A stretch of 64,000 nucleotides of DNA from the sequence record NC_061449.1; one strand, written 5' to 3'. Both the position numbers and the translations under genes were made by a program. Below, in pieces: positions 1-64,000 of this stretch (positions within the stretch are counted from its first letter, which is position 1; every line of letters starts with the position of its first letter). The notes under the pieces are model-generated. The model did not search any database and was not told the DNA's origin. It worked only from the letters and a program-made list of their open reading frames with translations.

Positions 1-66
1 AGGTATGGGAGTGCTGCGGATGCTGGTAACAGAAACGAAGTCATGTTAACCGGCATCTTATTCTCC

Positions 67-3000
67 TTACGCGATACCTGAACCTGGGTTAGAGGAACCG
101 TAGGTCAGTTTGAACGTATACGCCAAACCATCGAACGGGAAGTCGTTTCGGTAGATAACGTAATCAACACCATTGATGGTCACTTCGGCAGGACCAGCAA
201 AGTTGAAGTCATCGAACTCTAAAGCGCCATCCCATGAACCAGCAAAGCCCTGCACAGATTCAACGAAGTAACCATAGCCAAGAGACTTAGGCCACGCAAC
301 GTAGAAGAACACGTTGTTTGAACTTGTACTGGTGTTTCCTGGACAGTTCAGGAGCTGCTGACCTGTAGTGGTCAGAGCTGTTTGCAGACCCTGTACGAAC
401 TGCGCATCGTAACCGCTGGTGGACTTGATCTTAGAGTGATAGCCGAAGCGAGCACCCAAGTCAGAGGACTGTTGCGGTTTGAGTGTGACGTCTTTCGTCG
501 CAGTAACCGTCTTACCGTTCTTAACGTAAGTCACGGTGATAGTCACTACAGCGTCAGCAGTAACAGCGTTAGACTTCAACGAACCACCAACAACGCTCAG
601 GCCGGTTGCAGTACCAGACTTCACAGCTACTGCCCACGTTGTACCGCTATCGGCAGTCACGTCAGGCGTAGTACCGTCAGACAGCGTAGCAGTCGCAGTG
701 TATGCAGTAGTCACACCTCCGATGATTGACGCAGAGCCGGTGATGGTCACAGAGTCAGGAGTCGGTGGAGCAGGTGTGTTCGTTACCGTCAGGTTAGCAG
801 TCTGAGATTGACTGTTATACGATGCAGTACCAGTGATGATTGCTGTCTGCGTCGTGCTCACAGTGTTACCGGTGATCGTGTTGTTGCCATTAAACGTGAA
901 GCCTGTAGTAGAACCAGAGCTACGCGTAATAACAGGCGTCAGGTCGACCGTGGTGTTGTCAGAGAAGGTCAGGCGCAGAATGTAAGTACCAGTCTCACCT
1001 TTGTTCACAGCAGTAGGACCAATCAGCTCGCGCTTAGTGATCGTTGCTGCCTGATTAATCAGAGTGACAACTTTCTCAGGGGCATACGTCTGGCCGTCAA
1101 CAGTTACGTTAGCAGCACGAAGCGTAGCAGTCTGGTTCTGGCTAATCGAGTTAGCAGGTACGGTCAGCTTCACACGAGTTGAAGTAGAACCCACAGACAG
1201 CGTTGCGTATGCAGCGCCTTGAGGCAGTGACCAAGTAGGCAGAGAAGCATACTCATTCACAGCACCAGACAGTCGAGTAACACGAACGAAGTAGTCACCA
1301 GACACTGTACCTTCTGTCACAGAGTCGTTACCGATGATTTCGACTTTGCTCACGTCGTCAGTAGGACCAACAACAGTGAACTGGACGTTACCGGTTTTCG
1401 ATACTGTACCTACAGTGGCAGCCACGTTCAATTGGAACGTCAGGGTACCATAGAAACCGCTGAGTGCTTTCTTAGTACGAATGCGCCAGCCAGTTGTGCC
1501 ACCAGCAACGATCTCAAAGTATTCTTGAGCCGCAGTTGACAGCGTATAAGACAGTTCCCCGCTAGTACCCTCACGAGTAGTAGAGTCAGAGAACGTCAGG
1601 GTGCTATGCAGGTCACGCGTCACACCAGATGCAGTACCGAAGTCAAACACAGGCGATGGAGCAGCCGGTTGTACGGACAGCAGAGTAATGACGATGATGT
1701 TTTTAACCAGCACAGACTTCTGAGCGTTACGCCCATCGTAGGTCGCACGAATCAGAACAGTTGTGTCCTGAGTCACTTCGCCAGCAGACAGCACACCAGT
1801 TTGAGCGATGCTTGCAACTGCGCTACCCTGAATCACAGACCACGTAGGCGAAGCTACCTGACGATCAGTACCGTCAGAGAGAATTTCCCACGCAGTAAAT
1901 TGCGCAGTAGTGTTCTCGTTCATCGAGTCGTTGCCGCGAATCTCAAGCGAGGTCACAGTCGGAGGGTTACCAACGATAGACACAGGCAGAGTTGCAGTTT
2001 TCGTGATACCGTTTTCAGTATACGAGGCGTACAACGTTACGCTGGTATTAGCGATAGGCACCGCACCAACAACGAGTTCGGAGTTAGCAAACGTCGCGTA
2101 GTTCGAAGTCTGCTGCAAGCGAAACTCGTTCGGGCTGATTGTCGCCGTGTGGCCATCAGAGTAAGTTGCCAGTACGGTGTAAGGCGTAGTGGTCTTCTCC
2201 TGCACAGACGACGGACCGACGATCTTAATGCTCGACAGGTCAACAACCGGCACAACGTTCACGATAGTGATATCGAGAGTTGCGGTCTTCGTGATACCGT
2301 TCTCTGTGTACGACGCAGACAGTTTGACAGGAATGTCAGAAGACACTTTACCTGCGTTCACAGTCTTGTTCACGATAGTAACGATATCCAGACGATCAGC
2401 AGAGAATGTCGTAGGGTCCACCAGCTTGGTATGGCCGTCAGAATACGTAGCGAGGAACGTATAGTTCGCGCTCTCTTCACTGCGAATTGTATTCGCACCC
2501 TGAATAGCCAGAGAAGACAGTGTTACTGGAATGTCTTCTTTCAGGATAGTGACAGTCTTATTGCCGCTGATATTTTGATCGGCAGTGATGTACGTCGCAG
2601 TCAGAACGACAGTTCGGTCCTGAGTTGTTTCTTTCTTCGCAGTCACCACGTTGCCACTAATAGTGGTATACGTTGTTGGTGCAGCAGTGAAAGAATTCGG
2701 CGTAATCATTTCAGTGTCGCCATTAGACCACGTGATTTTAAACGTGTAGGCCTCACTTGCTTGAGAAGCAATGGTAGCAGAACCCAGTACCTCAAGCAGC
2801 GTAATCAACTGCGCCTTAACTGTGACGTTCTTCGTCGCAGTGTATGTGATACCGTTGTACAGATAGGTAGCAGTCAGTTTAGCCACAGTATCTGTAGAGA
2901 CTTTCTTCGCAGTTCCTTGCAGGCCAACGAGCGATACCGCATCGGTCTTATCGACCGTGAAGTTGGTTGGCACGACAGTTGCGACAGCACCAGACTTGTA

Positions 3001-4077
3001 ACGAGCAGTCACGGTGTAGGTCTCTTTCTGCTTATAGAACAGTGTGTCTGCACCAACGATAGAGATTGATACCAGCTCGTCGTCAGGCACGAAGGCGTTC
3101 TTAATCAGCAGGTCGTAGGTAGCAGTTACCCAGTTACCGTAGACAGGGTCGCGCTTACGTGCAGTCACTTTCAGCACAACGTCAGCAGCGAGGTCAGGTG
3201 CAGACACTGTACCATCCTGCGCAATAGTCACACCGATAACGTTTTCTTCGATGGACCACTCAATGCCGGTAGGGTTGTGCTCGATACTGTTCGACCACTC
3301 GGCATCGATGTTCAGTTTGACGCTACTGTTATCCGACATGTAGCTTGCATTACCGGGAAGGCTGATGCGCAAGTTCATCAGGTGAGGAGATTCCCACTCG
3401 ACGTTATCAGAAGTAGGCTTAACCCACTTACCGATATACTTGTTCGGGTTAACAGGGTCCTGATCGACAATCGCCAGAACATACCCAGGCTCAGGCTGGT
3501 TAGAGCTTGCGACTTCAACGAACGCCAGAGAGTTCAAGCGAATCATTGTACGAGCATAATCAGGGTGATCATGGTTCGTAGGATAACGCGCATCACTCAT
3601 GCGTGGGTCAGAGCTTGACACAGCAATAGGCATCGTAGGGTCAGTAGGCTCGGTCTTCGTCACAATGCTGCCGAGACGGCTTGGCGTAGCATGTGGGATT
3701 TCCAGATCGCCAACTTCAATACCCAGGTCAGCAGCGTTCTCTACAACGCGACGGAAGAACTGTTTCTGACCGAACAACTGCGAGTAGTCAGTAACGGTCA
3801 CCCAAGAGCCACGGTGATTACCGTCAGACACAGCAGATGTACGACGCAGCACATACTGATACTGCGGGCTACCTGTGTTGGCATCAATCCAAATCAGGTT
3901 GTACGGCTTTTCAGAAAACGATGGCTCGGTCATTGACACAACAACCTGATGCACTTCCGTTTGATCGTTCGCGTTAGGACGGAACAGGAAAGTGATTGGG
4001 TTACGTGGCGTCAGACCGCGAGTACGAGCCAATGCGATATACTGTTTAGCAAAGCCGTCGATCGTGGTTACGCTCAT
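67..4077 (-). CDS. Large Ig-like (Big-type) repeat virion fibre/adhesin protein, 1336 aa
   Basis: Thr/Val/Ser-rich tandem ~95-aa repeats (e.g. 'L.I.G..SV.E....Y...ATYSDG', 'SYTENGITKTATL' twice). N-terminal region is paralogous to the 4074 and 4717 ORFs; C-terminal domain is paralogous to the 5390 ORF. Lies near the tail sheath gene. Confidence 0.8.
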   Translation of the reverse strand: MSVTTIDGFAKQYIALARTRGLTPRNPITFLFRPNANDQTEVHQVVVSMTEPSFSEKPYNLIWIDANTGSPQYQYVLRRTSAVSDGNHRGSWVTVTDYSQLFGQKQFFRRVVENAADLGIEVGDLEIPHATPSRLGSIVTKTEPTDPTMPIAVSSSDPRMSDARYPTNHDHPDYARTMIRLNSLAFVEVASSNQPEPGYVLAIVDQDPVNPNKYIGKWVKPTSDNVEWESPHLMNLRISLPGNASYMSDNSSVKLNIDAEWSNSIEHNPTGIEWSIEENVIGVTIAQDGTVSAPDLAADVVLKVTARKRDPVYGNWVTATYDLLIKNAFVPDDELVSISIVGADTLFYKQKETYTVTARYKSGAVATVVPTNFTVDKTDAVSLVGLQGTAKKVSTDTVAKLTATYLYNGITYTATKNVTVKAQLITLLEVLGSATIASQASEAYTFKITWSNGDTEMITPNSFTAAPTTYTTISGNVVTAKKETTQDRTVVLTATYITADQNISGNKTVTILKEDIPVTLSSLAIQGANTIRSEESANYTFLATYSDGHTKLVDPTTFSADRLDIVTIVNKTVNAGKVSSDIPVKLSASYTENGITKTATLDITIVNVVPVVDLSSIKIVGPSSVQEKTTTPYTVLATYSDGHTATISPNEFRLQQTSNYATFANSELVVGAVPIANTSVTLYASYTENGITKTATLPVSIVGNPPTVTSLEIRGNDSMNENTTAQFTAWEILSDGTDRQVASPTWSVIQGSAVASIAQTGVLSAGEVTQDTTVLIRATYDGRNAQKSVLVKNIIVITLLSVQPAAPSPVFDFGTASGVTRDLHSTLTFSDSTTREGTSGELSYTLSTAAQEYFEIVAGGTTGWRIRTKKALSGFYGTLTFQLNVAATVGTVSKTGNVQFTVVGPTDDVSKVEIIGNDSVTEGTVSGDYFVRVTRLSGAVNEYASLPTWSLPQGAAYATLSVGSTSTRVKLTVPANSISQNQTATLRAANVTVDGQTYAPEKVVTLINQAATITKRELIGPTAVNKGETGTYILRLTFSDNTTVDLTPVITRSSGSTTGFTFNGNNTITGNTVSTTQTAIITGTASYNSQSQTANLTVTNTPAPPTPDSVTITGSASIIGGVTTAYTATATLSDGTTPDVTADSGTTWAVAVKSGTATGLSVVGGSLKSNAVTADAVVTITVTYVKNGKTVTATKDVTLKPQQSSDLGARFGYHSKIKSTSGYDAQFVQGLQTALTTTGQQLLNCPGNTSTSSNNVFFYVAWPKSLGYGYFVESVQGFAGSWDGALEFDDFNFAGPAEVTINGVDYVIYRNDFPFDGLAYTFKLTYGSSNPGSGIA

Positions 4078-4706
4078 TCATTATCTCCCAGAATGTCGGT
4101 CGCAATCAGATGGCCGTAAGACGCTTTCACGTTTGAATCAGCGATGAAGGTAGAACCGTTATCGCCTACGTCAGCATCCATATTCACTTTGTCCTGCACA
4201 GTCTTCACATCGACCAAAGGCTTCTCGGCGTGCATTTCATCGTGAGGCAGCGGTGTACGCTTGTCGGTGTTACGCGGGTCAGAAACAGACACGAACGTAG
4301 GACGACCAACAGTAGCTGGCTCAGTTGTCAGACGCGCAATACCGTAGGTGTCAACAGACGCGTTAGGGATCTCGTCGCCACCATTGATATCAGACGGGTC
4401 ATAATACTGAGGTGCCCAGAGTGAGTTGAAGTTCTTCACTTCTTCCCAGGTGTTCTGGAAGCCACCAGCAGGGGTTTTGGACTTACGTGCAAGGAACTTG
4501 CGATAGAACGTGCTATTCACATCCATGCACAACCAAACTACGTTCATTGGTAATACGACACCAACAGGTTCCGTCGAGGCAACAATGAACGTACAACTGA
4601 TGTTGAGTGTTGGGTTAATCTGACGCGTGATCTTGTCTTTCGACGTATCGTCCATAAAACCCGTAACAGCCAACAGAGCAGCAGCGATATCATTAAGTGT
4701 AGTCAT
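4074..4706 (-). CDS. Virion fibre-module protein, paralog of the N-terminus of the Ig-repeat protein
   Basis: Probable start MTTLND at 4706 (GGAG upstream). Shares 'NVVWL', 'NTWEEV' and 'SVSDPRNTDKRTP..HDEMHAEKP' motifs with its neighbours. Confidence 0.65.
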   Translation of the reverse strand: MTTLNDIAAALLAVTGFMDDTSKDKITRQINPTLNISCTFIVASTEPVGVVLPMNVVWLCMDVNSTFYRKFLARKSKTPAGGFQNTWEEVKNFNSLWAPQYYDPSDINGGDEIPNASVDTYGIARLTTEPATVGRPTFVSVSDPRNTDKRTPLPHDEMHAEKPLVDVKTVQDKVNMDADVGDNGSTFIADSNVKASYGHLIATDILGDNE

Positions 4707-4716
4707 AACCGCTCCG

Positions 4717-5355
4717 TTAGTCAGTAGGTTGGCCAAGTTCAGATTCACGCATCTTACGCCATTGAAGCGTATTGTCTTCAAGTACCATGACCTGATTCAC
4801 AGCAGGAACCAGCTGGTCTTTGATAGGAACGTGTTCTTCACCAAAGCTACCATTGATACTGATCATGGTTGCAGGCTTCTCAGCATGGGTGTGATCTTTT
4901 GGATCACGGTTGTTGGTGAGCGTTTCATCGCCCTCCAGAATAGCACGAGACTCGGCTTCTGGGTATGACAGATAACCCACGCCGCGCGTAATCGCAGTAG
5001 CCAGAGGAGGCAGGGCACGGTTGATGATTTGCAGATCGTTCTGGTCATATGTCTGGTCTTCCATAGCATCGTCATAGAAGTACAGCGCAGTCCAAACGTC
5101 TTTGTACGGGTCGACCTGATCTTTCGTTGTGCGCTTAAACGCAGTGCGGAAGGTAGGTGACTCAGGGTCGTAGTCGATCCAGATCGCATTGACCGGAAGG
5201 ACCACATAACGCGGAACTGCATACGAGCAGTAGAACAACAAACCTAACTGTGAACCATCTTTTGGTAGACGGAACATAATCGGGTTTTTGTTCTGCTGGT
5301 GGATATTCGTAAGCAACTCAACGTTACTGATGAACTGTTCAAGTTTCAGTTCCAT
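4717..5355 (-). CDS. Virion fibre-module protein, same paralog family
   Basis: 'NPIMFRLP', 'NAIWIDYDPESP' and 'LTNNRDPKDHTHAEKP' match the 67 and 4074 ORFs; GGAG RBS. Confidence 0.65.
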   Translation of the reverse strand: MELKLEQFISNVELLTNIHQQNKNPIMFRLPKDGSQLGLLFYCSYAVPRYVVLPVNAIWIDYDPESPTFRTAFKRTTKDQVDPYKDVWTALYFYDDAMEDQTYDQNDLQIINRALPPLATAITRGVGYLSYPEAESRAILEGDETLTNNRDPKDHTHAEKPATMISINGSFGEEHVPIKDQLVPAVNQVMVLEDNTLQWRKMRESELGQPTD

Positions 5356-5389
5356 TGTGTTCTCCGTTTACCAGAAGCGGTGATTAAAA

Positions 5390-6085
5390 TTATACAGGGT
5401 CGCCTGACTTAGGACTGGTCGAGCCGTATTTAATACGGAACACGTAGTCGAGACTATCGAACGGGAAGTCATTACGATAGACAACATAATCAAAGCCACC
5501 GAGACTAACTTCCGCTGCGCCCTGGAAGTTGAAGTCGTTAAACTCCATAGCACCATCCCACGAGCCTGAGAAGCCTTGAGCAGTCTCTTGGAAATATCCA
5601 TAGAGTAAACGCTTAGGCCACGCGACGTAGAAGAAGCGGTTGTTGTCAGAAGTAGATTCGTTCGGAGGGCAAGTGATAAGCTGAGGACTCGACTCACCGA
5701 GAGCAGTAGTCAGAGAACGGAAGAAGGTGTCGTTATAGTCCTGAATAGACAACACTTTATCGTGTACGCCAAAACGAGGACCATACTCACCGCTGAATGG
5801 CACAGACACACGTACCTTATTCGACGTTGCGTTGAGCGTTGTGCTGACGTTATACGCCTTAGCAACAATGTCATGCTCACCTGTATCGAAAGGCAGGGTG
5901 AAGTCGAAGTACGCGCTGGTACCAGTAGTCGGCATATCAAGTTTCTTGAGCACCGCACCCGCTGCATTCTCAATCTGGAGTGTGCCACGCAGAGGCGGGT
6001 TATCCATTGCGACTAAGAAGCGCAGTTGTTTATTACGCAGCGAGAAGCAGTATTCCAAGTTACCTTGAATGGTCAAAGTAAGCAT
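5390..6085 (-). CDS. Virion protein: one Ig-like domain plus the C-terminal domain shared with the 1336-aa protein
   Basis: 'GPRFG...FFYVAWPK.L.YGYF.E..QGF.GSWDGA.EF.DFNF.G.AEV...G.DY..YRNDFPFD.L.Y.F' is nearly collinear with the last ~130 aa of the 67..4077 ORF. Confidence 0.75.
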   Translation of the reverse strand: MLTLTIQGNLEYCFSLRNKQLRFLVAMDNPPLRGTLQIENAAGAVLKKLDMPTTGTSAYFDFTLPFDTGEHDIVAKAYNVSTTLNATSNKVRVSVPFSGEYGPRFGVHDKVLSIQDYNDTFFRSLTTALGESSPQLITCPPNESTSDNNRFFYVAWPKRLLYGYFQETAQGFSGSWDGAMEFNDFNFQGAAEVSLGGFDYVVYRNDFPFDSLDYVFRIKYGSTSPKSGDPV

Positions 6086-6100
6086 AGAACCTCACAATAC

Positions 6101-6130
6101 AAAAAGAGGAGGACCGAAGCCCTCCTCATT
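6101..6130 (-). terminator. Rho-independent terminator after the sheath gene
   Basis: Minus strand GAGGAGGGC-TTCG-GTCCTCCTC followed by T5. Confidence 0.8.
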
Positions 6131-6132
6131 GA

Positions 6133-7809
6133 TTACTGACTCAGAGTTGTGGAGGTACTGCCTGTCGGGTTGATGTTGAAACGATAGATCAGACGCTTGG
6201 TAGTACGCGTCGGGTCCAACACGATATCCAGAATCAGGTCGCCATTGGCGATAGTCTGGTTGGTGTTGTTGTTCTCGTCACAAACAACCTGATATCCCTG
6301 AGAGCCTGAACTACCGCTACGCAGACCACGAGCCAGTTTGATCTCTTCGAGGAACTTCTCGACGATACCTTTCAGATAGCCACGAAGAATAGCATCGTTC
6401 GGGTCAAACAGGCCAACGCGACATGTGCGCTGACAGACTTCAAGCACGTAGCCCACCATACGCTGAATCTGAATCTGCTGGAAAGCAGAGTTCTGATTGT
6501 ACTGAGTGCTCGCTTCCCACACCGCATAGCCGCCACCCATAATAGAAGGCAGTTTACGAATGTAGTTCACTTGCTCACGCGTCATCGCATCACGGTCATC
6601 CTGATCGTACTTCTGTGCGATTTCCAGAATGTCGAGAGGCGCAGAGGCGGTGATACCGGCAGGTGCGAACCAGCTACCACGGTTTTTGTCCGTGTAAGCA
6701 AACACAGCACAGATCTGGCCGACACACGCAGTCCACAAATAGCGACCAGTGTCTTCGTCGAAGATCTTGATATCAGGCGTATACAGAGCCATGTTGGTGT
6801 CGTTGACGTTCAACGTCTGACGACGATAACGAATCGCCTTAGACACGGACTGCTCTGCGGACGGAATACCACAGATAACGAAGCAGTTGATGTGCGCAGC
6901 AGCCGCAGCTTTCATACCACGATGGATGATGTAATCCTGCGTAGGACTAATCAGCAGCGTCACACGAACTTCTTCTGGGTCACCGAAGTATTCCTGATAT
7001 GCTTTCGCAAAGTCATCAGAAGTACATGTGTCCCCATCAGCACCGCCTTGGAAGAAAATGAAGTCAGTGCTAAAGAAGTCTATATCGGTAGTGAAGTACG
7101 GGTTGCGGATGAAGCGGAAGTTAGAGCTTTCGTTTTCCATCGCATAGTCGATACGATACTGACGGTCGAACTCATCCGCATAATCGTACAGGCTGCATTG
7201 GTAAGAGTTTACCGGTGCGCTACCGTTCTGATAGTTCTCGTACTCGTCGATATAAAACAGTTTCGTGTTATATGCCTTACGATCATCGAACGGGTCAAGA
7301 CCCTTAGGCGTGGCAGGACGAATCTGCAACGCCATCTGGTTGTTCCAGTCGCCTGGGTTTTCCAGAATAACGTAACCGATGATGTTGTCGTTCAACGGGT
7401 CAGTAGGCAAGAAGCCCAACTGATCTGGAGAATCCACACCGACGATGTTACCGTCTTCATCAGTGTAAGGGGTGATGCGAACTACTGGTTGTACAGCAGA
7501 CGCGTCATCGACAGTAACCACACCGACCGCATATTTTGCGTTCTTAGTGATACGGACGAATTTAAGCTGGTTGGTCTGCTTCGCAACAGGCAGCGCGAGA
7601 TACAGGCCAAGGCCATACTTGGGATCTTTTGCACCGAAGATGTTTTTCAGATCATCTTTATTACGCACATCAACACGCTGGTTTACAGGACCGCGACGAG
7701 CCTGACCAACAATGCCTACTACTGCCGTAGATAAAGACGTTGCACCAACGGAGAGATCCCGTACACCAGTATAAACACCAGCAGAGGAATGCGTTGAGTT
7801 AACGGGCAT
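6133..7809 (-). CDS. Contractile tail sheath protein
   Basis: Start MPVNS at 7809 (GGAG RBS). 'SAGVYTGVRDLS', 'VGIVGQARRGP', 'WFAPAG', 'RRMVGY'-like 'QRMVGY' and 'FDPND...YQVVCDENNNT...I.NG.L..DI...P' are typical sheath motifs. Confidence 0.9.
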   Translation of the reverse strand: MPVNSTHSSAGVYTGVRDLSVGATSLSTAVVGIVGQARRGPVNQRVDVRNKDDLKNIFGAKDPKYGLGLYLALPVAKQTNQLKFVRITKNAKYAVGVVTVDDASAVQPVVRITPYTDEDGNIVGVDSPDQLGFLPTDPLNDNIIGYVILENPGDWNNQMALQIRPATPKGLDPFDDRKAYNTKLFYIDEYENYQNGSAPVNSYQCSLYDYADEFDRQYRIDYAMENESSNFRFIRNPYFTTDIDFFSTDFIFFQGGADGDTCTSDDFAKAYQEYFGDPEEVRVTLLISPTQDYIIHRGMKAAAAAHINCFVICGIPSAEQSVSKAIRYRRQTLNVNDTNMALYTPDIKIFDEDTGRYLWTACVGQICAVFAYTDKNRGSWFAPAGITASAPLDILEIAQKYDQDDRDAMTREQVNYIRKLPSIMGGGYAVWEASTQYNQNSAFQQIQIQRMVGYVLEVCQRTCRVGLFDPNDAILRGYLKGIVEKFLEEIKLARGLRSGSSGSQGYQVVCDENNNTNQTIANGDLILDIVLDPTRTTKRLIYRFNINPTGSTSTTLSQ

Positions 7810-7863
7810 GATTTGTCTCCTTATATGACTGTCTGAAATTATCGTATAAGCGACAAGAAATAC

Positions 7864-7890
7864 AAAAGGGGCAGCCGAAGCCACCCCTTT
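7864..7890 (-). terminator. Intrinsic terminator, GGGTGGC-TTCG-GCTGCCC family
   Basis: Hairpin with UUCG loop and U tract on the minus strand. Confidence 0.8.
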
Positions 7891-7893
7891 GTT

Positions 7894-8949
7894 TTAACAA
7901 TCACAACCTGCTGAATCGAAGTCGAGTTTCAGGCCAGGATAGAGTTGGTTGAACTCATCCAGAGACATATTGAAACCAGCAGCACTAACATGTCCATCAC
8001 CGCCACGGGTACGCGCAATATAACGAGCACTGCCTTTGTGACCTTCAGGGTATCCCTGAGAACGACAGCTAACATACACACGGTCTGGGTCACGATGCCC
8101 TTTACGCACCAGCAGCACTGTCTGGAAGTGTGCATAGTTCTCGTAAACGTAGGTACCTGTTTCTGACGCGATGTTTTTATCGCAAGGCACCACAGCGTGT
8201 TTAACATCGATCAGCGCGTTTGGTTCAGAGAAGAAGCTGTTATCCTGAATCATCTGACGAATCTTTTCGTCACGGATTTCAATGTTCTTGATACCCTGTT
8301 CGATGATCTCTTCGATATTGCCAGCAAGGATAATCTTATAGGCTTTGCGAACAGTCGGAGGAAGTTCAGTGTAGATATGACCACACTTCTCAACTTCCGA
8401 GAACACGTCTTTCGAGTAACCTTCGTAGAACGCGAACGCACGTTTGTTGGTGCGAATCCACAGGTCGCGGTCAGACACCAGCTGTGCAATGCGAATGATG
8501 TTGTCAGTGCAAGCATACTGGTGCTGTTGGAACTCAGACACATGAGCCATATATGCAAGCAACGTACCGCTACCACCAGCAGCGAACGTTAACGAACCAG
8601 GACTTACTTCAAGCGCAGCGCACTCTTTCGCATACAGGTCAAGGTCACGGCAGTCGTGATGATCGAGCACCTTGAAGTTACCGCTGTAGCGTTTAGTGAA
8701 CAGCGCCATTTGTCGTTCGGTAAAAGAGAAGTCAACTACAACAACGCGTTTATACAGCGCATCTTTACCGCCTTCGAGCCCTGGAATATCTTCCATGAGA
8801 ACTCCGTCAGCAGTAACTATATCCCCTTGATCTTGTGCGTAGACAGCAGGGAAGAAGTGGAGCGTATCATTGGGATACGCAAGTGCTGTAATGGCAGCGG
8901 CGAAACTACCATCAGCACATCCTTGATGATAAACAACAAGTGTAGTCAT
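7894..8949 (-). CDS. DHH/DHHA1-family phosphoesterase (NrnB/oligoribonuclease-like)
   Basis: 'YHQGCADG', 'VVVDFS', 'LDHH' and C-terminal 'GGDGHVSAAGF'. Confidence 0.85.
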   Translation of the reverse strand: MTTLVVYHQGCADGSFAAAITALAYPNDTLHFFPAVYAQDQGDIVTADGVLMEDIPGLEGGKDALYKRVVVVDFSFTERQMALFTKRYSGNFKVLDHHDCRDLDLYAKECAALEVSPGSLTFAAGGSGTLLAYMAHVSEFQQHQYACTDNIIRIAQLVSDRDLWIRTNKRAFAFYEGYSKDVFSEVEKCGHIYTELPPTVRKAYKIILAGNIEEIIEQGIKNIEIRDEKIRQMIQDNSFFSEPNALIDVKHAVVPCDKNIASETGTYVYENYAHFQTVLLVRKGHRDPDRVYVSCRSQGYPEGHKGSARYIARTRGGDGHVSAAGFNMSLDEFNQLYPGLKLDFDSAGCDC

Positions 8950-8951
8950 GA

Positions 8952-9824
8952 CTAAACCCAGTGGTTATTAGAATTTGAGTCGGTCTCTGATTGGCCTTTC
9001 GCGTGGGCAATCATATGACGCAGGCCCTCCAGTGTCTGTTGCAGGTTGTGGCGATACTGAGCGTCAGCAACCGCATCCCCGTGATGGAACGCTATGGAGA
9101 ACAGTCGCCATTCGTCGGACTGCCTGAGCGCTTCAATCTTACGGTAAAGGTTCTGACGACGCTCACGCGCACGTAACAGACGTTGCACTAAATTAAGTGG
9201 TTCGTGGGATTTTGAACACAATTCAATGTGAATCGCATCTAAACCTTCATAATCGAGTCGGCTCAGTGCCTCTTTAGCCTTGAGGAATAGTGCAGCACGA
9301 AGCAGCTTAACTTCATCAGGCAGATGACGGCACTTATCAGGGTGCGTCATGCGAGCGATTGCTTTGTAGATCGCTTTGCATTTCTTAATCAAAACCGAAC
9401 GTGACCAGCGCTCATGCTCTGCGCCCATATCTGCATCAGCCTCGTTGTCACGCGTTTCGTGGTCAGTGTCGTCCTGCTCGAAGTTATCTTCCAGAATCTT
9501 CTTCAAATCTTCTGCGTTCGCCTGATCTTCAAGGTCAGCAGACTCAGCCAGGTTAATCAGAATTGCTTGCAACTCTGCGTTCAGACGCTCGACTTCCATG
9601 ATAAGAGGTTTGTTGTTGGCGTTCAGCTTATCAATGATTTTAGTCACACGCTCGCAGTCTGCGGTGTAGCGCAGCTCTAGGGCTGCTACTTCTTCGAGGA
9701 TTTCCTCAAGAGTCTCACCACCCTCCATCTCCAGAGTTTGAAACTCCAGTTCATCAGCAAGACTAACAGACGTACCTAACAGTGCAGGATGTTGAGGGAT
9801 AACCATCAACTGAGTATTTGTCAT
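8952..9824 (-). CDS. Coiled-coil protein containing a J-domain (DnaJ-type co-chaperone)
   Basis: 'CKAIYKAIARMTHPDK....' helix II-HPD followed by 'F..AKEA'. Confidence 0.75.
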   Translation of the reverse strand: MTNTQLMVIPQHPALLGTSVSLADELEFQTLEMEGGETLEEILEEVAALELRYTADCERVTKIIDKLNANNKPLIMEVERLNAELQAILINLAESADLEDQANAEDLKKILEDNFEQDDTDHETRDNEADADMGAEHERWSRSVLIKKCKAIYKAIARMTHPDKCRHLPDEVKLLRAALFLKAKEALSRLDYEGLDAIHIELCSKSHEPLNLVQRLLRARERRQNLYRKIEALRQSDEWRLFSIAFHHGDAVADAQYRHNLQQTLEGLRHMIAHAKGQSETDSNSNNHWV

Positions 9825-10015
9825 GGGCGCGTCAGCTCCGATATTGGTTTAGCCACCAGCTCTGCAATGCGTTGCGGGCACTGAGGGTTGCGTTTCAGGT
9901 TCTTGTGCAACCACTGCAAATTGTTACCAGACGAAGACACCTCAGCGCGAAAGCTGGGCAGTTTAAGTTCGTCACGGTGTTTGGCCAGCAGCGCATTCAG
10001 TTCATTCAGAAACAT
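9821..10015 (-). CDS. Hypothetical protein, 64 aa
   Basis: AGGA RBS; 4-nt overlap with the next ORF. Confidence 0.6.
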   Translation of the reverse strand: MFLNELNALLAKHRDELKLPSFRAEVSSSGNNLQWLHKNLKRNPQCPQRIAELVAKPISELTRP

Positions 10016-10024
10016 TGTTTTTCC

Positions 10025-10645
10025 TTAAAGAGATGAAGTCATTAGTTCAAGAACGTTTGAAACTACATGCGCAGGTCCGATTGAAATACCGGTGTGCGCC
10101 TGCAGGTGAATACGTTTCGTAAACAGCTCAAGTGGGTCAGGCCCACCGCCTGTTACTACGATGCGTGGTATCTTTGGAAACATCTCAAGAATATCACGCA
10201 ATCTTTCAATCTTATAGCTGGTGCTGTCCATAGTTACGTTGGTCAGCACTAATAATGACGGTCGCTTGCTTTTGAGTTGTTCGTAGTCGAAGCGATCACC
10301 ATACAACGTTACCCAGCGTGGCTTGAGCGCTGTCTCAGCGCTGTCTTCTACCGCAGCGTTAAAGATATTCAGCGCAGCCATCTTCGCTCGATAGTCATTC
10401 GGGAAACTGCTAATCACCGTGATGCGTGGATCAGCCTCAAATGGATTCTGAATCATCTTCGCAAGGTGAGTAAGCTGTTTGGTCTTTGATACAACACGAC
10501 CCTTGAAGTAAGGCGACAGAGGTTTGTAATCCTGCGCTGCCTCTACCACATCAAAGTTCTCGCGCTTGCCGAACAGGAGCTGGGGATCTACACCCAGCGT
10601 CTGCATTTGCTTTGCCACAGCAGGTTCAAAATCGAATGTTAACAC
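10025..10645 (-). CDS. Hypothetical protein, possibly a degenerate DnaC/DnaA-like P-loop fold
   Basis: GGAGG RBS, GTG start. 'LLVLTNV...S....ERLRDIL' recalls the Walker B region of DnaC-like AAA+ proteins, but there is no Walker A. Confidence 0.5.
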   Translation of the reverse strand: MLTFDFEPAVAKQMQTLGVDPQLLFGKRENFDVVEAAQDYKPLSPYFKGRVVSKTKQLTHLAKMIQNPFEADPRITVISSFPNDYRAKMAALNIFNAAVEDSAETALKPRWVTLYGDRFDYEQLKSKRPSLLVLTNVTMDSTSYKIERLRDILEMFPKIPRIVVTGGGPDPLELFTKRIHLQAHTGISIGPAHVVSNVLELMTSSL

Positions 10646-10665
10646 AATACCCTCCGTTGTTCATG

Positions 10666-11028
10666 TCAGGTATTTACAGATTCTGGAGCGCGTTGCCACA
10701 CAACGAATCTGACGTTTAAGGCGTGTTCCTCAATCTCAGCAGTAAGCCTAGGCTCGTACTTAGCAGCGTACTGGCGTACATGCTCAGGCCTGATTGCAAG
10801 TTGTGTGTTAATCCTGTGAATTGGGTTCGGCACAGATTCGTATGAGTAGTCTTCAATAACGACCAGATTATCAATACGGAGAACACCAGGAACCTCGAAC
10901 ACTTTCGGCAACACGCCGGGCTTGATTGCTGACCCCAACACTGTCTCGTGATATCCAACAAGCGCTTTAACTAGCAAGCGGCCAGCAGCAGTAGACAGCG
11001 TAAGATTATATTCAGTTCTAAATTCCAC
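10666..11028 (-). CDS. Hypothetical protein
   Basis: AGGAG RBS; fills the operon. Confidence 0.6.
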   Translation of the reverse strand: MEFRTEYNLTLSTAAGRLLVKALVGYHETVLGSAIKPGVLPKVFEVPGVLRIDNLVVIEDYSYESVPNPIHRINTQLAIRPEHVRQYAAKYEPRLTAEIEEHALNVRFVVWQRAPESVNT

Positions 11029-11043
11029 AGTGTTCTCCTATTA

Positions 11044-11415
11044 TTACATCAGTGCCATTTCTGGATCGACGTAGGCGTATTGAAACACGATACGCCAGCC
11101 AGATGCTACGGTTTTGTCTTCGTGGAAACGGAAGCCGTAGAACAGGATAATGCCCTTAGCGTCTGTCTCCAGTGTTGGCGCGTAGATCGTAAATGCTTCT
11201 TCGAGCTTGAGCGCGTCAGCAATGCTGATTGCCCAAGCATCAAGGTCAAATGCACCTTCTGGAACTTCCCAGGAGATAGTATGCTTCTGCCAGTGTTCGG
11301 CTTGCATATCAGTATCTTTGGAAATCCAATCAAGGTGCTTGAGACCCATGCGCAGAGCAACAGCGTGTGGAATGCCGTGCTCTTTCATGTAGCGTTGCAG
11401 TTGATCAAGACGCAT
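11044..11415 (-). CDS. Hypothetical protein
   Basis: AGGA RBS; operon-like packing. Confidence 0.6.
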   Translation of the reverse strand: MRLDQLQRYMKEHGIPHAVALRMGLKHLDWISKDTDMQAEHWQKHTISWEVPEGAFDLDAWAISIADALKLEEAFTIYAPTLETDAKGIILFYGFRFHEDKTVASGWRIVFQYAYVDPEMALM

Positions 11416-11728
11416 TGCATGATTCCTTAATGGTACGTGGGAAGACTGTCACGTTAATGCGCGTGTGGTCTTTGTGTTCAGGATGCGGTAGGCATTCATG
11501 AGACACAAGCCAGATGTTCGTACACTCCAGTTTATCACGCATAACCATTAACAGGTTGGACATGACAGACACGGAATGAACGAAGTTGGAGAAGTCGAGA
11601 GTAATGGTAATGACCTCACTCGTCGGCTCCTCGTCACCGTTACGCCACGGACTAACGTTCATTGACAGGCGGGATGCTTCACTCTTAATCATATCCATAT
11701 CGAGAGTGTGCGGTAAACGCTCTTTCAT
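11405..11728 (-). CDS. Hypothetical protein
   Basis: AGGAG RBS. Confidence 0.6.
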   Translation of the reverse strand: MKERLPHTLDMDMIKSEASRLSMNVSPWRNGDEEPTSEVITITLDFSNFVHSVSVMSNLLMVMRDKLECTNIWLVSHECLPHPEHKDHTRINVTVFPRTIKESCNAS

Positions 11729-11766
11729 TTAAACTCCTTATAGCTTCAAAAGAGACAGTCTATAAA

Positions 11767-12258
11767 TTAAAGAGCGAGACCTTTCAGGAGCAGACGGGCA
11801 GCAGCCGTGAACTGTTTCTTTTTGAGTTCAGGCAGCTTGCTGTAGCGGTCAAGGATATCCGACAGGCCAAGATCGTTTTCATCATCAACAACGTTTTCGT
11901 CATCGACATAATGACCTTCTTGACCTGCAACACCGTCGTCGCCTTTCTGCCAGTTAGCTTTAGTGACAGTCAGGCGGAAGGTACCACGAAATTCTTCTTT
12001 GATACGGCCAGGCACGGCCGTAGGGATACGCACAACAGTGTGGTTGAGGTCTGCAATACGCTGCACAGCAAAGCCATCAGGGAACGCATCAAAAACAGAG
12101 GTCAGATCAATATCAGCCTGATTGTTAGGTGCAGGTGATTTTGCGACGAACGAGACAATAAACGTTTCACCGCCGTCTACATCATACTGCCCCTCCATAA
12201 GAATCTTTGGATTGGCGCGAAGTGTATTAACGATAAGAGTATTCAGGGGATCGAACAT
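11767..12258 (-). CDS. Hypothetical protein
   Basis: GAGG RBS; operon packing. Confidence 0.6.
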   Translation of the reverse strand: MFDPLNTLIVNTLRANPKILMEGQYDVDGGETFIVSFVAKSPAPNNQADIDLTSVFDAFPDGFAVQRIADLNHTVVRIPTAVPGRIKEEFRGTFRLTVTKANWQKGDDGVAGQEGHYVDDENVVDDENDLGLSDILDRYSKLPELKKKQFTAAARLLLKGLAL

Positions 12259-12260
12259 GA

Positions 12261-12719
12261 TTACTTCCTCAGGTAGTCGGCCAGCATCTCGATATGATCT
12301 TTAATCATATCTTTCTGGGCGATAGTGAGTCGATTGAATGGAGGCAGATCAGGATAGATACCCTGCATAGCCAGATACGTTGTCTGAATGTTTGGTGCAG
12401 GACGTTCACCGCGAGCAAACACACAGTTCTGATAAATGTACGCTGGTGGCTGGCCGTAGAGATTATCGTCAACCAGAACACAATCGCAACCCACTAACAC
12501 AAGGTTCTTGCCTAACTTTTCTTCAACTTCTTTCATGTTGACGAGTTTGAGCACTTCATACGTTGCGTCTACAGTGCTGGTGGCAGACCCTGCGATAGAT
12601 ACGTCAAGTCGCAGGTCCAGCGTATAGGTTAAGCTAGGAGAAGCTGGTGACGTAACCATGTTGAAGCCCTCCTCCTTGAGGGCTTTGTGTAGTAGATCTT
12701 CCAGACTATTAGTTGACAT
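12261..12719 (-). CDS. Hypothetical protein
   Basis: Start overlaps the helicase stop (TAATG). Confidence 0.6.
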   Translation of the reverse strand: MSTNSLEDLLHKALKEEGFNMVTSPASPSLTYTLDLRLDVSIAGSATSTVDATYEVLKLVNMKEVEEKLGKNLVLVGCDCVLVDDNLYGQPPAYIYQNCVFARGERPAPNIQTTYLAMQGIYPDLPPFNRLTIAQKDMIKDHIEMLADYLRK

Positions 12720-14320
12720 TAGAATCGCCTCATGCCTAAGTTAGACGGCTGGCCTTTTACTTTCGCTTCCGGTTCGAAGTAGTCAGGCAGTTCGCTATCA
12801 AGCGCTTCGCCTCTCGACACAACTCCCATCCAGTCACGCAGTTTCTTCGGTGTACGCTTCGCTTTCGCGTAACCAAACTTCCAGCACATCTTGAGAACAG
12901 AACGAGCACACTGCATCGAACGATCCATCTTCGGATCAATGAACATACGAATCACAGGTGTGCGCTTGTTTTCCATCGGCGTCAGAATACGACACGATTC
13001 CTGTTTCCAGTTCGGCTCGTTGTTCATCGGCATGATGTAGTACAGCGTGTCCCACTTCGGAACGTTCAGGCCGCGCTGCATCAGCTTACGCATACCGACA
13101 ACACAACGTATCTTACCTTCACGCGCTGCATCAATAATCGGCTTACGCTTCTTCGCTTCTTTCGCACCGCCAAGGAACACAGCAGCAACTTCTTCCATGT
13201 AATGCTCATTGATTCGCTGCACCAGACGACGCGCTTGATCAGTGAACATGATTGGGATTGCGATACTTCGACCTGCATCAAGATCTTTGATAATCCATTC
13301 AAAAATCTTATCGTTGCGGTCCGGATGATTCGCAAGGAACTTACAGAATCGCACCCAACCACTTTTGTTGTTGTAGTTCGCTTTCGACTGCACTTTAGTC
13401 GAGGTCTTATGCAGCGTTACTTTCGGCACAAGCTCCTCAACAAACGCCTCGGCAATCACAGGCCCGAAGATAGATTCAATCAGGTAGTGACGTCCGTCTT
13501 TACGTTTAGGCGTTGCAGTCAGGCCGAAGCGATACTTCATTTTCAGAGAGGCAAGTACGCGGCTGTAGCAGGAGGCATTCCCGGCATGACACTCGTCCAC
13601 GAACAGCGTACCATAGTTCTCGTTCAGCAACTTGAGTCGCTTCTTCGAGTTCTTGCTGTCAGAGATCAGAGACTGATAGGTCACGAGGATAATCTGGAAG
13701 TTCTTATAGTCGTCCAAAGTCTTCGGGAATCCATACAGCTTCTTACCGTGCTTCTCTTCCAGCTCAGGGAGATTCGTCATCGCTTCGATAGTCTCTAAGA
13801 AACCGTCGAGGAAGTCTTTCTGGTCAGCCATAATGACTGTACGGAATCCAGAGTGACATGCACCAGCAGTACCGATAACTGTCTTACCAGAACGAGGCGG
13901 CGCTTTAAACACACCACACAGTTCACCGAACATCTTCTCGAACGGCTCTTCCTGATACTCACGCAGTTTGCCAGTGAACTTCACTTTGTAGTCGTAAGGT
14001 ACGCGACTCGTTCCATTCACGAACTTAACTTCTTTCAGGCTCAACCCTGCTGTCTTCTCGAAACGGTGCATCTCACCGTACGGAATAGACACGTAACGCT
14101 TACCCTTAATCTCAGAGTATTTCGCCAGCACGGTAATGTCGAGCAGACCGCCTTTGGAACACGAACGGCATTCTTCGGACGGTCGTATAGAACGAAACTC
14201 ACAGTTCTTGCACACGGCATTTTCGAACTCATAGTGAGTCATCTTCTTGATGATGTTGTCTGCGTCCACAACCTTAACTGGAATGTGCAGACGGCTATCG
14301 ACCAATACTTTGGCAGTCAC
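12719..14320 (-). CDS. uvsW: Superfamily 2 DNA helicase, UvsW-like
   Basis: Walker A 'APPRSGKT', Walker B 'LFVDECH', motif III 'LTATP', 'RGLNVPKWD', and 'L..YQ'-like Q motif 'LREYQ'. Confidence 0.8.
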   Translation of the reverse strand: MTAKVLVDSRLHIPVKVVDADNIIKKMTHYEFENAVCKNCEFRSIRPSEECRSCSKGGLLDITVLAKYSEIKGKRYVSIPYGEMHRFEKTAGLSLKEVKFVNGTSRVPYDYKVKFTGKLREYQEEPFEKMFGELCGVFKAPPRSGKTVIGTAGACHSGFRTVIMADQKDFLDGFLETIEAMTNLPELEEKHGKKLYGFPKTLDDYKNFQIILVTYQSLISDSKNSKKRLKLLNENYGTLFVDECHAGNASCYSRVLASLKMKYRFGLTATPKRKDGRHYLIESIFGPVIAEAFVEELVPKVTLHKTSTKVQSKANYNNKSGWVRFCKFLANHPDRNDKIFEWIIKDLDAGRSIAIPIMFTDQARRLVQRINEHYMEEVAAVFLGGAKEAKKRKPIIDAAREGKIRCVVGMRKLMQRGLNVPKWDTLYYIMPMNNEPNWKQESCRILTPMENKRTPVIRMFIDPKMDRSMQCARSVLKMCWKFGYAKAKRTPKKLRDWMGVVSRGEALDSELPDYFEPEAKVKGQPSNLGMRRF

Positions 14321-14322
14321 AT

Positions 14323-14868
14323 CTATTTCCTTGAGTTCGGTAGACCGTACTCACGCTGATTGATGATGTTCATCGTATCGACAAGCGCTTTAAATGCAAA
14401 GCCACACTTATCAATGTCCTTGATATAGAGATCAATCTCGTCCTTGAGTTGTTCAAGCGAATCAGCGTAGCGGTAATATTCGGCCATAATGTTTCTGACA
14501 CAGCGCTCGCGTTCTTTCGCAGCACCGACGGCTTTCAGATCTTTTGCATACGTGACCGAGGCGTAATCCTGAAACCGCTCTAACATGTCATTTAACAGTT
14601 TTGAGGCTGTGTGGATGTTAGTAAGAATCTCAGTCATACGGCTTCGGTACGATTGATCTTGAATTATCGACTCAGCCAACTTGTTCAGTGCGCTTGGGTC
14701 AGAGATGTTGAGCGTTCTGACCTTACGCATCTTGAATAGCTTACGTGCTTCGTCTTGCAGTTCGGCGAGCGGTTGCTGAAAGATAGCATTCGTTTTATAA
14801 ATGTCTCTCAGCTTCTTATAGCGCTTGTCGTTCTTGACCTTTATTCGAATGCGCTTTAGGTCGTCCAT
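14323..14868 (-). CDS. Putative UvsY-like recombination mediator
   Basis: All-helical protein. C-terminal 'IKDIDKCGFAFKALVD' resembles T4 UvsY 'LDAIKSRGFAIKHIQD'; adjacent to the UvsW-like gene, as in T4. Confidence 0.5.
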   Translation of the reverse strand: MDDLKRIRIKVKNDKRYKKLRDIYKTNAIFQQPLAELQDEARKLFKMRKVRTLNISDPSALNKLAESIIQDQSYRSRMTEILTNIHTASKLLNDMLERFQDYASVTYAKDLKAVGAAKERERCVRNIMAEYYRYADSLEQLKDEIDLYIKDIDKCGFAFKALVDTMNIINQREYGLPNSRK

Positions 14869-15302
14869 TAATCACCTTTATCAGTTACGAGAATCGGGCT
14901 GTCCGGGGTTTTGTTCGGCATAGCGAAGAAGCTGCCATGCTCGTCCCGATAAATTAGCAGACCACCGGACGGACCTTCGATAGGGCAGGTGAAGTTGAAT
15001 GTCTTTTCGAGTGGCGGCATGTAACCGACAGACACATCATTAAACGTACACCACTTCGCAGACACTTCCAGCAGCGAACCCACAACAGTATCAGCAAGAC
15101 GCAGGTACGATTGCTTGAAGTGATAGCTGTGTTCGATAGGGGCTACGCTATCAATCGTAAGTTCGTTACCGTACACAGCTTTATAAATCAGACAGAAACG
15201 ACGACGCCCGCGCGGGGCATTAGGTATTTCATACAGCACATCATGTATGAGTGAAGAAACGTCCCCGATGAGGACGTTTTTCTTGACCGCCAGCTTGATC
15301 AT
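14868..15302 (-). CDS. Hypothetical protein
   Basis: Translationally coupled on both sides. Confidence 0.55.
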   Translation of the reverse strand: MIKLAVKKNVLIGDVSSLIHDVLYEIPNAPRGRRRFCLIYKAVYGNELTIDSVAPIEHSYHFKQSYLRLADTVVGSLLEVSAKWCTFNDVSVGYMPPLEKTFNFTCPIEGPSGGLLIYRDEHGSFFAMPNKTPDSPILVTDKGD

Positions 15303-16477
15303 GCAGGCAGATACCCAAAGTACAACAACGTGTGCGTGTCGAACTTATAGTTCAGGCTGAACGCATTCAGGCTATTGATGTTCGCACCATGGAAGCCCAT
15401 GTTGTGTCGTTCTTCACGGCCGATGTTACGCAGCAACTCACGGATGATACGCATGTCCAGCGAGGTGCTAAACTCTTTCTCAACAGGCTTCGCCAGCTTC
15501 AAGCTGTCCTGTACGCTACCGCTATCGTTACCAAACTTGAGCTTGAACTCTTGCTTCTTAACGAGGAGCTTCGCGTTCGTGTTACCTTTCTTCTCGATCA
15601 ACGTCGAGATGTTAGCGAACGGAGCAGACAGGTCACCCTTAATCACACACCCAATTAGCGGCTTGCCGAGCTGTGCAATCATGTTGTCCATGTAACGATA
15701 GTCTTCATCGCTTGCCTGAATCGGAGGCAGTGTCAGAACAAACGACTCAGCTTCGGCTGCGAATGAACTGCTGTCTACGTGGAACGTTACCTTCTCTTCA
15801 CCACAGAAGCGATACACCAGATCGAACATCTCGCCGGTCATACTGAAACGGAACGGCTTCACTTTCTTTTTCAGTGCCGCACGATAACGAGAAGACGTCC
15901 AGTGACCAGGACTGACGAGGCTCAGGCTTTCACCGTCACAGATAACACGACACATCACTGTCTGGCCTGTGATTGTATCTTTCAGACGAGTCAGCTTAAC
16001 GCCCTGAGTCATCGCGTCGATAACTTCACGCGTCATCTCATGGCCGCCTTCAATGTGGTGATGCAGACCCTGTTCGACCATAGGAATCTGCTCGGCCGAT
16101 ACAGGACGCAGTTTCACTTCTGCTTTGTACTTGCCTTTCTGTTCGCTGATGTGCAACGTCTTACCGTCGAACTCAACGTTCAGTTCTTTACGCTTGCTGA
16201 TCAGGCCGGTCAACTGAATCGGGTCGATGTTCATGACCGTATCAGCATCGGCAGTTGCGCCCGGAACCAAATACGCTACGAACGTATCTGGAGTACGACC
16301 GAGAACGAACACGTCAGACTTATAGGTGACCAGCAGATGAATGTGCGTCAGCTTGTCGTCCGACTCAGAGAAACGCGTTACGCTATCAACACGTTTAAGA
16401 ATATCTGACAGGAACGTACCGTTCAGCGTTAGGCTGCATTTCTTAGCGGGGTTCTTCGGTAATCGACAAGTCTTCAT
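15299..16477 (-). CDS. dnaN: Sliding clamp, bacterial DNA Pol III beta-like
   Basis: ~390 aa, three-domain beta/alpha pattern. N-terminus 'L..ILKRV........L.HI.L.......V.V.....D' resembles DnaN; next to the DNA polymerase gene. Confidence 0.6.
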   Translation of the reverse strand: MKTCRLPKNPAKKCSLTLNGTFLSDILKRVDSVTRFSESDDKLTHIHLLVTYKSDVFVLGRTPDTFVAYLVPGATADADTVMNIDPIQLTGLISKRKELNVEFDGKTLHISEQKGKYKAEVKLRPVSAEQIPMVEQGLHHHIEGGHEMTREVIDAMTQGVKLTRLKDTITGQTVMCRVICDGESLSLVSPGHWTSSRYRAALKKKVKPFRFSMTGEMFDLVYRFCGEEKVTFHVDSSSFAAEAESFVLTLPPIQASDEDYRYMDNMIAQLGKPLIGCVIKGDLSAPFANISTLIEKKGNTNAKLLVKKQEFKLKFGNDSGSVQDSLKLAKPVEKEFSTSLDMRIIRELLRNIGREERHNMGFHGANINSLNAFSLNYKFDTHTLLYFGYLPA

Positions 16478-16736
16478 CTCTATCCTCTAAAACAAATTGT
16501 AGTGTGCCCTGTATATTTACAGCATTCAGGCGCTTGCCGGACGCTGCAATCAGGCCATTCAGAACGCCAACTAAGTCAGCGCTATAACAGTCAGGTGCAA
16601 TCTGGTGAACGTAAATATCATCAGGTACATCGCCTGGGTTAAGCTGCCAAGCAGTACGCAAGGCAGCACCCATGAATGCCGGACGTTCTACCAGATGCTT
16701 GTTCAGGAACGAACATACATCTTCGGCCGTCATCAT
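16443..16736 (-). CDS. Hypothetical protein, 97 aa
   Basis: Start overlaps the polymerase stop (ATGA). Confidence 0.55.
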   Translation of the reverse strand: MMTAEDVCSFLNKHLVERPAFMGAALRTAWQLNPGDVPDDIYVHQIAPDCYSADLVGVLNGLIAASGKRLNAVNIQGTLQFVLEDRDEDLSITEEPR

Positions 16737-19700
16737 TTCTTCGCAATCCCCTTAAGTGCCATCTTGAGCATGGACTTACTGATCTTAACTTTCTTGCCTG
16801 TGGCTCCACCAGCAGCGGCAGCGGCTTTCTTCTTCGCCTCCTCTGCTTCGTATGCCTCAAACTTCTTAATGTTCTTCGGAAGTTCTTTGAGCCATTCTTC
16901 GACGTTCTTCTTGTCTTTGTTGGTGAGAGGATTGACCTTATCCATGCTGCGAATCTTAATGCCATTCGCCCACAGTTGTTTCTTCATCCAATCAGACATG
17001 AGGTGATACTGATCTTCCATGATGGAGTCAGTTGTCTTCTCAACGTCGAGGTCAGGTTCGTTAAGCTCGTCGCGTTTGATCTCCAGACCCTTCTGGATAA
17101 GTTTACGCAGACCAACATAAGAGAAGTCCCAGCCACCAACGTCTTTCTCAGACGCACCGATTTCGAAGTCAATCTCAGGCACAGACGTGAACTCAAACCC
17201 TGGATGACGCTTCTGTACTTTCTCAACCACAGCGCTTGTCATAGCGCGTTCGATCATATCAAGCGCAAGGAAGATCCACTTGTAATCACAGTCAACGGTT
17301 AAGGAGTCGTGTACAGATACGTTCATATCAAAGTCAGGGTACTCGCCGTTCGCTTTCCAGTATTCATACTTCATACGATCAAGAATACGAATCGCGGACA
17401 TCATCAAATCAGAACCAAAGCCCTGCACTGGACTGTTTACCGCACGACGGTCACAGGCGGCATGAACCATGTTCGCTTCACGATGCGACTCAGGCAACAT
17501 CAAGCCCCACAAGTGGCGACGACGACCTACTGGAGACTCAACAAAGAAGTTCTCATGTGCAAACTTCTTGATTTTATCGAACCATTTTAAGCCAACAGGG
17601 AATCGTTTAAGGAACTTGCCTTTGATTTCAGCAATCTCCTCAACCTCACGTCCGGTTGACTTCGCAAGACCTTTATCACCCTGCTGATAGATCAGACCGA
17701 AGATTACTGTCTTAACCGCGTTACGTACGGACTTAGTTACATCCATTACGTTTGGAATACCGAAGAAGTATGCGGCGTTGATTTTGTGAACGTCACCTTC
17801 TGCTTCGACGCGGTGTCCTACCCAAGGGTCTGGTACAGTACGATAACGATGACGCAGCTTACGGCCTTGCTCGAATACGTCTGCTACGCCTTGGTCACCA
17901 GAGATGATTGACCAACCACGAACTTCGTGCGCTGAGTAGTCGACCTTGATTAATAGGCGATTCTTACGCGCAATCAGAATACGTTTGATCAGTTTACCCA
18001 TCTCACTGCGTGACGGTACCTGCTGCAAGTTTGGATCTGACGCAGAAGTACGCCCCGTTACAACTCCGAGATAACCATAAGTCGGTCGGATTGAACGGTC
18101 GTGTTTGAAGTCTTCTGATTCTCCCCAGAGCTTGAGCAAGCTGTTAACGTAGGCGTTCTTGAGCTTGTACGCTTTTCCGAGTTTGGTGTATAGCGCAACG
18201 AGAGGCACATCCTTATACGCCTCCTGGAAGTCCTTGTCCAGTTTGCCCGACTTCTTACCGTTCTCACGTAATTGCTCGCTCTCTTTGAGTGGCTTGAGCT
18301 TCATAACATCGAAGAACAGAATCTGTTTGTGTTCCGCTTTCGACATATCGAACTTGGTCACTTCGACTTTGCCCATAAGACCCATCTTAGGAACATTGTC
18401 GTCTTTGCAAATCACTTTGTTCGCAGCCTTAACTTCAGGGCTGTTCATGAACTCACGCTCTACGTTTCGAATCTCCTCGTTAATCGGAGAGTTCGGCAAG
18501 TTGAGCTTAAACAGGTAGTCGATATCAGCGCCTGCGCCTGTTGTCTCAAGTATCGAGAACGCATGAATCTGGTCAGAGATTTGCTCACTAACCATAGACT
18601 CATACTTACCGTACTTGATATCGTTCGCTCGAAGCATCTGCTTCGCTGCAATGCGGAACGGCACGATAACGTCGAGGCCAGCATATTCCTGAACTGACTC
18701 GTCGAGGTCAACGTCTGCAATCGTTGCTCGCATCTCTTTACCGAACGACACTTCATGGTACACCTGACAACCAAACTGCATCGTCAGGTTAGCCAAGTTA
18801 TAGTAACCGTTACCAGTTACGTTCAACAACGACTTGGCGTTTTCATCGAATGCGAACTCGCCAGCCTGAATATCCCAGACGTTCGCTGCGTAACTACGAA
18901 TGCCGAAGTTAGAGCGCATTACGTTCAGGTCGAACTTCGCGTTTGTATAGATCTGATACTTGTTCTCGTTGTCCTCGAAATAATCTTTGAACAACTCGCG
19001 TACCTTACGCAACTCTTTCGGGCTGAACGGACTATCGCGGTGATAGATTGGAATGACATACGCTTTCTTACCGTCGTCCGATAGCTGCACCGTCAAGATT
19101 TTATTCTTAATACGATTCAGGTTCTCGGTTTCGGTATCGACTGCAACCTTCTTGGCGCGCTTCATACGCTTCAAGATTTTCTCAAGTTGCTTGACCTTCG
19201 TTACATACACGAGGTCCCAGTTACGCTTCTTACCGCACGTAACTTCGTCGATCTTATAGCGCATACCCTTGTTCAACCACGGCAACATCCAACGTGCCAT
19301 GTAACCGAGAGTGTACGAGGAACCGCTAATGTGCATCGGGTTGAGTACGACATGATAGCTCACGTTCGGCAGATGGATGAAGCTGTGCTTCTTACCTTCA
19401 TGCTTGAGCTTCGTCGGGATCTCAACACCGTACCAGTGCTCGTAGTGATCTTTCGAGAACTGAATCTTGTCTGCGTTAAGCGCTTTGAACGGCGCTTTAC
19501 CGAACGTCAGAACATAGTCAGGCTTGTACTCAACAATCAAATCACGAATGCGATTGGCAAACGCTTGGTCTGCGTCCTCTTTGAACTGTTCACCCTTGTC
19601 ATACGTCTTGAACATATTGTATGAGACAACAAGGAAGTTCCAATCGTCGAGCGTCGTCTTGGTCGGAAACGTATCTTCAAGATACTGAATCTGATTCAGG

Positions 19701-19900
19701 AACAACTCACCTTCTGTACTGCTGAATATCTTGCCGTTACGCAAGTCATCAGTCGGCATGTGATCGAGGACGAGTAGTGCTTTACCACCCTTGGCACTTT
19801 TACTTATGCCTTTTAGTATTCGAACACCGTCGTATGTTTGCTGATCAGCAAACTGCTCTGGTGGATCGAAGTCAAGAGCTACGTGCTTGATTTTCACCAT
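16733..19900 (-). CDS. polA: Family A DNA polymerase with N-terminal UDG-like domain and 3'-5' exonuclease
   Basis: ExoI 'VAVDTET', ExoII 'NAKFDL', ExoIII 'YAGLD'; 'TGRTSASDPNLQQVP'; motif A 'DYSAHEVR', motif B 'RNAVKTVIFGLIY', 'NSPVQG' and motif C 'VHDS'. Confidence 0.95.
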   Translation of the reverse strand: MVKIKHVALDFDPPEQFADQQTYDGVRILKGISKSAKGGKALLVLDHMPTDDLRNGKIFSSTEGELFLNQIQYLEDTFPTKTTLDDWNFLVVSYNMFKTYDKGEQFKEDADQAFANRIRDLIVEYKPDYVLTFGKAPFKALNADKIQFSKDHYEHWYGVEIPTKLKHEGKKHSFIHLPNVSYHVVLNPMHISGSSYTLGYMARWMLPWLNKGMRYKIDEVTCGKKRNWDLVYVTKVKQLEKILKRMKRAKKVAVDTETENLNRIKNKILTVQLSDDGKKAYVIPIYHRDSPFSPKELRKVRELFKDYFEDNENKYQIYTNAKFDLNVMRSNFGIRSYAANVWDIQAGEFAFDENAKSLLNVTGNGYYNLANLTMQFGCQVYHEVSFGKEMRATIADVDLDESVQEYAGLDVIVPFRIAAKQMLRANDIKYGKYESMVSEQISDQIHAFSILETTGAGADIDYLFKLNLPNSPINEEIRNVEREFMNSPEVKAANKVICKDDNVPKMGLMGKVEVTKFDMSKAEHKQILFFDVMKLKPLKESEQLRENGKKSGKLDKDFQEAYKDVPLVALYTKLGKAYKLKNAYVNSLLKLWGESEDFKHDRSIRPTYGYLGVVTGRTSASDPNLQQVPSRSEMGKLIKRILIARKNRLLIKVDYSAHEVRGWSIISGDQGVADVFEQGRKLRHRYRTVPDPWVGHRVEAEGDVHKINAAYFFGIPNVMDVTKSVRNAVKTVIFGLIYQQGDKGLAKSTGREVEEIAEIKGKFLKRFPVGLKWFDKIKKFAHENFFVESPVGRRRHLWGLMLPESHREANMVHAACDRRAVNSPVQGFGSDLMMSAIRILDRMKYEYWKANGEYPDFDMNVSVHDSLTVDCDYKWIFLALDMIERAMTSAVVEKVQKRHPGFEFTSVPEIDFEIGASEKDVGGWDFSYVGLRKLIQKGLEIKRDELNEPDLDVEKTTDSIMEDQYHLMSDWMKKQLWANGIKIRSMDKVNPLTNKDKKNVEEWLKELPKNIKKFEAYEAEEAKKKAAAAAGGATGKKVKISKSMLKMALKGIAKK

Positions 19901-19939
19901 CTAGTCCTATCAGAGTGTATAACACAAATTGATGGCTGT

Positions 19940-19948
19940 TATTTACAG
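19940..19948 (-). promoter_or_regulatory. CTGTAAATA motif upstream of the DNA polymerase (class 1 promoter candidate)
   Basis: The same 9-mer occurs 7-40 nt upstream of several other gene starts (see findings). Confidence 0.6.
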
Positions 19949-19959
19949 ATTTAGAAATG

Positions 19960-19987
19960 AAAAAGGGCAGCCGAAGCCACCCTTTTT
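19960..19987 (-). terminator. Intrinsic terminator, GGGTGGC-TTCG-GCTGCCC family
   Basis: Identical stem-loop plus U tract. Confidence 0.8.
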
Positions 19988-19990
19988 GGA

Positions 19991-20977
19991 TTAAAGTTTA
20001 CGCAGACCTTTCTTAATCGCAGCGTTAACTTGCGCGGCTGACGGGTCTTTCGTTGCAAACAGATCGATGACGTTCGTGATTGAGTCCAGTTCGCCGAGAT
20101 GAATCTGGACGTTCTGCACTTTCTTCAAATGATCAGCGATGAAGGTCATCAGCCAGCCTCTCTGTTTCATGACGACAGCGACTTCAAGGTCTTTATAGGT
20201 GAAAGAGAACTTGTTGCCGGCTGCGTGAAGCAGTTTAGCTGCACCAGGAATAGGCTCAACGGCGCGAATAAACTCAGGCGCATACTGGCGAGCCGTCTTC
20301 GTGCTGAGGACAGAGTATGCAGGGTCGAATGTCCGCACCTTGTCTTTGACCTTAGACTTAGATCCTGGTGTTCCGCCAGTTTGTTTCATGTCCGGGTTCT
20401 GCGTCCACGTGAGACCTTGATCCAGACAGTCTTGGCCAGTCAGAGCTTCCTGAATGATGACACGCTTGCTCTTCCCTGTCTCAACATTCTTCTCGGCTTC
20501 TGCCTCAGTCTTGAACGGACCTTTGATGATGATATCGTTCGCGTGTCGCGTGTGGTCGATAACGTACCACTTGTTGCGTTCGATCTTACCGTTGGCATCT
20601 ACGGTGTTAGCACGAACAGGACGCGTGGTTTTCGCAGGAGCATTCTGCTGGATAGCGACAGGTTTGATCTTGATTGCGCGAAGACCGTTGATGACTGCCA
20701 CCAGCGTCTTGGCTTTGTACAGGTTCTTCACAGCAGTAACGAGATTCTTACCGGCAGCTTTCTTCGCAAACGCAGTAGTAGCATCGGCATCGTTCAGCAG
20801 GTCAAGCACAGCAGACAGCTTCGCAGTGTCCAGCTCTTTGATTTTCACCAGCTCGTCAATCTTCTTGATCAGAACTTTAGCGTTCTTACCGAAAAGGATT
20901 TCGGCGTTGGCTACTTGCTTCTTGTTGGCAGCGGAGACTGATACCACCGTGCCTGATGGGAGAGTCATTTCGTACAT
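19991..20977 (-). CDS. Lys/Ala-rich putative head-internal protein
   Basis: Basic composition; N-terminal 'VVSVS|AA' motif shared with other putative internal proteins. Confidence 0.55.
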   Translation of the reverse strand: MYEMTLPSGTVVSVSAANKKQVANAEILFGKNAKVLIKKIDELVKIKELDTAKLSAVLDLLNDADATTAFAKKAAGKNLVTAVKNLYKAKTLVAVINGLRAIKIKPVAIQQNAPAKTTRPVRANTVDANGKIERNKWYVIDHTRHANDIIIKGPFKTEAEAEKNVETGKSKRVIIQEALTGQDCLDQGLTWTQNPDMKQTGGTPGSKSKVKDKVRTFDPAYSVLSTKTARQYAPEFIRAVEPIPGAAKLLHAAGNKFSFTYKDLEVAVVMKQRGWLMTFIADHLKKVQNVQIHLGELDSITNVIDLFATKDPSAAQVNAAIKKGLRKL

Positions 20978-20986
20978 TGCTGTTCC

Positions 20987-21532
20987 TTATCGTTTCTTGG
21001 TCCAGTTGTTTTGTTTCACTGGAGTAGGTGCAGTGTTCTCTTCCGTGATTTCTTCTGCGTCGTCTTCTTCCTCGACGTCATCTACTTCTGGCTCAGGCTG
21101 TGTTTCCTGAACTGGAGTAGTGTTGAGTACAGACGCAGCCAGTGGCGCTTGAGACACAGTATTTACAGTAGCGACAGGCTCTGCTTCTGCGACTTTACGC
21201 GCTTCTGCGACTTCACCTACAGCGTGTGAGTGAATCACGTCAACAGTCAGCAGCGCACCCTTCTCTTTCAGGATTGCATCTGCTTTCTCTTGATCCCACT
21301 GGTCCCAGATAATGTCCAGAGTCTTGTAGCCCCAGTTCATGCCCTTAGGCAGTTTACCACGACCGTTGAAAGGCAGACCATTCGAAGGGGTAGCTGGCTC
21401 GAACTCGTCCATCATCTCCCACTTACGTTTTGCCTCGATACACTTCGGTCCCCACACACCATCACACTGACCGTCATACAGACCGAGCATAGTCATGATG
21501 ACCTGGAGTTTCTGGTAGAATTTATTCAGCAT
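20987..21532 (-). CDS. Peptidoglycan-binding (PG_binding_1-like) domain protein with acidic tail
   Basis: 'LQVIMTMLGLYDGQCDGVWGPKCIEA...WE' matches the LQ..L..LG.....DG.FG..T..A...FQ pattern. Confidence 0.7.
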   Translation of the reverse strand: MLNKFYQKLQVIMTMLGLYDGQCDGVWGPKCIEAKRKWEMMDEFEPATPSNGLPFNGRGKLPKGMNWGYKTLDIIWDQWDQEKADAILKEKGALLTVDVIHSHAVGEVAEARKVAEAEPVATVNTVSQAPLAASVLNTTPVQETQPEPEVDDVEEEDDAEEITEENTAPTPVKQNNWTKKR

Positions 21533-21547
21533 AGTGAATCCTCTAAC

Positions 21548-21569
21548 AAAGGAGGGGCCGAAGCCCCTT
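21548..21569 (-). terminator. Intrinsic terminator
   Basis: AGGGGC-TTCG-GCCCCT followed by a T-rich tract. Confidence 0.65.
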
Positions 21570-21574
21570 ACCTT

Positions 21575-24500
21575 TTAGACTGATTTGTTTTTCGACGCGG
21601 TCAGTTTCAACTTGTCGATACCCTGAATCGCTTTCTTGATGTTCGTGATGGTGTAGCCAGCTTTCACAATCTTGTTGATTCGAGCTTTCGCACCAGCAGC
21701 GTTTTTCACGAAGCCGATCCACATACCCGGTGACAGGTCGAACGTACCGAACTTACGAGTGTTAGGCACTTTCGTTCCGACGAAGCGTTTCATCTGCGGG
21801 TTAGTTTTCAGGTCAAACATAATACGCAGACGATCTTCCATCACCATTGGATATGCCTTGACGTGTTTCTTGTCAGTGGCAGACTTGTGACGCACAAGGA
21901 AGAACTGCTGCAACTGCGACTGCAACTTGATGGCCAGCTTGTAGTTGAAGCCCATTCGAGAATGCGTTTCGTCAAAGCTATCCTGGATGAACTCCAGACG
22001 CTTCTCAGACATGCGGTCGAATGACAGTTTCTTACCTTCGATGAAGTCCAGCATTGCAACGAAGTCATCGTAGTACGCACAGTCGTAATAGACGTAATCA
22101 CCAAACTCGGTGAAGTCGAAACCTTTCAGAGCTTTCGCATCAGGGTCAGTCGCGTCAGCATACAGAGCAACGAATCCGTTGTACACTGTAGGCGTCAGCT
22201 CCAGAGCCATGTCTGCGCCGCCTTTGTCGTCAACAGGCGCGATGGTTCCAGGCTTAGCACGACGAGTAGTGTTGTCCAACACTTTCAGTTCAGACGGCTT
22301 ACGGCGACGAACTTTCTTGGCAGCTTCTTCAACACCTTCGTTGATTGGCTTACCAGTCTTTTTGTTCTCCACACGCTTGGCAACGCGAGCAGCTTTACGC
22401 GCCTGCGCTTCCACCTTCTTCTCTGTCTCTTTCGTGTCAGCAGTCTGCGTTTCGTCGAGAACGGTGTCCTCAACTTCAACACGGTTCGCTTCGGCGGTAG
22501 CGCGTTTGCGATCTTTCTCGTTCGCCCACGGCTTACGCTGTTCGAAGAAACGTTTCAGATCGTTCTTATCTACCTTGGTGGCAATGTGAACTTTCGTTGC
22601 AGGAACAGCAACGGTCTCACCAGAGCCCGCCAGACGAACACGAACGGTACTGATAGGACTGTCACCGCGCAGCTTACCATCGACCATACGAACAGTCACA
22701 GATACGACAACGCCGTTACCGAACTCAGTCACGACAGGTGCACGATTCAGAGAATCTTTCAACCCTTCACCGCTAGTGAAGTTACGGTTACGCGCCCAGT
22801 CCAGAATACGCTCAGTGCCCCAGCCGTTACGATCAGGGATCTTCTGGTTAGCAACGAGCGGAGTCTGCTCCATAACACGGAAGTCATTCAGAGCTGGAGT
22901 TGACGGCAGCGCTTGCATTGCTGCAATCGTTGTCTTACGCATCTCTTGGAACTCTTGTGACTCGATTTCGTTCAGGTCACGCTTCGCGAGGAAGTATGGA
23001 GCAAAGTCTTCCATCGTGTTATTGTCGATCAACAGCTTCGCGCTCATTTTGATCGGGTCGAGCTTGTACTGGTCGAGTGCTTCGTAACGCTGGTTGCCTT
23101 TCTCGTCAAAGCGAGTCTTCTCCAGAGTCTTCCACATCAGACGTGCAACCTTACCAACTTCCAAGGTCTTGTTCGTCATAACCCAGTCGATGAACACAAC
23201 TTCACGAGCCATGTCGCCCGGCTTACCATTCTCGTCCAACTTCGCAGCAGCAACGTCAGGACGGAAGATACGCGCAGTAGACTGATCGTAAGTACCAGGT
23301 GACCACGGAGTATCGCAGCGGATGATACGGCTACCCATCTGCATGTTGTGGCCTTCGGAGATTGCCTGTTCGTTCGCAATCAGAATCTGAACGTTGTTGT
23401 CAGTTTTGAATGCGTCGAGGTTAGCATCTTTGTTCTGGCCGAGCTTACCAACTTCACCGTGATACACCACAGCAACTTTCTTATAGTTGGCTGGCAGTGC
23501 GTTGTAGATGGCGTTTGCGGCACGAACGTAACGAGTGAAGACAATCAGCTTGCCCTGCACTTCTGGCTTCCAGTAATCCGGATCGTCCGGAGGCGGAACC
23601 ATTGAAGGCGGCAGCGCTTGACGCTTGAACTCTTCGGACTGCTTACGTGCCAGATACTTCTGACCGTTGTAGACAGCAATGTCCAGTTCACGCGGCTCTA
23701 CGCCAGGCTTCCATTCGAAGATCTGCTGCTCACCGAGCATAGGATCACGTTCAGGCTGCACTTCGAAGTGCTTCTTGATACGGTCGATGATGGTCAGTAC
23801 CTTCGCAGAAACGAAGTTCGTAACACCTGCGGCTTCAAACGTCATACGAGCAACGTCATCACCCATAGGGTCAGTCAACATCATCTCCATACGCTGGAAG
23901 TACATGTTCAGGTCAGCGTTACCCGCCAGCAGTGCGCCGAGGTCATCGCCTTCTTCGATTTCATCTTCGTCAATGTCAGACGCAGAATCACCACCATCAC
24001 CGCCACCAGCTTCGTCGTCATCGTCGTCGCCACCGCCACTTTTCTTCTTGGCGTTCTTAGCAGCTTCATCCAACTTCTCCAGCACTTCTGCGTACATTGC
24101 GTTGTACACTTCTTGGTGCAGAGCAGAGTTAGGAACTGACGGGTCATCGATCTCAACCTGAATGAAGGTATCAATCGGGTTCGGCAGCATGAACGCCCAA
24201 TGCTTACGCTTAAACGAAATGAACGCTGTATGGTTTGCCATACGTGAATGCGCACGACGAATCATTTCGATATCGTCTTTCGCGCCGTCATACGCAACGT
24301 CCAGTGAGTCACCGAACATAGCAGGCGTCATCAGTGCAGCCTGACCAACGATATCACGCACACGGTCAGTTACCAGCGTACCGGTAGCGATACGAGCATA
24401 GCGAACAGACGGAGCAGTGAAGACTGCTTTGGTGTTGAAGTGAACCTGAGAACCAGATTGACCACCAGAGAAGTTTTTCACTTTATGCGATTCATCGAGC

Positions 24501-27427
24501 AGCACGTAGCTGAACTTGAAGCGGTTAACGAACTCTACAGCACCACGCACACGAACACGCACACCGCCAATATCAACGTTGAACGTACCAGTTTGCAGAT
24601 AGCTCAGGCCGACGATGAAGATTGTGTTACGAGGCGACTGAGAGATCACATCGTACATACGTTCTTCGCCCCACGTGTTAACAGTGTCAGCAGTAATAGG
24701 CACTGCGTTCCAGCCGTTAACAATTTTGTGGAGGTCGTCACACCAGTTCGCTACGAGGTTAGACGGACAGATGATCAGAGGACGAATTGTTTCTTCACCC
24801 AGATCATCCAGCTCTTTGATAAGAGCAGCAATGTCGGTCAGACCGATAATCGTTTTACCGCCACCAGGTGCGATAAAGATTGTTGCGTAGCGCGGGCGGC
24901 GACGCAGAGTTTTATGCGCTTCGACCTGATGCGGCAGTAACGCTGCACCGTCTTTCAGACCCGGAATACGGATATCGTCAATCGTGATACCGCTATCAGG
25001 TTTCAGGCGTTCGATCTCAGTCTCAGCCGCTTCGAAAATCTCAAGAGACTTAGGAATCACATCGCTGTACATCGTAGCGAACGGCAGGATGATCTGTTGC
25101 AGACGGCCTGAGCCAGGAGCTTCTTCGGACTCGATCAGAGAACTGAACAGCTTCTTACGGTCAGCACGTACAAGCGCCTGTGACATTTCACGATACACAG
25201 CACCACCGAAGTAGTTGTTGAGTCGTGCCATATCAGACAGCTTAGACTTCTCACCCATCACGAAGTAGTGAGTGTGTGACGGCAGAGATTCGGTTGCAGC
25301 CGTAATGCTCCCCATCTCAGACAGAGAGGTTGCAATCAGGTTGGAGCCACGCAGACCGGCAGCATCGTTCAGCACACGAATCATGATACGAATCATGGTC
25401 AGTGCAGGACGCTCGTTCGACATATCAGGCACAGAGAAGTCATTAGCAATGAGATTCTCGTACAGACCGCGATCCATCGGGCTTTCTTCAAGGGACGCGT
25501 TCTCTGCATCCATGCCGATTGCTTTACGTGCGTTCTCCACCAGCGTTTTCAGGTCAGGAACCTGTTTGCTCTTGAGCATGAACTCGTAGGTCTGACACGT
25601 CTGCGCGATGATGTTCAGCAGCTCAGGCAGGTTAGAACCTTCGGTGGAGTTGTACTTGATCGTGGATTCACTCACACTCTCAATCAACTTACCATTACCG
25701 GATTCAACCTTGGCAGCTTCTACCATCGTGTCGAATGACGGGCGATACAGTGCCATGCCACCAGACGCTTGGTTGTGATAGATGTTGCCAATCACATTCG
25801 ACACAGAACGGAAGTTCGGTGCTTCACCAGGCTCTGCGAAGTCGTAGCCTAAAGCATCAGCAACGTCAAGCGAGTTCGGTGCTTTCATGCCGACAGTACG
25901 CGTTTCGTTAACTGCCAGACCGCCACCATTAGAGGTGTTTACGATCAGCGAGAAGTCAGGGTCGATGCCGATACACACGTCGCTGAAACGAGACAGAGAC
26001 TTAGCTTTCGCCTGAATGTCACGGTCGAAGTCCAGATTGTTGTTCTGGATAGCGAACATGTTGGTACGCAGCGTGTCGTGTTCAGTAGACAGCGGAACGC
26101 CTTTCTCGAACAGGTCTTCAAGCACACCGTTCAATGAGGTTTCGTAGGTCTTCACCATCTCAACGTCAATGTCTTCACGACGCGGCAGAACAGCCATCGT
26201 ACCGTTCGGCATGATAGTCATACCATTCTCGTCGGCGACCACATCGTTCACGGCGTAACCGAACTTTTCACGCAGCTTCTTCAATTCAGGCAGAGAAGTC
26301 GCAGACGTTACATAGCGCGGGATACGTGCAGCACGAGTGATACCTGTACGAGTGGAACCAGCAACGCGGAAGTAATAGCTCGCCCACCCCTGGAACCAAC
26401 GATACAGACACATGGTCTGTGTGTCAGCACCCTGAGAGATGTACTCAACCATCTCTTTCTCGAAGTTAACGATCAGACCGCCTTCAACGCGAACGTCGGT
26501 GGCCAGTGCTACTTCGTTGAAATCGACAGGAGTATCGTGACTGATCTTCATCGCCTGAATCTTACGATCAATCATCTGTTTCCCAGGGACTGAGCGAATG
26601 CCGATAGTCATGAAGTCACCAAGACCATCAACCACAGACTTATCCAGATTGCGGAACAGGTCGATATCAATGTTGTGCATTGACGGGTGAATAGAACGCA
26701 GAGCAGCGTTATACACGGACCAGTCTTTATCCAGAGGGATGCGCACCATCTTGGTATCGAATGCGTTACTGTTAGTACGCTCAACGCCGAAGATATCCTT
26801 GTACAGAGTCTTCGCTACACGGATTGCTTGCTGTGCAATGTCGGCACTGTAGGTACGCAGGTTGGCACTTTCGAAGTTGGCATCGTTATCAACGCGAGGA
26901 CGGTCGCTACCCTGATTGTTCAGAACGTTGAAGTTACCGTTCGAGGCAAGTGGGCTAGTCGGGCACGGGGTACCAGACATGATGATATCTTTACCGCCAG
27001 GGAAGCGCGTACTGTTTTCGATGATAGCACCAGAAGAGGAAGACAGGTGCTCGGCAAGAGCAGTCTTAATCTCACGGCTGAGCTTATCACCGTTCAGCAT
27101 CATGTTAATCTTGAGCGTAGCCGCATCAATGTTGTTCTTAACACGCTTAACGAAATCGTCAGGTGCAACATCCAGCATGTCCTCGAACTCTGCACCGTTA
27201 ATAACGATGTAGTTGATCAAGTCGAACGCGGCATAGATGCGAGCTACTGTTGACGCGGTGAACACTGCGAGGGCTTCGTAGTTACGACGAGACTTCCCTG
27301 TAGCGTACATCTTCGACATTTTAGCGTCGAACTCGGGCGGCAACGGACGAATAGCAAGCGCCTGATTAAACGTATCGGCGATTTGCTGAGTCGCTGTTGC
27401 TGACACACTAATCATCTGATTCATCAT
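21575..27427 (-). CDS. Giant SNF2/SF2-family helicase/translocase, 1950 aa
   Basis: Q motif 'LLPHQ', Walker A 'APGGGKT', 'LIICPSNLV.NW', 'LLDESHKVKN', 'ATGTLV', 'EGHNMQ' and 'W.P...DQ..AR'; ~800-aa uncharacterised N-terminal region. Confidence 0.85.
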   Translation of the reverse strand: MMNQMISVSATATQQIADTFNQALAIRPLPPEFDAKMSKMYATGKSRRNYEALAVFTASTVARIYAAFDLINYIVINGAEFEDMLDVAPDDFVKRVKNNIDAATLKINMMLNGDKLSREIKTALAEHLSSSSGAIIENSTRFPGGKDIIMSGTPCPTSPLASNGNFNVLNNQGSDRPRVDNDANFESANLRTYSADIAQQAIRVAKTLYKDIFGVERTNSNAFDTKMVRIPLDKDWSVYNAALRSIHPSMHNIDIDLFRNLDKSVVDGLGDFMTIGIRSVPGKQMIDRKIQAMKISHDTPVDFNEVALATDVRVEGGLIVNFEKEMVEYISQGADTQTMCLYRWFQGWASYYFRVAGSTRTGITRAARIPRYVTSATSLPELKKLREKFGYAVNDVVADENGMTIMPNGTMAVLPRREDIDVEMVKTYETSLNGVLEDLFEKGVPLSTEHDTLRTNMFAIQNNNLDFDRDIQAKAKSLSRFSDVCIGIDPDFSLIVNTSNGGGLAVNETRTVGMKAPNSLDVADALGYDFAEPGEAPNFRSVSNVIGNIYHNQASGGMALYRPSFDTMVEAAKVESGNGKLIESVSESTIKYNSTEGSNLPELLNIIAQTCQTYEFMLKSKQVPDLKTLVENARKAIGMDAENASLEESPMDRGLYENLIANDFSVPDMSNERPALTMIRIMIRVLNDAAGLRGSNLIATSLSEMGSITAATESLPSHTHYFVMGEKSKLSDMARLNNYFGGAVYREMSQALVRADRKKLFSSLIESEEAPGSGRLQQIILPFATMYSDVIPKSLEIFEAAETEIERLKPDSGITIDDIRIPGLKDGAALLPHQVEAHKTLRRRPRYATIFIAPGGGKTIIGLTDIAALIKELDDLGEETIRPLIICPSNLVANWCDDLHKIVNGWNAVPITADTVNTWGEERMYDVISQSPRNTIFIVGLSYLQTGTFNVDIGGVRVRVRGAVEFVNRFKFSYVLLDESHKVKNFSGGQSGSQVHFNTKAVFTAPSVRYARIATGTLVTDRVRDIVGQAALMTPAMFGDSLDVAYDGAKDDIEMIRRAHSRMANHTAFISFKRKHWAFMLPNPIDTFIQVEIDDPSVPNSALHQEVYNAMYAEVLEKLDEAAKNAKKKSGGGDDDDDEAGGGDGGDSASDIDEDEIEEGDDLGALLAGNADLNMYFQRMEMMLTDPMGDDVARMTFEAAGVTNFVSAKVLTIIDRIKKHFEVQPERDPMLGEQQIFEWKPGVEPRELDIAVYNGQKYLARKQSEEFKRQALPPSMVPPPDDPDYWKPEVQGKLIVFTRYVRAANAIYNALPANYKKVAVVYHGEVGKLGQNKDANLDAFKTDNNVQILIANEQAISEGHNMQMGSRIIRCDTPWSPGTYDQSTARIFRPDVAAAKLDENGKPGDMAREVVFIDWVMTNKTLEVGKVARLMWKTLEKTRFDEKGNQRYEALDQYKLDPIKMSAKLLIDNNTMEDFAPYFLAKRDLNEIESQEFQEMRKTTIAAMQALPSTPALNDFRVMEQTPLVANQKIPDRNGWGTERILDWARNRNFTSGEGLKDSLNRAPVVTEFGNGVVVSVTVRMVDGKLRGDSPISTVRVRLAGSGETVAVPATKVHIATKVDKNDLKRFFEQRKPWANEKDRKRATAEANRVEVEDTVLDETQTADTKETEKKVEAQARKAARVAKRVENKKTGKPINEGVEEAAKKVRRRKPSELKVLDNTTRRAKPGTIAPVDDKGGADMALELTPTVYNGFVALYADATDPDAKALKGFDFTEFGDYVYYDCAYYDDFVAMLDFIEGKKLSFDRMSEKRLEFIQDSFDETHSRMGFNYKLAIKLQSQLQQFFLVRHKSATDKKHVKAYPMVMEDRLRIMFDLKTNPQMKRFVGTKVPNTRKFGTFDLSPGMWIGFVKNAAGAKARINKIVKAGYTITNIKKAIQGIDKLKLTASKNKSV

Positions 27428-27918
27428 TCACCCAGTTTGGTATAGTTGTCGATTACTGATTGCCACACGCTCGGTACAGGCAGGCGACGATCAGCAGCGA
27501 TATCGGACAGCACTACTGCCAGAGCGTAGGCACGAAGAGGGTTAAGCCCCTCGAACTTATCACGCGTAAACACAGACATGAGTTGATCATTAGTCAGTGT
27601 CTGATATTGAGCGCGATACTCTGCCAAGTAAGCACGGTACTTGCCGTCATCCACCGGAGTTGTATCAGGTACGCTTCGAATGGATAGCAGCGCTTTCGCA
27701 AGAGCATCCATAATCAAGAGCAGATCAGCCTGATCATACGGAGTGATATCCGGCACGTTGGAACGGCCCAGCAGTTCAAGAACTGACTGAGGCAGTTGAA
27801 TAGGCGTTTGCGCCTCGGACAAAGACTTCATGATTCCGTCTGCCGCATTTGCGTAGCGCTTATCGCTTGTCGCAATATTTGACAGCAGAGCATGAAGCCG
27901 CGAGTTTACGTCAATCAC
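27424..27918 (-). CDS. Hypothetical protein
   Basis: GTG start at 27918 with AGGAG RBS; stop overlaps the SNF2 start. Confidence 0.6.
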   Translation of the reverse strand: MIDVNSRLHALLSNIATSDKRYANAADGIMKSLSEAQTPIQLPQSVLELLGRSNVPDITPYDQADLLLIMDALAKALLSIRSVPDTTPVDDGKYRAYLAEYRAQYQTLTNDQLMSVFTRDKFEGLNPLRAYALAVVLSDIAADRRLPVPSVWQSVIDNYTKLGE

Positions 27919-27928
27919 GGTTCTTCTC

Positions 27929-28711
27929 CTAAATAAATATGCTCTTGACCAAAGTGTTGAGCCTCTTCTCCACAGCATGACGTTTGTACGAGGACAGGAA
28001 GCAACACAGTCTGCGTGATTGTAGGTGCAGGGCAATCGCATTACCCTTTACCCGCATACAGTCTATGCCAAGGTCAAGACTCCACGGGTGCCAAGCACGA
28101 GGTGCAAGCATTGCCTGTTGAATTGAAGGGTAAGTGTCCGGTACGACAGGCAATGGAGACTTTGCCAGTTTCTTAGTCAAATTATCAGTTTTGAACAAAG
28201 CCTTTGGTTCTTTGTTCGAAAACCAGTAAGGAACCTGCTTGTGAAGTATCTCACCAACTTTAGGAATACCACCACGAGTTGTCTGGGGCACATACACCAG
28301 ATAAATATCAATCGTGGTGTTGATGCAGTTGGCAACTCGGTTATAGTCGCTATCGGTTCTACTGTGTACTTCCGCCAGACGAAACTTGTTGCTGAACTCA
28401 ATACGTTGCAGCCACTGTTTCAGATCACGCTGTTGAAGTTGCAGCAGCGTCTTCGCCTGTTCGATAGAGTGTTTCGTGATTGGAGGTACAGGGCGAATCA
28501 GGAACTGAGTGCTGGTCTTTGCGAGAGAAGACAAGAAGCCTTCTACTACGCGCTGCATACCGAGAGGCTGAGGCAGTGAGTGAAACAGATCAACCGCAGT
28601 CTGCGTAGAGATGTATGCTCCCCACGCTTCGATATACTCAGGGCTAACGCAATCAGGGAAGTTGCGTAGGTCGAGCCCTACGTCTGAGCCATAGCGTTTC
28701 AAACGACTCAC
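27929..28711 (-). CDS. Hypothetical protein, 260 aa
   Basis: GGAGG RBS; start coupled to the HNH stop. Confidence 0.6.
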   Translation of the reverse strand: MSRLKRYGSDVGLDLRNFPDCVSPEYIEAWGAYISTQTAVDLFHSLPQPLGMQRVVEGFLSSLAKTSTQFLIRPVPPITKHSIEQAKTLLQLQQRDLKQWLQRIEFSNKFRLAEVHSRTDSDYNRVANCINTTIDIYLVYVPQTTRGGIPKVGEILHKQVPYWFSNKEPKALFKTDNLTKKLAKSPLPVVPDTYPSIQQAMLAPRAWHPWSLDLGIDCMRVKGNAIALHLQSRRLCCFLSSYKRHAVEKRLNTLVKSIFI

Positions 28712-29073
28712 CGTTTACCTCCATGAAGCAATCTTGAACCACGGCGGTTGTCAGAGCCAATTTGGTTGTTGTCACAGTTATGGCACAATAGTTCAAGATT
28801 GTGCTTCATGTTCGAACCGCCTTTGGCGTGCCCAACTTTGTGGTTAAGAATAAGCTGTGCTGTTGGTACGCCACAGCGCTCACAGAATTGACCACGCTCG
28901 TCAATGATACTCATTTTAAGACGCGTCCAGTCAGCTCTGTCCATGCGAACGTGTGTACCTGCGCGAGCACGTTCAAATCCAGTAACACCTGCAAGACGTT
29001 GTGACGTAGACAAGCTCCTGCCACGGCCACCCATAGTTCTTGCAGCAATACCACCCTTAGGTCTGTAAGCCAT
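28708..29073 (-). CDS. Small HNH endonuclease (Zn-finger type)
   Basis: 'CERCG...LILNHKVGHAKGGSN..HNLELLCHNC'. Confidence 0.8.
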   Translation of the reverse strand: MAYRPKGGIAARTMGGRGRSLSTSQRLAGVTGFERARAGTHVRMDRADWTRLKMSIIDERGQFCERCGVPTAQLILNHKVGHAKGGSNMKHNLELLCHNCDNNQIGSDNRRGSRLLHGGKR

Positions 29074-29109
29074 GTTGTTCTCCTAGATAACAGTTCTATT
29101 TACAGACTA

Positions 29110-29940
29110 TTAGGCGCTCGCACTAAAGATCTGTACGGTCTTCGTCAGACCCGCTTGATAGGACTGTTCAATGTCTTTCGCCGCACGACGAACGATGTTC
29201 TCTACTGCGTTCTGTGCCGCATTCACAAGCTCAATAGGCAGGTTCTTTTTGTTCCACGCATTGACTTGGTGGAACACGCTAACCAGAATAGTGCCTGACG
29301 ATTCAGCGAATGGACCGAGAACTTCTTCGTTCAGAATCTCACCCAGCTGACCAACATCGCGCAATGCACGTAGGTCTGCGATGATCTCTCGCATCTGGTT
29401 ATACAGTTGCATCAGCGCATAGATATCACGGCTCTGCAATTTTTCTTTGTAGTTCTTCTCACAGAGTCGCGCCATGTCCTGACACTGTTTGAACATCGTC
29501 ATGTACTCGGCGATCTGTTCGTTCTCTTGCTTGATAACGTCAGGCACGTCAGCCATAGCTTCAATGAACTGACCTTCAAGCGCAACAATATCGTTGCTTA
29601 AACTCTTTTTGTCTTTCTTCTTTTTCTTCTTGATTGTATCGACTGCGTTCTCTTTCTTTTTCTTTTTCTTCGGCTTCTTCACAGACTCAGCATCAGGAGC
29701 AGGAAGAGCCTTGATTGCTCTTTGAGTAGCTGCAATGTCAGAATAGAAATCACCAGCATCGGTGTTCTGAGGCAGCAAATCCTTCGAAGGATCAGACTTC
29801 TTTTTCTTCTTGACCTTAACGCCTTTGCTAACTGTCTTAGCTTTCTTGACGGTGGTCTTAGCTTTAACTTTCGCTTTGCTCTTTTTCTTTTCGACAGGCT
29901 GTGCGAAAGAGCCAATGTCATCCAAGCTTATGGCCGCCAT
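29110..29940 (-). CDS. Protein with Lys-rich N-terminus and helical C-terminus, function unknown
   Basis: Poly-Lys tracts followed by an amphipathic helical domain; GAGG RBS. Confidence 0.6.
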   Translation of the reverse strand: MAAISLDDIGSFAQPVEKKKSKAKVKAKTTVKKAKTVSKGVKVKKKKKSDPSKDLLPQNTDAGDFYSDIAATQRAIKALPAPDAESVKKPKKKKKKENAVDTIKKKKKKDKKSLSNDIVALEGQFIEAMADVPDVIKQENEQIAEYMTMFKQCQDMARLCEKNYKEKLQSRDIYALMQLYNQMREIIADLRALRDVGQLGEILNEEVLGPFAESSGTILVSVFHQVNAWNKKNLPIELVNAAQNAVENIVRRAAKDIEQSYQAGLTKTVQIFSASA

Positions 29941-29962
29941 GTGAAAATCCTCGATAGAAATG

Positions 29963-29990
29963 AAAAAGGGAACCCCGCGAGGCTCCCTTT
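29963..29990 (-). terminator. Intrinsic terminator
   Basis: Minus strand AAAGGGAGCC-TCGC-GGGGTTCCCTTTTT. Confidence 0.7.
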
Positions 29991-29999
29991 AGGGTTTGA

Positions 30000-30806
30000 T
30001 TAGAAGCTGTGACCTTTGATGATCGCTGCAATCTTACCGTAGTATTCCGGGCTATAGCGGAACACTTTAGCGTAGTAGTCCAGCAGCTTCGGTACATCAA
30101 CACCGGCAGCAGCAGACACGCTATCGATCTCTGGGAACTGACGCTCATCCAGCTCAGTACCGGACAACACAGCTACCATGCTCATGGAGCTGATCTGTTC
30201 TTCGTTACCCTGCTCGTCAACAACGAGGAAGGTATTGTCATCGGTAACGTTAGCAGCAACGAAACCAACTTTCAGATCGCCAGAGTTAGACACGAAGCTA
30301 ACCATGTCACCGCCGACAGCACCCGCCAGTACCAGTTCGTTCTGAGCGATAGCATGTGCCAGAGTAGGCATAGAGCTTGACAGCGCGACAGCAGAAGCAC
30401 CAGACACAGAACGAATCATGTCGATCAGTTCAGAGTTGTCGTTAGCGCTGGACTCGCGAACCAGAACGTCTTCACCGCTTTCGCTGCGACGTACTGCCCA
30501 CATGCGCTCTGACTTGTCCATGTACATGTTCTTGGACAGCGCCTGGAACTCGTCACCCATCTGAGACACAGGGATAACGTCCTGCATACGGTTCAGAATG
30601 GTACGAACGAAGCTGGTGGTTTTACCCTGCTCGATCATAGAAGACGCGCCAGCAACAGGCATGTATTCGCGGTTGCAGGAAGCGCTTACGATAGCACCGA
30701 AGTTGTCTGCGATGTTCTCGCCGACGTTGTGAGTCACTTGCACGATGGCCACGCTTTGGTTGTCGTTAAGCGGGTCGATCTGTTTGATGAAAGCCTTCAT
30801 TGTCAT
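30000..30806 (-). CDS. Putative virion structural protein
   Basis: Strong codon bias; AGGAG RBS; CTAATTT motif upstream; 'IDSVS|AAAG' near the C-terminus. Confidence 0.55.
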   Translation of the reverse strand: MTMKAFIKQIDPLNDNQSVAIVQVTHNVGENIADNFGAIVSASCNREYMPVAGASSMIEQGKTTSFVRTILNRMQDVIPVSQMGDEFQALSKNMYMDKSERMWAVRRSESGEDVLVRESSANDNSELIDMIRSVSGASAVALSSSMPTLAHAIAQNELVLAGAVGGDMVSFVSNSGDLKVGFVAANVTDDNTFLVVDEQGNEEQISSMSMVAVLSGTELDERQFPEIDSVSAAAGVDVPKLLDYYAKVFRYSPEYYGKIAAIIKGHSF

Positions 30807-30846
30807 CTCCTGAATGTTTCGACAATCGAAATTAGTAAACTTAGGG

Positions 30847-32010
30847 TTAGCCTGTCACGCGATATCGCGCATTGACCCAGATACTGCGGTTACCAACAGT
30901 AGCCCATTTGGTTGTTGGGCTGTTTGTGATGCCGAGCTTGCCAAGTGCGCGAGCACCGTCAATCGCACCAGAACCCTGAGAACCATCACCGTCGTTGATT
31001 CCGGCCTTAGACAGTTTGTTCTTCAAGTTCGTAACAGGACCTTGAATCTCCGTTTCGAGTCTGCCTAAAGCAGCTTCGATAGAAGGGGTTCGGTCCATGT
31101 TTAAGTTAACGACTTGACCAGTGAAGTCAAATGCTAACTGTCCTTCTGCCTGTAGCTGGGCCGCAAGTGCATAGTAGCAACTACAGATTACCCAACCGTT
31201 CAGGATAGTGCCCTGCATGTTCGTGCCGTTAAAGCCTGTAACACGAGGACCGATAGTGTTGAACAGCGCAAGACCACGATACAGGTAGTTCATGATGTCG
31301 GCTTGAGTATACTCCAGTTCAGGAATAACGTTCATAGCGCGAGCTTTGTTGATGTGGTCTTCAACCATCGATGCCGCGATAAGAATCTGAGGCGTTACTG
31401 CCCACAGCTTATACGTCAGCATCTTGGTTGTCTTGCGTGAAGCAGAGGTGTAGTGTGCGATTAAGCTAATAGGCTCAAGGCGACGAGTCGCAACCCACAC
31501 AGGCACTTGAAACACACAGGTCTTGGCGCGGTTAACAATCATCTTCACACCAGCATCGCCGGAGTCGATATCAGATGCAACGATTTGGTTGTTGAGTGCG
31601 AGTTGGAATCTCAGCTTATCACCACGCGTGTCGAAGTGAAACGGCAACGTCATCTCAAACGTTTCGTTGTCACCAAACAGCGTCACAATATCTGTCACGC
31701 GGTTTTCAGTCAGGGGCTCTACGGTGAGTTCCTGACTCGACTGCATGATTCCTTCTTCGGACTCATAGCGCCATTTGACTGTCAGACGTTTATCGTCCAC
31801 CAGCCCCATGTTCGGTATAGCAACATCAGCAGTCCAGTAGCCCGGCACTTCACCGGGCGTTGCGACTACTTGAGCCAGCACTGATTTGTCTTCGGGGTCA
31901 ATGAGACTTACTACAGGCCCCATGTCATCCGATAGAGGATAAACAGGCTGGTCTAGATCATCGAAGAAGCTCTCTTCAAGGACCAGTACGTTACCTTCTG
32001 TTGTGCGCAT
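30847..32010 (-). CDS. Putative neck/head-tail adaptor protein
   Basis: Probable start MRTTEG at 32010. N-terminal Ig-like beta region and helical C-terminal half ('F.F.GQ..NL..DRT..IE') resembling myovirus head-completion proteins. Confidence 0.4.
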   Translation of the reverse strand: MRTTEGNVLVLEESFFDDLDQPVYPLSDDMGPVVSLIDPEDKSVLAQVVATPGEVPGYWTADVAIPNMGLVDDKRLTVKWRYESEEGIMQSSQELTVEPLTENRVTDIVTLFGDNETFEMTLPFHFDTRGDKLRFQLALNNQIVASDIDSGDAGVKMIVNRAKTCVFQVPVWVATRRLEPISLIAHYTSASRKTTKMLTYKLWAVTPQILIAASMVEDHINKARAMNVIPELEYTQADIMNYLYRGLALFNTIGPRVTGFNGTNMQGTILNGWVICSCYYALAAQLQAEGQLAFDFTGQVVNLNMDRTPSIEAALGRLETEIQGPVTNLKNKLSKAGINDGDGSQGSGAIDGARALGKLGITNSPTTKWATVGNRSIWVNARYRVTG

Positions 32011-32011
32011 A

Positions 32012-33118
32012 TCAGTCTGCCTTAGTGAGTCCCAGATACTCAATCAGATTGCGTAGCTGGTCGTTATACCCACCTTCAATAAGCGCTCGTGCCATTGCAA
32101 CGTGGTTAGAGTTCGCTGTACGCACTACCTTAGCCTGATACTCAGGAACGTTTTGCATGTTCTGGCTCAGGTTGTAGAAGTAGCTGCGCACGAAGTTGGT
32201 TCGCTCAACGTTGCTTGCTTCCATGTCGCTTGTGTCTTGCGTAGGAGTCAGCAGCAGATAAAGCGCTGCAAGCAGTTCAGGACTTTGATCAATGACAGGC
32301 GATGCCAGAGAAGCAGCAATCTTCATCAGGCCCTTCGCAACAAAATCAACCACAGTCTTTTCGACGAACTCCGTACCGGCTTTACCTACGTTAGGCAGAT
32401 AGAGGCCAGGCAAGATGAAGATACAGAAGTAAAGAGGAAAGTCTTTACGCATCACGTCGGGGATAAGCATCTCCGAGTAGTCTTTCCAGATGTTGATATT
32501 GAAGTGCCATTCATCGTAAGGCACAGTACGCATCAAGTTCGACACAGACAGGTCTTTCACAAGGTTAGCCTGCGATGCAAGATCGCGAGCACTCTGCGAA
32601 GGCGCAAGGTTAGAACTCGACACAAGCTGAACGTAGTTGCGTGTCACAGCACCTACAGTGTTGTACACAACGTTCAACATCTCAACACCGTTACCGTTCA
32701 GGCCAAAGATGACAGAACGAGGAAGACCGATAGTGATGTACTCGTTATTGTTCTCGACACCCCACAGTCTCCAGTAGCGACCACGACCCAGCTGAGTCAT
32801 AGGTGGCGGGAGAATACGATTAGCGCGAGGTTTCAGGCAGAACGTGAACGCAATGCCACTGTCAATCATGATCACTGAATCATCAGGACGATTCGAATAA
32901 CCCATCGACATGTTGTTGTCAGTGCTGAACACGTTTACCAGAGTGAAGTTCAGAGACTTTGTGAAAGGCATCTGCGCTTCAATCAAATAGCCGAGAACTT
33001 GACGGACGATAGTATCAAGCACATAAGGAGAAGCGTTACGCATTTGATTCGGACGATACTGCCCGCTATACGTATTCTCCTTGAATGTGCGATCTACCTT
33101 GAAGTGCGTCAACGCCAT
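32012..33118 (-). CDS. Hypothetical protein (probably virion)
   Basis: Coupled to 33118..34407 (TAATG). Confidence 0.6.
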   Translation of the reverse strand: MALTHFKVDRTFKENTYSGQYRPNQMRNASPYVLDTIVRQVLGYLIEAQMPFTKSLNFTLVNVFSTDNNMSMGYSNRPDDSVIMIDSGIAFTFCLKPRANRILPPPMTQLGRGRYWRLWGVENNNEYITIGLPRSVIFGLNGNGVEMLNVVYNTVGAVTRNYVQLVSSSNLAPSQSARDLASQANLVKDLSVSNLMRTVPYDEWHFNINIWKDYSEMLIPDVMRKDFPLYFCIFILPGLYLPNVGKAGTEFVEKTVVDFVAKGLMKIAASLASPVIDQSPELLAALYLLLTPTQDTSDMEASNVERTNFVRSYFYNLSQNMQNVPEYQAKVVRTANSNHVAMARALIEGGYNDQLRNLIEYLGLTKAD

Positions 33119-34407
33119 TACTTAACAGACTGTTTCAGCAGGCGTTTCTGTTGCGGGTTCAGGCCCATGACGTCTGCGATCTCGTCGATCTTACGCAGAG
33201 TCAGAACGCCTTTCGCAGTGCCACCGCTACCTGTCAGTGAGACTTTAACGAACTCACGACCGTTACGGCCAGTTACCATCTGATGCACGATGCTGTTCTT
33301 ACCGCCGCGACCTGCGCGAAGTGCGGTAGAGGCCATACCCAAGATTTCGGTAACAGCTTCTTTCTTCTCGGTAGGACTGAGGCCCGGAACCAGACGCACA
33401 TACAGGCTATCGTTCTGCACACGCACGTTGTCGAAGATTTCTTTCTTACGACCGCGAATGGTGTGTTGCTGATTGCCCAGCATCGTCGTGTCACGCAGGT
33501 TCTGCGTAGAACGGTTGATAGGCTTACGCTCGCTGTAGTTCAAGAATCCGTCGAGAGCCATCAGGTGGTTGATGGTACGCTTCATCTCTGGAGCAGTAGC
33601 AATCTGACGACCCATAGGGAATGAACCAGGGACTTTCTCGTCAACGAGTGACGTCAGGAAGTTTTCGCTGATACCGCTTGCGACCGCGATCGTGGTAGAC
33701 AGCACCAGAGCATAGTTCGGGTAGTGCATACCGTCTGAGTTCACGAAGTTATCAATGAACACATAGGTCTGGAAGCAGATAGGGTCGGTGCCAGACGCGA
33801 TGAAAGTACGAGTACGAATCTTCGAATAGTCTTCTTTATTCAGAATCTTCGACAGGTAGTTAGCGATAGTTGCAGCCAGCTTGGTGTGTTCTTTAGGAGC
33901 GCCGTTCTTAACGTCGATGCTCATAAGTTTAACCAGTTTGGTCTGCTGATCTTTCGCCTGTGCAATGACGTTAAGCAGGGACTTCGCTGCGGTGTTCTGA
34001 TCTTTGAACGCGCTGAAAGTTTTGCTGCTGAGAATCTGGTACGCAACAGACAGTTCGCCAATTGCCTGACTGAGTTGACTCACCTGATTGTTGTACTGCG
34101 CTTTGTTGCGTACATCGGTAATGTCAATCTTAGACAGGTCGATAACCTGATTCAAGTCAATCGCTTTTGTCTGCTTGCCTTTGATGGAGCCTTCGATATC
34201 GGACAGCTCAATAGCTTTAGCGCTGACAGACAGAAGGCGCTTAGGGATAGCGACGCTTTGTGCAGTCGCTACTACGCGGTCGAGCACGTTACGGAACTCT
34301 TTCGCTGTACGAGCACCGCGCAGGGCAGCCATGTTCCCAGAGCTATAGTCAACAGATGCGCTGATACTGCTAACTTCATTGTTTTTGGCAGTCTTAGCCA
34401 TGATCAT
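33118..34407 (-). CDS. Putative virion/head protein
   Basis: Strong codon bias; 'EVSSIS|AS' near the N-terminus; CTAATTTTT upstream. Confidence 0.55.
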   Translation of the reverse strand: MIMAKTAKNNEVSSISASVDYSSGNMAALRGARTAKEFRNVLDRVVATAQSVAIPKRLLSVSAKAIELSDIEGSIKGKQTKAIDLNQVIDLSKIDITDVRNKAQYNNQVSQLSQAIGELSVAYQILSSKTFSAFKDQNTAAKSLLNVIAQAKDQQTKLVKLMSIDVKNGAPKEHTKLAATIANYLSKILNKEDYSKIRTRTFIASGTDPICFQTYVFIDNFVNSDGMHYPNYALVLSTTIAVASGISENFLTSLVDEKVPGSFPMGRQIATAPEMKRTINHLMALDGFLNYSERKPINRSTQNLRDTTMLGNQQHTIRGRKKEIFDNVRVQNDSLYVRLVPGLSPTEKKEAVTEILGMASTALRAGRGGKNSIVHQMVTGRNGREFVKVSLTGSGGTAKGVLTLRKIDEIADVMGLNPQQKRLLKQSVK

Positions 34408-34514
34408 CCTCTACTGGGTCTAGTAATCATATCGAGTAAAAATTAGCGACTAAGGGCTGATTTACTCGACATAGTGTTCGTACTGACTTTACAAAATTTA
34501 GGGCATGTGAACGC

Positions 34515-34544
34515 AAAAAGGGGCAGCCGAAGCCACCCCTTTTT
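34515..34544 (-). terminator. Intrinsic terminator, GGGTGGC-TTCG-GCTGCCC family
   Basis: Hairpin flanked by A and T tracts. Confidence 0.8.
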
Positions 34545-34574
34545 GTTTGTAGTAATGTCTATCGACCAGGCCGA

Positions 34575-35243
34575 TTAAACAGTTACTTTACCTTTTGCTT
34601 TAGTCTTCGCCGCTTTCTTAGCGCCAGTTTTCTGCGCTGCGGTACCAGTGTGCTTCACGGCTTTCTGAGTGGTTTCTTTACCACCTTTCAGACGCGGCAT
34701 TGGTTTCAGCTTAGGCTTCTTCAGGGTAACAGCTTTCGGCTGAACCTTCGGAGTTACCAGCTTACCGTTTTTGATCTGCGGCTTACGCGCTTTGCGAGCG
34801 GCCAGGCGAGCTTTCTGTTTAGCGATCAGGTTGCTGTAACCAGCTTTCTGTTTCGCTTTCAGGTTGCTCAGTGCGATGCTCTGACGTTTCAGCAGCAGCT
34901 TACGGATTTTACCCTGAGAAACAGCGGTAGCTTTCAGGCCAGCCTGATATTTAGCCAGACGCTCTTTCAGGCGCTGCTCGATAGACTTCGCTTTGCCTTT
35001 GGCTTTCTGCTTACGCAGGTGGGTAGCGCGTTCGTTGTCGAACTTTTTGTCGGAAGCGGTTTTCTTGGTACCAGCTTTCTTCGGCTTAGCAGCCTTAGGA
35101 GCTTTGGCAGCTTTAGGCGCTTTGGCAGCCTTAGGAGCTTTCGCTTTTTTGGTACCGGTAGCTTTGGTAGCTTTCGCTTTCTTAGCTTTAGAACCGCCTT
35201 TAACTGGGTCGGTCGGAGAAGTCAGTTTGCGTTTTACGGCCAT
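34575..35243 (-). CDS. Histone H1-like Lys/Ala-rich DNA-binding protein
   Basis: Extremely basic; 'KAPKAA' x3; highly biased codons (AAA/GCT/AAG). Confidence 0.7.
   Translation of the reverse strand: MAVKRKLTSPTDPVKGGSKAKKAKATKATGTKKAKAPKAAKAPKAAKAPKAAKPKKAGTKKTASDKKFDNERATHLRKQKAKGKAKSIEQRLKERLAKYQAGLKATAVSQGKIRKLLLKRQSIALSNLKAKQKAGYSNLIAKQKARLAARKARKPQIKNGKLVTPKVQPKAVTLKKPKLKPMPRLKGGKETTQKAVKHTGTAAQKTGAKKAAKTKAKGKVTV
35089..35145. repeat. Imperfect 18-bp tandem repeat encoding KAPKAA
   Basis: agccttaggagctttggc / agctttaggcgctttggc / agccttaggagctttcgc. Confidence 0.85.
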
Positions 35244-35360
35244 GGTTGTATCCTCAAGTTACAATTGAACTTTCGTCCTGTGGACATTAAGTTTTGAAAT
35301 CAGCATGTAAAAATTAGTATAATCCCTGAAACTTTTATCAGGAAATTTCCTAAATCTTTT

Positions 35361-36437
35361 TTACATAGCAGTATACCCTATTTCAGATAACACCGCGTTA
35401 AGTTCCTTCCGAGCACTAACCCGCAAGGACTTTTTAATTCCCGAAGCCTTGAGGTATTCCTTAAGGCCGTCGCGTGGGTCAATATCCGCGAGCGTTAACT
35501 CGCTAACATCGACTGTATCTATATTATCGAGATCGACGCGTTTATTCGTGGAATTTATTTGGGAAATGTTCGGTACGCGAGTACGGATATCTGCCGGTAT
35601 CGACACGGTGTCCTTAACAATCACACGGTATCTAATCGCAGGGTTTACTTCCAGACGTGACCAGTCTTTCTGATTCTCTATTGCAACTGTTTCTAACCTG
35701 AATCCGGGTTTACTGTCGATAAACTTCTGCTGAACGATCAGTTCGCCCTTCTTGTAGAACGCACGAATGTGAAGGAACCCTTTCGGTAGTGCTTCCCCAA
35801 ACGTTTTCTGGTACGGTGAACCACAGTAAGTGAAGCGCTTCGCCTCAAGTACCTGATACAGGTGAATGTGACCACTGATTGTATAATCGCGTGGGTCAAC
35901 TTTAATATCTTTCTTCGCTTTAAGCGGGCGTCCATTATCGCCAAGCGCACCGATAGCTTCTACGTGACAGAAGTTCAGGCACGGCTTCTTATGCTTAATG
36001 CTTTCTTTCGCTGGGTGCGGCAGGAAGTTAACGACAACACCATCAATCTCTACCTGCTCAGGTCTGAGGTAGATGTGCAGCGACTTGAGGAAGTCCCATT
36101 CACAGAACGTCTTAATCAAGTCCATGCTGGTGGAGGTCATGTCTGCCCAGTCGTGGTTGCCACCACAGTACCACGTTTCAACAACACCCTCATACTTGAG
36201 GAAGAACTGGAGCAGCTTGCGCTTAGTCTCGTCTTCCATCTTAAACTTATCGGTGATATCGCCTGGAACGATAACGTGACGAATCCCGTGCTCAACTGCA
36301 TACTGATAAATGCGGTCAATTGTTTCAAGCTGGCGATCAACGTGATCAGTAGGGAAGTGATTCGACAGACCTTCAAAGTGCCAGTCAGAGGTCGTAATCG
36401 CTTCTAAGATCTCAGATACTTTTTTCTTTTTCATCAC
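35361..36437 (-). CDS. sbcD: SbcD/Mre11 (T4 gp47-like) metallophosphoesterase nuclease
   Basis: 'SDWH', 'GDITD', 'GGNHD', 'CHVE' and 'SGHIH' motifs. Confidence 0.9.
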   Translation of the reverse strand: MMKKKKVSEILEAITTSDWHFEGLSNHFPTDHVDRQLETIDRIYQYAVEHGIRHVIVPGDITDKFKMEDETKRKLLQFFLKYEGVVETWYCGGNHDWADMTSTSMDLIKTFCEWDFLKSLHIYLRPEQVEIDGVVVNFLPHPAKESIKHKKPCLNFCHVEAIGALGDNGRPLKAKKDIKVDPRDYTISGHIHLYQVLEAKRFTYCGSPYQKTFGEALPKGFLHIRAFYKKGELIVQQKFIDSKPGFRLETVAIENQKDWSRLEVNPAIRYRVIVKDTVSIPADIRTRVPNISQINSTNKRVDLDNIDTVDVSELTLADIDPRDGLKEYLKASGIKKSLRVSARKELNAVLSEIGYTAM

Positions 36438-36495
36438 TACAGTCCACAGGTTTCTTTGACTGCTATTTACAGATACATGGAGTGTTTCACCGAAG

Positions 36496-36523
36496 AAAAA
36501 AGGGCAGCCGAAGCCACCCTTTT
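36496..36523 (-). terminator. Intrinsic terminator, GGGTGGC-TTCG-GCTGCCC family
   Basis: Identical stem-loop plus U6. Confidence 0.8.
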
Positions 36524-36526
36524 ATT

Positions 36527-38410
36527 TTACTTCTTAGCAGCAAGTCGTGCCCTACGCGCTTTAGCTTCGTCGCGCAGCTCGGCAACCTCTTCAAGAGCCT
36601 GAGCCATTGCGATCTCCAGTGCGCGATCACAAATAGCGTCAATGATTTGTTGAGGGTTCTCTTGTGTGTCGAGAAGCAGATACATAGGGTTCCCTAACTC
36701 AACTGCTTCAGGGTATAGTTCCTCACGCGCTTCCGCAATACACAACTCACCATCAATGTGGTACATGAGTCTAGGTATCTCGGTCTTCTTGAGCTTGTAC
36801 TTCTTATCCTCAAACATGGGGCGAAGTTTCGTGCGGAAGTCTTCGTGTGCGTCGATTGCAATGTATTTGTAACCGGCAAACACTTTCTTCGCAGCATTGA
36901 AATAGCGCTTGTCGATTATGGCCTTGTATCGTTCCATGCTCGCTTGATTAGCAGCAGGGCAAGCAGGAGCCATATTTGCCAACGAGCCGATAGCAGGTGC
37001 CAGAACGTATTCAGCATACAGACTAGAACTGTCCATATACTCCTCATCAACGTAACGGACCTGTACGCCACCAGTGTTAACGCGTGACGCATGGAACCAG
37101 AACATGCTTTCAGGATTCACTGAGTATTTAGCGAATGACCAAATCTGAGACAGCGCAGCAGGATAGGACCAACGCGTCAGATCATCCTTCCTCACACCGA
37201 ACAGATCAACTTCATCAAGGTTAGCGTCGAGGAAGCTCTTACGCTGTGCCTGTGGCAATCGGTCAATGAACATGTGCATTGCTCGCGTTTTACCTGATAG
37301 GTGTTGCCAAATTCTAGGCACGACAACATCATCAATACCGAACTTGTCAAACACAGTATCGAGGAACTGCCCGAACTCGTCATAACGCTTATCCCCAATA
37401 AGGGCAGCACTACAACGCACATAGAACTTAGGCTGTCCCCATTTCTCTCGCGCGAACATTGTAGCAATCTGAGGGTGACGGTCCAGAGCGTCAACAACAA
37501 TTTCCTCGTTGTTTGCAGCACGAGGCGCAGCAATAATGCCGCGAACAAACCCAGCAAGATCGCCTCGCATCAGCGGACTTTCAAGATCGTAGTTGAACTC
37601 AGTGCTACGCTGATCCGCATACAGCTTGCTACCCAGCTCATACATTCCCTTGCGCTCTGTGGCAGCGATGAAAGGATTAATGTGTTCGTCCAGCCAATCT
37701 TGCAGTACGTGAACGAAGGGCATCTTAGAATCTGGGTAGGCATACTCTACCAAATATAGCGCATTCACTTTCTCAGAGCCTACGAAACGTTCAGACGCTT
37801 TTGCTTTTGTTTGTTGGAAGTAAGGCTTAGCGAGGCAACGACCGATAGGCTTATTGATGTTTCTGTCCGAGGGATCAATCAGGTACGCGATCAACGTGCC
37901 ACCAGCAATGTCTTGTTTGACAAATCTCTTGTTCGAGCCTGTCTTCAAGTTCATGCAGCTCACCCACCCACGGTCTGTGGACATGCCTGCAATATCGTAC
38001 GGGTGCATTGAGATGCAGATAAGCTGACGGTTACGCGTCGCATTGACCATAGACTTACGGTTTGGGTCGGAGTCAAACATCTTCTTGAGTTCAGGATTCT
38101 TTGACAACACACGACCAATCTTAACGATACGCCCGTGCGTGTCTTTGCCTGTACCCGCAAGATAGTCAACGAGGACAATATCCTTTTCCATCAGAGCGTC
38201 AACGATTTGAATCGGAGGCTTGATATTCTGAGCGATATTCTTGATCACGTCGTCTGTCTTCGCGTCAATGTAGATGCGCATGGCCTTGTAGCCTTTCTTG
38301 CCGCTAATCTTTTCAAACAGATTCAGCAGTGTAATATTAGGCTTCCATCCTTTTCTGTACTTGCGGTACAGAGATGGAGGGAGAGCAGATAAACTGACTT
38401 GAATTTCCAT
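36527..38410 (-). CDS. Putative head-internal protein with MEIQVSLSA leader, 627 aa
   Basis: True start is probably the ATG at 38410 (MEIQVSLS; GAG RBS; CTAATTTTT ~28 nt upstream). Confidence 0.65.
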   Translation of the reverse strand: MEIQVSLSALPPSLYRKYRKGWKPNITLLNLFEKISGKKGYKAMRIYIDAKTDDVIKNIAQNIKPPIQIVDALMEKDIVLVDYLAGTGKDTHGRIVKIGRVLSKNPELKKMFDSDPNRKSMVNATRNRQLICISMHPYDIAGMSTDRGWVSCMNLKTGSNKRFVKQDIAGGTLIAYLIDPSDRNINKPIGRCLAKPYFQQTKAKASERFVGSEKVNALYLVEYAYPDSKMPFVHVLQDWLDEHINPFIAATERKGMYELGSKLYADQRSTEFNYDLESPLMRGDLAGFVRGIIAAPRAANNEEIVVDALDRHPQIATMFAREKWGQPKFYVRCSAALIGDKRYDEFGQFLDTVFDKFGIDDVVVPRIWQHLSGKTRAMHMFIDRLPQAQRKSFLDANLDEVDLFGVRKDDLTRWSYPAALSQIWSFAKYSVNPESMFWFHASRVNTGGVQVRYVDEEYMDSSSLYAEYVLAPAIGSLANMAPACPAANQASMERYKAIIDKRYFNAAKKVFAGYKYIAIDAHEDFRTKLRPMFEDKKYKLKKTEIPRLMYHIDGELCIAEAREELYPEAVELGNPMYLLLDTQENPQQIIDAICDRALEIAMAQALEEVAELRDEAKARRARLAAKK

Positions 38411-38437
38411 GATCGTTCTCTGTGTTCTGGTGATGAT

Positions 38438-38446
38438 AAAAATTAG
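38438..38446 (-). promoter_or_regulatory. CTAATTTTT motif (class 2, late promoter candidate)
   Basis: Recurs ~23-31 nt upstream of several virion/lysis gene starts. Confidence 0.55.
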
Positions 38447-38484
38447 CGTAGAAATGACAAACGCCCCGTTAGGAGCGTTATATG

Positions 38485-39375
38485 TCAAAGCATCAGCGTG
38501 TGCTTCCACAGCTTAGGCGTAAGTCGCATGTTGCGGCCCGGCTCAATTTCAGTCTTACTCGCATCAAAGTCATTGTCGTCCAACATGAACGTCTTGCCGT
38601 CTTTGATTTGTATCAGACGATCAATCGTTACACGTTCCGGTGCGTCAGTTGATTGCATACGAGGTGTTGTCTGCTGCAATGTTGCAGGGCCAGACCTGTG
38701 ATACAACGAAACTTGGTAGCCACTACCTCCACCAATAACAGGGAAGCCAATGCTATACAGATGATTGAAGAACTGCAAATCAGCGGCCTTAGTTCCTATT
38801 GGAGTCACTACGCCGCTACCATACCCAGTAGAAGCAGGCATAGTTGCTGAACCATAAAGAGTAGCCATGTTGTTGCTCAAGTTCAAACCGTAGCACGTCA
38901 CACCTACATTGAAAGCAGCAGTAATACCCGACTGATATACAGGCGGTAGATACGTGTTGAAAGTTCTACCGTCATACTTCTTAGGCACCACGACAACCGT
39001 ATGATATCCTGAATTGAATTGACTGTAGTTCAAGGTACTCAGAACATAGTTGTCGGTGTCCTGTTGGATCTGAGGATTGCCAGCTATTGTATATGCGTCA
39101 AACACTTGGCTAAGGGTATATGTGGGAGAAACAGACACAGGACCACGAAAAGGCAATGTGGTAAGATAGATGAACCTATCATCAGCCACACCGCTAATTG
39201 GATGACAAACGCCTTGTGTGTTGTAGCCAAGAAAAGATCTAGCGGTACGAATAGCGTCTGTAGTCGTACTCAAATCCATCTCATTTTTAGAGGAGTCAAA
39301 CAGAAAGCCCCACCTCAATGTGTCAGAACGAGCATAGAACTTTCTAAAGTCAGGTTGAGCGCAACAGTATTGCAT
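38485..39375 (-). CDS. 'MQY' paralog family member 1 (putative virion/fibre-associated)
   Basis: 'FLFD', 'ARSFLG...HPISG' at the N-terminus and 'LDDNDF...PG' at the C-terminus, shared with four other ORFs. Confidence 0.65.
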   Translation of the reverse strand: MQYCCAQPDFRKFYARSDTLRWGFLFDSSKNEMDLSTTTDAIRTARSFLGYNTQGVCHPISGVADDRFIYLTTLPFRGPVSVSPTYTLSQVFDAYTIAGNPQIQQDTDNYVLSTLNYSQFNSGYHTVVVVPKKYDGRTFNTYLPPVYQSGITAAFNVGVTCYGLNLSNNMATLYGSATMPASTGYGSGVVTPIGTKAADLQFFNHLYSIGFPVIGGGSGYQVSLYHRSGPATLQQTTPRMQSTDAPERVTIDRLIQIKDGKTFMLDDNDFDASKTEIEPGRNMRLTPKLWKHTLML

Positions 39376-39376
39376 A

Positions 39377-39895
39377 TCATGTCCTTATCAAGCGCTCGTT
39401 ATATCTCAGCCAGTCTTTCCACCAGTACTCAACCAACCTACCATTACGAAGCGCATAGTCGATGCAGTTCTGCGTTCCAGAAGGTGCACCACAACAAAGA
39501 GAAACAAGACGGTCAGTGTTGTCTACCATGAAGTGATTACGCTTATTCAAGGCAAACACTTCTTGACCATCCATATGCGCCCAGTCTTCTTTGGGAGTTA
39601 CAATATGGACTTCATGGCTTTTGTTCAACAGACCGTCAAGCTCAAACACACTGGACATCTTCCAGCGATTATTGAATCCGAGATAAGGGATACAAGACAC
39701 AACACGGTGTCCTTGCTCTATAGCCGCAGTGGCGATTGCCATGTCGAAGCCGAGAGCGCAACCGACCCAAATTTCAGTGTCGTTCTCGATACGCAGCAAC
39801 CTTCTATGAGCAAAAGTATAGAGGCGTCGTTTTGCCTCAGGGCCGAAGCCACCAAGATACTGAGGGCGATGACCAGTAAAGGATATCTTTTCCAT
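39377..39895 (-). CDS. SLOG-superfamily protein (YspA/DUF1273-like)
   Basis: 'ISFTGHRP', 'GCALGFDM', 'CIPY', 'RNHFMVD' and 'SGT.NCIDYA'. Confidence 0.85.
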   Translation of the reverse strand: MEKISFTGHRPQYLGGFGPEAKRRLYTFAHRRLLRIENDTEIWVGCALGFDMAIATAAIEQGHRVVSCIPYLGFNNRWKMSSVFELDGLLNKSHEVHIVTPKEDWAHMDGQEVFALNKRNHFMVDNTDRLVSLCCGAPSGTQNCIDYALRNGRLVEYWWKDWLRYNERLIRT

Positions 39896-39904
39896 TCACG
39901 TTAT

Positions 39905-40834
39905 TTACAGATCAATCGTCCTGTTAAGTTGCAGATTCAACTGTGGTCGTGAGCCAGGCACAACAGGAGCAAGTGCAGACCAATCACTCTTGTTCAGCTT
40001 CATTAGATTGTTATCATCTATGTATATCAGGCCCAAATCTATATCCACAGTCTCTGTAGGTAAATCAGCAATGTAGGTGCCGCTAGCATCTTTTAGATAA
40101 TGCAGGCCATCATTGCGTGACTCACGCGCAGACACATAACCTGTCTGTGCCGAACGGAAATCTGTTTCACCTAAGGCATTGATGTACTCTGCATCAGGAG
40201 TTATTGACACAGTGGCTGTAGGCGTCAGATAGTCTGAGGTGCGGCCCTCTTTGATTATCATAGGCGTCTGCGAGTTGTACGCATAGGCTAGCGTCATGCT
40301 ATTATAGGTTGGTGGTCGAATCAGATAAGAGTACAGTTGCAGGTAAGTCAGACTCACACCAACAGACAGCGAGTTATAGAAGTTCGCTTGCGGCCAAGAC
40401 ATAGTAACCGTTAGACCCCGCTGAGAGAAATCAGTAGGGAACGGGACCATCGCGTTGTAACCGTTATTGTATCTATAGGCGGACGTCACCACAGTACCAT
40501 CAGTCGCAGCATAGGACGTCCATGGGCCACGAGTCTTGTTTGCTGTAGTCTGGGTTGCTGCAATGAAGTGCTGGTAAAAGTATCTCGTGTCTTGGGCATT
40601 ACTGTAACCATAGAACAAGTAGCGCAGACACGTCAGGTAATAGTTACCATTGGCGTGCTTGCCTCGTATCGGATTAAGAAATGAATCTTGGCCCATGAAC
40701 GCTCTGGCGTTTCTTAGATTGAGTCTAAGCATTCCGGTAAGCGTACTGTTAGATACGAAGGCTTCTTTCGATGTATCAAAGAAAGCAATCTCATGATCTT
40801 TAAGTACCAGTGTTGGCTTCAAAATAAGTTGCAT
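39905..40834 (-). CDS. 'MQY' paralog family member 2
   Basis: 'AFFD', 'ARAFMG...LNPIRG...YYLTCLRY' and C-terminal 'DW....VVPGSRP'. Confidence 0.65.
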   Translation of the reverse strand: MQLILKPTLVLKDHEIAFFDTSKEAFVSNSTLTGMLRLNLRNARAFMGQDSFLNPIRGKHANGNYYLTCLRYLFYGYSNAQDTRYFYQHFIAATQTTANKTRGPWTSYAATDGTVVTSAYRYNNGYNAMVPFPTDFSQRGLTVTMSWPQANFYNSLSVGVSLTYLQLYSYLIRPPTYNSMTLAYAYNSQTPMIIKEGRTSDYLTPTATVSITPDAEYINALGETDFRSAQTGYVSARESRNDGLHYLKDASGTYIADLPTETVDIDLGLIYIDDNNLMKLNKSDWSALAPVVPGSRPQLNLQLNRTIDL

Positions 40835-40874
40835 AGCAATCTCCTAGTGGCACATCTTTGCGCACCGCCTACTG

Positions 40875-41240
40875 TTAGACCACTACTTCAAGTTCATGGT
40901 CACCAGAGTTCCAAACTAGTTCACGAATGTTGCGAGGCATGATGATGCAACCGCTTGATGCAGTACCCGGTGCTTTGATGCTATCGCCGTGCATCTGGAA
41001 TGCAGAGCGACCGAACATCACGTTCTCTTTTGCAGGAGTCAGGTCCATAGCATAAGGCCCAGTCTTCTGACTTGTGCGAGGTGCGTTGATTGTGTAACGG
41101 CCTTGAGGTAGAGGACCAGTGCCTACGATATTTTGAGAAGCAGGCTTGTTCTTATGCTCGCCTTTCCCTGCATAACCAGTAGCAACTACTTTATCGTTCT
41201 TGTCAGACAGGCGACCTGTTGACTGTTCATATTTCCACAT
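40875..41240 (-). CDS. Tlde1/DUF2778-family L,D-transpeptidase-like peptidoglycan enzyme
   Basis: 'GPLPQGRYTI' and 'GRSAFQMHGD......ASSGCII' (His...S-x-G-C catalytic motif). Confidence 0.85.
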   Translation of the reverse strand: MWKYEQSTGRLSDKNDKVVATGYAGKGEHKNKPASQNIVGTGPLPQGRYTINAPRTSQKTGPYAMDLTPAKENVMFGRSAFQMHGDSIKAPGTASSGCIIMPRNIRELVWNSGDHELEVVV

Positions 41241-41300
41241 AACACGTTTCCTTATAGAGTTGAATGGACCTTAAAGTCCCCAGGGTGAATCCACATTGGT

Positions 41301-42119
41301 TTATAGATCTAGCTGAGTCACATATTCTTCAGGAGTATTAAATGTGACTCTAGGACGATTGCCTGGAACTAAGTTTGAGGCAATCGTATAATCTCTATCT
41401 TTCGTATATCTGATACACGTATTACCGGCGGTCATTAGTCCAATAGCCCAGTCCAGATTAACAACATCGTTTGTACCAGGAGTCACGTCCGTATACACAA
41501 GACCAGTTCCGTAGAAATAGTCTATGTAGAAGTGAACGGACTGAACATATGTACGCAGAGGAAACTGAATGAATTTAGTTTCCTTTGTCAGACCCTGATA
41601 TATGTAGATGTTGTTTGTACCTGCAGAGGTAGACGTAGGTTGAACTATCTCGGAAGTCGAGTCAGACGCATAGTAGTAAACACCGAAGCGATTATCAGCA
41701 CCTGCTTTAAACGTCAGGTTAGGCATACGGAATCCCGTTACGCCTTTCGGATTCAAGATTATGTTGTTCAACGTATAAGGAGTATCTGCGTTCCCATCTC
41801 CATCAATACCTACAGAAGGGAACGTTGTTGCAGTACCGTCAGACGTATACAAACTCTTTGACGCAATAGTTCTGGCTGCTGCCAACAAAGATGTAACTCT
41901 CGCAGTACCTCCTAGTGTGTATCTCAGGAACGTATGATAGTACCTAGCGCCATTTTGACCACGTATGGGATTCAGTTGTAGGCCGCTACCCAAACACGAA
42001 CGAGCGTTAACAATAACATCCTCAATGGGTTGTGCCAGAGAGATGTTATCCTTGTTGTCGTAGAACAAAACTGATGGGAGTTTATTGGGATCGACAACAA
42101 CCTTAGACAGATACTGCAC
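41301..42119 (-). CDS. 'MQY' paralog family member 3
   Basis: 'MQYL', 'VLFYD', 'ARSCLG..LQLNPIRG....YY.TFLRY' and 'DY..ASNLVPGNRP'. Confidence 0.65.
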   Translation of the reverse strand: MQYLSKVVVDPNKLPSVLFYDNKDNISLAQPIEDVIVNARSCLGSGLQLNPIRGQNGARYYHTFLRYTLGGTARVTSLLAAARTIASKSLYTSDGTATTFPSVGIDGDGNADTPYTLNNIILNPKGVTGFRMPNLTFKAGADNRFGVYYYASDSTSEIVQPTSTSAGTNNIYIYQGLTKETKFIQFPLRTYVQSVHFYIDYFYGTGLVYTDVTPGTNDVVNLDWAIGLMTAGNTCIRYTKDRDYTIASNLVPGNRPRVTFNTPEEYVTQLDL

Positions 42120-42184
42120 AGTAGGCTCCTTTATCAGGTAAGTACAAAAGGGCCTACACCTCTCGATGCAAGCCCTTGATAGTG

Positions 42185-42322
42185 TCAGACTATAATTGTC
42201 TTGATCACGTTACGGTTCTTCTTTGGGTCGAACCATACTTCTTCAATAATCTTGCCCATGCCGAAGTTGATCATCTGCACAGTGCGTCGTGAGACTACGA
42301 GCAGACGTTTAGACTGGAACAT
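42185..42322 (-). CDS. Small hypothetical protein, 45 aa (MFQSKRLLVV...), not in the ORF track
   Basis: AGGAG RBS just after the stop of 42325..42834; open to TGA at 42185; followed by a hairpin and U tract (42146-42177). Confidence 0.55.
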   Translation of the reverse strand: MFQSKRLLVVSRRTVQMINFGMGKIIEEVWFDPKKNRNVIKTIIV

Positions 42323-42324
42323 GA

Positions 42325-42834
42325 TTACTCCTTAATCATTTTAACGCGTGTGTGGTCGAAGATACCGAAGGTAGGAACATCGTGGTGTTCGCCTTCATTA
42401 CCTTTGATTGAGTCGTACCCAGCAAGTTTGAGTATCTTGCTGATCTCGGTATACTCGTCCCACCACATATAGACTCGCTTGTACTGCGAGGCAGGTATGA
42501 GGTTATTCAGCGCGTCTAACCTTTTAACGAGAGTCATCGCCTCATCTTTGCCAACCAGATGCAACTGGAAGGCTTCCATGATAAGTTGCTTCACTCGTCT
42601 ATAAATCTCAGCGAACTTTACTTCCGTCCACAGAGAACGGAACTTCAAGGTAGCATAGCGACCTGGGTCCGCATGAAACTTGTAGAGGCGCCCACCTTCC
42701 GCATACAGTTCAGCATACGCACGATCTGGAGTTACCCAAGTCATGTGTTGCTTCTTCGCATGTTCATCAGACCAGTCTTCTGCAAGACCACGATAGTAGA
42801 TGGTAGGCGCACTCAGACTGACGAAGATTTCCAC
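42325..42834 (-). CDS. Putative ADP-ribosyltransferase-fold protein with MEIFVSLSA leader
   Basis: 'YYRG', 'WVTPD..YA..YA..G.LY.F' and C-terminal 'LKLAGYDSI......V..F.IFD...VK' match the pattern of phage ART-like domains. Confidence 0.6.
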   Translation of the reverse strand: MEIFVSLSAPTIYYRGLAEDWSDEHAKKQHMTWVTPDRAYAELYAEGGRLYKFHADPGRYATLKFRSLWTEVKFAEIYRRVKQLIMEAFQLHLVGKDEAMTLVKRLDALNNLIPASQYKRVYMWWDEYTEISKILKLAGYDSIKGNEGEHHDVPTFGIFDHTRVKMIKE

Positions 42835-42837
42835 AGA

Positions 42838-43794
42838 TTAATCTTTGTCGGTATCGTGGATGTCGGCTTCACCCAGAGAACGTTTGAAAGAGTCAGGAGT
42901 CAGACCATACTTGGTCATATCTGATTTCTTAACAACGATCTTCTTACCGTTTTTATTGGTGAATACGCCTTTGCCATTTTTAACGGAACCAGACCAGCCA
43001 GCTTTGGCGGTAATAGCTTTACCGTCGTTGAGTTCTTTCAGCATTCGCTTAGCCATGCGAGTGTCTTTATCCCACTGCTTGGATTGGGCTTGCAGAGACT
43101 GGCGCGCTGCATCATTTTTCTGACCGATGGTTTTGTGTTGCGTGGTTTTTGGTGTAGCTTTCTTGCCGAAGAGTTTAGCTTTCTCGCGCCCAATCTCAGA
43201 GGCAGTCACTTCTTTCTTCTTCGCACCCGGTTTGACTTTACGATCACTCGGAGAACTGGCGCGGCCTATTTCATCGAACTTCGCCTCCTTCATGAACATA
43301 GGCTTGAAGGTGCCACGTTTGCCAGTAACACCAAACTCAGTCAGCTTGGTAGCACGGATTGCTTTCAGCGCTTTATCTGCGCCAACGCCGGTTTTGATAT
43401 CAGCAGCAGACAGAGGCAGATTCAGACCACCTAGACCATGGGCTTTAGCAACCTTGTTTGCTTCACGCAGGGCAGCCTTAGCAGTTTTGATCTCAGAGGT
43501 AGCTTTAGCTTTCTCGGTCTTACGGGTGGCCATCAGCTTGGTGCGCTTGTCGCCGCGAGGCAGTTGACGAGCTTTGGTTGCAGCGGTGTTCGATTTGATG
43601 CTTGCATTGATACCAGCGACAGCCGCAGCCTTAGCTTTCTTCAAGTGACCAACAACAGCCTGCAATTCACTTTTCTTTGCAGAGTTGATTACAAGCACAG
43701 GCGTCTTGCCTGACTTAGCCATTTTGTACGCTGGTTTCTTCGCAGCAGACTCAGAGACAAGTGAATCTGCAATGTTAATGCGGATGAGAGCCAT
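42838..43794 (-). CDS. Lys/Ala-rich putative head-internal DNA-binding protein
   Basis: Very basic; 'VSES|AAKK' leader; N-terminal half paralogous to 43820..44395. Confidence 0.6.
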   Translation of the reverse strand: MALIRINIADSLVSESAAKKPAYKMAKSGKTPVLVINSAKKSELQAVVGHLKKAKAAAVAGINASIKSNTAATKARQLPRGDKRTKLMATRKTEKAKATSEIKTAKAALREANKVAKAHGLGGLNLPLSAADIKTGVGADKALKAIRATKLTEFGVTGKRGTFKPMFMKEAKFDEIGRASSPSDRKVKPGAKKKEVTASEIGREKAKLFGKKATPKTTQHKTIGQKNDAARQSLQAQSKQWDKDTRMAKRMLKELNDGKAITAKAGWSGSVKNGKGVFTNKNGKKIVVKKSDMTKYGLTPDSFKRSLGEADIHDTDKD

Positions 43795-43819
43795 GTGATT
43801 TCCTTAATTGAATATTGGA

Positions 43820-44395
43820 TCAAAGTTTAGGCTTGGCGCCTTTCTTGCGATCAGCTTCTGCGTCACGCTTCTTATCTATTACAGATGTAGCGCCAAACTT
43901 AGGCTTCAACGCAGCAGTCTGGGTGCCGTGAGTCTTAACGCGAAAGCGGTCGGTCTTGACGTTTTTGATCTTGCCTTCGGTATACTTCCAATCACCGACA
44001 GTGATATGGCTTACCAGAATAGGCATTTCAAGGCCAGACAGGCCTGCTTTCTTCAAACTGGCAGACGCATCACGCAATAACTGTTTTGCCTCAGCACCAG
44101 TAGATTTGGCAGTAACCGTCAGCGTTTTAATCTGACCTTTAAGCGTTGTCTTAGCTGCTTCGGTTTTTGCGCTACGCAGTTTCAATTTCGCAGCGTCAAG
44201 CATCTTACTCGCTTTCGCACACTCAAGACCTAGCTTTTTAGCCTTAGTCGTGTCCGAAAGAACTTTGGTTACAGTAGCTTTATGCTTCGAGTCGATAGCC
44301 AGGTTATAACTACCACCACCGACGTAGACAGCGTAGCCAGTTGTCTTCTTCGCGGCCGATGCAGATAACACCAGACCTATTGTAATCTTAGCCAT
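43820..44395 (-). CDS. Lys/Ala-rich putative head-internal protein, paralog of 42838..43794
   Basis: 'LSAS|AAKK' leader; 'A...L..A....K..GL.GL..P......I..G' shared. Confidence 0.6.
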   Translation of the reverse strand: MAKITIGLVLSASAAKKTTGYAVYVGGGSYNLAIDSKHKATVTKVLSDTTKAKKLGLECAKASKMLDAAKLKLRSAKTEAAKTTLKGQIKTLTVTAKSTGAEAKQLLRDASASLKKAGLSGLEMPILVSHITVGDWKYTEGKIKNVKTDRFRVKTHGTQTAALKPKFGATSVIDKKRDAEADRKKGAKPKL

Positions 44396-44404
44396 GATGT
44401 TTCC

Positions 44405-45010
44405 TCATACCAGCGCACGGCCGGGAAGATCGAAGTTTTTACCAGCCGAGTAATCACCCAGCGCTTGGTACAGGGAGTTGCGTAGCATCTGCTCAATGAT
44501 ATCTGAGTTGTGTGCCGAAGCGTCTTTGAAAGAGACCTCGATCGACTCAGTTCTCGGATTCACGACAGCGTAACGCAGCGGGCAGATCTGCTGCGCTTCA
44601 CACCATGCGTCTACTTTGATTTGCAGATCAGGTGTAATTGGTATGCGGAAGTCTGCGAGTTGGAACACAACGCTCTGGATAGGAGGAGGCGACGAATGCG
44701 ACATGAACTTACCATTCACATTCAAATGCTCCATAGCGTTTGCCGCTTCATAGATCGTTTGATAACCGTCACCTACTGTGGTGAGGCCACTGAGCTTGAA
44801 GCTATGCGTTGTCAAGCCTTTGCGGATCAGCTTGGCGATATTGACTTCATAATCACCAGAGTCATCACGCATGAAAGTGACGAACGCGTAGAAGGCGAAA
44901 CCATCTTCTTCGCGTAAAAGTTTGTGATCTAATACACGAAAGCCCACGACACTTTGCAGTGCCTGGGCTGTGATTTGCGTCGCCTTAGATAGGGAGACGT
45001 AGATTTCCAT
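44405..45010 (-). CDS. Hypothetical protein with MEIYVSLSK leader
   Basis: Shared leader; coupled to the upstream ORF (TAATG). Confidence 0.6.
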   Translation of the reverse strand: MEIYVSLSKATQITAQALQSVVGFRVLDHKLLREEDGFAFYAFVTFMRDDSGDYEVNIAKLIRKGLTTHSFKLSGLTTVGDGYQTIYEAANAMEHLNVNGKFMSHSSPPPIQSVVFQLADFRIPITPDLQIKVDAWCEAQQICPLRYAVVNPRTESIEVSFKDASAHNSDIIEQMLRNSLYQALGDYSAGKNFDLPGRALV

Positions 45011-45345
45011 TAACGCAGACGGGCGAGAGCTTTCTTAGCAGCAGCCAGAGTAGGTTGGATATCGCCTTCGTCGTCGAACTCACCTTCGAAACGAATGTCG
45101 AGACCAGTCACGTTGAAACCTTCGTCTTCATCTTTGGTGATGATGCCGAAACGAGCGGTGTCGCCGGTAGCGCTGATGAAACGCAGATCCAGAATGTCGT
45201 TCGGACCTTCTAAGTCAGACGGCATACCGTCGTCAATGATCTCGAACAGCGCTTTCTTGTCCATGCCCTTGAAGAAGGCGGACAGAGCAGCGGCAGCAGA
45301 TACAGACTTAACAGCGTCATTCAGATTCAGTTTGATAAGAGACAT
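45010..45345 (-). CDS. Acidic small protein with 'KSVS|AAAA' leader
   Basis: GGAG RBS; strong codon bias. Confidence 0.6.
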   Translation of the reverse strand: MSLIKLNLNDAVKSVSAAAALSAFFKGMDKKALFEIIDDGMPSDLEGPNDILDLRFISATGDTARFGIITKDEDEGFNVTGLDIRFEGEFDDEGDIQPTLAAAKKALARLR

Positions 45346-45347
45346 GA

Positions 45348-45920
45348 TCAGTTTACTCCAACTTGTTTAGTGATTGTGATAACACGCTGGTACCAACCAT
45401 AAATGTTATCTTCCTGAGTTTCGTCTGCCTTAGCGATGTTTTTCAACTTCGCAATACGACAACCGTTGTAGGCATAAGCCAATACTTTGATATCGCGTAC
45501 TTTGCAGTACGCATCCAGCGCAGCGATAGTCTTCGGACCAATGTTCGCAGCAGGTGCAAAGTCTGGATAGAGTCTGCCTCTGCTGTTTAAGATGTTCAAC
45601 TGGTCTTGCAGCTCCGCGATTGCTGCTGGTGGCCCTGAGTTAACTGCGTAGTCAAATACCCACAGCGCCAGTTCCTGGCTGTACTTCGCAAGCTGATCGC
45701 ATTTGCAGAAGTCCCAGAAGTTAGCACTGTAGATCGCATACGCAATCTCATACGGCAGGTCTTGCATAGCGCCTTTGTAGCCATAAGCGCGAGCATTCTT
45801 TTCCGTGACACCCCAACGTGTAGGACCGCCACGGTCAGCAGAGCGGTTAGTGTATTTCTCGCCACCTTCACGATCAATAACTTCCGCTATTGCTTTCTTT
45901 CGAAACGTCAAAGCGTCCAT
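45348..45920 (-). CDS. Glycoside hydrolase family 108 lysozyme with C-terminal PG-binding domain (endolysin-like)
   Basis: 'EGG.KY.N...DRGGPT.WGVT', 'FD.AVNSG' and 'IGPKT.AA', 'GW..R'. Confidence 0.9.
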   Translation of the reverse strand: MDALTFRKKAIAEVIDREGGEKYTNRSADRGGPTRWGVTEKNARAYGYKGAMQDLPYEIAYAIYSANFWDFCKCDQLAKYSQELALWVFDYAVNSGPPAAIAELQDQLNILNSRGRLYPDFAPAANIGPKTIAALDAYCKVRDIKVLAYAYNGCRIAKLKNIAKADETQEDNIYGWYQRVITITKQVGVN

Positions 45921-45956
45921 AGATATAGCCCTCTTTTAGACAGACTAAAATTAGCG

Positions 45957-46802
45957 TTAGATGAATAACTTTGACTGTTTGAATCGCATCTTAGGACGAG
46001 TACCTGGGTCAGACGTGACTGAATCAAAGTCATTCACATCGAGCATACAGAATGCACGAAGCACTGAGCTATAGAAGAATGCTTTATTCAGGATAGGCGC
46101 TTCATCTGCACCTGTTTGGTTTTGAGCGAAGACGCCTGTGTACGACGCACCCGCAGAAACTCCAGGCGTACCATTAGCTCCAGTAGCATAGAAAGATGTA
46201 GGCAGTCCCATCATCGTACATGCGTAGGCCGGAGTTTCGTTCGCCGTGACAGTTGTATACGTACACACACCAGTTGCACCACCAGCACTACAAGTACCAG
46301 TTGCAGTCACACCAGTATCTCTAACATATCGACTGACAATGAATCCTGTTGCAAACTGACCATAAGGGCAGTTACCGTCGTGCAGGTTCATTGGCGGCAT
46401 CTGTATAGGCTGACCAGCAATCATCCCTGTGGTCAGAAATACTGTCGTGTTGCCTGATGTGTTCAGAAACGAATAGGACTGCGAAGCCGCGATACTACAG
46501 TTACCACTGAGTCCTTTTGCTGGGTCCTGTTGAACAATGTCGTAAGAGTTATCGAGTGTAATTGAACTTGGCTGCTGATACTTCAAGCAGGTGAAGTGGT
46601 ACTTGTTTGACTTGCGTCCTCGAATAGGATTCAAGTAACCATTAAAGCCCAAAACAGCGCGAGCTTTACGAGCAAGGACGTTTGCCTTGGTCATATCTGT
46701 CAGCGTGGAGAAGTCAGAGTCTTCTCGGCTGTCGTATAGGAATACGTTTGGGTTCGTGGGTGATGGACCGCCCAATCCGAAAAAAGATGATATGTATTGC
46801 AT
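45957..46802 (-). CDS. 'MQY' paralog family member 4
   Basis: Start MQYISS at 46802; 'VFLYD', 'ARAVLG..GYLNPIRG..SNKY..TCLKY' and 'LDVNDF....DPGTRP'. Confidence 0.65.
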   Translation of the reverse strand: MQYISSFFGLGGPSPTNPNVFLYDSREDSDFSTLTDMTKANVLARKARAVLGFNGYLNPIRGRKSNKYHFTCLKYQQPSSITLDNSYDIVQQDPAKGLSGNCSIAASQSYSFLNTSGNTTVFLTTGMIAGQPIQMPPMNLHDGNCPYGQFATGFIVSRYVRDTGVTATGTCSAGGATGVCTYTTVTANETPAYACTMMGLPTSFYATGANGTPGVSAGASYTGVFAQNQTGADEAPILNKAFFYSSVLRAFCMLDVNDFDSVTSDPGTRPKMRFKQSKLFI

Positions 46803-46830
46803 AGGATGTACCCTATAAGGTTCGACGTGT

Positions 46831-47715
46831 TTATATGCGCAGGTTTGCTGCTTTAAATCTAAAAGCAGGACGTGTGCCCGGAATAAGATTTGGAGCAACG
46901 TCATAGTCGTTCTGATCTAACATCACCAGAGTGTTAAAGGCTTTCCAATAGAAAAGACCGAACGTCAAATTGACTGTTTCGTCCGCAGCTTCTCTAGGAC
47001 CCCAGAAGATACCATCACTCCTGTATGGCAGGTACATGTCAGCGTAGTTCCCTCTGTCTGTAGCTACTGACAAGGCTTTCATTGCCATTGCGTATCGAAA
47101 GTTGACAGTCAATGTCGTATACACATCGGCAGGTGCAATGCTTGGATAACCGTAACCTGTAACGAACTGATCAGAGTTTGTCGCAGGTCGATCGACAAAC
47201 GCACCGTTGAATGACCTGTAGTGAATCGTACTTGGAAATCTTCCCCATTGACTACTTAGATTGTCTGTAGCGGCAGCGGCACATTTAGGGAAGTGCAGTT
47301 TCACATCAAACGGACAGTTGACGACTATCGTACCTTTAGTGATCGTATAGTCAGGGAAGTATGGTGCTTTGGTTGCGTCGTAACTTCGATAGTCAGTGGA
47401 CACAGCATCAGATACATGCAGAGAAAACCCAACAGTGTTTTCTTGAGTTATAGGTTCGTATGTTGCTGGTGCCCAATCTTTATCTGCCGCATACTTGGCA
47501 AACGTAGGGAAGTATTTGTTTCCGTACTGGCCAGCAACAGGATTAAGCTGACTACCTATTCCGAGAAACGCTCGCGCTTTGTGTGCGTTGGCTTTCGCAA
47601 ACGTCAGGTCACGCATTTGAGCTTTAGTCAATCCATCCTTGTCATCAAACAGAAGAACGTTAGGCATTGTCGTCACAGGACTGGCAAGGCCAAAAAGGGC
47701 GGCTATGTATTGCAT
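46831..47715 (-). CDS. 'MQY' paralog family member 5
   Basis: 'MQYIAALFGL', 'VLLFD', 'ARAFLG...QLNPVAG..GNKY' and 'LDQNDY...NLIPGTRP'. Confidence 0.65.
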   Translation of the reverse strand: MQYIAALFGLASPVTTMPNVLLFDDKDGLTKAQMRDLTFAKANAHKARAFLGIGSQLNPVAGQYGNKYFPTFAKYAADKDWAPATYEPITQENTVGFSLHVSDAVSTDYRSYDATKAPYFPDYTITKGTIVVNCPFDVKLHFPKCAAAATDNLSSQWGRFPSTIHYRSFNGAFVDRPATNSDQFVTGYGYPSIAPADVYTTLTVNFRYAMAMKALSVATDRGNYADMYLPYRSDGIFWGPREAADETVNLTFGLFYWKAFNTLVMLDQNDYDVAPNLIPGTRPAFRFKAANLRI

Positions 47716-47781
47716 GAGTTCTACCTCAAGTGAAGATCGAAAGGTACTACGCGTTGAGATAAAATTATCTGTAGGAACGAC

Positions 47782-47801
47782 AAAAGGGGCCGAAGCCCCT
47801 T
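47782..47801 (-). terminator. Intrinsic terminator
   Basis: AGGGGC-TTCG-GCCCCT-TTT. Confidence 0.75.
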
Positions 47802-48141
47802 AGAATGTCCAACGTGTTACCCAAGCGATCAGGCCTGAGAGAATACCTATGTGCGACAGGTAACCGAACTGCAATACATGGCCTCGGACATAATGTTTCA
47901 GTCCACCAGCGTATGCACCGTCATACATGGCAGCGATTACCATGAAGGACATGACGTAGGTGAACACATGCCACCGAGTCATCTCCATAGCTTCGTTGCA
48001 GAACACTATCAGAAATAATGCAACGGCCATGATGTACACAGTGCGCTTCATCTCAGTCAGGTTGATACCAAGCACGACAGGTCGCATAGCGAACGCCGCG
48101 AGTATCGACACCAACATCAACGCCTGATAGTCGGCTGACAT
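47800..48141 (-). CDS. Small multi-pass membrane protein (holin candidate)
   Basis: 113 aa with 3-4 hydrophobic segments. Confidence 0.55.
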   Translation of the reverse strand: MSADYQALMLVSILAAFAMRPVVLGINLTEMKRTVYIMAVALFLIVFCNEAMEMTRWHVFTYVMSFMVIAAMYDGAYAGGLKHYVRGHVLQFGYLSHIGILSGLIAWVTRWTF

Positions 48142-48434
48142 GCTTCTTCCACCTCTTCCGTGCTTATCGGTTTCTTGCGACGCATATCAAGTGCGAGTTG
48201 TGCCTTGCGTCCGATGCGAGCCATAGACTCCAGGTCTTCATCAGAGTAGGCGCTCATGCTATCTTCAACAACACGGAGTTCTCGGATGTGGCTTGGTGTT
48301 AGTTCGTAATCACCAGCCGAACCAAACATCGCAGCAGACAGGCCTGGGATATTTACGTTAGCAATGCTTGGCACGTCATCTCTGACTTTCACAAGCAGCT
48401 TACCGCTTTTACTTACATCGTGTGGAATTGCCAT
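48117..48434 (-). CDS. Hypothetical protein
   Basis: Probable start MAIPHD at 48434, immediately after the previous stop. Confidence 0.5.
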   Translation of the reverse strand: MAIPHDVSKSGKLLVKVRDDVPSIANVNIPGLSAAMFGSAGDYELTPSHIRELRVVEDSMSAYSDEDLESMARIGRKAQLALDMRRKKPISTEEVEEACQPTIRR

Positions 48435-48435
48435 A

Positions 48436-49149
48436 CTACACACCTTGATTAGCGAGGTAGGTATCGGTGATGTTTGAGGTCTTCTCCACGTTACCGCGAA
48501 TGTAACCAATCTCAAACACCTGCACGTTATGTTTGACAACTGCTTCACCAACTGTCTCACATGCGCCGCTATTCAAATCAAGGAAAGCCTGACACAGACG
48601 TTCAGCAACAGGCTTGGCCAGAATCTTCATCAGCGTGTGCTTTTGAATTGCAGTCAGCTTAATAGGCAGCGCGTCGATCTCACGCTCGATGTTCTTACGA
48701 CCACCATTGTAGATCCAACGACAGATGGTTGCAGTCAAAGGCTTCTGGTGAGTCTTCGAAGGCAATGTGTAGATGTAGGTCATCAGTCGATAGAACAGGC
48801 TGCCGTCGATTGCACGTTTCTTTAGGTCATCGAGATACTGACCAACAGGAACGAGCTTGGCTTTCTGTGGCACCATCTGATCGAGTTTGAGATCAACATC
48901 AAGCCCATAACGACGCAACGTTTCAGAATGTCCGAATACATATACAATATGATCGGGCATATCACGAATCGCTACTGCATTGCGTGAATACTCTTTCGTA
49001 CCTACAACAAACAGGTACTTGCGATATTTCTTTGAAGGGTCTATAGTACCACCAGGAGGAACGAATGTCACTCGGTCGGCTAGCCCCTTCTTTCTGAGCC
49101 AGCCCAGAACTTGCTCTGGGCTTTGCTGCGTTACTGCGATTACAGGCAT
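48436..49149 (-). CDS. Hypothetical protein, 237 aa
   Basis: GGAG RBS; operon packing. Confidence 0.6.
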   Translation of the reverse strand: MPVIAVTQQSPEQVLGWLRKKGLADRVTFVPPGGTIDPSKKYRKYLFVVGTKEYSRNAVAIRDMPDHIVYVFGHSETLRRYGLDVDLKLDQMVPQKAKLVPVGQYLDDLKKRAIDGSLFYRLMTYIYTLPSKTHQKPLTATICRWIYNGGRKNIEREIDALPIKLTAIQKHTLMKILAKPVAERLCQAFLDLNSGACETVGEAVVKHNVQVFEIGYIRGNVEKTSNITDTYLANQGV

Positions 49150-49151
49150 CG

Positions 49152-49472
49152 TTACTCCACCGTGTTCAGAGCTTGGGCAGTGTACTCACGCAAAGTACGT
49201 TCGATGTTTGTTGCCAACGTAGGATGACAGATCAGCTGGTGGTCTTTCATGTACACACGCAGAGACGGTCGCAGCACCTTACGCACTTGTGGGTAGAGGC
49301 CGAAGATTTTATGCAGAGGAGTCTTATAATAAAACTCCTCATGTTCCTCCATGCAGTTGACGTTGGCGACAACTTCATATTTGGCAAAGATGCCTGGGTT
49401 ACGATTGATATACGCAGGGTCAATAGGAACACTACCCTTCTCATGCTTAGTATCAAGCTGACCGAAGATCAT
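49152..49472 (-). CDS. Hypothetical protein
   Basis: Coupled to the SbcC stop (TAATG). Confidence 0.6.
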   Translation of the reverse strand: MIFGQLDTKHEKGSVPIDPAYINRNPGIFAKYEVVANVNCMEEHEEFYYKTPLHKIFGLYPQVRKVLRPSLRVYMKDHQLICHPTLATNIERTLREYTAQALNTVE

Positions 49473-51808
49473 TACATCACCTTACGTGTGAGTGCGGACC
49501 TGCCTTGCTTCTTAGTCACAGTCCACTGATTGTTAGAGAAATGCTCAACATCATTCGGAGTTATCCAGTAGATGTTCGGGATAATCTGTTTGAGTATCGG
49601 CAAGAAGTTATTGATGATATGCTCGCTCACGGCAGGACTGCAACTGTTATCAGGCTCGTCGAGAATGATAAAGTTCGTGCGTCGGTTAGCAGGGATGAAC
49701 GGCATGATCGCTACAGCAAACAACAGGCGGAAGCAGTTTGTCTCTGCACCACTCATGATTGCAATGTCGGTTGTCTTCTTAGAAGACACACGCGTAACGG
49801 TTGCACCAACACCTTGCTTGGTCGTGAACAAATCGAAACGCATAGGCTCAGGGAATACGAGAGCGCTGTATTCATTCAGCTTCGCTTCAATCTGTTTGAT
49901 ACGGCCTTCAACAGCTTTCAGTTTCAGAGCGTTGTTGCTATATGCCTTGTACAAGACTTCGAACACCTTGCGCTTATCAATCAGCGGTTGCAGGTCTGCG
50001 AGTTTACCACGAAGCTCTTTGAGAGTTTCCTCGTAGTGCTCATGCTCCTGAATACGCATCTGGATGTTCTGCGCTTTGCGTTCTTTCTTCTCGATATCGG
50101 TAATCAGCTTTTCAACTTCGGCGCTTACCTTTTTATATCGGCCATCGAGAATGTAGAATGGATCTTCCGGCTCACCAACAGCTTTGAGTGCAGCACGAAT
50201 GTCTTTCAGAATCTCAAGGTCCTTGATGCGGTTCTTGATTGTCTTACGAGCTTTCTTAGGCTGCTTCACTGCTTTTGGTTTCTTGAGCGCATCACGTCTG
50301 GCCACCAGCTTCTCATACTTCTTCGCTGTCTCGAATTGTTCTTCGATATCGTCCAGAGCAGCACCGACAGCTTTGAGTTTACGCTCAAGGTCTTTGCGCT
50401 TATGCTTAGGCTTCTTCACTTTGTTGTCTTGCAACTCGGTGAGTTCTGCATTCAGCTTGTGATATTCGATTGCTTCAATACACTCGTCAATGATTGCCTG
50501 AGCTTTCGTTGCAGCGCGAGCCATAGCTTTCAGGTTAACACCCTGACCGCACGTAGGACAAGAGTTGCCGTCGTGATCGTGTTCTTCAAACGCGCGATAC
50601 GCCTGAACTATTGCTTTGGCTTCTGCTCGGGAATCCTGTGCCTCTTCCTGAGTTCGTTTAGGAGCTTTGAGCTTAGACAGCTTTTTACTGAGCTTGTCCA
50701 CTGCTTCTCGCCAGTCGTCGTACTCTTCCTGCTGTTCATCGACTTTCTCCAATAACGCTTCGAGGCTTTCTTCCTCTTTAACTAAGCGTCCATGTTCTTT
50801 GCGTAGCTTTTTGTTGTCGAGATCAGCAACATCACCAAGCGCTTTGATTTTCTTTTTGACTTCGGACAGTTCAGACTGATACTCGTCCAGAGCTTCGACA
50901 AAGGCATCGTAGCGATCATGTTCTTGCAACAGACCGCGCAGATTGTTCAGTTCACCTTTAAGGTCGTCTGTCTCAATTCCCAACGTGTCGAGTTGGTGCT
51001 TGAGCTTTTCGTACTTCTTCGCAGTAGAACGTTGAGTACCGAGTTCAATCAATTGCTCGGACAACTCATTACGCCGCGCTTTCATCTTGTCAGAATGCTT
51101 GATGATTGCTTTCAGCGTATTCTTTTCTTCTGCGTGAATAGACAGGGCGTTCTGCTTACGTTGTGTAACGTCAAGCATATCAGCAAGACCCTTCGATTCT
51201 GTCTCGGCGTCTTTGGCCAAGTCCAGTTTCTTCTTCAACGCCTGACGAATGTTGTCGAAGATATCTAGGTTGAATAACGAAGTAAGGTACGTCAAGCGTT
51301 CAGCAGGTGTAGCACGTTGGAACGGATGCTGAATCTGCGACTGGATATACGCGTAACTGTAGAACTCGTCACGCGTTAAAGGCCAGTGCTTTGTCACCCA
51401 AGAACGAGCAACATCCTGACGGTCTACTTTCTGGTTCTCACCGTTATAGAATACCTGATACTTTGATTTGGTTTGAACGATACGAACTTCACCACCAAGA
51501 GGTGACTGCCACGCTAACTCGATTGAGCTGTCTTTACCGAGCATGTTCCCCTTGTCTTTCTTTTTCATTGCAAGAGGATCAGCTTCATACAGCAGCGTAG
51601 GAATTGCACCGAACAACAGGCTTTTGCCTACACCGTTCGTGTTGTCTTTAACGTTCGGACTGTCGAGGTTCTTACCGCAAATGGTTGCGAAGCCTTCACT
51701 GTCCAGTGTAGCAATATCAAGTTCTTCGTAAACACCAACGTCACGCAGATGGATTTCTTTCAATCCTATACCGTGATGCTGTTTTTGCTTTTGCTTCGCT
51801 TTGCCCAT
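49472..51808 (-). CDS. sbcC: SbcC/Rad50 (T4 gp46-like) SMC-type ATPase
   Basis: Walker A 'G.N......NGVGKS', Q-loop, coiled coils, Zn-hook 'CPTCGQ', signature 'MSGAE' and Walker B 'IILDEP'. Confidence 0.92.
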   Translation of the reverse strand: MGKAKQKQKQHHGIGLKEIHLRDVGVYEELDIATLDSEGFATICGKNLDSPNVKDNTNGVGKSLLFGAIPTLLYEADPLAMKKKDKGNMLGKDSSIELAWQSPLGGEVRIVQTKSKYQVFYNGENQKVDRQDVARSWVTKHWPLTRDEFYSYAYIQSQIQHPFQRATPAERLTYLTSLFNLDIFDNIRQALKKKLDLAKDAETESKGLADMLDVTQRKQNALSIHAEEKNTLKAIIKHSDKMKARRNELSEQLIELGTQRSTAKKYEKLKHQLDTLGIETDDLKGELNNLRGLLQEHDRYDAFVEALDEYQSELSEVKKKIKALGDVADLDNKKLRKEHGRLVKEEESLEALLEKVDEQQEEYDDWREAVDKLSKKLSKLKAPKRTQEEAQDSRAEAKAIVQAYRAFEEHDHDGNSCPTCGQGVNLKAMARAATKAQAIIDECIEAIEYHKLNAELTELQDNKVKKPKHKRKDLERKLKAVGAALDDIEEQFETAKKYEKLVARRDALKKPKAVKQPKKARKTIKNRIKDLEILKDIRAALKAVGEPEDPFYILDGRYKKVSAEVEKLITDIEKKERKAQNIQMRIQEHEHYEETLKELRGKLADLQPLIDKRKVFEVLYKAYSNNALKLKAVEGRIKQIEAKLNEYSALVFPEPMRFDLFTTKQGVGATVTRVSSKKTTDIAIMSGAETNCFRLLFAVAIMPFIPANRRTNFIILDEPDNSCSPAVSEHIINNFLPILKQIIPNIYWITPNDVEHFSNNQWTVTKKQGRSALTRKVM

Positions 51809-52008
51809 TAGACGTACTCGATTGTTTCTTCCTGGATAAGACCTTTACCGTGAATCTGTTCGAATACTTCGATTTCATCGGAGGTGTACGGCTCGGCAGA
51901 TTCTGCGATCACATCATACGCATATGATTCGTCGCGGGTATCGCTTGCGATTGGTTTTAAAACACGCCACATAGGCAGAGCGATCGGTTCACGTTGGATA
52001 GCAGGCAT
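51808..52008 (-). CDS. Hypothetical protein, 66 aa
   Basis: Coupled on both sides (TAATG). Confidence 0.55.
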   Translation of the reverse strand: MPAIQREPIALPMWRVLKPIASDTRDESYAYDVIAESAEPYTSDEIEVFEQIHGKGLIQEETIEYV

Positions 52009-52220
52009 TAGTGGAATACTCCCTGACGCTCAACCCACAGGTCAGCAGCACGATACACCTTGCGCAGCTCATTCAGTTTTTCTTCTGGCACAGGAGTAGC
52101 AGACGAGAAGATGCACTGTGGTGTCTTCTCCTCTTTGCCTGTTACTGGATTGATATCGGTGTCGTGACGCATTACGTTCCAGCGGCCATTCGAGCCACGG
52201 ATATTGATAGTCTGGTTCAT
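52008..52220 (-). CDS. Hypothetical protein, 70 aa
   Basis: Downstream of a CTGTAAATA motif; coupled to the next ORF. Confidence 0.55.
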   Translation of the reverse strand: MNQTINIRGSNGRWNVMRHDTDINPVTGKEEKTPQCIFSSATPVPEEKLNELRKVYRAADLWVERQGVFH

Positions 52221-52317
52221 GGTTAAAGCCCAAGTATTGGTATTAATGATACTCGTTATTTACAGTTTTGATCGGTATAGACAAAAAGAAGGGCCACCAG
52301 CAATGGCAGCCCAATCT

Positions 52318-52767
52318 TTAATAGCGTCTTGGTTTCTTAGGCTTTTTAGGCCTTGTGGATTTAGGACGTTTGATACGCTGTAGCGCTTTACGTGCCTCGG
52401 CAATTTGAGTAGATAGTGTTGCGCGTTGCTTCTTCGTCGCGTCAGTATCTTGGTCAGTGCCTTTCAATTTCTCAAGGCGATTCCACTCTTTCACCAAGCG
52501 ATCCACGACAGCAGCACGAGAGACACGTTGCTGGTTAGTGCGCACAATATCCTGTTGTGTCTTGACAGATCGCTGACTATCAAGCACTTTGGTTCGTGCA
52601 GACTCAATACCTTTCGTGTCACCCTCAGACTGTTTCTCGTTGAGCGCTTTACGGGCAGCGTTATTCCTGCGCTGTGCTCCTTTCAGATCATCACGCGAGT
52701 TTTCCAGACTCACTTTGGTATCTTCGAGTGGGCTTGAGCGCACACTCAAACTAACTTTGATTTCCAT
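52318..52767 (-). CDS. Basic coiled-coil protein with MEIKVSLSV leader
   Basis: GAGG RBS; shared leader; Lys/Arg/Pro tail. Confidence 0.6.
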   Translation of the reverse strand: MEIKVSLSVRSSPLEDTKVSLENSRDDLKGAQRRNNAARKALNEKQSEGDTKGIESARTKVLDSQRSVKTQQDIVRTNQQRVSRAAVVDRLVKEWNRLEKLKGTDQDTDATKKQRATLSTQIAEARKALQRIKRPKSTRPKKPKKPRRY

Positions 52768-52783
52768 GAATACCTCAGAAATG

Positions 52784-52811
52784 AAAAAAGGGCAGCCGAA
52801 GCCACCCTTTT
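52784..52811 (-). terminator. Intrinsic terminator, GGGTGGC-TTCG-GCTGCCC family
   Basis: Identical stem-loop plus U6. Confidence 0.8.
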
Positions 52812-52898
52812 GTAGATGGCGCGCTATGCACCCGACTGTTAAGTCTACTACAGTTATTTTACCTCGCAGTAGTCAGCGAGGAGATTGGGATCACCTCC

Positions 52899-53435
52899 TC
52901 ATGCTGATTGAAGATCGACAACTTCATCGTCTTCGATATCAGCGGCAGACCACGAACGAAGCACGGACGCATTGCCGCGATTGCCCGTCAACATCATTTT
53001 GATTGACGGTCGAGCATCGCGCTCTGCATAATGGTCGATAAGAGCTTTGTCATTAGCGAACCACAAAATGGAGTGACCACCTTTAGGGCAGATCAAGAAT
53101 TGAGGTGGACGCTGAGGAACGTTCAACGTCATGTAGAAATCACCAGCGCCAGTAGGACCAACCATAGGCATTGGCTTCATGACCTGCATAAAATCAGTGG
53201 CGTCTGTAAGACGTTTATCGCCCAGCAACCAGATAGCACCCTCTTCACCTTCACGCACAGCAGACAACGTGCCTTTGCGTGTAGTGATTGAACCGAATAC
53301 GTCTTGGTCAAATCGTGCAAGACCAAAGATAAGCGATGCGAGTTTCTTTAAGTCAGGCGTGGTACATGGACTTTCGATCTTCGCCATGCCCTCAGACCCA
53401 ACTGTAATCTTCGAGAGTGATACAAAGATTTCCAT
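52899..53435 (-). CDS. Hypothetical protein with MEIFVSLSK leader
   Basis: Shared leader. Confidence 0.6.
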   Translation of the reverse strand: MEIFVSLSKITVGSEGMAKIESPCTTPDLKKLASLIFGLARFDQDVFGSITTRKGTLSAVREGEEGAIWLLGDKRLTDATDFMQVMKPMPMVGPTGAGDFYMTLNVPQRPPQFLICPKGGHSILWFANDKALIDHYAERDARPSIKMMLTGNRGNASVLRSWSAADIEDDEVVDLQSA

Positions 53436-53502
53436 TATTGTCTTCCAGAGCTGTATGATTGATTGTAGTTAAAATTACTAACGAGTCAGACATTTCTGAA
53501 AT

Positions 53503-53534
53503 AAAAATGGGCAGCTATTTAGCCACCCATTTTT
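53503..53534 (-). terminator. Intrinsic terminator (loop variant of the family)
   Basis: ATGGGTGGCT-AAAT-AGCTGCCCAT-TTTT. Confidence 0.75.
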
Positions 53535-53545
53535 CACTTATTTAA

Positions 53546-54835
53546 TTACTTCTTCTTTTTCTTTTTCTTTTTCTTCTCTTTGGGTTCGTCGTCTTCGTCG
53601 TCGTTGCCCAAATCAACCACCAGCTTGCCGCTATAGATATCAGACATTGTTCTGGTAATGCCTGTTTCCAGCATGATATCCGCAGGTACCGATGTAGAGT
53701 TGAATGCTACTTCGGCTTCTGCTAATGCTGATTGCAGATATACCAGACTGACCAGATTGACTTTGATTTTGTCTTTCTTGGTCATGTTCATAAACATCTT
53801 GAGGCCCGCTGACTGCCACTTATTCGTTTCGGCGTAATGCCCCAGCACACCGTGAATGATCCAACGCGCTTTCGCTACTACTGCACGAGGGTTGTTCGCT
53901 TCACGCAGGAACTGAATAACACCAATCAGGTCCATACTGAGATAAGCACCAATCATCTGAACTGCTTTCGCTTCCATGTCGATTTCTGGATCAGCAGCAG
54001 CGAGTTCTGCAACTAGGTTCTTATCAAAGTCTTCGCCGCCTTTAACAGATGAGTAAATGTTTTGCAGCATGGTGATTGCACCACGCATCTGACCACCAGC
54101 GTATTCTGCAACCTGATACAATGCCGCCTCTGCTTTCTCACGCGCTTTGTCTTTCTTCGGCATGATATCCAGCTTCTCGCCAATCTCAACCAGACGCTTA
54201 TGAATCACGTCAGTTGGAATAGGTCTGATAGGCAGTTGCGTCATACGACTGATCATCGTGCCTTTCATCTTCTCTGGGTTCGTTGTTACGAAGATGAAGA
54301 CAACGTGCGCTGGTGGCTGTTCGGTAATCTTGAGCAGCTTGGATTCAGCAGCACTGGACATGAGGTGCGATTCATCGAAGATAAACACGCGACGTTTGAA
54401 CATAGGGCTTAACGGTGCAGAGTCAACGATCTTCTGTGAACCGTCTACTTTACCTGCATCGCCACCCATATCAAATTCTTGTACGTCCATGTGACCGCCA
54501 GTTTCCATAAGCTGACATGAACGACACTTGCCACACGCAGAGAACGAATCGCAGTTGATGTACTTCGCTACCAGACGTGCGAACGTTGTCTTACCAGAAC
54601 CGAGGTGGCCGGTAATGATCATCGTTGACGGAATCGTTTTCGACTTCTGCCAACCTTTCATGATCTTAACGATGTGGTCTTGACCAACGTAGTCTTCGAT
54701 ACGTTTAGGTCGGAACTGATCAGCAAAGTTAACCGTAGTCAACTCAACTGACTCAGAAGAACCGCTTTTCTTTTTCGATGGCTTATCGTCACCGAAGGAA
54801 CGCGCTTTCTTCTTTTTCTTTTCTTCTTTCGCCAT
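53546..54835 (-). CDS. dnaX: Clamp loader ATPase, DNA Pol III gamma/tau-like
   Basis: 'FRP.......GQ.H', Walker A 'GHLGSGKTT.AR', Zn module 'C....ACGKCRSC', 'FIFDESH.M' and 'LLK..EQPP...VFI..TT......TM.SR'. Confidence 0.92.
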   Translation of the reverse strand: MAKEEKKKKKARSFGDDKPSKKKSGSSESVELTTVNFADQFRPKRIEDYVGQDHIVKIMKGWQKSKTIPSTMIITGHLGSGKTTFARLVAKYINCDSFSACGKCRSCQLMETGGHMDVQEFDMGGDAGKVDGSQKIVDSAPLSPMFKRRVFIFDESHLMSSAAESKLLKITEQPPAHVVFIFVTTNPEKMKGTMISRMTQLPIRPIPTDVIHKRLVEIGEKLDIMPKKDKAREKAEAALYQVAEYAGGQMRGAITMLQNIYSSVKGGEDFDKNLVAELAAADPEIDMEAKAVQMIGAYLSMDLIGVIQFLREANNPRAVVAKARWIIHGVLGHYAETNKWQSAGLKMFMNMTKKDKIKVNLVSLVYLQSALAEAEVAFNSTSVPADIMLETGITRTMSDIYSGKLVVDLGNDDEDDEPKEKKKKKKKKK

Positions 54836-54980
54836 TTTACTTTCGCCCTATAGTTTGATGCGTTACATCAGGTATTTACAGTATTTGGACAAAAAGAAAG
54901 GACCACATCCAAAAATGGAGGGTCCTTATGGTGTTACAATAAGTTTTGGATGGTAACGCATCGGCAGTGGGCGCTGTCGA

Positions 54981-55178
54981 TTAGGCAAAGCACATCTCCC
55001 AGCGAGGTACAACGCGGAAGAAGTGCTTAAAGTTGGACGGTGGATTGTTCTTGATTGATTCAAGTTTCTGTTCCACAACGTCGTAATCTTTTATGCCACT
55101 CTCAACAGTGTGAGTGGTGAATGTACCGTCAGCCTGAATCAAGTCGGCGACAACACGGTAGCTTGGTTTACGAAGCAT
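54981..55178 (-). CDS. Hypothetical protein, 65 aa
   Basis: AGGAG RBS. Confidence 0.6.
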   Translation of the reverse strand: MLRKPSYRVVADLIQADGTFTTHTVESGIKDYDVVEQKLESIKNNPPSNFKHFFRVVPRWEMCFA

Positions 55179-55271
55179 CTATTCTCCTGTGCTAAAATTT
55201 CTCGTTCTTCTGAATTATGTTTACAGTTTACTGCGAGTAGTCACACAAGAATAAAGTCAGAAAAGTCTTAA

Positions 55272-55508
55272 ACTCCAATAGGCTCTCAGAGAAAACATAT
55301 TGGAGTCCACCCTCGCCAGATGACGGTCTAGCCAGGGCTTTCTCCCCGTGTCTTTCGAGTGCACCGACACGGTAGCGCTTGCGGTCTTACGCTCTCTGCG
55401 GCAGCGAACGTTTCGGCAGGTAGCGGAGTTCGCAGCCTAGAGCAGCCGCTTTTCGGCCATAGCGATAACGCGGTGTTACGCTACTTGGCCTAGGGTGACT
55501 CAGGGCCG
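55272..55508. ncRNA. Candidate structured non-coding RNA or cis element
   Basis: ORF-free and GC-richer than its flanks. Nested inverted repeats: 55303-13/55492-501, 55346-52/55366-72, 55391-400/55431-43, 55455-69/55475-90. Confidence 0.45.
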
Positions 55509-55516
55509 AGTCTGTA

Positions 55517-55568
55517 CAAAAAAGAGTTCGGCCTATCCCCAAATTCGGCAAAAGAAACAGGCCGAACT
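55517..55568 (-). terminator. Probable terminator of the HAD-gene operon
   Basis: 10-bp perfect inverted repeat (agttcggcct/aggccgaact) followed by T6 on the minus strand. Confidence 0.55.
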
Positions 55569-55647
55569 AAACAGTCAGCGCAAACTCCATATGCACTGTT
55601 TTGTACTGTTATAAATTATGAAACATTCCGAAATAATCAGACAATTC

Positions 55648-56235
55648 TTAGTTCAACATCGGACGCAGTTGTTTTAAGAAATGTTGCTTATCGAACGACG
55701 TGATTCGATGCGGATGATCAATGTGTTCGTTCCATCCTTTGGTGAACAGCAGCACGTTACGAGGCAACACCAGTTGGTCGCCGACTCGTGTGAACTTGTC
55801 ACGCACCGCAGTAACAGGATTGTCGTCAACCAGAATCCAAGTACCTTCACCGTACTTCTCATTCAGGTAAGCAATCTTGTCAGGGTGTTGGCGACTGTCC
55901 AGAACGTCGATGTGATCGAACAGCGACAGGTGCTTCTCCATAACCTTACGCGTGTTGCGTTCGCCTTTCGGGTGATAGCCTCGATGCGTACAAATGCCAA
56001 CACTGAATCCTTCATGCACCAACAGCGCAACGGTCTGGATGAAGTAGTCACGCATGTTGGCTTCTAGCATGAAGCGTCCATCTTCCAGCATGTCAATGAA
56101 AGGCTGCTTGCCGTTCTCTGGCGTGATGTATGTATCGGTGCCTGGGTAGATGCCCCAGTTCATCAGATAACACAACATGAAGTTATGCGTATCAAACGCC
56201 GTGTCGTCCATGTCAAAGAAAATATGTTTGATCAT
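55648..56235 (-). CDS. HAD-superfamily 5'(3')-deoxyribonucleotidase-like phosphatase
   Basis: Motif I 'FFDMDDT', motif II 'ICTHR', Lys in 'DK' and motif IV 'LVDDNP'. Confidence 0.85.
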   Translation of the reverse strand: MIKHIFFDMDDTAFDTHNFMLCYLMNWGIYPGTDTYITPENGKQPFIDMLEDGRFMLEANMRDYFIQTVALLVHEGFSVGICTHRGYHPKGERNTRKVMEKHLSLFDHIDVLDSRQHPDKIAYLNEKYGEGTWILVDDNPVTAVRDKFTRVGDQLVLPRNVLLFTKGWNEHIDHPHRITSFDKQHFLKQLRPMLN

Positions 56236-56579
56236 TAATGCCTCGTGCTTTTAACTACCAGAGGAATATCGTTGATGAAGGCTAAGGTCAACAACTCGCT
56301 GTTATAGCGCAGTCGCATTTCATCGGCGTTCATCACAACAATAATGTCGGCGAGAGGATCTACCTTGAAGATTGGAACCTCGATAAGCGTGACGGCATCT
56401 GAGTCTTCTTCGTCGTTTACGACAAAGTAGCCGCCATACATTAACACCGTGTCACCGGAATCGACAAGATGACCAACGATTGCATCGTCACCGTCCATGA
56501 TCATGTGCAGTGGCTGGTCGATGTAATAACCGCTGTCATCGTCTGCTCCGAATTCGAAATCGAAGTCCTCGTCGCCCAT
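56235..56579 (-). CDS. Acidic hypothetical protein
   Basis: Coupled to the HAD gene. Confidence 0.55.
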   Translation of the reverse strand: MGDEDFDFEFGADDDSGYYIDQPLHMIMDGDDAIVGHLVDSGDTVLMYGGYFVVNDEEDSDAVTLIEVPIFKVDPLADIIVVMNADEMRLRYNSELLTLAFINDIPLVVKSTRH

Positions 56580-56583
56580 ATAG

Positions 56584-57159
56584 CTATGCCCTCAAATCAA
56601 CCAAGATTGATGCAGACAAATCTCGGAGCATATCACGGCCGAGAGGTGTGTACATCGTTTGAGCTACCACAATGCGTTCAAGGAAGAGGCGCGAGCTGAT
56701 AACATCTCTGCCTGTTTTCTGTTGAACGAAGTCGATGATGGAAGATGGAGGTTGAATGAGGAACGTTAAGATCTCAGCATCGTGAAGCACGTTGCCCATC
56801 TCTGTCACAGGACGCATCTCTGTCTCCTGATCGAGTATGTAAGAGATCACACGGTCCTCATTACCAATATTGCGATGTGTCTTGAAGAACCTACGTGCAG
56901 CATTAACAGTCTGCATGAAATCGTATTCCGAAGAAGTCGGCATACGGAGAAATAGGGAAGCGAGCAGCAGATTTATTTCTAACTTCGGACCTTGCTCAAT
57001 GTTCAGCATGGCGTGTGAGGTTAACACGACATTCAGCGAGAAGTCACGAGTGTAGAGTGGGTGAGAGATCGCTGTCTGATCGAAGTAGTCAAGGGCTTGA
57101 CGTAACCCTTGACGATTCAACAGGTGCTCTGCCTTGATACGAGTTAGGCGCTGCATCAT
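56584..57159 (-). CDS. Degenerate HD-domain protein
   Basis: HD-fold pattern present ('LLLASLF', 'VISYIL', 'P.T....LHDAE'), but the metal-binding His and His-Asp are missing. Confidence 0.5.
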   Translation of the reverse strand: MMQRLTRIKAEHLLNRQGLRQALDYFDQTAISHPLYTRDFSLNVVLTSHAMLNIEQGPKLEINLLLASLFLRMPTSSEYDFMQTVNAARRFFKTHRNIGNEDRVISYILDQETEMRPVTEMGNVLHDAEILTFLIQPPSSIIDFVQQKTGRDVISSRLFLERIVVAQTMYTPLGRDMLRDLSASILVDLRA

Positions 57160-58130
57160 TCGCCGCTACTAATCTCTTTCAGGCTGTTCTTGATTGCCTT
57201 ACGCAACGTCTTGCCTGTGTCGATGCCGTCGATGTGACGAGCGAATACGTTAGCGAACAGCGTGGTTGGATTTTTCATAATCGCTTTATCAAGGTCAGGA
57301 CGACCCTCAGCGATTTGCATTTCACCAGGCCAGAGTTCTGCTACTGCCGCGCTGTCAGTCGCTGCGATCATTTCCAGTTCGCGGACAGAGATAGAGTTCT
57401 GTCGCGCGATAGTGCGGAAAATCATGTCAACAAAAGGCAGCAGGTCTTCGGACACAACGTTCTTAACGTCTTTCGCGTCACCAGCTCGTTGGAAGTCTTC
57501 AAGCAGACCAGTAAGAGTGCTCAGGTTTAGGCGCTGCACATTGCGCAGTTTCTTGAACAGCAGCATCCACTTGACCTTGCGCTTAGAACTCAGCAGGTGC
57601 GTCCACACTGATTCACCGAGAGCGATCATCAGTTTGTTGTATACGTCAACCGACACACAGTCACGATCAACGAACACATTGATCTCGTCGTGCCATTCGT
57701 CCTTGCGGAACTTAGAGCGGAACGAGTGTGTCTTCGAACCAGACTGCTGGATGAAGTTGATTTGCTTGCAGCGACGAACCGCTTCTTGCAGATTGTACTT
57801 CTCGATAATCTTCGGAAGTTTCTTGACTGCGATGCGACACGCTTTAGCGACTTCGGCCTCACGCCCATAAAGAGCAAGACGAGGCAGACCGCCATAGACA
57901 GGCATCGAAGCATATGGTCTGACAGTCACACCACATACTGACATACCTGGCTCTGGGTCTGGGCCGAGAACAGCAAGCACGTCACCAGCTTTAGGACTGA
58001 ACTTAATTGTTTCTGGTTCAGGCGAACCAAGCGTATTAGCCAGAAGGCCAACAGTTTTGCCGGTTGCCAGAACAAGATGATTTTTATTACCCTGTCTTAC
58101 GACAACGTAATCTCTTTCACTATGTTTCAT
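57156..58130 (-). CDS. Hypothetical protein, possible inactive zincin-like fold
   Basis: 'ALGESVW' where HExGH would lie; 'TLFANVFA' where E-x-FAE would lie. Confidence 0.45.
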   Translation of the reverse strand: MKHSERDYVVVRQGNKNHLVLATGKTVGLLANTLGSPEPETIKFSPKAGDVLAVLGPDPEPGMSVCGVTVRPYASMPVYGGLPRLALYGREAEVAKACRIAVKKLPKIIEKYNLQEAVRRCKQINFIQQSGSKTHSFRSKFRKDEWHDEINVFVDRDCVSVDVYNKLMIALGESVWTHLLSSKRKVKWMLLFKKLRNVQRLNLSTLTGLLEDFQRAGDAKDVKNVVSEDLLPFVDMIFRTIARQNSISVRELEMIAATDSAAVAELWPGEMQIAEGRPDLDKAIMKNPTTLFANVFARHIDGIDTGKTLRKAIKNSLKEISSGE

Positions 58131-58141
58131 AACGGCCTTTA

Positions 58142-58660
58142 TTAATAGAGTGAGTCAACGATGTGGTTAACGTGAACCTGCGCTGTGTGACCGCGACAGG
58201 CGCGTCCTTCGGTTTGTTCGAACGTTGCAGGGCGCCAGTTCTCTGCGAGTTCAACGGAGACGATAACTTGTTCATCCCACATATCTCCGTCTTCAAGAAC
58301 ACCTGCGATCATGCGAAAAGCCGCCGGGCAGTCTTTGCCTAGATGCGACAGTTGAGCAATGATGACATGAGGCTTGGTTCGATCTTCGAGTTCATCGAGC
58401 GCCCAGCCAAGTTCAGACAGAGAACGAATTTGGAATGATTCTACTTGAGAATTTCCACGATACTCGTCTGGTCCGAAATAAACAATTTCAAAATCGTTGA
58501 CGTCGGTTTGACTAACAAAAAAGTGAGGCGCGTCCACCAAAATAGAAGGTGCGGCGCGCATCTGGAGAAAGCCCATATATGGGTATGGAACATCACGGAC
58601 TTCTACCGAACATGACTTCCCAGCAAAACTTTGGATTATGCTGTGTGCGAGATTATTCAT
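58142..58660 (-). CDS. Hypothetical protein
   Basis: Probable start MNNLAH at 58660 (GAGG RBS). Confidence 0.55.
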   Translation of the reverse strand: MNNLAHSIIQSFAGKSCSVEVRDVPYPYMGFLQMRAAPSILVDAPHFFVSQTDVNDFEIVYFGPDEYRGNSQVESFQIRSLSELGWALDELEDRTKPHVIIAQLSHLGKDCPAAFRMIAGVLEDGDMWDEQVIVSVELAENWRPATFEQTEGRACRGHTAQVHVNHIVDSLY

Positions 58661-58667
58661 AGTAACC

Positions 58668-58859
58668 TCATTTCTCAGGAGGAGTGAAGGGGCTTTGAGC
58701 ATAGCTATACCCATAGCTTACCATTTTGTTTTGCTGACGCTTCGCATTCTGCTTACGCTTGGCCTCGGCTTCACGTTTGTCCAGCTCGTCAAAGATACCT
58801 ACGCGACGGGCGTAACGAAACTTAGGATGCACGGAGATATGTTTGACGATAGCTGTCAT
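58668..58859 (-). CDS. Small basic hypothetical protein
   Basis: GAGGA RBS. Confidence 0.55.
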   Translation of the reverse strand: MTAIVKHISVHPKFRYARRVGIFDELDKREAEAKRKQNAKRQQNKMVSYGYSYAQSPFTPPEK

Positions 58860-58869
58860 TCGTTATTCC

Positions 58870-59340
58870 TCAATCGGGTTTTTCAAGTTGTCTGTCGATG
58901 AAGTACATCATATCATCGTCTTCATCTTCAGGGTCGTACAAGTCCAGCTTTGGAAAATTCCAAGCGACCTCTACTTCATATCGCCTTAGTGCGAACATTA
59001 TCGCTGCGTCAATTTCTCGATAAACGCATTCGAAAGGCTTTAAGTAAGGATAGGACAGGCATAAAGTTTTTACTGGCTCGGGCGGGCAAGTCTTCAACCA
59101 CGGAACTATCTCAGCGAGAGATTTCTCCAGTAGTTCTTTACTTCCGTACTTAGGCCAATCCTCAAGAAGAAGTTTCGTTATGTACTTCTTTCGATTCTTA
59201 GCGAGAGCCGCATATTCCATAGTAAGGAATTTCTCAATGCCTTTCTTCGGAACAGTTTGTTTCTTTGCGGCTAGAACGATTTCAAGTTTGACCGCGATAC
59301 GCAATCGAGCCATCTGACTGCATTTAACTTTCGGCATCAA
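58870..59340 (-). CDS. Hypothetical protein
   Basis: Start overlaps the previous stop (ATGA). Confidence 0.55.
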   Translation of the reverse strand: MMPKVKCSQMARLRIAVKLEIVLAAKKQTVPKKGIEKFLTMEYAALAKNRKKYITKLLLEDWPKYGSKELLEKSLAEIVPWLKTCPPEPVKTLCLSYPYLKPFECVYREIDAAIMFALRRYEVEVAWNFPKLDLYDPEDEDDDMMYFIDRQLEKPD

Positions 59341-60968
59341 TCGTCACCCATAAAATCAAGGGTATCAGAGAATTTCTTAATGATGAATTTCGCCTTCGCC
59401 GATTTGACGTCGCCCTTAGACTTCATTAGAGCACCGTCGTGTTCAAGCGAGTAAACGATTTCAACATTACCACTTAGAATCGCTTCAAATAAATGACTCG
59501 ACTCAATGCCAGATATGCAATGACTCATGGTTCGTCGTCGTACCTTACGGGACGAAATACATTCATCGTGCTCAAGCACATACTTGGCTCCGGTATCGCA
59601 GGTCAGCAACATACCATCAGAGGTGTAGCGGAATCGCTTGGAATAAATATCACATAGCTGCTGGAGCGCAGTAATAAAATGCTTGCAGTCTATGTTCCAC
59701 GATTCCACAAAGTCATATACCTCACTCAGATTTTTAAAGTGAGGCCTCAATGCCATGACAGCACTCGCTTTAGGACTTTTGACTAATCTGTCCGCGCTGA
59801 ACAACGTACCATAAAAACAAATCTTCACCAGCTTCTTCGATAGGCGGGTGTTATTTGGGTTAGCTTTCTGGAGCTTGTCCACAATGTCATTTACAGAATG
59901 CACATCGTCAAGGAACGGACATACAATGCCGTTGTCGGCGAACTCCTTACGGATGATATTGAGCTGGCTGCTCTCCATGTCCCAGTTATCACCGATAACA
60001 CTACACGCCTGTTTAAGAACAGCGGGGAAAGATTGGAATCCACCGCCTTGCTCAAACAGACGACCACCGACCTTAGCTATTGTGTATGCTGGGTAGTAGC
60101 GAATAATCAACGGCTCTTCGGACACAATTTGAATTGGTCCTGAGAGAATAGCCTGAAGACAACTCATTACCTGATGATATTGCTTGAGAGCTTTGCGTGT
60201 ACCTCTAAAACTCTTAACAGTCAGGTAATCAAGAATCGGGTCAATAGCAATTTCGTTTGGCCCTATCTTCTTCAACACCGCTGTATAAAGTTTACGTGCG
60301 GCCCTGTCACGATTAGATTTCAATCCGTACTTAGCTTCGCCTCCCGATAGGTCATGCTTGCGCGGCTTAAACGGTTTGTTAGCGGCAGCGCTTATCATCT
60401 CCAGAATCGTTTGTCCAAACCGCTCTTGAACCGCTTTGAGCGGACTATAGAGTCGAGTGAGTTCGAGAATCTCACGATTAGACTTCGGGCGATTGGGATA
60501 CATCGCATCCAAACACCGACGCTTAATGCGAAACTCACGACAGCGACCAGGTGACGTCGGGGTTTTCTTCTTGTACCGCTTATAATCCATAACGTTAGCG
60601 ATAAGCCATTCGAGGGCGCGACTGAAATGTTTCTCAGTCCGTTCCCACCGAGGCCCTACAGGACCTCTTAGCGTGTTTTCACAACCGAATACCATCGGAA
60701 GCTCTTTGACACCAAGTTTTCTGCTGAACGGTACCCAGACAGCACCAAATTTCTCAAATTTCTTTCTTTTTGTTGGATATATCGACGATTGCAACACATG
60801 CCAGAAGAATAGATTGATCTGACGTCGATATTCTGCCTCATGCTTTTCCGGTCCATCGTACGGGCATTTCTCAACGACGTTATCGCGTACCCACACAAGA
60901 GGTTCTAACTCCTGGTAGGTAGGGTTGCGCGTCAAGACGGCTTTGCCTTTTTTCATAAAAGAAGACAT
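59337..60968 (-). CDS. Second, divergent family A (T7-like) nucleotidyl-polymerase-fold protein lacking exonuclease
   Basis: In order: 'GGRLF....FQSFP', motif A 'NWDMESSQLNII', motif B 'KKLVKICFYGTLFS', 'SHCISGIES' and motif C 'LEHDGAL'. Probable start MSSF at 60968 (AGGAG RBS). Confidence 0.65.
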   Translation of the reverse strand: MSSFMKKGKAVLTRNPTYQELEPLVWVRDNVVEKCPYDGPEKHEAEYRRQINLFFWHVLQSSIYPTKRKKFEKFGAVWVPFSRKLGVKELPMVFGCENTLRGPVGPRWERTEKHFSRALEWLIANVMDYKRYKKKTPTSPGRCREFRIKRRCLDAMYPNRPKSNREILELTRLYSPLKAVQERFGQTILEMISAAANKPFKPRKHDLSGGEAKYGLKSNRDRAARKLYTAVLKKIGPNEIAIDPILDYLTVKSFRGTRKALKQYHQVMSCLQAILSGPIQIVSEEPLIIRYYPAYTIAKVGGRLFEQGGGFQSFPAVLKQACSVIGDNWDMESSQLNIIRKEFADNGIVCPFLDDVHSVNDIVDKLQKANPNNTRLSKKLVKICFYGTLFSADRLVKSPKASAVMALRPHFKNLSEVYDFVESWNIDCKHFITALQQLCDIYSKRFRYTSDGMLLTCDTGAKYVLEHDECISSRKVRRRTMSHCISGIESSHLFEAILSGNVEIVYSLEHDGALMKSKGDVKSAKAKFIIKKFSDTLDFMGDD

Positions 60969-61360
60969 TCGAATCTCCTGAATCACTTCTTTCGTTCATT
61001 TTCTTCTTGTTGTTTACAGAAACCTCTTGCGCTACAAGGCGATACAAGGCAGGTAGAAGAACAAGCAACGCTGGGCGATCGAGCGGCGCGCTCAAGGCAC
61101 GGGATATACACATACAGCTAGGGGCTTTAGGCGCACTCCGTTTTTGAGATAGCAAAAGGATAGAACCATGCTTATATGCGCTATAACCCATGCTCTACAT
61201 GCCCAAACATACGCGTAGGAGCGATCTCAATTTTCAAAAAGATCTCCCCGAAACCATGTAAATTTTTTTGAATTTGGGCGAGATTTCTGTCCATTTTTTA
61301 ACCAGTAGACGAAAAACAGAGGAAAACCCGAATAAAATCAAGGACTTTCCTCCAGTTTCG

Positions 61361-61993
61361 TTACTTTTTCTGCGAAACGCGCTTCCCTAACTTCACTCCA
61401 ATCTGCGTCAGAATGCGCTTAACGGTCTCTCCGTCATGCTCCGCCATAGCGTTTGCGAGCCTTTCGCCCTGTTCGCGCGATAGCTCAGGCATAATCATTT
61501 TAAGCATCTGCGAGCGCATTTTAGCAGACTTTGAGCGCCCTTTCGACGTTGAAACACCAGCCTCGTCGAGTTCCTCTGCTACGCGGCTCATGGTGCGCTG
61601 CACACGACGATCAGCGAAGATATCAGCGAATAAACTGCCGAACAACTGCTTAAAGTTGCCCTGTGCGTTAGGGAAACCTACCGTTTGTGTGCAGTGCGTA
61701 GATTCAACCTGATTCGTTGTGCGTCCACCAGCACGGAAGTTCTCGTCAGGGCGCGACGCTTTACCCTCTGCGCCCGGCTTAGTGTTGCCGTTACGCAGAT
61801 CAGCATCGCCTTCGACAGCTTTATCTGGGTCAAACATGTCGTCAGCTTTCGCGCTTTGATTTGCATCAAACGGAATCTTGCCTGTCAGCTTATTCGGGTC
61901 TGGCCAGCTATCTGGGATATCTGATGCAGGCTGAGGTTTGTTTGTCATATCACCGTTTGATGCGCCGTTCAGACTGATTTTAACGAGTGCCAT
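61361..61993 (-). CDS. Putative head/scaffold-associated protein
   Basis: AGGAG RBS; 'MALVKISLN' leader-like N-terminus; disordered middle, helical C-terminus. Confidence 0.5.
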   Translation of the reverse strand: MALVKISLNGASNGDMTNKPQPASDIPDSWPDPNKLTGKIPFDANQSAKADDMFDPDKAVEGDADLRNGNTKPGAEGKASRPDENFRAGGRTTNQVESTHCTQTVGFPNAQGNFKQLFGSLFADIFADRRVQRTMSRVAEELDEAGVSTSKGRSKSAKMRSQMLKMIMPELSREQGERLANAMAEHDGETVKRILTQIGVKLGKRVSQKK

Positions 61994-62002
61994 TGTTTTC
62001 TC

Positions 62003-63112
62003 CTAGAGAATTTTGAAGCCTTTGAAAATGTTGTACGCAATCTCTTTGCGCTGTACAGGACGAGTGACGCACACCCATTCCCACTGATCGTTCTTCGCTG
62101 TGCGTTTCTTCGGTGCCTCCATAACTTTCAGCACGTAGTTTTTGAAAGGCAGAACGAGAATGTCTTCTGGTTCAATCGCGCCGCTACGCGCTGGCAGCAC
62201 GACCGTGATGTTGCCAACAGTCAGCTCCTGATCGTAGTTCAACACGTTTGCTTCTTCGCTGATGTTGCCCTTAACAGGAGGCACACCCAAGTCGAAGATC
62301 ATTGTGATGTGCGTGAACGCCTCAATCCCTTTGACGCGAATCGTTACGTGCTTGCCTCGCCACGGCTCCAGATTCTTCGCTGTCAGTTCGACTTCAACGC
62401 CGTTCACAAGCAGCATAGGACGTGGGAAAGCAGGTAACATACTTTCGTTTAGACGTACCGAATAAGTCGCCTGCGTAAAGTATTTTGGGATAAGCTGATC
62501 AAAATCAGCGTAACCTTCTTTGCGAACTTGTCTGAACGTCGCAGGGCTGGTGGACTGATCGAGCGTATAGCCTGTCAGTTCCTTGATGTGATAGTGGGTA
62601 GCAACGTTGTAGACGAAGCCTGTGCTAATGAAGCCGGGCACTACACCCTGACGGTAACAGATACCGCAGTTTGCAACGTTACCACCATCCCATTTAACGT
62701 CGAACTCTTCACCGGCATCAACGCCCATAATGTCTGCTGCGTCCATGACCGCGTTCATACCGTCATCAATATCATCGAGGCTAACTGCTTGACGCCCACC
62801 GCCAAACATTCCTTTTGATACTGTGCCGATTTTAACGCCGCCATTCATTGCGTCAGACTCACGGCCGAGAGATTTCACTCCGGCCGGTATGTTGTCCATG
62901 ATATCGTTCTCAACCTTGTTGCAACTACAGGTGAGACCCATCTTTGCTTTCTTGAAGATAACGATATCGGTGGCATCTACCTGCAATGCCTGTTCGACTT
63001 TTGACTGTACTACCTTCTGGACGGAATCGAGGCGTCGTTGGACGCGTTCCGTTTCGTAGGTCTTGTGCCGGTCATAAGTATTTCGTGGTCTTCCACGTTC
63101 AATCCAGCTCAT
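62003..63112 (-). CDS. Putative neck/head-closure protein with CxC...CxxC motif
   Basis: 'GLTCSC' ... 'CGICY..G...GF' as seen in large-myovirus neck proteins; CTAATTT upstream; AGGAG RBS. Confidence 0.45.
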   Translation of the reverse strand: MSWIERGRPRNTYDRHKTYETERVQRRLDSVQKVVQSKVEQALQVDATDIVIFKKAKMGLTCSCNKVENDIMDNIPAGVKSLGRESDAMNGGVKIGTVSKGMFGGGRQAVSLDDIDDGMNAVMDAADIMGVDAGEEFDVKWDGGNVANCGICYRQGVVPGFISTGFVYNVATHYHIKELTGYTLDQSTSPATFRQVRKEGYADFDQLIPKYFTQATYSVRLNESMLPAFPRPMLLVNGVEVELTAKNLEPWRGKHVTIRVKGIEAFTHITMIFDLGVPPVKGNISEEANVLNYDQELTVGNITVVLPARSGAIEPEDILVLPFKNYVLKVMEAPKKRTAKNDQWEWVCVTRPVQRKEIAYNIFKGFKIL

Positions 63113-63212
63113 AGAAGTTCTCCTCTGTGTGCTTGAAATTAGTGACTAAAAATTTAGGACCTTCGACCCGGCAAATACTTATTTAATCGTATGTTAAATC
63201 ACGGAGCCTAAC

Positions 63213-63761
63213 ATGCGTATTCTCTCAGGCGACCCGGGAAAGGTTAACTTCGCGTTGTCTGTTACTGAATTTACGGACAATCGCATTAACATACTCGGTA
63301 CGCGGATGTTTCAGCATCCAATCCAAAACCTTCATTACGATATGCGCGATCCTGTCAAAGAGTTCATGAAAGAACTTGAAGACATATGGAAGCGCTATGG
63401 ACCGTTTGATGCGATGTGCTTCGAGCGTTTTCAATCTCGTGGTTTAGGCGGTAACACCATTGAAGCAATCTCACTTATGCTTGGTGTGCTGTCCATGTTC
63501 GCGCTGAAAAAGAATTGCCCTATCAGTTTGATAACGGCAAGTCAGTGGAAGAACGCGTTTAACCGCACGATGAACCTCAAAGAGTATTACGCGCATTACA
63601 ACCTTACGTCCAAAAAGAGTCGCAAAGCGATTCATGAATTTGATGCAAGCCTTATCGGCATGTATACCTTCTATCGCCACACGAACCGGAAACCTTTCGT
63701 AGGCTTCAACAGAATTGTTGATGTATACGTTCCGAAGTTCTTGGCTGCACCTGTACTGTGA
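63213..63761 (+). CDS. ruvC: RuvC-fold Holliday junction resolvase
   Basis: 'ILSGDPGKVNFA', 'CFERFQ', 'SQWKN' and 'HEFDA' acidic catalytic pattern; GGAG RBS. Confidence 0.8.
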   Translation: MRILSGDPGKVNFALSVTEFTDNRINILGTRMFQHPIQNLHYDMRDPVKEFMKELEDIWKRYGPFDAMCFERFQSRGLGGNTIEAISLMLGVLSMFALKKNCPISLITASQWKNAFNRTMNLKEYYAHYNLTSKKSRKAIHEFDASLIGMYTFYRHTNRKPFVGFNRIVDVYVPKFLAAPVL

Positions 63762-63768
63762 GGCAAAC

Positions 63769-64000
63769 ATGGAACATGAACAACTGCTCGCTCTCGTTAA
63801 AGATGTAGTGTCCGAATTCGGTGAAGCAATCTACCTCGATCGTGGTCAAGTCGGACACAACAGCGAAAGCAACGCTACGCTGGAAACTCTGTTCAGCGTT
63901 AAGTCTGACGCTGCCGGTACTACGCTGGCGCAAGACCTTCGCGCTAAGATCGCAGAGCATCTGGAAAAGCTGAAAGCGGAAGGTATGACCCGCAACTACA
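63769..64000 (+). CDS. Hypothetical protein, truncated by the window end (MEHEQLLALV...)
   Basis: GAGG RBS; open frame to the end of the window. Confidence 0.6.
   Translation, partial: MEHEQLLALVKDVVSEFGEAIYLDRGQVGHNSESNATLETLFSVKSDAAGTTLAQDLRAKIAEHLEKLKAEGMTRNY

Follow-up and report, generated by a model that had tools for sequence, protein, structure and literature searches.

The window, a stretch of 64,000 nucleotides, is part of the genome of the jumbo Erwinia phage pEa_SNUABM_17 (Alexandravirus, 264 kb; genome 263,916 bp), in which the octapeptide MEIxVSLS opens seven otherwise unrelated proteins. Five of these starts had been singled out in the original prediction, and all five were confirmed on the minus strand, each at its predicted start position:

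36527-38410, minus strand: gp185, 627 aa, type-1 leader, start MEIQVSLSA, tag codons 38387-38410
42325-42834, minus strand: gp192, 169 aa, GTG start, type-1 leader MEIFVSLSA (MEIFVSLS, then IYYRGL)
44405-45010, minus strand: gp195, 201 aa, type-1 leader, start MEIYVSLSK
52318-52767, minus strand: gp207, 149 aa, type-1 leader, start MEIKVSLSV
52899-53435, minus strand: gp208, 178 aa, type-1 leader, start MEIFVSLSK

The other two genes, gp231 (MEIYVSLSQ) and gp240 (MEILVSLSH), lie outside the window, and the NUDIX protein gp118 begins with MMINVSLSA. The genome-wide leader search that had been suggested found EI.VSL at seven places in the six-frame translation, and every one of them is an annotated N-terminus. 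When positions 2-8 were compared pairwise, an identity of at least 6/7 was detected in only 21 of 54,285 protein pairs, all among the seven tagged proteins, and in none of the same pairs at positions 32-38, which served as the control window. BLASTP among the five tagged proteins of the window revealed no similarity past residues 1-11.

The general form of the tag is M, a polar or charged residue, a hydrophobic residue, any residue, a hydrophobic residue, S/A, a hydrophobic residue, and S/A, often with Ala next. Of 125 non-redundant leaders, 34% had Ala at position 9 and 62% had a small residue there (A, S, T or G), and the hydrophobic pattern upstream of the small-x-small site was strongly conserved. 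Judged from its sequence, the tag looks like one amphipathic beta strand with a small-x-small site at its end. A Sec, Tat or lipoprotein signal peptide was considered and rejected: only the small-x-small end fits, and the eight residues, with alternating polar positions, contain neither a basic n-region nor an h-region of 7-15 residues.

The tag is under selection as a peptide, since its Ser codons (AGT, TCC, TCA, TCT, and TCG) and Leu codons (TTA, CTG, CTA, TTG, and CTC) differ among the copies. It is very improbable that conservation acts at the nucleic-acid level, for example as an RNA signal near the start codon for translation initiation or regulation; ATG GAA ATY is common to the copies at the DNA level, but Ser switches between AGY and TCN, Leu uses five codons, the DNA upstream of the tagged genes is unrelated and showed no conservation between copies, and the forms of the tag in other genomes differ coherently in amino-acid class.

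In related phages, the tag is retained in orthologues and changes coherently genome by genome, giving genome-specific dialects. MxIxVSLS is retained in JA29, Yoloswag, and Y3; at least 13 genes of Lu11 have an MKIQLAVA-like start, at least 14 genes of HRDY3 start with MEMMLALA or MELxLALA, and uncultivated contigs carry MKIQLSLS, MKIxISIS, or MKLxISLS in 3 to 9 genes per 20-kb locus. The orthologues of gp185 begin with MEIVVSLS (Yoloswag), MEIEVSLS (JA29), MRIQLAVA (Lu11), and MELQLALA (HRDY3), and the orthologue starts of gp195 are MQIYVSLS, MKIFVSLA, and MEILVSIS. Among 67 more distant IMG/VR loci, counted with the close relatives L028-L040 set aside, 36 tagged genes were found in approximately 190 kb, compared with a background of approximately 1 per 100 kb, and they concentrate at loci where the tag is present on the homologue of gp185 or on neighbouring genes.

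The tag is also modular, because the gp185 homologue in Atu_ph07 lacks it and because it also stands on disordered proteins, acidic as well as basic, which lack any fold to share. The N-terminal domain of gp185 belongs to a very large phage family, whose untagged relatives begin with ...LxEALKPSxYR. Given the size of this family and the alignment of LSALPPS with LEALKPS of the untagged homologues, the tag may have arisen in the gp185 family. That it is nothing but a historical remnant, a gp185-family 5' end copied by recombination to other genes with no common function, is nevertheless hard to credit: the codons have fully diverged while the peptide is retained, the tag is more conserved across genera than the remainder of each protein (27-50% overall identity), and entire gene sets change dialect together.

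Looser leaders of the S-x-S-A kind had also been predicted, and they are present as described in seven further proteins, except that the start of gp182, placed earlier at 34407, is 34401 in the RefSeq annotation. The slash marks the proposed cut:

42838..43794, minus strand: gp193, 318 aa, basic, type-2 leader MALIRINIADSLVSES/AAKK, with LVSES/AA; orthologues MALIKINIEQAVVSESAAKK and MSLIRLTIPGQELVSESAKAP
43820..44395, minus strand: gp194, 191 aa, basic, type-2-like leader MAKITIGLVLSAS/AAKK, with LSAS/AA
45010..45345, minus strand: gp196, 111 aa, type-2 leader MSLIKLNLNDAVKSVS/AAAA, with KSVS/AA
61361..61993, minus strand: gp219, 210 aa, type-2-like start MALVKISLNGASNG, with KISLNGA; the weakest member
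21575..27427, minus strand: gp174, 1950-aa SNF2 helicase, N-terminus MMNQMISVS/ATAT
19991..20977, minus strand: gp172, 328 aa, N-terminal ...VVSVS/AANKK
33118..34401, minus strand: gp182, 427 aa, N-terminal ...VSSIS/ASVDY, in a head-tail connector neighbourhood

The pattern [VIL]S.SA was observed 10 times within the first 25 residues, compared with 2.0 expected, and 20 times in the proteome in total. The gp174 orthologues retain S-x-S, and S-x-S-A of gp172 is retained in Y3, Yoloswag, and JA29. We propose, as part of the explanation preferred below, that the longer leader, M[AS]LI[KR][IL]N[LI]...S-x-S-A, and MEIxVSLS are related.

Regarding the nature of the tagged proteins, the predicted SNF2 motor and basic proteins were both recovered: gp174 matches Pfam SNF2 and Helicase_C, and gp207, gp193, and gp194 all have a pI above 10 (10.8 for gp207, the sequence of which resembles a coiled coil or disorder). 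The predicted ART-like enzyme holds for related genomes, in which tagged proteins of L045 and JA29 are clear ART-PolyVal members (E = 3.6e-24), but finds weak support for gp192, which gave no Pfam match up to E = 1, including ART-PolyVal (PF18760), and an hhalign probability of 47% over 49 columns against ART-PolyVal-like leader proteins. The AF2 model of gp192 is poor, with residues 1-10 unstructured (pLDDT 25), and the protein is possibly related to ART-PolyVal. In relatives, tags are found on ART-PolyVal, SprT-like, NUDIX, DNA ligase, and topoisomerase IB proteins as well.

Four of the five MEIxVSLS genes in the window lie behind a promoter-like motif, GCTAATTT, that is otherwise found before structural genes:

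38438..38447, minus strand: GCTAATTTTT, late-type promoter-like motif, 37 nt upstream of gp185
45946..45955, minus strand: GCTAATTTTA, late-type promoter-like motif, upstream of the endolysin gene gp197
53470..53479, minus strand: AGTAATTTTA, late-type promoter-like motif, 44 nt upstream of gp208

The second of these heads the tightly packed run gp197-gp191, which contains gp196, gp195, gp194, gp193, and gp192. Overall, GCTAATTT precedes structural genes as well as gp185, gp208, gp249, and the endolysin-led run with gp192-gp196, whereas replication genes are preceded by CTGTAAATA instead. It is termed late-type from its association with structural genes only. No clear late-type motif was found upstream of gp231 and gp240, whose neighbours in a plus-strand block include genes for sigma factor, SSB, and recombinase.

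The prohead protease, which the original prediction left to be identified, has a candidate in gp141, encoded outside the window. Across 44 sequences of this family, His124 and Ser181 do not vary, and the AF2 model (pLDDT 86) gave T4 gp21 (5JBL) as the top and only plausible Foldseek match, albeit a weak one (E = 0.076, probability 0.75, TM 0.49); gp141 has neither a Pfam match nor a PDB sequence match, and its PHROG, 18299, is named head maturation protease. The tag is linked to this protease family and to the capsid lineage: every large contig with the tag also encodes a protease of the gp141 family, no such protease is present on large contigs whose homologues lack the tag, and several tagged genes are often present in the loci around the protease gene.

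The small-x-small motif recurs in the protease and the major capsid protein. Across more than 30 diverse homologues, the N-terminus of the protease conserves hydrophobic-x-S-x-S-F. At approximately residues 66-70 of the major capsid protein, S-dialect genomes encode VHS[TVHQ]S[AGS], and A-dialect genomes encode VATASS, IAVAN, or IATAA at the corresponding site. Tag dialect and capsid motif were correlated (Spearman 0.54, p = 0.008, phylogeny ignored), and this covariation of A- and S-dialects may represent few independent events. The capsid protein of PaBG loses approximately 20% of its mass on maturation (PMC7412058), which fits a cut near residue 70. The N-arm of the capsid protein also contains an invariant TGE, which could be the true capsid cleavage site; in some lineages TGE is preceded by K, R, N, T or G, a variation that makes the first candidate site, LSxS/T, less convincing.

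A cleavage motif of this kind would also suit a mere propeptide or degron, that is, a timing switch without targeting, removed by a protease, either that of the phage or one of the host that requires small residues at minus-3 and minus-1. The small-x-small end with Ala at position 9 does resemble a cleavage site, and the protease has the motif at its own N-terminus. We regard this explanation as improbable, however, since a peptide of eight residues is too short to mask enzymes that differ in fold, the tagged acidic and basic proteins that are disordered require no activation, and the conserved hydrophobic pattern before the site suggests binding and not cutting alone.

In the virion of PaBG, mass spectrometry identified gp202, which is orthologous to gp174, and gp83, whose sequence begins with the type-2 leader MLIKINLLEAVAAK. 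No MEIxVSLS protein was detected in the virion proteome of the clade, which comprises 14 Coomassie-visible bands of PaBG only. The tag might instead dock proteins, perhaps uncleaved, to a common partner outside the capsid, such as a chaperone, a complex for replication or repair, or a membrane or another site in the cell. The tagged DNA ligase, topoisomerase IB, and NUDIX proteins of relatives, the gene neighbourhood of gp231 and gp240, and virion data that cover no type-1 protein are in keeping with such a partner. We consider it unlikely, because the tag co-occurs with the capsid and protease lineage, the small-x-small motif recurs in the N-terminal regions of the protease and capsid protein, four tagged genes of the window lie behind the late-type promoter motif, and a gp174 orthologue and relatives with the type-2 leader are in PaBG virions.

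In summary, MEIxVSLS is probably, although with modest confidence, a capsid-targeting and processing leader that resembles the T4 capsid targeting sequence (CTS) but follows a different code. The capsid-targeting and cleavage system originally predicted thus finds partial and indirect support, in the portability of the leader, its dialects, the co-occurrence with the protease, the small-x-small motif, the late-type promoter, and the PaBG virions; packaging and cleavage themselves, with the position of the cut, are inferred from these. The tag would serve as a short portable N-terminal address. Late in infection, it would dock accessory proteins that are otherwise unrelated to one shared partner within the prohead under assembly; this partner would be either the scaffold or core, or the inner surface of the HK97-fold shell. 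Removal of the tag after the second small residue would follow, carried out by gp141, the gp21-like prohead protease, which would also cut the major capsid protein and its own chain at similar sites. The cargo would remain in the head and enter the cell alongside the DNA; it would consist of low-complexity proteins of basic or acidic character together with the gp185 family and the giant SNF2 helicase, to which relatives would add ART-PolyVal, SprT-like, NUDIX, DNA ligase, and topoisomerase IB proteins.

A broader possibility is put forward tentatively, as something short of an even chance. In a widespread, mostly uncultivated clade of jumbo phages, the 8-residue beta-strand tag would be a programmable packaging code, with a dialect for each genome that co-evolves with the capsid and protease. 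The gp21-fold protease would have switched from Glu to small-x-small, in the manner of signal peptidase or assemblin, and unbundled polyvalent-type enzymes (ART, SprT-like, NUDIX, ligase, topoisomerase IB, and SNF2) would be delivered with the DNA. The ligase and topoisomerase tagged in some genomes could equally be replication enzymes sorted elsewhere.

The closest known system is that of T4, in which the CTS, an N-terminal peptide of approximately 10 residues on internal proteins IPI-III, is removed by the prohead protease gp21, and the packaged ADP-ribosyltransferase Alt is processed by the same enzyme. In both systems, a short portable N-terminal peptide is found on otherwise unrelated, fast-evolving accessory proteins; the head protease studied here weakly matches the gp21 fold, and the proposed cargo includes basic proteins, with Alt as a parallel for the ADP-ribosyltransferases. 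However, the T4 CTS has no sequence similarity to MEIxVSLS and forms an amphipathic helix, whereas a beta strand is predicted here. The gp21-like proteases of T4, phiKZ, and SPN3US cut after Glu, at (L/I)-x-E in T4, whereas the cut proposed here follows Ser or Ala; the tag ends with S/A-hydrophobic-S/A, and its sole Glu is at position 2, where Lu11 has Lys. Tagged genes are also far more numerous here (7 to 14 or more per genome), and the dialects and the second, longer leader type, known here from sequence, set the system apart from that of T4.

The jumbo phages phiKZ, 201phi2-1, and SPN3US likewise process many head and ejection proteins at a short motif with a gp21-like protease (gp175/gp245), which cuts propeptides at S/A/G-x-E. 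Those propeptides are long, mutually dissimilar, and share only the Glu-ending cleavage motif, whereas here the entire octapeptide is common to the proteins and does not end in Glu. Processing of the type-1 tag at S/A/G-x-E was rejected, as this motif is absent within and directly after the tag.

Iyer et al. 2017 are said to have proposed that ART-PolyVal, SprT-like, NUDIX, ligase, and topoisomerase IB domains are packaged, and the tagged proteins of relatives match these domains. The polyvalent proteins of phages and conjugative elements (Pfam ART-PolyVal PF18760) resemble the present set in that ART-PolyVal, SprT-like/zincin peptidase, SNF2 helicase, and nucleic-acid enzymes are proposed to travel with the DNA; they are each one giant fused polypeptide, whereas here the proteins are separate, small, and individually tagged. 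The cargo-loading peptides of encapsulins, which are bacterial nanocompartments, are comparable in description: a short linear peptide of alternating hydrophobic and small residues brings unrelated cargo into an HK97-fold shell, as is proposed here, but these peptides are non-viral, usually C-terminal, and not cleaved. Finally, the capsid and scaffold proteins of staphylococcal phage 80alpha carry N-terminal leaders that mimic the extension of ribosomal protein L27 and are cut by the host protease Prp. Prp is a cysteine protease of Firmicutes, whereas the hosts here are Gammaproteobacteria; the likeness lies in a short, beta-strand-like N-terminal leader that is found on unrelated proteins and cut before Ala, as is proposed here, and the type-2 leader (LIKLNL) is superficially like the L27-type leader.

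The window corresponds, at 100% identity, to record positions 124001-188000 of Erwinia phage pEa_SNUABM_17 (NC_061449.1, genus Alexandravirus, 263,916 bp). The genes named in the original prediction all lie on the minus strand, and their annotation is mostly hypothetical. The five near-identical octapeptide starts (MEIxVSLS, type-1 leader) were all present, as follows:

gp185, window 36527-38410, minus strand, N-terminus MEIQVSLSA
gp192, start at window 42834, minus strand, N-terminus MEIFVSLSA, GTG start codon
gp195, start at window 45010, minus strand, N-terminus MEIYVSLSK
gp207, start at window 52767, minus strand, N-terminus MEIKVSLSV
gp208, start at window 53435, minus strand, N-terminus MEIFVSLSK

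BLASTP detected no similarity among these five proteins beyond residue 11. A leader search of the whole genome in six frames, as had been proposed, returned seven EI.VSL matches, all of which coincide with annotated start codons. Two carriers are additional and are located outside the window in a plus-strand block, which also holds sigma factor, SSB, and recombinase genes:

gp231, record 194502-194978, plus strand, N-terminus MEIYVSLSQ
gp240, record 199241-199558, plus strand, N-terminus MEILVSLSH

Both are of low complexity and either extremely acidic or highly charged (Asp plus Glu content of gp231, 34%). The NUDIX protein gp118 begins with MMINVSLSA. When positions 2-8 were compared in 54,285 pairs from 330 proteins, at least 6/7 identity was found in 21 pairs, exactly those among the seven tagged proteins, and the same test at positions 32-38 as a control gave 0 pairs.

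Across the tag copies, serine is encoded by AGT, TCC, TCA, TCT, and TCG and leucine by TTA, CTG, CTA, TTG, and CTC, and the DNA 5' of the tagged genes is unrelated between copies, indicating that selection acts on the peptide and not on DNA or RNA. The explanation of the shared start as a nucleic-acid element is contradicted by this codon evidence and is therefore rejected as extremely unlikely. A secretion signal was ruled out because the tag is too short and its hydrophobicity too low. On balance, we lean towards reading the tag as a capsid-targeting and maturation leader similar to the T4 capsid targeting sequence, in which packaging and cleavage are putative, as are the enzyme that cuts and the partner that is bound.

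The looser S-x-S|A N-termini of the original prediction matched their description, and some of them belong to a longer, type-2 leader. The gp193 protein starts with MALIRINIADSLVSESAAKK and gp196 with MSLIKLNLNDAVKSVSAAAA, and the starts of gp194, gp219, and gp249 (the last outside the window) are related. In orthologues, M[AS]LI[KR][IL]N[LI] is kept and is followed by 3-4 free residues and hydrophobic-x-S-x-S-A. The pattern [VIL]S.SA within the first 25 residues was observed 10 times against 2.0 expected, and the S-x-S of gp172, gp174, and gp182 is retained in Y3, Yoloswag, and JA29. A second group of genes shares a different start, MQY[LI]...:

gp190, window 41301-42119
gp198, window 45957-46802
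gp199, window 46831-47715
gp186, window 38485-39375

For gp190, gp198, and gp199 at least, weak paralogy seems a better description than a portable tag.

Among the jumbo myoviruses, the phage is a member of the 'Lupandier' group, which also contains Lu11, PaBG, the Dickeya JA phages, AD1, Y3, Yoloswag, and Alexandra (PMC7412058). The tag is kept in orthologues from other genera despite an overall identity of just 27-50%, with E/Q/K at position 2, a free position 4, V/I at position 5, and S, L/I, and S at positions 6-8. In more distant relatives the tag differs, yet it is uniform inside each genome, as a dialect: Lu11 has at least 13 gene starts resembling MKIQLAVA, including three gp185 paralogues, and HRDY3 has at least 14 gene starts of the form MEMMLALA or MELxLALA. 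The cargo sets of these two phages overlap that of pEa_SNUABM_17 in the gp185 family alone; the tag is thus a portable label on lineage-specific genes. A scan of IMG/VR DNA with the MKIQLAVA pattern gave no match outside Lu11. An IMG/VR search with gp185 alone retrieved close relatives only, and a domain alignment as the query yielded 80 loci, of which the 67 more distant ones (L041-L107) were scored. Ten of the 67 carried 36 further tagged genes over about 190 kb, with the per-locus dialects MKIQLSLS, MKIxISIS, MKLxISLS, or MEILVSLS, and the remaining 57 showed about 1 match per 100 kb, the level of the opposite-strand control.

Public data contain over 2000 representative homologues of the gp185 N-terminal domain, which is absent from curated family libraries. 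Residues 1-200 contain an invariant S-x-HPYD ... G-x-S-x-x-RGW-x-SC. Among the best 150 homologues of the domain, approximately half have a tag-like start and the rest, untagged, begin with MKLxDLLxEALKPSxYR; the Atu_ph07 homologue is of the untagged type. That the tag is a remnant of 5'-end shuffling from the gp185 family appears very unlikely.

The original prediction had called for the prohead protease to be identified. A candidate family was named, represented by the following gene outside the window:

gp141, record 108684-109463, predicted prohead protease

A protein search gave 70 gp141 homologues, in which His124 and Ser181 are invariant. The family also has a conserved zinc-ribbon-like insert, CxxC...CxH, which is not found in T4 gp21. 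In a confident structural model of the 92%-identical Alexandra protein (pLDDT 86), T4 gp21 was the only plausible PDB match, and this fold match was weak (E = 0.076, probability 0.75). Sequence searches of the PDB gave no match for gp141 or the adjoining gp140. The latter (record 107551-108684; 7551-8684 in retrieved locus L005), which directly adjoins the protease gene and is missing at the corresponding position in Lu11 and HRDY3, contains a HELAH zincin motif (HExxH) and could be a second processing enzyme. A gp141-family protease is encoded on every large contig bearing the tag, and the protease loci include no large contigs with untagged gp185 homologues. Several tagged genes are often near the protease, up to six per locus. 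The N-terminus of the protease itself reads hydrophobic-x-S-x-S-F, kept in more than 30 diverse homologues.

Two candidate cleavage sites were found in the major capsid protein. The first, LS[ES]S|TGE, was downgraded because the residue preceding TGE varies among relatives, some lineages having K, R, N, T, or G there. The second, at approximately residues 66-70, reads VHS[TVHQ]S[AGS] in S-dialect genomes (e.g. MxIxVSLS) and VATASS, IAVAN, or IATAA in A-dialect genomes (e.g. MKIQLAVA), and its covariation with dialect, by a crude score without phylogeny correction, gave a Spearman coefficient of 0.54 (p = 0.008, n = 23). If this candidate site were cut, the protein would lose about 19% of its length, which matches the mass loss of roughly 20% reported for the PaBG capsid protein (PMC7412058). 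Position 9 of the leader is Ala in 34% and a small residue in 62% of 125 non-redundant leaders. A role purely as a propeptide or degron is considered improbable.

Leader-related virion identifications come from PaBG only, in which 14 gel bands were analyzed by MALDI. Band 1 corresponds to gp202, a 221-kDa helicase orthologous to gp174 of the window (31% identity over 1730 residues), and band 9 to gp83, which starts with MLIKINLLEAVAAK, a type-2 leader. Several PaBG virion proteins are proteolytically processed (PMC7412058). The GenBank records of Lu11 and Y3 contain no structural or mass-spectrometry notes, and the Dickeya JA/AD1 and Aeromonas phage papers are without proteomics. Among the accessible records and papers, no proteome turned up for Y3, Lu11, the JA phages, or any Alexandravirus. 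The virion table of Atu_ph07 could not be linked to the gp185 homologue of that phage, and a literature search on phiRSL1 structural proteins and N-termini gave no usable paper. That the tag docks its carriers to a partner other than the capsid is rather unlikely.

The predicted cargo included an SNF2 motor, basic proteins, and an ART-like enzyme. As protein types, the first two were borne out by the SNF2 and Helicase_C domains of gp174 and by the very basic gp207 (pI 10.8). The third held in other dialects, in which ART-PolyVal carries the tag (E = 3.6e-24); in the window, IYYRGL after the tag of gp192 resembles VYYHGT of ART-PolyVal-like proteins only weakly (hhalign probability 47%), and the AF2 model of gp192 is poor (pLDDT 59), with the tag unstructured. 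Pfam, PHROGs, NCBIfam, and PADLOC gave no family assignment for the tagged window proteins; PHROGs matches of tagged proteins were to unknown-function families only, and weak matches were obtained for gp240 (Pfam, sub-threshold) and gp207 (PADLOC). Tagged proteins of other dialects also include a SprT-like peptidase, NUDIX, NAD-dependent DNA ligase, and topoisomerase IB. Homologues of the latter two with the leader occur in Lu11 (L008:13481-15166), HRDY3 (L025:13328-15016), and IMG/VR loci L160, L059, and L149; if the leader means packaging, such phages would bring DNA-repair enzymes in the virion. The small gp189 (window 40875-41240, minus strand) has a Tlde1 / YkuD L,D-transpeptidase-like domain (PF10908, E = 1.5e-17), annotated as DUF2778 in relatives. 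This domain occurs in type VI secretion effectors.

Genome-wide, two distinct promoter-like motifs set the replication genes apart from those for structure and lysis. The motif GCTAATTT sits 30-55 nt 5' of structural genes (the gene before portal, sheath paralogues, baseplate and PAAR genes, and the head module) and also 5' of gp185, gp208, gp249, and the endolysin gene, which leads the packed run gp197-gp191 containing gp196, gp195, gp194, gp193, and gp192. Its association with those genes suggests that it may mark late transcription; no clear late motif precedes gp231 or gp240. The motif CTGTAAATA, which matches a Lu11 motif labelled putative middle/late promoter in GenBank, lies 5' of ligase, DNA polymerase, clamp loader, sigma factor, and SSB genes. 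A third, sigma70-like class (TATAAT) is restricted to 211-245 kb of the record. Many intergenic gaps across the genome contain a terminator hairpin of almost the same sequence, GGGTGGCTTCGGCTGCCC with a T-run after it. Examples are as follows:

window 38438-38447, 45946-45955, and 53470-53479, GCTAATTT-type motifs
upstream of gp171 (about window 19940), gp184 (about 36470), and gp209 (about 54880), CTGTAAATA-type motifs
upstream of gp207 (about window 52790-52815), gp171, gp184, and gp156, GGGTGGCTTCGGCTGCCC hairpins

Should the tag prove to direct encapsidation, sequence alone would suffice to list which proteins are injected or internal in a whole jumbo phage clade, including many metagenomic genomes whose genes are nearly all of unknown function. 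It would add a new specificity inside the gp21 and assemblin protease family, offer a clear example in nature of co-evolution between a targeting code and its reader, make the sorting of dozens of non-structural proteins into giant-phage heads testable, and link T4 internal proteins to the polyvalent proteins predicted by bioinformatics.

The leader strings were absent from all papers in the searchable literature. A short targeting leader common to several proteins, working with a prohead protease, is already a known concept. New here are the sequence class, the specificity that is proposed, the existence of dialects and of a second leader type, and the wide occurrence among uncultivated jumbo phages. 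The proposed function of the pEa_SNUABM_17 tag is like that of the T4 capsid targeting sequence, but the tag falls outside that family by sequence, and whereas the T4 and phiKZ systems cleave after Glu, the tag does not share this feature.

Follow-up and report, generated by a model that had tools for sequence, protein, structure and literature searches.

Why should one phage carry several small proteins that agree at both ends and share no detectable sequence signal in between? This question is raised by five open reading frames of Erwinia phage pEa_SNUABM_17 (Alexandravirus, 264 kb; NC_061449.1), the source of the 64,000-nt stretch of DNA analysed here, which we refer to as the window. All five lie on the minus strand and correspond to the annotated hypothetical genes gp186, gp188, gp190, gp198 and gp199. 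A preliminary description of the locus had interpreted them as a paralog family, the MQY family, in which a common base displays swappable, hypervariable heads for receptor or glycan binding; overall, that interpretation is partly supported by our analysis. The five ORFs are all present at the positions described, with two corrections: paralog C begins with GTG, and D starts at the conserved MQY methionine at 46802 (281 aa), not at an upstream ATG at 46904 (315 aa). The five paralogs are as follows:

38485 to 39375, minus strand: paralog A (gp186), 296 aa, the most divergent of the five
39905 to 40834, minus strand: paralog B (gp188), 309 aa, beginning MQL
41301 to 42119, minus strand: paralog C (gp190), 272 aa, start codon GTG
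45957 to 46802, minus strand: paralog D (gp198), 281 aa, immediately upstream of the endolysin gene
46831 to 47715, minus strand: paralog E (gp199), 294 aa, in tandem with D

The family relationship is real. In pairwise blastp comparisons, E was matched by D at 7e-25, by C at 5e-12 over the full length and by B at 4e-6. When each protein was scored against a profile HMM built without its own orthologs, full-length family matches were obtained for A (58.7 bits), B (108 bits), C (154 bits), D (164 bits) and E (142 bits). By these pairwise and leave-out comparisons (59–164 bits in the latter), the five genes are true, ancient paralogs. The pEa_SNUABM_17 genome holds exactly five clear members, each encoding a stand-alone product of about 30 kDa, and a distant sixth, gp053, lies outside the window. 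A word-based protein search returned close orthologs only. A profile search of 1.84 billion protein representatives defined the family as 39 clusters; all have lengths of 267–309 aa apart from a short pair of 207 and 119 aa, for most the match covers almost the whole protein, and in none of the 39 is a family member embedded in a longer protein. The ten clusters that were looked up came from phage records or long contigs, and all of the named members are from ~260-kb Erwinia phages. Judged by these searches, the family does not extend beyond the 'hairy' jumbo myoviruses of ~260 kb that infect Erwinia, Dickeya and Yersinia (Alexandravirus, Sasquatchvirus and relatives). Pfam has no family for any of the five proteins, and a sequence-profile search of the PDB gave no match with E values as high as 10 allowed. 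The first ~100 positions of PHROG 35205, which has no function annotation in PHROG, are matched by the N-terminal block of D (E 1e-13) and of E (1e-12) and by no part of A, B or C; this group overlaps the MQY family.

Conservation per alignment column is concentrated in residues 1–78 and 231–281 of D, which divides the gene into three parts:

46569 to 46802, minus strand: N-terminal conserved block of D, aa 1–78, MQY..FD..AR..LG..LNPIRG..Y.T.L.Y, delimited by per-column conservation
46113 to 46568, minus strand: divergent core of D, aa 79–230, the predicted body of a jelly-roll sandwich
45957 to 46112, minus strand: C-terminal conserved block of D, aa 231–281 plus the stop codon, DE.V.L...LD.NDFD....PGTRP

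Invariant or near-invariant positions are R48, G62, E234, P266 and G267. The cores, of ~150 residues, had been called unalignable by eye, and they are so profile to profile as well: core-only hhalign comparisons among eight orthogroups gave probabilities no higher than 5%, a level shared by reversed controls, with the single exception of the G–C pair (69%). Their composition is also as described, with Tyr 2.5-fold and Thr 2-fold over the proteome, Gly, Ser and Asn raised, and Lys, Glu and Arg lowered.

Structure prediction, proposed as a check in the preliminary description, was carried out for A and D and gave the same β-sandwich for both. The AF2 model of D (pLDDT 88.6, pTM 0.87) has its strands at residues 118–228, and its N-terminal block forms two short helices and strands; the model of A has pLDDT 77.4 and pTM 0.80. 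A superposes on a D-type BFVD model with TM 0.62–0.65 and rmsd 4.6, the D model compares with other types at TM 0.61–0.73, and the DSSP states of A and D coincide at 73% of aligned residues, those of the core strands among them. A single alignment holding all paralogs underlies both the A and the D model, so the likeness between the two is not independent. A and D, the most distant pair, are predicted to share one compact β-sandwich of jelly-roll type, running through the core. In the model, the sandwich spans residues ~64–245, and the first ~60 and last ~40 residues, which are the conserved part, lie outside it. Conserved ends around a variable, β-rich middle are therefore upheld by both the conservation profile and the models. 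A conserved part and a type-specific part are present, as seen in the conservation profile, the core hhalign comparisons and the shared predicted fold; the conserved part may serve as an anchor. The family provides a clean natural case in which the ends remain recognisable, the middle has lost any detectable sequence signal and the predicted fold is kept.

The fold class itself is generic, since every match in the PDB has a Z of 5.3 or less. Alignments of the D model to carbohydrate-binding modules (CBMs), TNF-like domains and phage receptor-binding domains (RBDs) span residues 64–231. Jelly rolls of this general sort are used by CBMs and by viral receptor-binding heads. The best PDB values overall (CBM22, Z 5.3; PM2 P1, 4.9; CD40L, 4.7) all fall in the tool's stated noise range. 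Against CBM-type jelly rolls, Foldseek gave CBM22 an E of 4e-4 with a TM by target of 0.16–0.34, and VIA Z values were 4.1–5.3 over 107–133 residues, all below the level that the tool regards as specific. There are weak PDB resemblances to lambda and T1 tail-tip domains as well. Tail fibres of Agrobacterium phage 7-7-1 gave a structural match of Z 4.8 over 92 residues, within the noise range. The ESM Atlas model of D was poor (pLDDT 0.28) and had no useful neighbours.

Comparison of copy number and cores across related phages, another check suggested for this locus, showed that the repertoire differs between relatives, which carry two to five types each in differing combinations. The combination is A, B, C, D and E in pEa_SNUABM_17; H, F, x1, D and E in SNUABM_1; A, F, G and E in Alexandra; A, F, x2 and E in SNUABM_32; x5, G and E in SNUABM_16; F, G and E in SNUABM_2; and H and D in both AD1 and SNUABM_33. 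Orthologs of E in Alexandra and SNUABM_1 are 74–91% identical, and those of D in AD1 and SNUABM_33 are 94% and 98% identical, respectively, to D of pEa_SNUABM_17. The host of AD1 is Dickeya and that of SNUABM_33 is Erwinia; an identical D and H set with a near-identical D across two host genera is not what a simple host-range role for D would predict.

The word hypervariable does not survive comparison within orthogroups. Between close phages, cores of the same orthogroup are 90–99% identical, and core dN/dS between orthologs is 0.06–0.14 across orthogroups (0.06–0.11 for the D core); the core of each type is under purifying selection. The preliminary description had found no reverse transcriptase, template repeat or invertase, and this stands. 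A search for PF00078 (reverse transcriptase) across the whole 264-kb genome found none, although controls gave matches, and a repeat search over 38400–47800 turned up nothing but short, weak repeats; between paralogs, the best was 24 nt at 71–79% identity. A diversity-generating retroelement with Mtd-like targets was discarded for want of both a reverse transcriptase and a template/variable repeat pair.

Nor do the heads appear to be swappable. Core identity falls monotonically as the ends diverge, at about twice their rate, one predicted fold is kept in the most distant pair, and no recombination tracts were seen. Because core identity declines so smoothly with end identity, cassette swapping is not needed to explain it. 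A true cassette system, in which the ends would act as recombination handles while unrelated cores are traded between genes and phages, is in our judgement highly improbable. It would account for the absence of profile-level core similarity between types and for the few pairs with ends at 50–60% and cores at only 15–30% identity (D-type and P0015; A of pEa_SNUABM_17 and A of Alexandra). However, the paralog ends have no DNA identity beyond the 24-nt repeat, the smooth relation of end and core identity is not that of traded cassettes, predicted fold and strand order are common through the core, and lengths are uniform at 267–309 aa. Of the proposed diversification by duplication and recombination, duplication fits the differences in repertoire, together with gain and loss of genes, and recombination finds no tracts to support it. 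What alters the repertoire is duplication, loss and exchange of whole genes, not targeted mutagenesis or core swapping.

The five genes lie outside the tail module, in a plastic island flanked by an sbcD-like and an sbcC-like gene. Their neighbours there are a YpsA/SLOG protein, with A directly downstream of it, a Tlde1/YkuD-like protein, whose gene is flanked by B and C, and the endolysin. Three terminator-like hairpins mark out two units:

47784 to 47801, minus strand: intrinsic terminator-like hairpin upstream of E, opening the unit that runs from E through D and the endolysin to gp191
42148 to 42177, minus strand: terminator-like hairpin between gp191 and C, dividing the two units
38460 to 38479, minus strand: terminator-like hairpin just past the A stop codon, closing the unit C, Tlde1-like gene, B, YpsA, A

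The unit containing E, D and the endolysin also holds genes with a putative capsid-targeting leader, and this company suggests late expression for D and E. The B stop codon falls inside a CTGTAAATA motif at 39902–39910. Dating the genes by promoter class was abandoned, as the enriched upstream motifs, CTGTAAAYA and CTA[AC]GCTAATTTT, have no assigned temporal class; sigma-70-like promoters showed no enrichment in the region. Contigs from wastewater RNA libraries cover parts of D and E, which is no proof of transcription. In Alexandraviruses, the gene for one member is always flanked by those for the endolysin and a multi-pass membrane protein.

What might such proteins do? A binding role at the virion surface is our best guess, and a tentative one. 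We suggest, again tentatively, that these ancient jelly-roll paralogs dock through a shared frame and bind ligands through type-specific surfaces, with the outside of the virion as the likeliest setting. The conserved frame (the first ~78 and last ~50 residues) would do the same job in every member, most likely docking to a single common partner or self-assembly, and the type-specific surface of the sandwich would bind a type-specific ligand. The most likely place would be tip or side modules of tail fibres or 'hairs', where the proteins would recognise host surface glycans in the manner of separately encoded adhesins or exchangeable receptor-binding heads. Ranked by Tyr, Thr, Ser, Gly and Asn minus charged residues, four of the five members stand at 7, 10, 14 and 17 among 207 proteins, and the other top ranks go mostly to annotated tail-fibre genes and the adjoining gp076–090 block. 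Y3 gp096, a true member (5e-44), lies between the gp090 and gp092 orthologs and adjoins 'putative virion protein' and tail-fibre genes. Within the gp076–090 block, beside the tail-fibre genes, gp088 and gp089 are distant homologs that align end to end (hhalign 94%, E 1e-7); the C-terminal block of D aligns with the gp088/gp089 family (hhalign 94%), and Foldseek matched ~350-aa proteins of related phages at 1e-5 to 1e-8. The fibre-side location applies to these relatives (Y3 gp096, gp088/089) only, the five window genes being in neither the tail nor the fibre module. The MQY family is absent from PaBG, which has a published proteome; our literature search found no paper on fHe-Yen9-02 virions, and the AD1 paper contains no proteomics. 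A capsid decoration protein was considered and judged unlikely, given the variable copy number and a position away from the head module.

The setting of the genes allows two other readings. The proteins could be non-virion accessory factors, intracellular binders for host takeover, defence inhibition or decoy with one target per type among host or competitor proteins, and the conserved frame would then be merely the stable part of the fold. We regard this as doubtful but deserving of serious attention. The sbcD/sbcC island is hyperplastic, with conflict-type neighbours in YpsA/SLOG and the Tlde1-like protein; copy number and type differ among close relatives, a typical trait of counter-defence genes; A, next to YpsA, has as its sole upstream motif CTGTAAATA, which in the window stands mostly before replication-type genes; and the proteins have no signal peptide, capsid-targeting leader or fusion to a fibre protein. 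However, it is unusual for cytoplasmic proteins to have so little Lys, Glu and Arg and so much Tyr, Thr, Ser and Gly, a composition shared here mainly with proteins of the tail-fibre side, both true and distant relatives sit in the tail-fibre-side block, and the region is not enriched in sigma-70-like promoters. Improbable, in our view, is that these are envelope or lysis helpers, glycan-binding sandwiches that would act together with the cell-wall enzymes encoded nearby (the GH108 endolysin for D and E, the Tlde1/YkuD-like enzyme for B and C) and may bind peptidoglycan, LPS or amylovoran in lysis or entry. The constant place beside the Alexandravirus endolysin, the Tlde1-like gene between B and C, and a fold resembling CBMs all speak for such a role. 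Against it, there is no export signal, the Y3 endolysin has no adjoining member, the Y3 island members lying at a greater distance, between the sbcD-like and Tlde1-like genes, the endolysin has a peptidoglycan-binding domain of its own, and two to five types are hard to square with a single wall substrate.

Returning to virion-surface binding, the clade that hosts the family has been described as 'hairy Myoviridae' (PMC6143709). One extension, which we consider unlikely as it stands, is that the family and its ~350-aa relatives in the gp076–090 block are the sensor tips of the tail 'hairs' of this clade, the conserved N- and C-terminal clamp plugging interchangeable jelly-roll sensors onto a common fibre. 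If so, each phage would have a combinatorial set of two to five or more glycan readers, and through the set displayed a phage would match its adsorption to different types of capsule or LPS. To our knowledge, no genes have been assigned to the hairs that such jumbo myoviruses bear, and little is known of what determines host range in the biocontrol phages of Erwinia and Dickeya. Our analysis defines the family and its limits and provides a fold model of good confidence, a map of ortholog groups in nine phages and a link to the fibre-side paralog block, and thereby a short, testable list of candidate binding modules. Should the proteins not be in virions, they would instead be a variable accessory set of the plastic sbcD/sbcC island.

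Several known systems resemble the MQY family in part. The receptor-binding proteins of lactococcal phages (p2, TP901-1, Tuc2009) have, as is proposed for the MQY family, a jelly-roll head with a type-specific surface and a conserved anchoring part, and their head type differs between related phages; the Tuc2009 head is among the weak structural matches (Z 3.5). They differ in combining an N-terminal anchor with a C-terminal head in a single trimeric protein of the baseplate, whose gene belongs to the tail module, whereas the MQY proteins are conserved at both termini and variable in the middle, and are stand-alone products of two to five copies outside the tail module. The gp38 proteins of T2- and S16-type phages are stand-alone tail-fibre tip adhesins of ~260 aa, in which a conserved part for attachment is combined with variable segments that contact the receptor; they are encoded in single copy next to gene 37, and glycine-rich motifs separate the variable loops in their polyglycine-II sandwich. 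In contrast, the MQY proteins are multi-copy and predicted to be jelly rolls, with no sequence or fold match to gp38. The predicted β-sandwich topology (residues ~64–245) resembles that of CBM22, CBM6 and CBM35, the TNF/C1q-like jelly rolls and the RBD of PM2 spike P1, but all the scores are of the size that the tool takes for a common arrangement, and there is no sequence match in Pfam or the PDB. Phage CBA120, with TSP1–4, and the Rak2- and CBB-like phages use large fibres or β-helix enzymes with conserved N-terminal adaptors, unlike the small, globular MQY domains, which bear no enzymatic signature. These phages nevertheless offer a parallel at the level of the genome, as each carries several paralogous binding proteins in a repertoire that varies between phages, just as the MQY family does if its proteins are indeed binders.

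Conservation along the family peaks at residues 1-78 and 231-281 of D (gp198), in keeping with the conserved ends proposed in the preliminary description. When the cores of eight orthogroups were compared profile to profile, probabilities were no higher than 5%, the level of reversed controls, for all but one pair (69%), and thus the cores do not align well and their description as unalignable holds. They contain 2.5 times as much Tyr and twice as much Thr as the proteome, with Gly, Ser and Asn moderately raised, as had been reported; Pro is moderately raised too, and Lys, Glu and Arg are scarce. An anatomy of a conserved frame carrying a divergent, beta-rich body is supported, but the further descriptions of the cores as hypervariable and swappable are not. 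Within orthogroups the core follows the ends (identities of N-terminal block, core and C-terminal block are, for example, 100, 91-99 and 88-96%; 85, 65 and 73%; 78, 71 and 79%), and core dN/dS, taken only for pairs with unsaturated dS, is 0.06-0.14 (D 0.06 between pEa_SNUABM_17 and AD1, E 0.08 against SNUABM_1, A 0.14 against SNUABM_32). Over all pairs, core identity is a monotonic function of end identity, the core diverging about twice as fast and reaching the random level once the ends drop under ~40%. No DNA repeats between the copies were found beyond 24 nt at 71-79%, and no reverse transcriptase was found in the genome, as the preliminary description had stated. The low core dN/dS, the monotonic relation and the lack of repeats or a reverse transcriptase show that the paralogs are old and that each type is held by selection. 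A few pairs have ends 50-60% identical and cores only 15-30% identical, so that cores may occasionally have been replaced, or may have changed rapidly for a time once a gene had duplicated.

The five ORFs (at 38485, 39905, 41301, 45957 and 46831; A to E in that order) are indeed present, all on the minus strand, and are annotated as hypothetical proteins gp186, gp188, gp190, gp198 and gp199. The 10 kb surrounding them are 100% identical to Erwinia phage pEa_SNUABM_17 (NC_061449.1, 263,916 bp, genus Alexandravirus). Base 1 of the window is base 124,001 of that record, and AD1 and Y3, published relatives in the pEa_SNUABM_17 clade, have been termed 'hairy Myoviridae' (PMC6143709). C starts with GTG, and D at the conserved Met of MQY at 46802, not at an ATG further upstream. 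Pairwise blastp joins D to E (7e-25), C to E (5e-12) and B to E (4e-6), A being weak pairwise; the common family that had been proposed is confirmed by profiles made from the remaining orthogroups, which recover all five (A 58.7, B 108, C 154, D 164 and E 142 bits). These are exactly the clear members in the genome. A distant sixth is gp053 (346 aa), encoded beyond the window at record 35771-36811; it reaches 24 bits across HMM positions 1-278, and its C-terminus shows the motif DETV...DF...VPG.

The family is narrow. Among 1.84 billion cluster representatives, the family profile found only 39 clusters, of 267-309 aa apart from two shorter ones of 207 and 119 aa; most match over nearly their full length, and none forms part of a longer protein. 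The ten clusters looked up contain phage records or long contigs, with all named members from ~260-kb Erwinia phages, and tblastn matches among 50,697 phage records were confined to jumbo phages of Erwinia, Dickeya and, in a single case, Yersinia. The 66 distinct sequences form ~29 clusters at 38% identity, and the repertoire differs from phage to phage.

Paralog types in the island between the sbcD-like and sbcC-like genes (F, G, H, x1, x2 and x5 are further types)
pEa_SNUABM_17: A, B, C, D, E
SNUABM_1: H, F, x1, D, E
Alexandra: A, F, G, E
SNUABM_32: A, F, x2, E
SNUABM_16: x5, G, E
SNUABM_2: F, G, E
AD1 and SNUABM_33: H, D
Y3: gp189, gp190; gp096 lies outside the island

The D-E tandem is kept in a 33-kb manure-metagenome contig, ~96% identical to the window. 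For window 42000-47900, metagenomes from manure, compost and wastewater contain close relatives, and two wastewater metatranscriptome libraries contain fragments, which is not proof of transcription.

Genes of the sbcD and sbcC kind are usually adjacent. Here they are parted by a ~13-kb island whose content varies from one close relative to another; of window 38000-48000, only roughly half can be aligned, at ~80% identity.

35361-36437, sbcD-like gene
38387-38410, minus strand, leader MEIQVSLS of gp185 (annotated start 38410)
39377-39895, YpsA/SLOG-family gene between paralogs, just under the Pfam cut-off, annotated 'GTP-binding domain'
40875-41240, Tlde1/YkuD-like L,D-transpeptidase-fold gene between paralogs, 65 bits
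42811-42834, minus strand, leader MEIFVSLS of gp192
42838-43794, minus strand, gp193
43820-44395, minus strand, gp194
44987-45010, minus strand, leader MEIYVSLS of gp195
45010-45345, minus strand, gp196
49472-51808, sbcC-like gene

Besides the YpsA/SLOG and Tlde1/YkuD-like genes, whose families are typical in conflict systems, the island encodes a multi-pass membrane protein and a GH108 endolysin that includes a peptidoglycan-binding domain. The three carriers of the MEIxVSLS leader are interleaved with the paralogs, and the N-termini of gp193, gp194 and gp196 (MALIRINIADSLVSESAAKK, MAKITIGLVLSASAAKK and MSLIKLNLNDAVKSVSAAAA) resemble loose variants of it. No family match was found for gp193 and gp194, very basic and Lys/Ala-rich proteins that may be located inside the head or bind DNA.

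Three strong terminator-like hairpins bound two units, one running from E and D through the endolysin gene to gp191 and the other comprising C, Tlde1, B, YpsA and A. Judged from this arrangement, D and E are probably co-transcribed with the endolysin. Sigma-70-like promoters are not enriched in the region. Two enriched upstream motifs were found.

CTGTAAAYA, minus strand: 10671, 16514, 19940, 21160, 29097, 36464, 39902, 52257, 54873, 55218, 61011
CTA[AC]GCTAATTTT, including a variant: window 34447, 35318, 38447, 45955, 47769, minus strand; record 209151, plus strand

The window has 11 copies of CTGTAAAYA where 1 is expected (35 genome-wide), on the coding strand every time and mostly a short way ahead of genes of the replication type (sbcD-like, clamp loader, second polymerase); the copy at 39902 includes the stop codon of B, and YpsA and A come after it. 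CTA[AC]GCTAATTTT stands ahead of gp182, gp183, gp185, the endolysin and gp249, with the variant CTACAGATAATTTT ahead of E, and may mark a second promoter class.

AlphaFold2 confidently models D (47-sequence alignment) as a single body (pLDDT 88.6, pTM 0.87), with strands all along residues 118-254 and a pair of short helices nearer the N-terminus, and A, the most distant paralog, at pLDDT 77.4 and pTM 0.80. DSSP strings threaded on the alignment agree at 73% of positions, core strand order included, for models that are not independent, since both were built from one alignment holding all paralogs. The A model also superposes on the model that BFVD, independently, provides for a D-type ortholog (TM 0.62-0.65, rmsd 4.6, 289 columns, 19% identity), and D on models of other types (TM 0.61-0.73); as the ends make up less than half of the residues, such values require part of the core to superpose. 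In the PDB, residues ~64-245 weakly match jelly-roll sandwiches (best Foldseek E 4e-4, VIA Z 5.3), namely CBM22, CBM6 and CBM35, TNF-family ligands, the receptor-binding domain of PM2 spike P1, tail-tip domains of lambda and T1, and birnavirus VP2. These alignments do not extend to the first ~60 or the last ~40 residues. Because all Z values are below 8, where VIA may report a mere common arrangement, we claim the jelly-roll fold class and not a family.

The reading with the best support, which we put forward tentatively, is that the family forms a repertoire of small jelly-roll binding modules specific to this lineage and most likely located on the surface of the virion. Ranked by Tyr, Thr, Ser, Gly and Asn minus charged residues among 207 proteins (gene calls that lacked E), C is 7th, D 10th, B 14th and A 17th, and the other top ranks are mostly annotated tail-fibre genes and the adjoining gp076-090 block. 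Y3 gp096, a full family member (5e-44), lies between the gp090 and gp092 orthologs, by 'putative virion protein' and tail-fibre genes, as does a metagenomic relative. Within that block, the tandem pair gp088/gp089 (PHROG 21316) is distantly homologous to the family (hhalign 94%, E 1e-7), aligning end to end across both conserved blocks; Foldseek agrees, matching JA13, Yoloswag and Alexandra proteins of ~350 aa at 1e-5 to 1e-8. The unit that D and E share with the endolysin is a further clue. Against these clues, A-E lie outside the tail module, and Dickeya phage AD1 and Erwinia phage SNUABM_33 share the same D and H set, their D copies being 94% and 98% identical to that of pEa_SNUABM_17. The main rival is an accessory role inside the cell, which we consider somewhat less likely.

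The gp076-gp090 block (record 47260-59350, outside the window) directly adjoins virion and tail-fibre genes. Genes of ~300-360 and ~150-200 aa alternate in it, with paralog pairs gp078/080, gp079/081 and gp088/089, and its proteins are the genome's richest in Tyr, Thr, Ser, Gly and Asn, and charge-poor. We regard them as candidate 'hair' genes.

The A-E family is not part of any described family. If its members are indeed surface binding modules, they may work much as exchangeable receptor-binding heads do, or as tip adhesins that are proteins of their own.

Follow-up and report, generated by a model that had tools for sequence, protein, structure and literature searches.

The gene gp192 of the Erwinia jumbo phage pEa_SNUABM_17 is labelled a hypothetical protein in sequence record NC_061449.1 (MPK72_gp192 / YP_010302651.1), and a sequence-only reading of the 64,000-nucleotide stretch analysed here (the window) had proposed that it encodes an injected ADP-ribosyltransferase (ART) resembling T4 Alt. 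The locus raises the questions of whether its product is an ART, to which ART family it belongs, and whether it travels in the phage head. The reading favored here, to which as a whole we give a probability of roughly 0.6, is that gp192 is a compact stand-alone enzyme of the ART-PolyVal type that is loaded into the head by its N-terminal leader and injected. In the list of open reading frames gp192 occupies positions 42325-42834 on the minus strand (169 codons), and its start codon, GTG, comes 3 nt after the upstream gene's stop codon. The reading frame is indeed where it had been placed and every motif quoted from it is present, with MEIFVSLSA at residues 1-9, YYRG at 13-16, WVT at 33-35, YAELYA at 40-45, GYDSI at 139-143, the Glu at 147 and VPTFGIFD at 153-160. 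The features of the gene are as follows.

42325..42834, minus strand: the gp192 reading frame of 169 aa with a GTG start, which encodes an ADP-ribosyltransferase domain of the ART-PolyVal type that stands alone.
42811..42834, minus strand: the leader MEIFVSLS (residues 1-8), a candidate capsid-targeting tag that is disordered in the structural model (pLDDT <50).
42787..42798, minus strand: YYRG, the strand 1 motif, in which R15 replaces the His of the canonical ART-PolyVal YHG (from alignments and PMC5512222).
42730..42738, minus strand: WVT, the strand 2 motif, in which W33 aligns with the canonical strand-2 aromatic residue (Tyr/Phe).
42700..42717, minus strand: YAELYA, the conserved helix that follows strand 2 (conservation of A41 and of Y44 at least 90%).
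42499..42633, minus strand: a subfamily-specific insertion (residues ~68-112) that contains two long helices at 74-90 and at 96-112.
42394..42420, minus strand: GYDSIKGNE, a strand whose last residue is E147, which is invariant and presumed to be the catalytic acid.
42355..42378, minus strand: VPTFGIFD, the last core strand (T155 at least 90% conserved, G157 invariant).

The ART fold that had been proposed from motifs alone is borne out by structure prediction. The AF2 model of gp192 has a pLDDT of 92.1 (a run on a shallow orthologue alignment gave a pLDDT of 59 and was discarded), and the predicted fold is that of an ART. With this model Foldseek returns AcrIF11 (6kyf) as the best PDB match, and in a comparison with 48,161 representative chains all of the top full-length matches are ARTs, namely diphtheria-toxin homologues (Z-score 7.2), AcrIF11 (7.0 over 122 residues), a component of the cyanophage A4 pre-ejectosome (6.9) and PARP1/2 (6.5), values of Z ~7 being in a range that is possibly non-specific if taken alone. 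Several of the best matches in BFVD are named ART-PolyVal-like or PolyVal ADP-ribosyltransferase. KptA, the RES toxin, ParT, MbcT and Arr occupy lower ranks in the structural lists, and the alignments to KptA span only ~57-70 residues.

Curated family models offered no usable match to gp192: Pfam gave a sub-threshold DUF7758, PHROGs nothing, and NCBIfam noise. The ART-PolyVal model itself, PF18760, produced no match to gp192 at E up to 0.1, short of its gathering threshold (31.2 bits), and none at E up to 10 when the genome of the phage was searched in six frames; PDB chains, searched by sequence and by profile, returned only noise. A word-index search for homologues recovered only orthologues of at least 74% identity, and an exhaustive phmmer search of 1.84 billion representatives yielded 85 relatives. 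Two of these, P0011 (E 1.2e-25 to gp192) and P0013, exceed the PF18760 gathering threshold across the whole profile, and in the polyvalent proteins P0020, P0030 and P0034 the domain that matches gp192 is PF18760 (E 1e-11 to 1e-31). The subfamily domain also occurs inside proteins of 2,291-4,935 residues, alongside SLT, PBECR5, MuF_C and LPD39 domains. When the gp192 family alignment was compared by hhalign with ten canonical ART-PolyVal domains, the probability was 95.4% (E 1.7e-8, residues 9-165) and YRG paired with YHG, which agrees with the earlier assignment of YYRG to strand 1. In the ESM Atlas gp192 has neighbours with PF18760 and with PF26151, the latter being the AcrIF11 family.

The protein falls in a divergent subfamily of ART-PolyVal, within the diphtheria/PARP-like H-Y-[D/E] clade, and so belongs with an already described family and is no new enzyme type. 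ART-PolyVal comprises the Tox-ART-HYD2-like ARTs of the polyvalent proteins of phages and conjugative elements, with an active site of His on strand 1, Tyr on strand 2 and Asp on strand 5 (Iyer et al., 2017, PMC5512222). Besides homology, gp192 shares with these domains the fold, the phage setting and a predicted role as an enzyme delivered with DNA. It differs from them in standing alone, as 169 residues with an 8-residue leader, whereas the canonical domains are parts of giant proteins or MuF fusions, and in its two-helix insertion of ~40 residues, which the canonical domains lack. This insertion is a candidate module for target recognition and probably contributes to target choice; in AcrIF11 a variable helical region has been proposed to confer target specificity.

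Conservation was evaluated in an alignment of 38 relatives that share only 27-39% identity. E147 and G157 are invariant, and conservation reaches at least 90% at R15, G16, W33, A41, Y44, R80, W124 and T155; two invariant positions and eight more of this degree at such low identity imply that the motifs are not there by chance. At the positions aligned with the usual H-Y-D of the family gp192 reads R15-W33-E147, so the literal triad is absent. Yet P0020 and P0013, which are above the Pfam threshold for PF18760, have YRG and E like gp192, and the subfamily members P0030, P0036 and P0055 combine YHG with W and E; the H-Y-D triad is therefore typical of ART-PolyVal and not strictly defining. The presumed active site of gp192 consists of R15 on strand 1, W33 on strand 2 and E147 on strand 5, residues that, judged from the alignment, would cluster in one pocket. 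Three further assignments of the sequence-only reading can be placed on this framework: GYDSI...E carries the invariant acidic residue E147, the YA..YA helix follows strand 2 as proposed, and WVT is strand 2, although it is no S-T-S motif and its conserved residue is W33, in place of the tyrosine of the clade. Taken together with the fold, gp192 is quite probably a catalytically active, NAD+-dependent ADP-ribosyltransferase.

Departure from the canonical triad could also mean that gp192 is a catalytically dead ART fold with a structural or scaffolding role in the head or ejection apparatus, the more so as the same fold is found in the solved cyanophage A4 pre-ejectosome, in which the published report assigns no enzymatic role to the ART-fold domain. 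Against this, the columns in which the alignment is most conserved are those that in ARTs bind NAD+ and catalyse (E147 invariant; R15, W33 and Y44 at least 90%), and since such conservation at ~30% identity is not what a domain of purely structural function should show, a dead enzyme appears very unlikely.

With its strand-1 Arg, a Thr two positions past the Trp of strand 2, and E147-G-E149, gp192 has some appearance of the R-S-E clade of T4 Alt and VIP2, of which it would then be a miniature member. However, no Alt, VIP2 or exotoxin family of Pfam (ART, ADPrib_exo_Tox and similar) matches at E up to 0.1, the 50 best of the 48,161 representatives include no C3/VIP2 or cholera-type chain, and a pertussis-toxin chain occurs only as a weak and partial Foldseek match (E 0.89, 95 columns). 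Nor is E149 conserved, being E, D, Q, L or A among close orthologues, and in the alignment R15 falls on the His position of H-Y-D domains, where some members of the subfamily do have His. With no S-T-S in WVT, a variable E149, and nearest folds in the diphtheria/PARP/AcrIF11 clade, the Alt/VIP2 identity was rejected and has almost no probability left. Of the Alt-like character originally suggested, a resemblance of strategy survives and kinship does not, as Alt belongs to another ART clade (R-S-E-2, Alt/VIP2) and has no detectable relation to gp192 in sequence or closest fold. Alt is in addition about four times larger than gp192.

The same Arg bears on the nature of the substrate. A packaged enzyme that acts on nucleic acid or on NAD+ itself (DarT-like, KptA-like, or by NAD+ depletion) is suggested by the strand-1 Arg and strand-2 Trp, which depart from the protein-modifying H-Y-D pattern of ART-PolyVal, by the appearance of KptA, the RES toxin, ParT, MbcT and Arr at lower structural ranks, and by the location of gp192 beside very basic, probably DNA-binding proteins. 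But protein-modifying ARTs give the best and longest matches in structure, the KptA alignments are short, and close relatives of the His type share all other features of the subfamily, so that no distinct architecture goes with the Arg. This alternative is accordingly judged improbable, and a protein is a more likely substrate of gp192 than a nucleic acid.

The second half of the favored reading concerns the leader. The motif MEI-x-VSLS begins seven open reading frames of the pEa_SNUABM_17 genome, which encode it with different synonymous codons, and conservation is thus at the level of the peptide; the leader noticed earlier on gp192 is real. Its other bearers within the window, and the genes among which they lie, are these.

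42838..45345, minus strand: four leader-bearing genes, gp193-gp196, directly upstream of gp192 in the same orientation and just downstream of the endolysin gene gp197.
36527..38410, minus strand: gp185 (627 aa), which starts MEIQVSLS and is homologous to gp394 of Agrobacterium phage Atu_ph07.
52318..53435, minus strand: gp207 (MEIKVSLS) and gp208 (MEIFVSLS), further leader bearers.

The proteins behind the leaders have no family in common. Among the four upstream genes gp195 starts with MEIYVSLS, and a second type of leader is found on gp193, gp194 and gp196 (MALIRINI, MAKITIGL and MSLIKLNL); gp193 and gp194 are Lys/Ala-rich with pI >10. MEIxVSLS has no Glu after position 2 and ends in S-L-S, with no T4-like Glu at position 10, and because it lacks such a Glu it does not fit the cleavage rule of T4, phiKZ or SPN3US. 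A search of the genome for a T4 gp21-type protease (PF03420) gave no match; if MEIxVSLS is cleaved, the rule differs from that of T4. Genes of DNA metabolism (SbcC/D) are mixed with lysis and structural genes around gp192, so that late expression does not follow from context alone. The promoter candidate CTGTAAAYA is enriched across the window, yet no copy lies directly upstream of gp192, and the GenBank annotation of the orthologue in phage Y3 makes no mention of virions. A search for sequencing runs turned up metagenomes and metatranscriptome contigs only, and no time course of infection.

Evidence that bears on the leader comes from homologues in other phages. Because a tblastn search of cultured phages with P0015 and P0017, two distant homologues, found Alexandravirus and Y3 only, the contexts of homologues were taken from metagenome contigs (for P0014, a contig consisting of gene calls without DNA); a search for related loci in IMG/VR with the single proteins P0014 and P0012 found nothing. 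In T4-like contigs, where their neighbours include genes for Gp23, Portal_T4, sheath, gp5 and gp53, homologues of the gp192 subfamily start with MKTFKQFITE (P0059), MKSFSQFINE (P0015) and MITFSQFISE (P0014), and at one locus (L005) seven neighbouring genes share a start of the MKTFKQFITE type. T4 IPII and IPIII start with MKTYQEFIAE (read from NC_000866), and the proven T4 capsid-targeting sequence corresponds to residues 1-10 of IPIII (PMC9026906). A 230-kb jumbo contig carries MKIQLSMS on a canonical ART-PolyVal protein, MQIQLSLS on a gp192 homologue and MKIQLSIS on a third gene.

A third set of leaders belongs to a phage whose virion proteome has been published. Gp381 of Atu_ph07 (AUZ95140.1; 170 residues) is an ART-PolyVal-like protein in which MKWQDLSE is followed by IKVYHGS, and ESI-MS/MS of purified virions detected it, with two peptides only. 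Its assignment as an ART rests on comparison with the canonical-set profile, a sub-threshold Pfam match and a fold match, and its hhalign relation to the gp192 family is weak (probability 18%). Like gp192 it has an 8-residue lineage-specific leader directly before strand 1; unlike gp192 it is of the canonical His type, lacks the insertion of the subfamily, and is a distant relative. Gp394, present in the same proteome, matches gp185 by BLASTP at 2e-30, and the alignment begins right after both leaders. Leaders are thus exchanged as modules between phage lineages. Delivery of gp192 by its leader has good comparative support, which by analogy would extend to pEa_SNUABM_17, and MEIFVSLS is most likely a capsid-targeting leader specific to its lineage, equivalent to MKTYQEFIAE in T4.

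An active ART need not be packaged, and gp192 might instead act in the infected cell, either against defence, by modifying a CRISPR or other immune protein much as AcrIF11 inhibits type I-F CRISPR-Cas by ADP-ribosylating Cas8f, or in the manner of T4 ModA/ModB, with the MEIxVSLS N-terminus serving otherwise, for example in stability, localisation or translation. AcrIF11 is the top PDB match by Foldseek, its Z-score is tied with the best, it is likewise a small stand-alone phage ART (PDB 6KYF) close to gp192 in size, Atlas neighbours carry its family PF26151, and the neighbourhood of gp192 is not purely structural. PF26151, however, has no match to gp192, the likeness being one of fold only; the key residues of AcrIF11 are H-F-H-D as against R-W-E in gp192, and no packaging leader is known from it. 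The gp192 subfamily, moreover, bears a proven T4-type capsid-targeting sequence in T4-like phages, within tandem arrays of genes with the same tag, lineage-matched leaders stand on such enzymes in two other phage groups, and both the tagged ART-like gp381 and gp394, the homologue of gp185, are in the measured Atu_ph07 virion proteome. Action without packaging is therefore rather unlikely, and we consider it reasonably likely that gp192 is packaged and injected by pEa_SNUABM_17.

Under the favored reading, that of a leader-loaded and injected ART-PolyVal enzyme, gp192 would be made late in infection, loaded into the prohead by MEIFVSLS, ejected together with the phage DNA, and would modify some macromolecule of the host as the next infection begins. 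A wider proposal, which we offer tentatively and at slightly less than even odds, is that a single ART subfamily has been re-addressed repeatedly by the tags of different lineages, by T4-type MKTFKQFITE, by MxIxVSLS in jumbo phages and, on the related Atu_ph07 protein, by MKWxDLxE. MEIxVSLS would then be a portable and previously undescribed capsid-targeting signal of phages of the Alexandravirus/Sasquatchvirus type, and the unusual R-W-E site and helical insertion of gp192 would direct it to a host target unlike those of the phage ARTs known so far.

These results propose a function for a conserved hypothetical protein of phages of interest for biocontrol of fire blight and soft rot (Alexandravirus, Sasquatchvirus), and extend ART-PolyVal by a subfamily that the curated Pfam model misses. 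The family serves in addition as a tracer: the same ART cargo stands under the proven capsid-targeting sequence in T4-like phages and under other tags in two jumbo lineages, which is independent support for the tags as address labels. If the tags are such labels, the set of proteins injected by these phages could be read from their genomes, and the tag could serve for loading foreign proteins into the heads of jumbo phages. What a small injected ART modifies in Erwinia or Dickeya would reveal how the host is taken over or disarmed in the first minutes.

The resemblance to T4 is one of arrangement. With Alt, which loses 7 N-terminal residues (PMC9026906), gp192 would share the strategy of a head-packaged, injected ART with a short N-terminal propeptide. 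With IPI, IPII and IPIII, T4's internal proteins, the leader bearers share small size, diversity and fast evolution, a tag of ~10 N-terminal residues being the sole common part, and true homologues of gp192 in T4-like phages bear the T4-type tag. The Alexandravirus MEIxVSLS differs from the T4 capsid-targeting sequence in being unrelated to it and in lacking the Glu at which T4 gp21 cleaves. In both T4 and pEa_SNUABM_17, the endolysin gene is closely followed, downstream, by tagged genes.

Protein gp192 is encoded in genome NC_061449.1 of Erwinia phage pEa_SNUABM_17 (263,916 bp, genus Alexandravirus), of which the window covers positions 124001-188000; Alexandra-type phages are mentioned in neither of the two jumbo-phage surveys searched. 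The gene is as follows:

42325-42834, minus strand, gp192, 169 codons, annotated MPK72_gp192, "hypothetical protein"

Its start codon is GTG, 3 nt past the gp193 stop codon, and an earlier in-frame start is impossible; the GTG start is judged right because orthologues conserve residues 1-30. Such orthologues, at 74-96% identity, were found in 37 Alexandravirus phage records and also in Erwinia phage Y3 (genus Sasquatchvirus). Direct scans of gp192 against Pfam, PHROGs, NCBIfam and PDB sequences left its family undecided, and an exhaustive phmmer search was therefore made, in which 85 proteins matched with E ≤1e-3, 45 of them with E ≤1e-10. Many of these are stand-alone proteins of ~160-175 residues; in others the match is one domain within proteins of 2,291-4,935 residues. 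In the giant proteins the matching region is PF18760 (ART-PolyVal, an ADP-ribosyltransferase (ART) family; E 1e-11 to 1e-31), and it adjoins SLT, PBECR5, MuF_C and LPD39 domains, which are hallmarks of polyvalent proteins. Among 38 stand-alone relatives aligned for conservation (27-39% identity outside the genus), PF18760 is matched in Pfam by seven, two of which (P0011 and P0013) lie above the curated threshold with the whole profile covered. Comparison by hhalign of the gp192 family with 10 canonical ART-PolyVal-type domains, taken from proteins and loci of this analysis, gave a probability of 95.4% (E 1.7e-8, residues 9-165). Independently of these HMM links, the neighbours of gp192 in a language-model Atlas are clusters carrying PF18760 and PF26151 (AcrIF11). 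An ART fold with ART-PolyVal kinship is assigned to gp192 with a probability of roughly 0.9; that the protein is an active enzyme is a prediction held with good, though lesser, confidence.

In the 38-member alignment E147 and G157 are invariant, and R15, G16, W33, A41, Y44, R80, W124 and T155 are conserved at ≥90%; these are the columns that an ART requires. Iyer et al. (PMC5512222) give the ART-PolyVal active site as a strand-1 His, a strand-2 Tyr and a strand-5 Asp, and set it apart from the R-S-E type found in T4 Alt, ModA and ModB. When gp192 is aligned with the canonical domains, its YYRG pairs with YHG, placing R15 where the strand-1 His stands, W33 (in WVT) occupies the strand-2 aromatic position, and the acid residue is the invariant E147; we infer from this alignment that R15, W33 and E147 would line one pocket. 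All of the motifs quoted in the sequence-only reading are found in gp192, and its element-by-element assignment of them to ART strands is close overall by this alignment, except that WVT had been read as an S/T strand, which is wrong since the conserved strand-2 residue is Trp. Nor is the apparent ExE of gp192 real, since E149 varies among close orthologues. Residues ~68-112 form two long helices absent from canonical ART-PolyVal domains. Among members of the subfamily in polyvalent proteins, P0030, P0036, P0055 and P0064 have YHG and P0020 and P0058 have YRG; as both kinds have the other subfamily features in common, the strand-1 Arg is not bound to a separate architecture.

The AlphaFold2 model of gp192, built from a deep alignment, has pLDDT 92.1 and pTM 0.85, with pLDDT <50 in residues 1-7 only. 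Foldseek against the PDB ranked AcrIF11 (6kyf) first and a chain of the cyanophage A4 pre-ejectosome second, followed by many ARTs, and in a second, Foldseek-independent search of 48,161 representative chains the top matches spanning the whole model were ARTs only: diphtheria-toxin homologues (Z 7.2), AcrIF11 (Z 7.0, 122 residues), the A4 pre-ejectosome (residues 1418-1601, Z 6.9), and PARP1 and PARP2 (Z 6.5). Non-ART rows of that search align solely within the helical segment 70-142. Of the matches in a viral structure library with E between 1e-6 and 1e-3, several bear the name ART-PolyVal-like or PolyVal ADP-ribosyltransferase. Since the Z values are modest, the fold call rests jointly on the consistency of the ART matches, on the link by sequence and on the viral-library hits; together they bear out the ART fold proposed from sequence. 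The A4 match lies in chain B of PDB 9k3a and covers 123 residues; the paper describing that structure contains 0 occurrences of ADP-ribosylation, and this solved ejection protein may hold an ART-like domain that has gone unremarked.

Kinship of gp192 with T4 Alt did not hold up. Alt, VIP2 and exotoxin families gave no match to gp192 in Pfam, no C3/VIP2 or cholera-type structures were among the top 50 of the 48,161-chain search, and gp192 was rejected as an Alt relative on both counts; the two proteins are alike in strategy, not ancestry.

The gp192 leader, MEIFVSLS, is of the type MEI-x-VSLS, which starts seven ORFs of the genome (gp185, gp192, gp195, gp207, gp208 and two outside the window); these encode the leader with differing synonymous codons, and no family is common to their proteins. 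The ART family supplies the most telling evidence on the leader, because its stand-alone homologues bear different N-termini in each phage lineage, always directly preceding strand 1. Homologues with 33-40% identity to gp192 have starts of the MxIxVSLS type: MKIFVSLA (P0012), MQIQLSLS (P0017), MRIIISLS (P0018), MKLILSMS (P0025) and MKVYVSVA (P0027). On a 230-kb jumbo-phage contig (L010) such starts recur in neighbouring genes:

Gene 1, canonical PF18760 ART, start MKIQLSMS
Gene 2, gp192 homologue, start MQIQLSLS
Gene 3, untagged 136-residue ORF, overlapping the end of the gp192 homologue
Gene 4, start MKIQLSIS
Next two large genes, starts MLHISTSALKPSQYR and MINISTSALKPSQYR, resembling gp185 of the present genome (MEIQVSLSALPPSLYR)

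About a dozen other homologues carry T4-type starts (MKTFKQFITE, MKSFSQFINE, MITFSQFISE and similar). In the T4 record IPII and IPIII start MKTYQEFIAE and IPI starts MKTFKEFTST; IPIII residues 1-10 are the experimentally defined capsid-targeting sequence, in which residues 4 and 7 are important for targeting and 8 and 10 for cleavage (PMC9026906), and the tag is the sole common feature of T-even internal proteins (PMC3012670). The contigs concerned resemble T4: P0014 comes after a gp5-like gene, with homologues of gp2, gp53, gp25 and gp6 around it, and P0059 has Gp23, Portal_T4, sheath and gp19 genes as neighbours. On the P0059 contig (L005, JGI metagenome) an MKTFKQFI.E-type tag stands at the start of seven neighbouring genes, of which six are consecutive (10001-13538 and 15615-15980). 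The group is situated between the genes for tail sheath and portal; two of its members are ARTs, namely P0059 and the canonical PF18760 ART next to it, and it amounts to a large internal-protein array. On another contig (L003) a GNAT acetyltransferase and an ART homologue both have the T4-type tag. These distributions show that members of the ART family recur as cargo of N-terminal address tags, of which one is experimentally proven, and that tags are swapped between phage lineages with the cargo kept. We moderately favour the reading in which gp192 would itself be packaged and injected through its leader. No protease family of the T4 gp21 type was found in the genome and MEIFVSLS has no Glu after position 2 to serve as T4-type cleavage residue, so any processing of the leader would follow another rule.

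Virion evidence comes from Agrobacterium phage Atu_ph07, whose 170-residue protein AUZ95140.1 is a fold match of the gp192 model. It starts MKWQDLSE, followed immediately by IKVYHGS, and matches PF18760 below threshold (E 1.5e-4) and the canonical ART-PolyVal set at 89.9% probability in profile comparison. Mapping of the GenBank proteins to the gene numbers of the published study by five exact molecular-weight and two gene-length matches identifies it as gp381, which is listed in the supplementary virion proteome (20.00 kDa, 2 peptides, 15.9% coverage). Protein gp185 is homologous to Atu_ph07 gp394 (BLASTP 2e-30), found there with 18 peptides, and their alignment begins at residue 7 of each, directly past their differing leaders. 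Virions of another jumbo phage are thus shown to contain tagged proteins, among them one that is ART-PolyVal-like and one that is homologous to the co-tagged gp185. The gp185 family comprises large proteins:

36527-38410, minus strand, gp185
L016:9048-10502, Atu_ph07 gp394
L010:11736-16592, on the 230-kb contig

In this family the lineage-specific leaders MEIQVSLS, MQYTDLIE, MLHISTS and MINISTS are followed directly by the motif ALKPS.YR.[FY], and the protein from Atu_ph07 is abundant in virions.

The literature already describes ARTs packaged in the phage head (T4 Alt) as well as ART-PolyVal domains for which injection is predicted (PMC5512222, PMC9503650). New here are an ART-PolyVal subfamily with R-W-E and a helical insertion that is missed by the curated Pfam model, its occurrence as a minimal stand-alone protein, and the use of short lineage-specific leaders in place of fusion into a giant protein. 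The main value of gp192 is as a tracer that supports a candidate jumbo-phage system for capsid targeting.

The local context is compatible with packaging, not decisive. Five consecutive tagged genes (gp196, gp195, gp194, gp193 and gp192) lie just downstream of the endolysin gene, and SbcC/D-type genes are also near:

45348-45920, endolysin gp197
42325-45345, tagged genes

This order parallels that of T4, where e is followed by ipIII and then ipII, and may either be due to chance or reflect a late-operon layout that has been conserved. A second leader type, with the consensus M-[AS]-[LK]-[IV]-x-[IL]-x-[LI], has four bearers, three of which adjoin the ART gene:

42838-43794, minus strand, start MALIRINI
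43820-44395, minus strand, start MAKITIGL
45010-45345, minus strand, start MSLIKLNL
61361-61993, minus strand, start MALVKISL

Proteins gp193 and gp194 are rich in Lys and Ala and each has a pI >10, a composition resembling that of phage internal or DNA-binding proteins. The motif CTGTAAAYA has 11 minus-strand sites in the window, all in gene orientation, against ~1 expected, and fits a phage promoter element; none of the 11 is directly upstream of gp192. Examples are:

39902-39910, minus strand
36464-36472, minus strand
52257-52265, minus strand

Further features were observed:

21575-27427, minus strand, SNF2-type helicase, 1,950 residues, start MMNQMISVSATA
33118-34407, minus strand, gp182, start MIMAKTAKNNEVSSISAS
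40875-41240, minus strand, gp189, 121 residues, Tlde1 / L,D-transpeptidase-like (PF10908 E 1.5e-17; YkuD E 2.4e-4)
L008:5742-6059, plus strand (genome 199241-199558, outside the window), 105-residue ORF, start MEILVSLS, sub-threshold match to Csm6 HEPN PF09670

The helicase and gp182 starts have an I-S-x-S-A core similar to the end of the MEIxVSLS leader, and the genes on either side of gp189 belong to a paralogous 'MQY' family. The MEILVSLS ORF, whose PF09670 match is sub-threshold (E 6.3e-5, 23.2 bits vs a cut-off of 27), may be a tagged RNase-like cargo.
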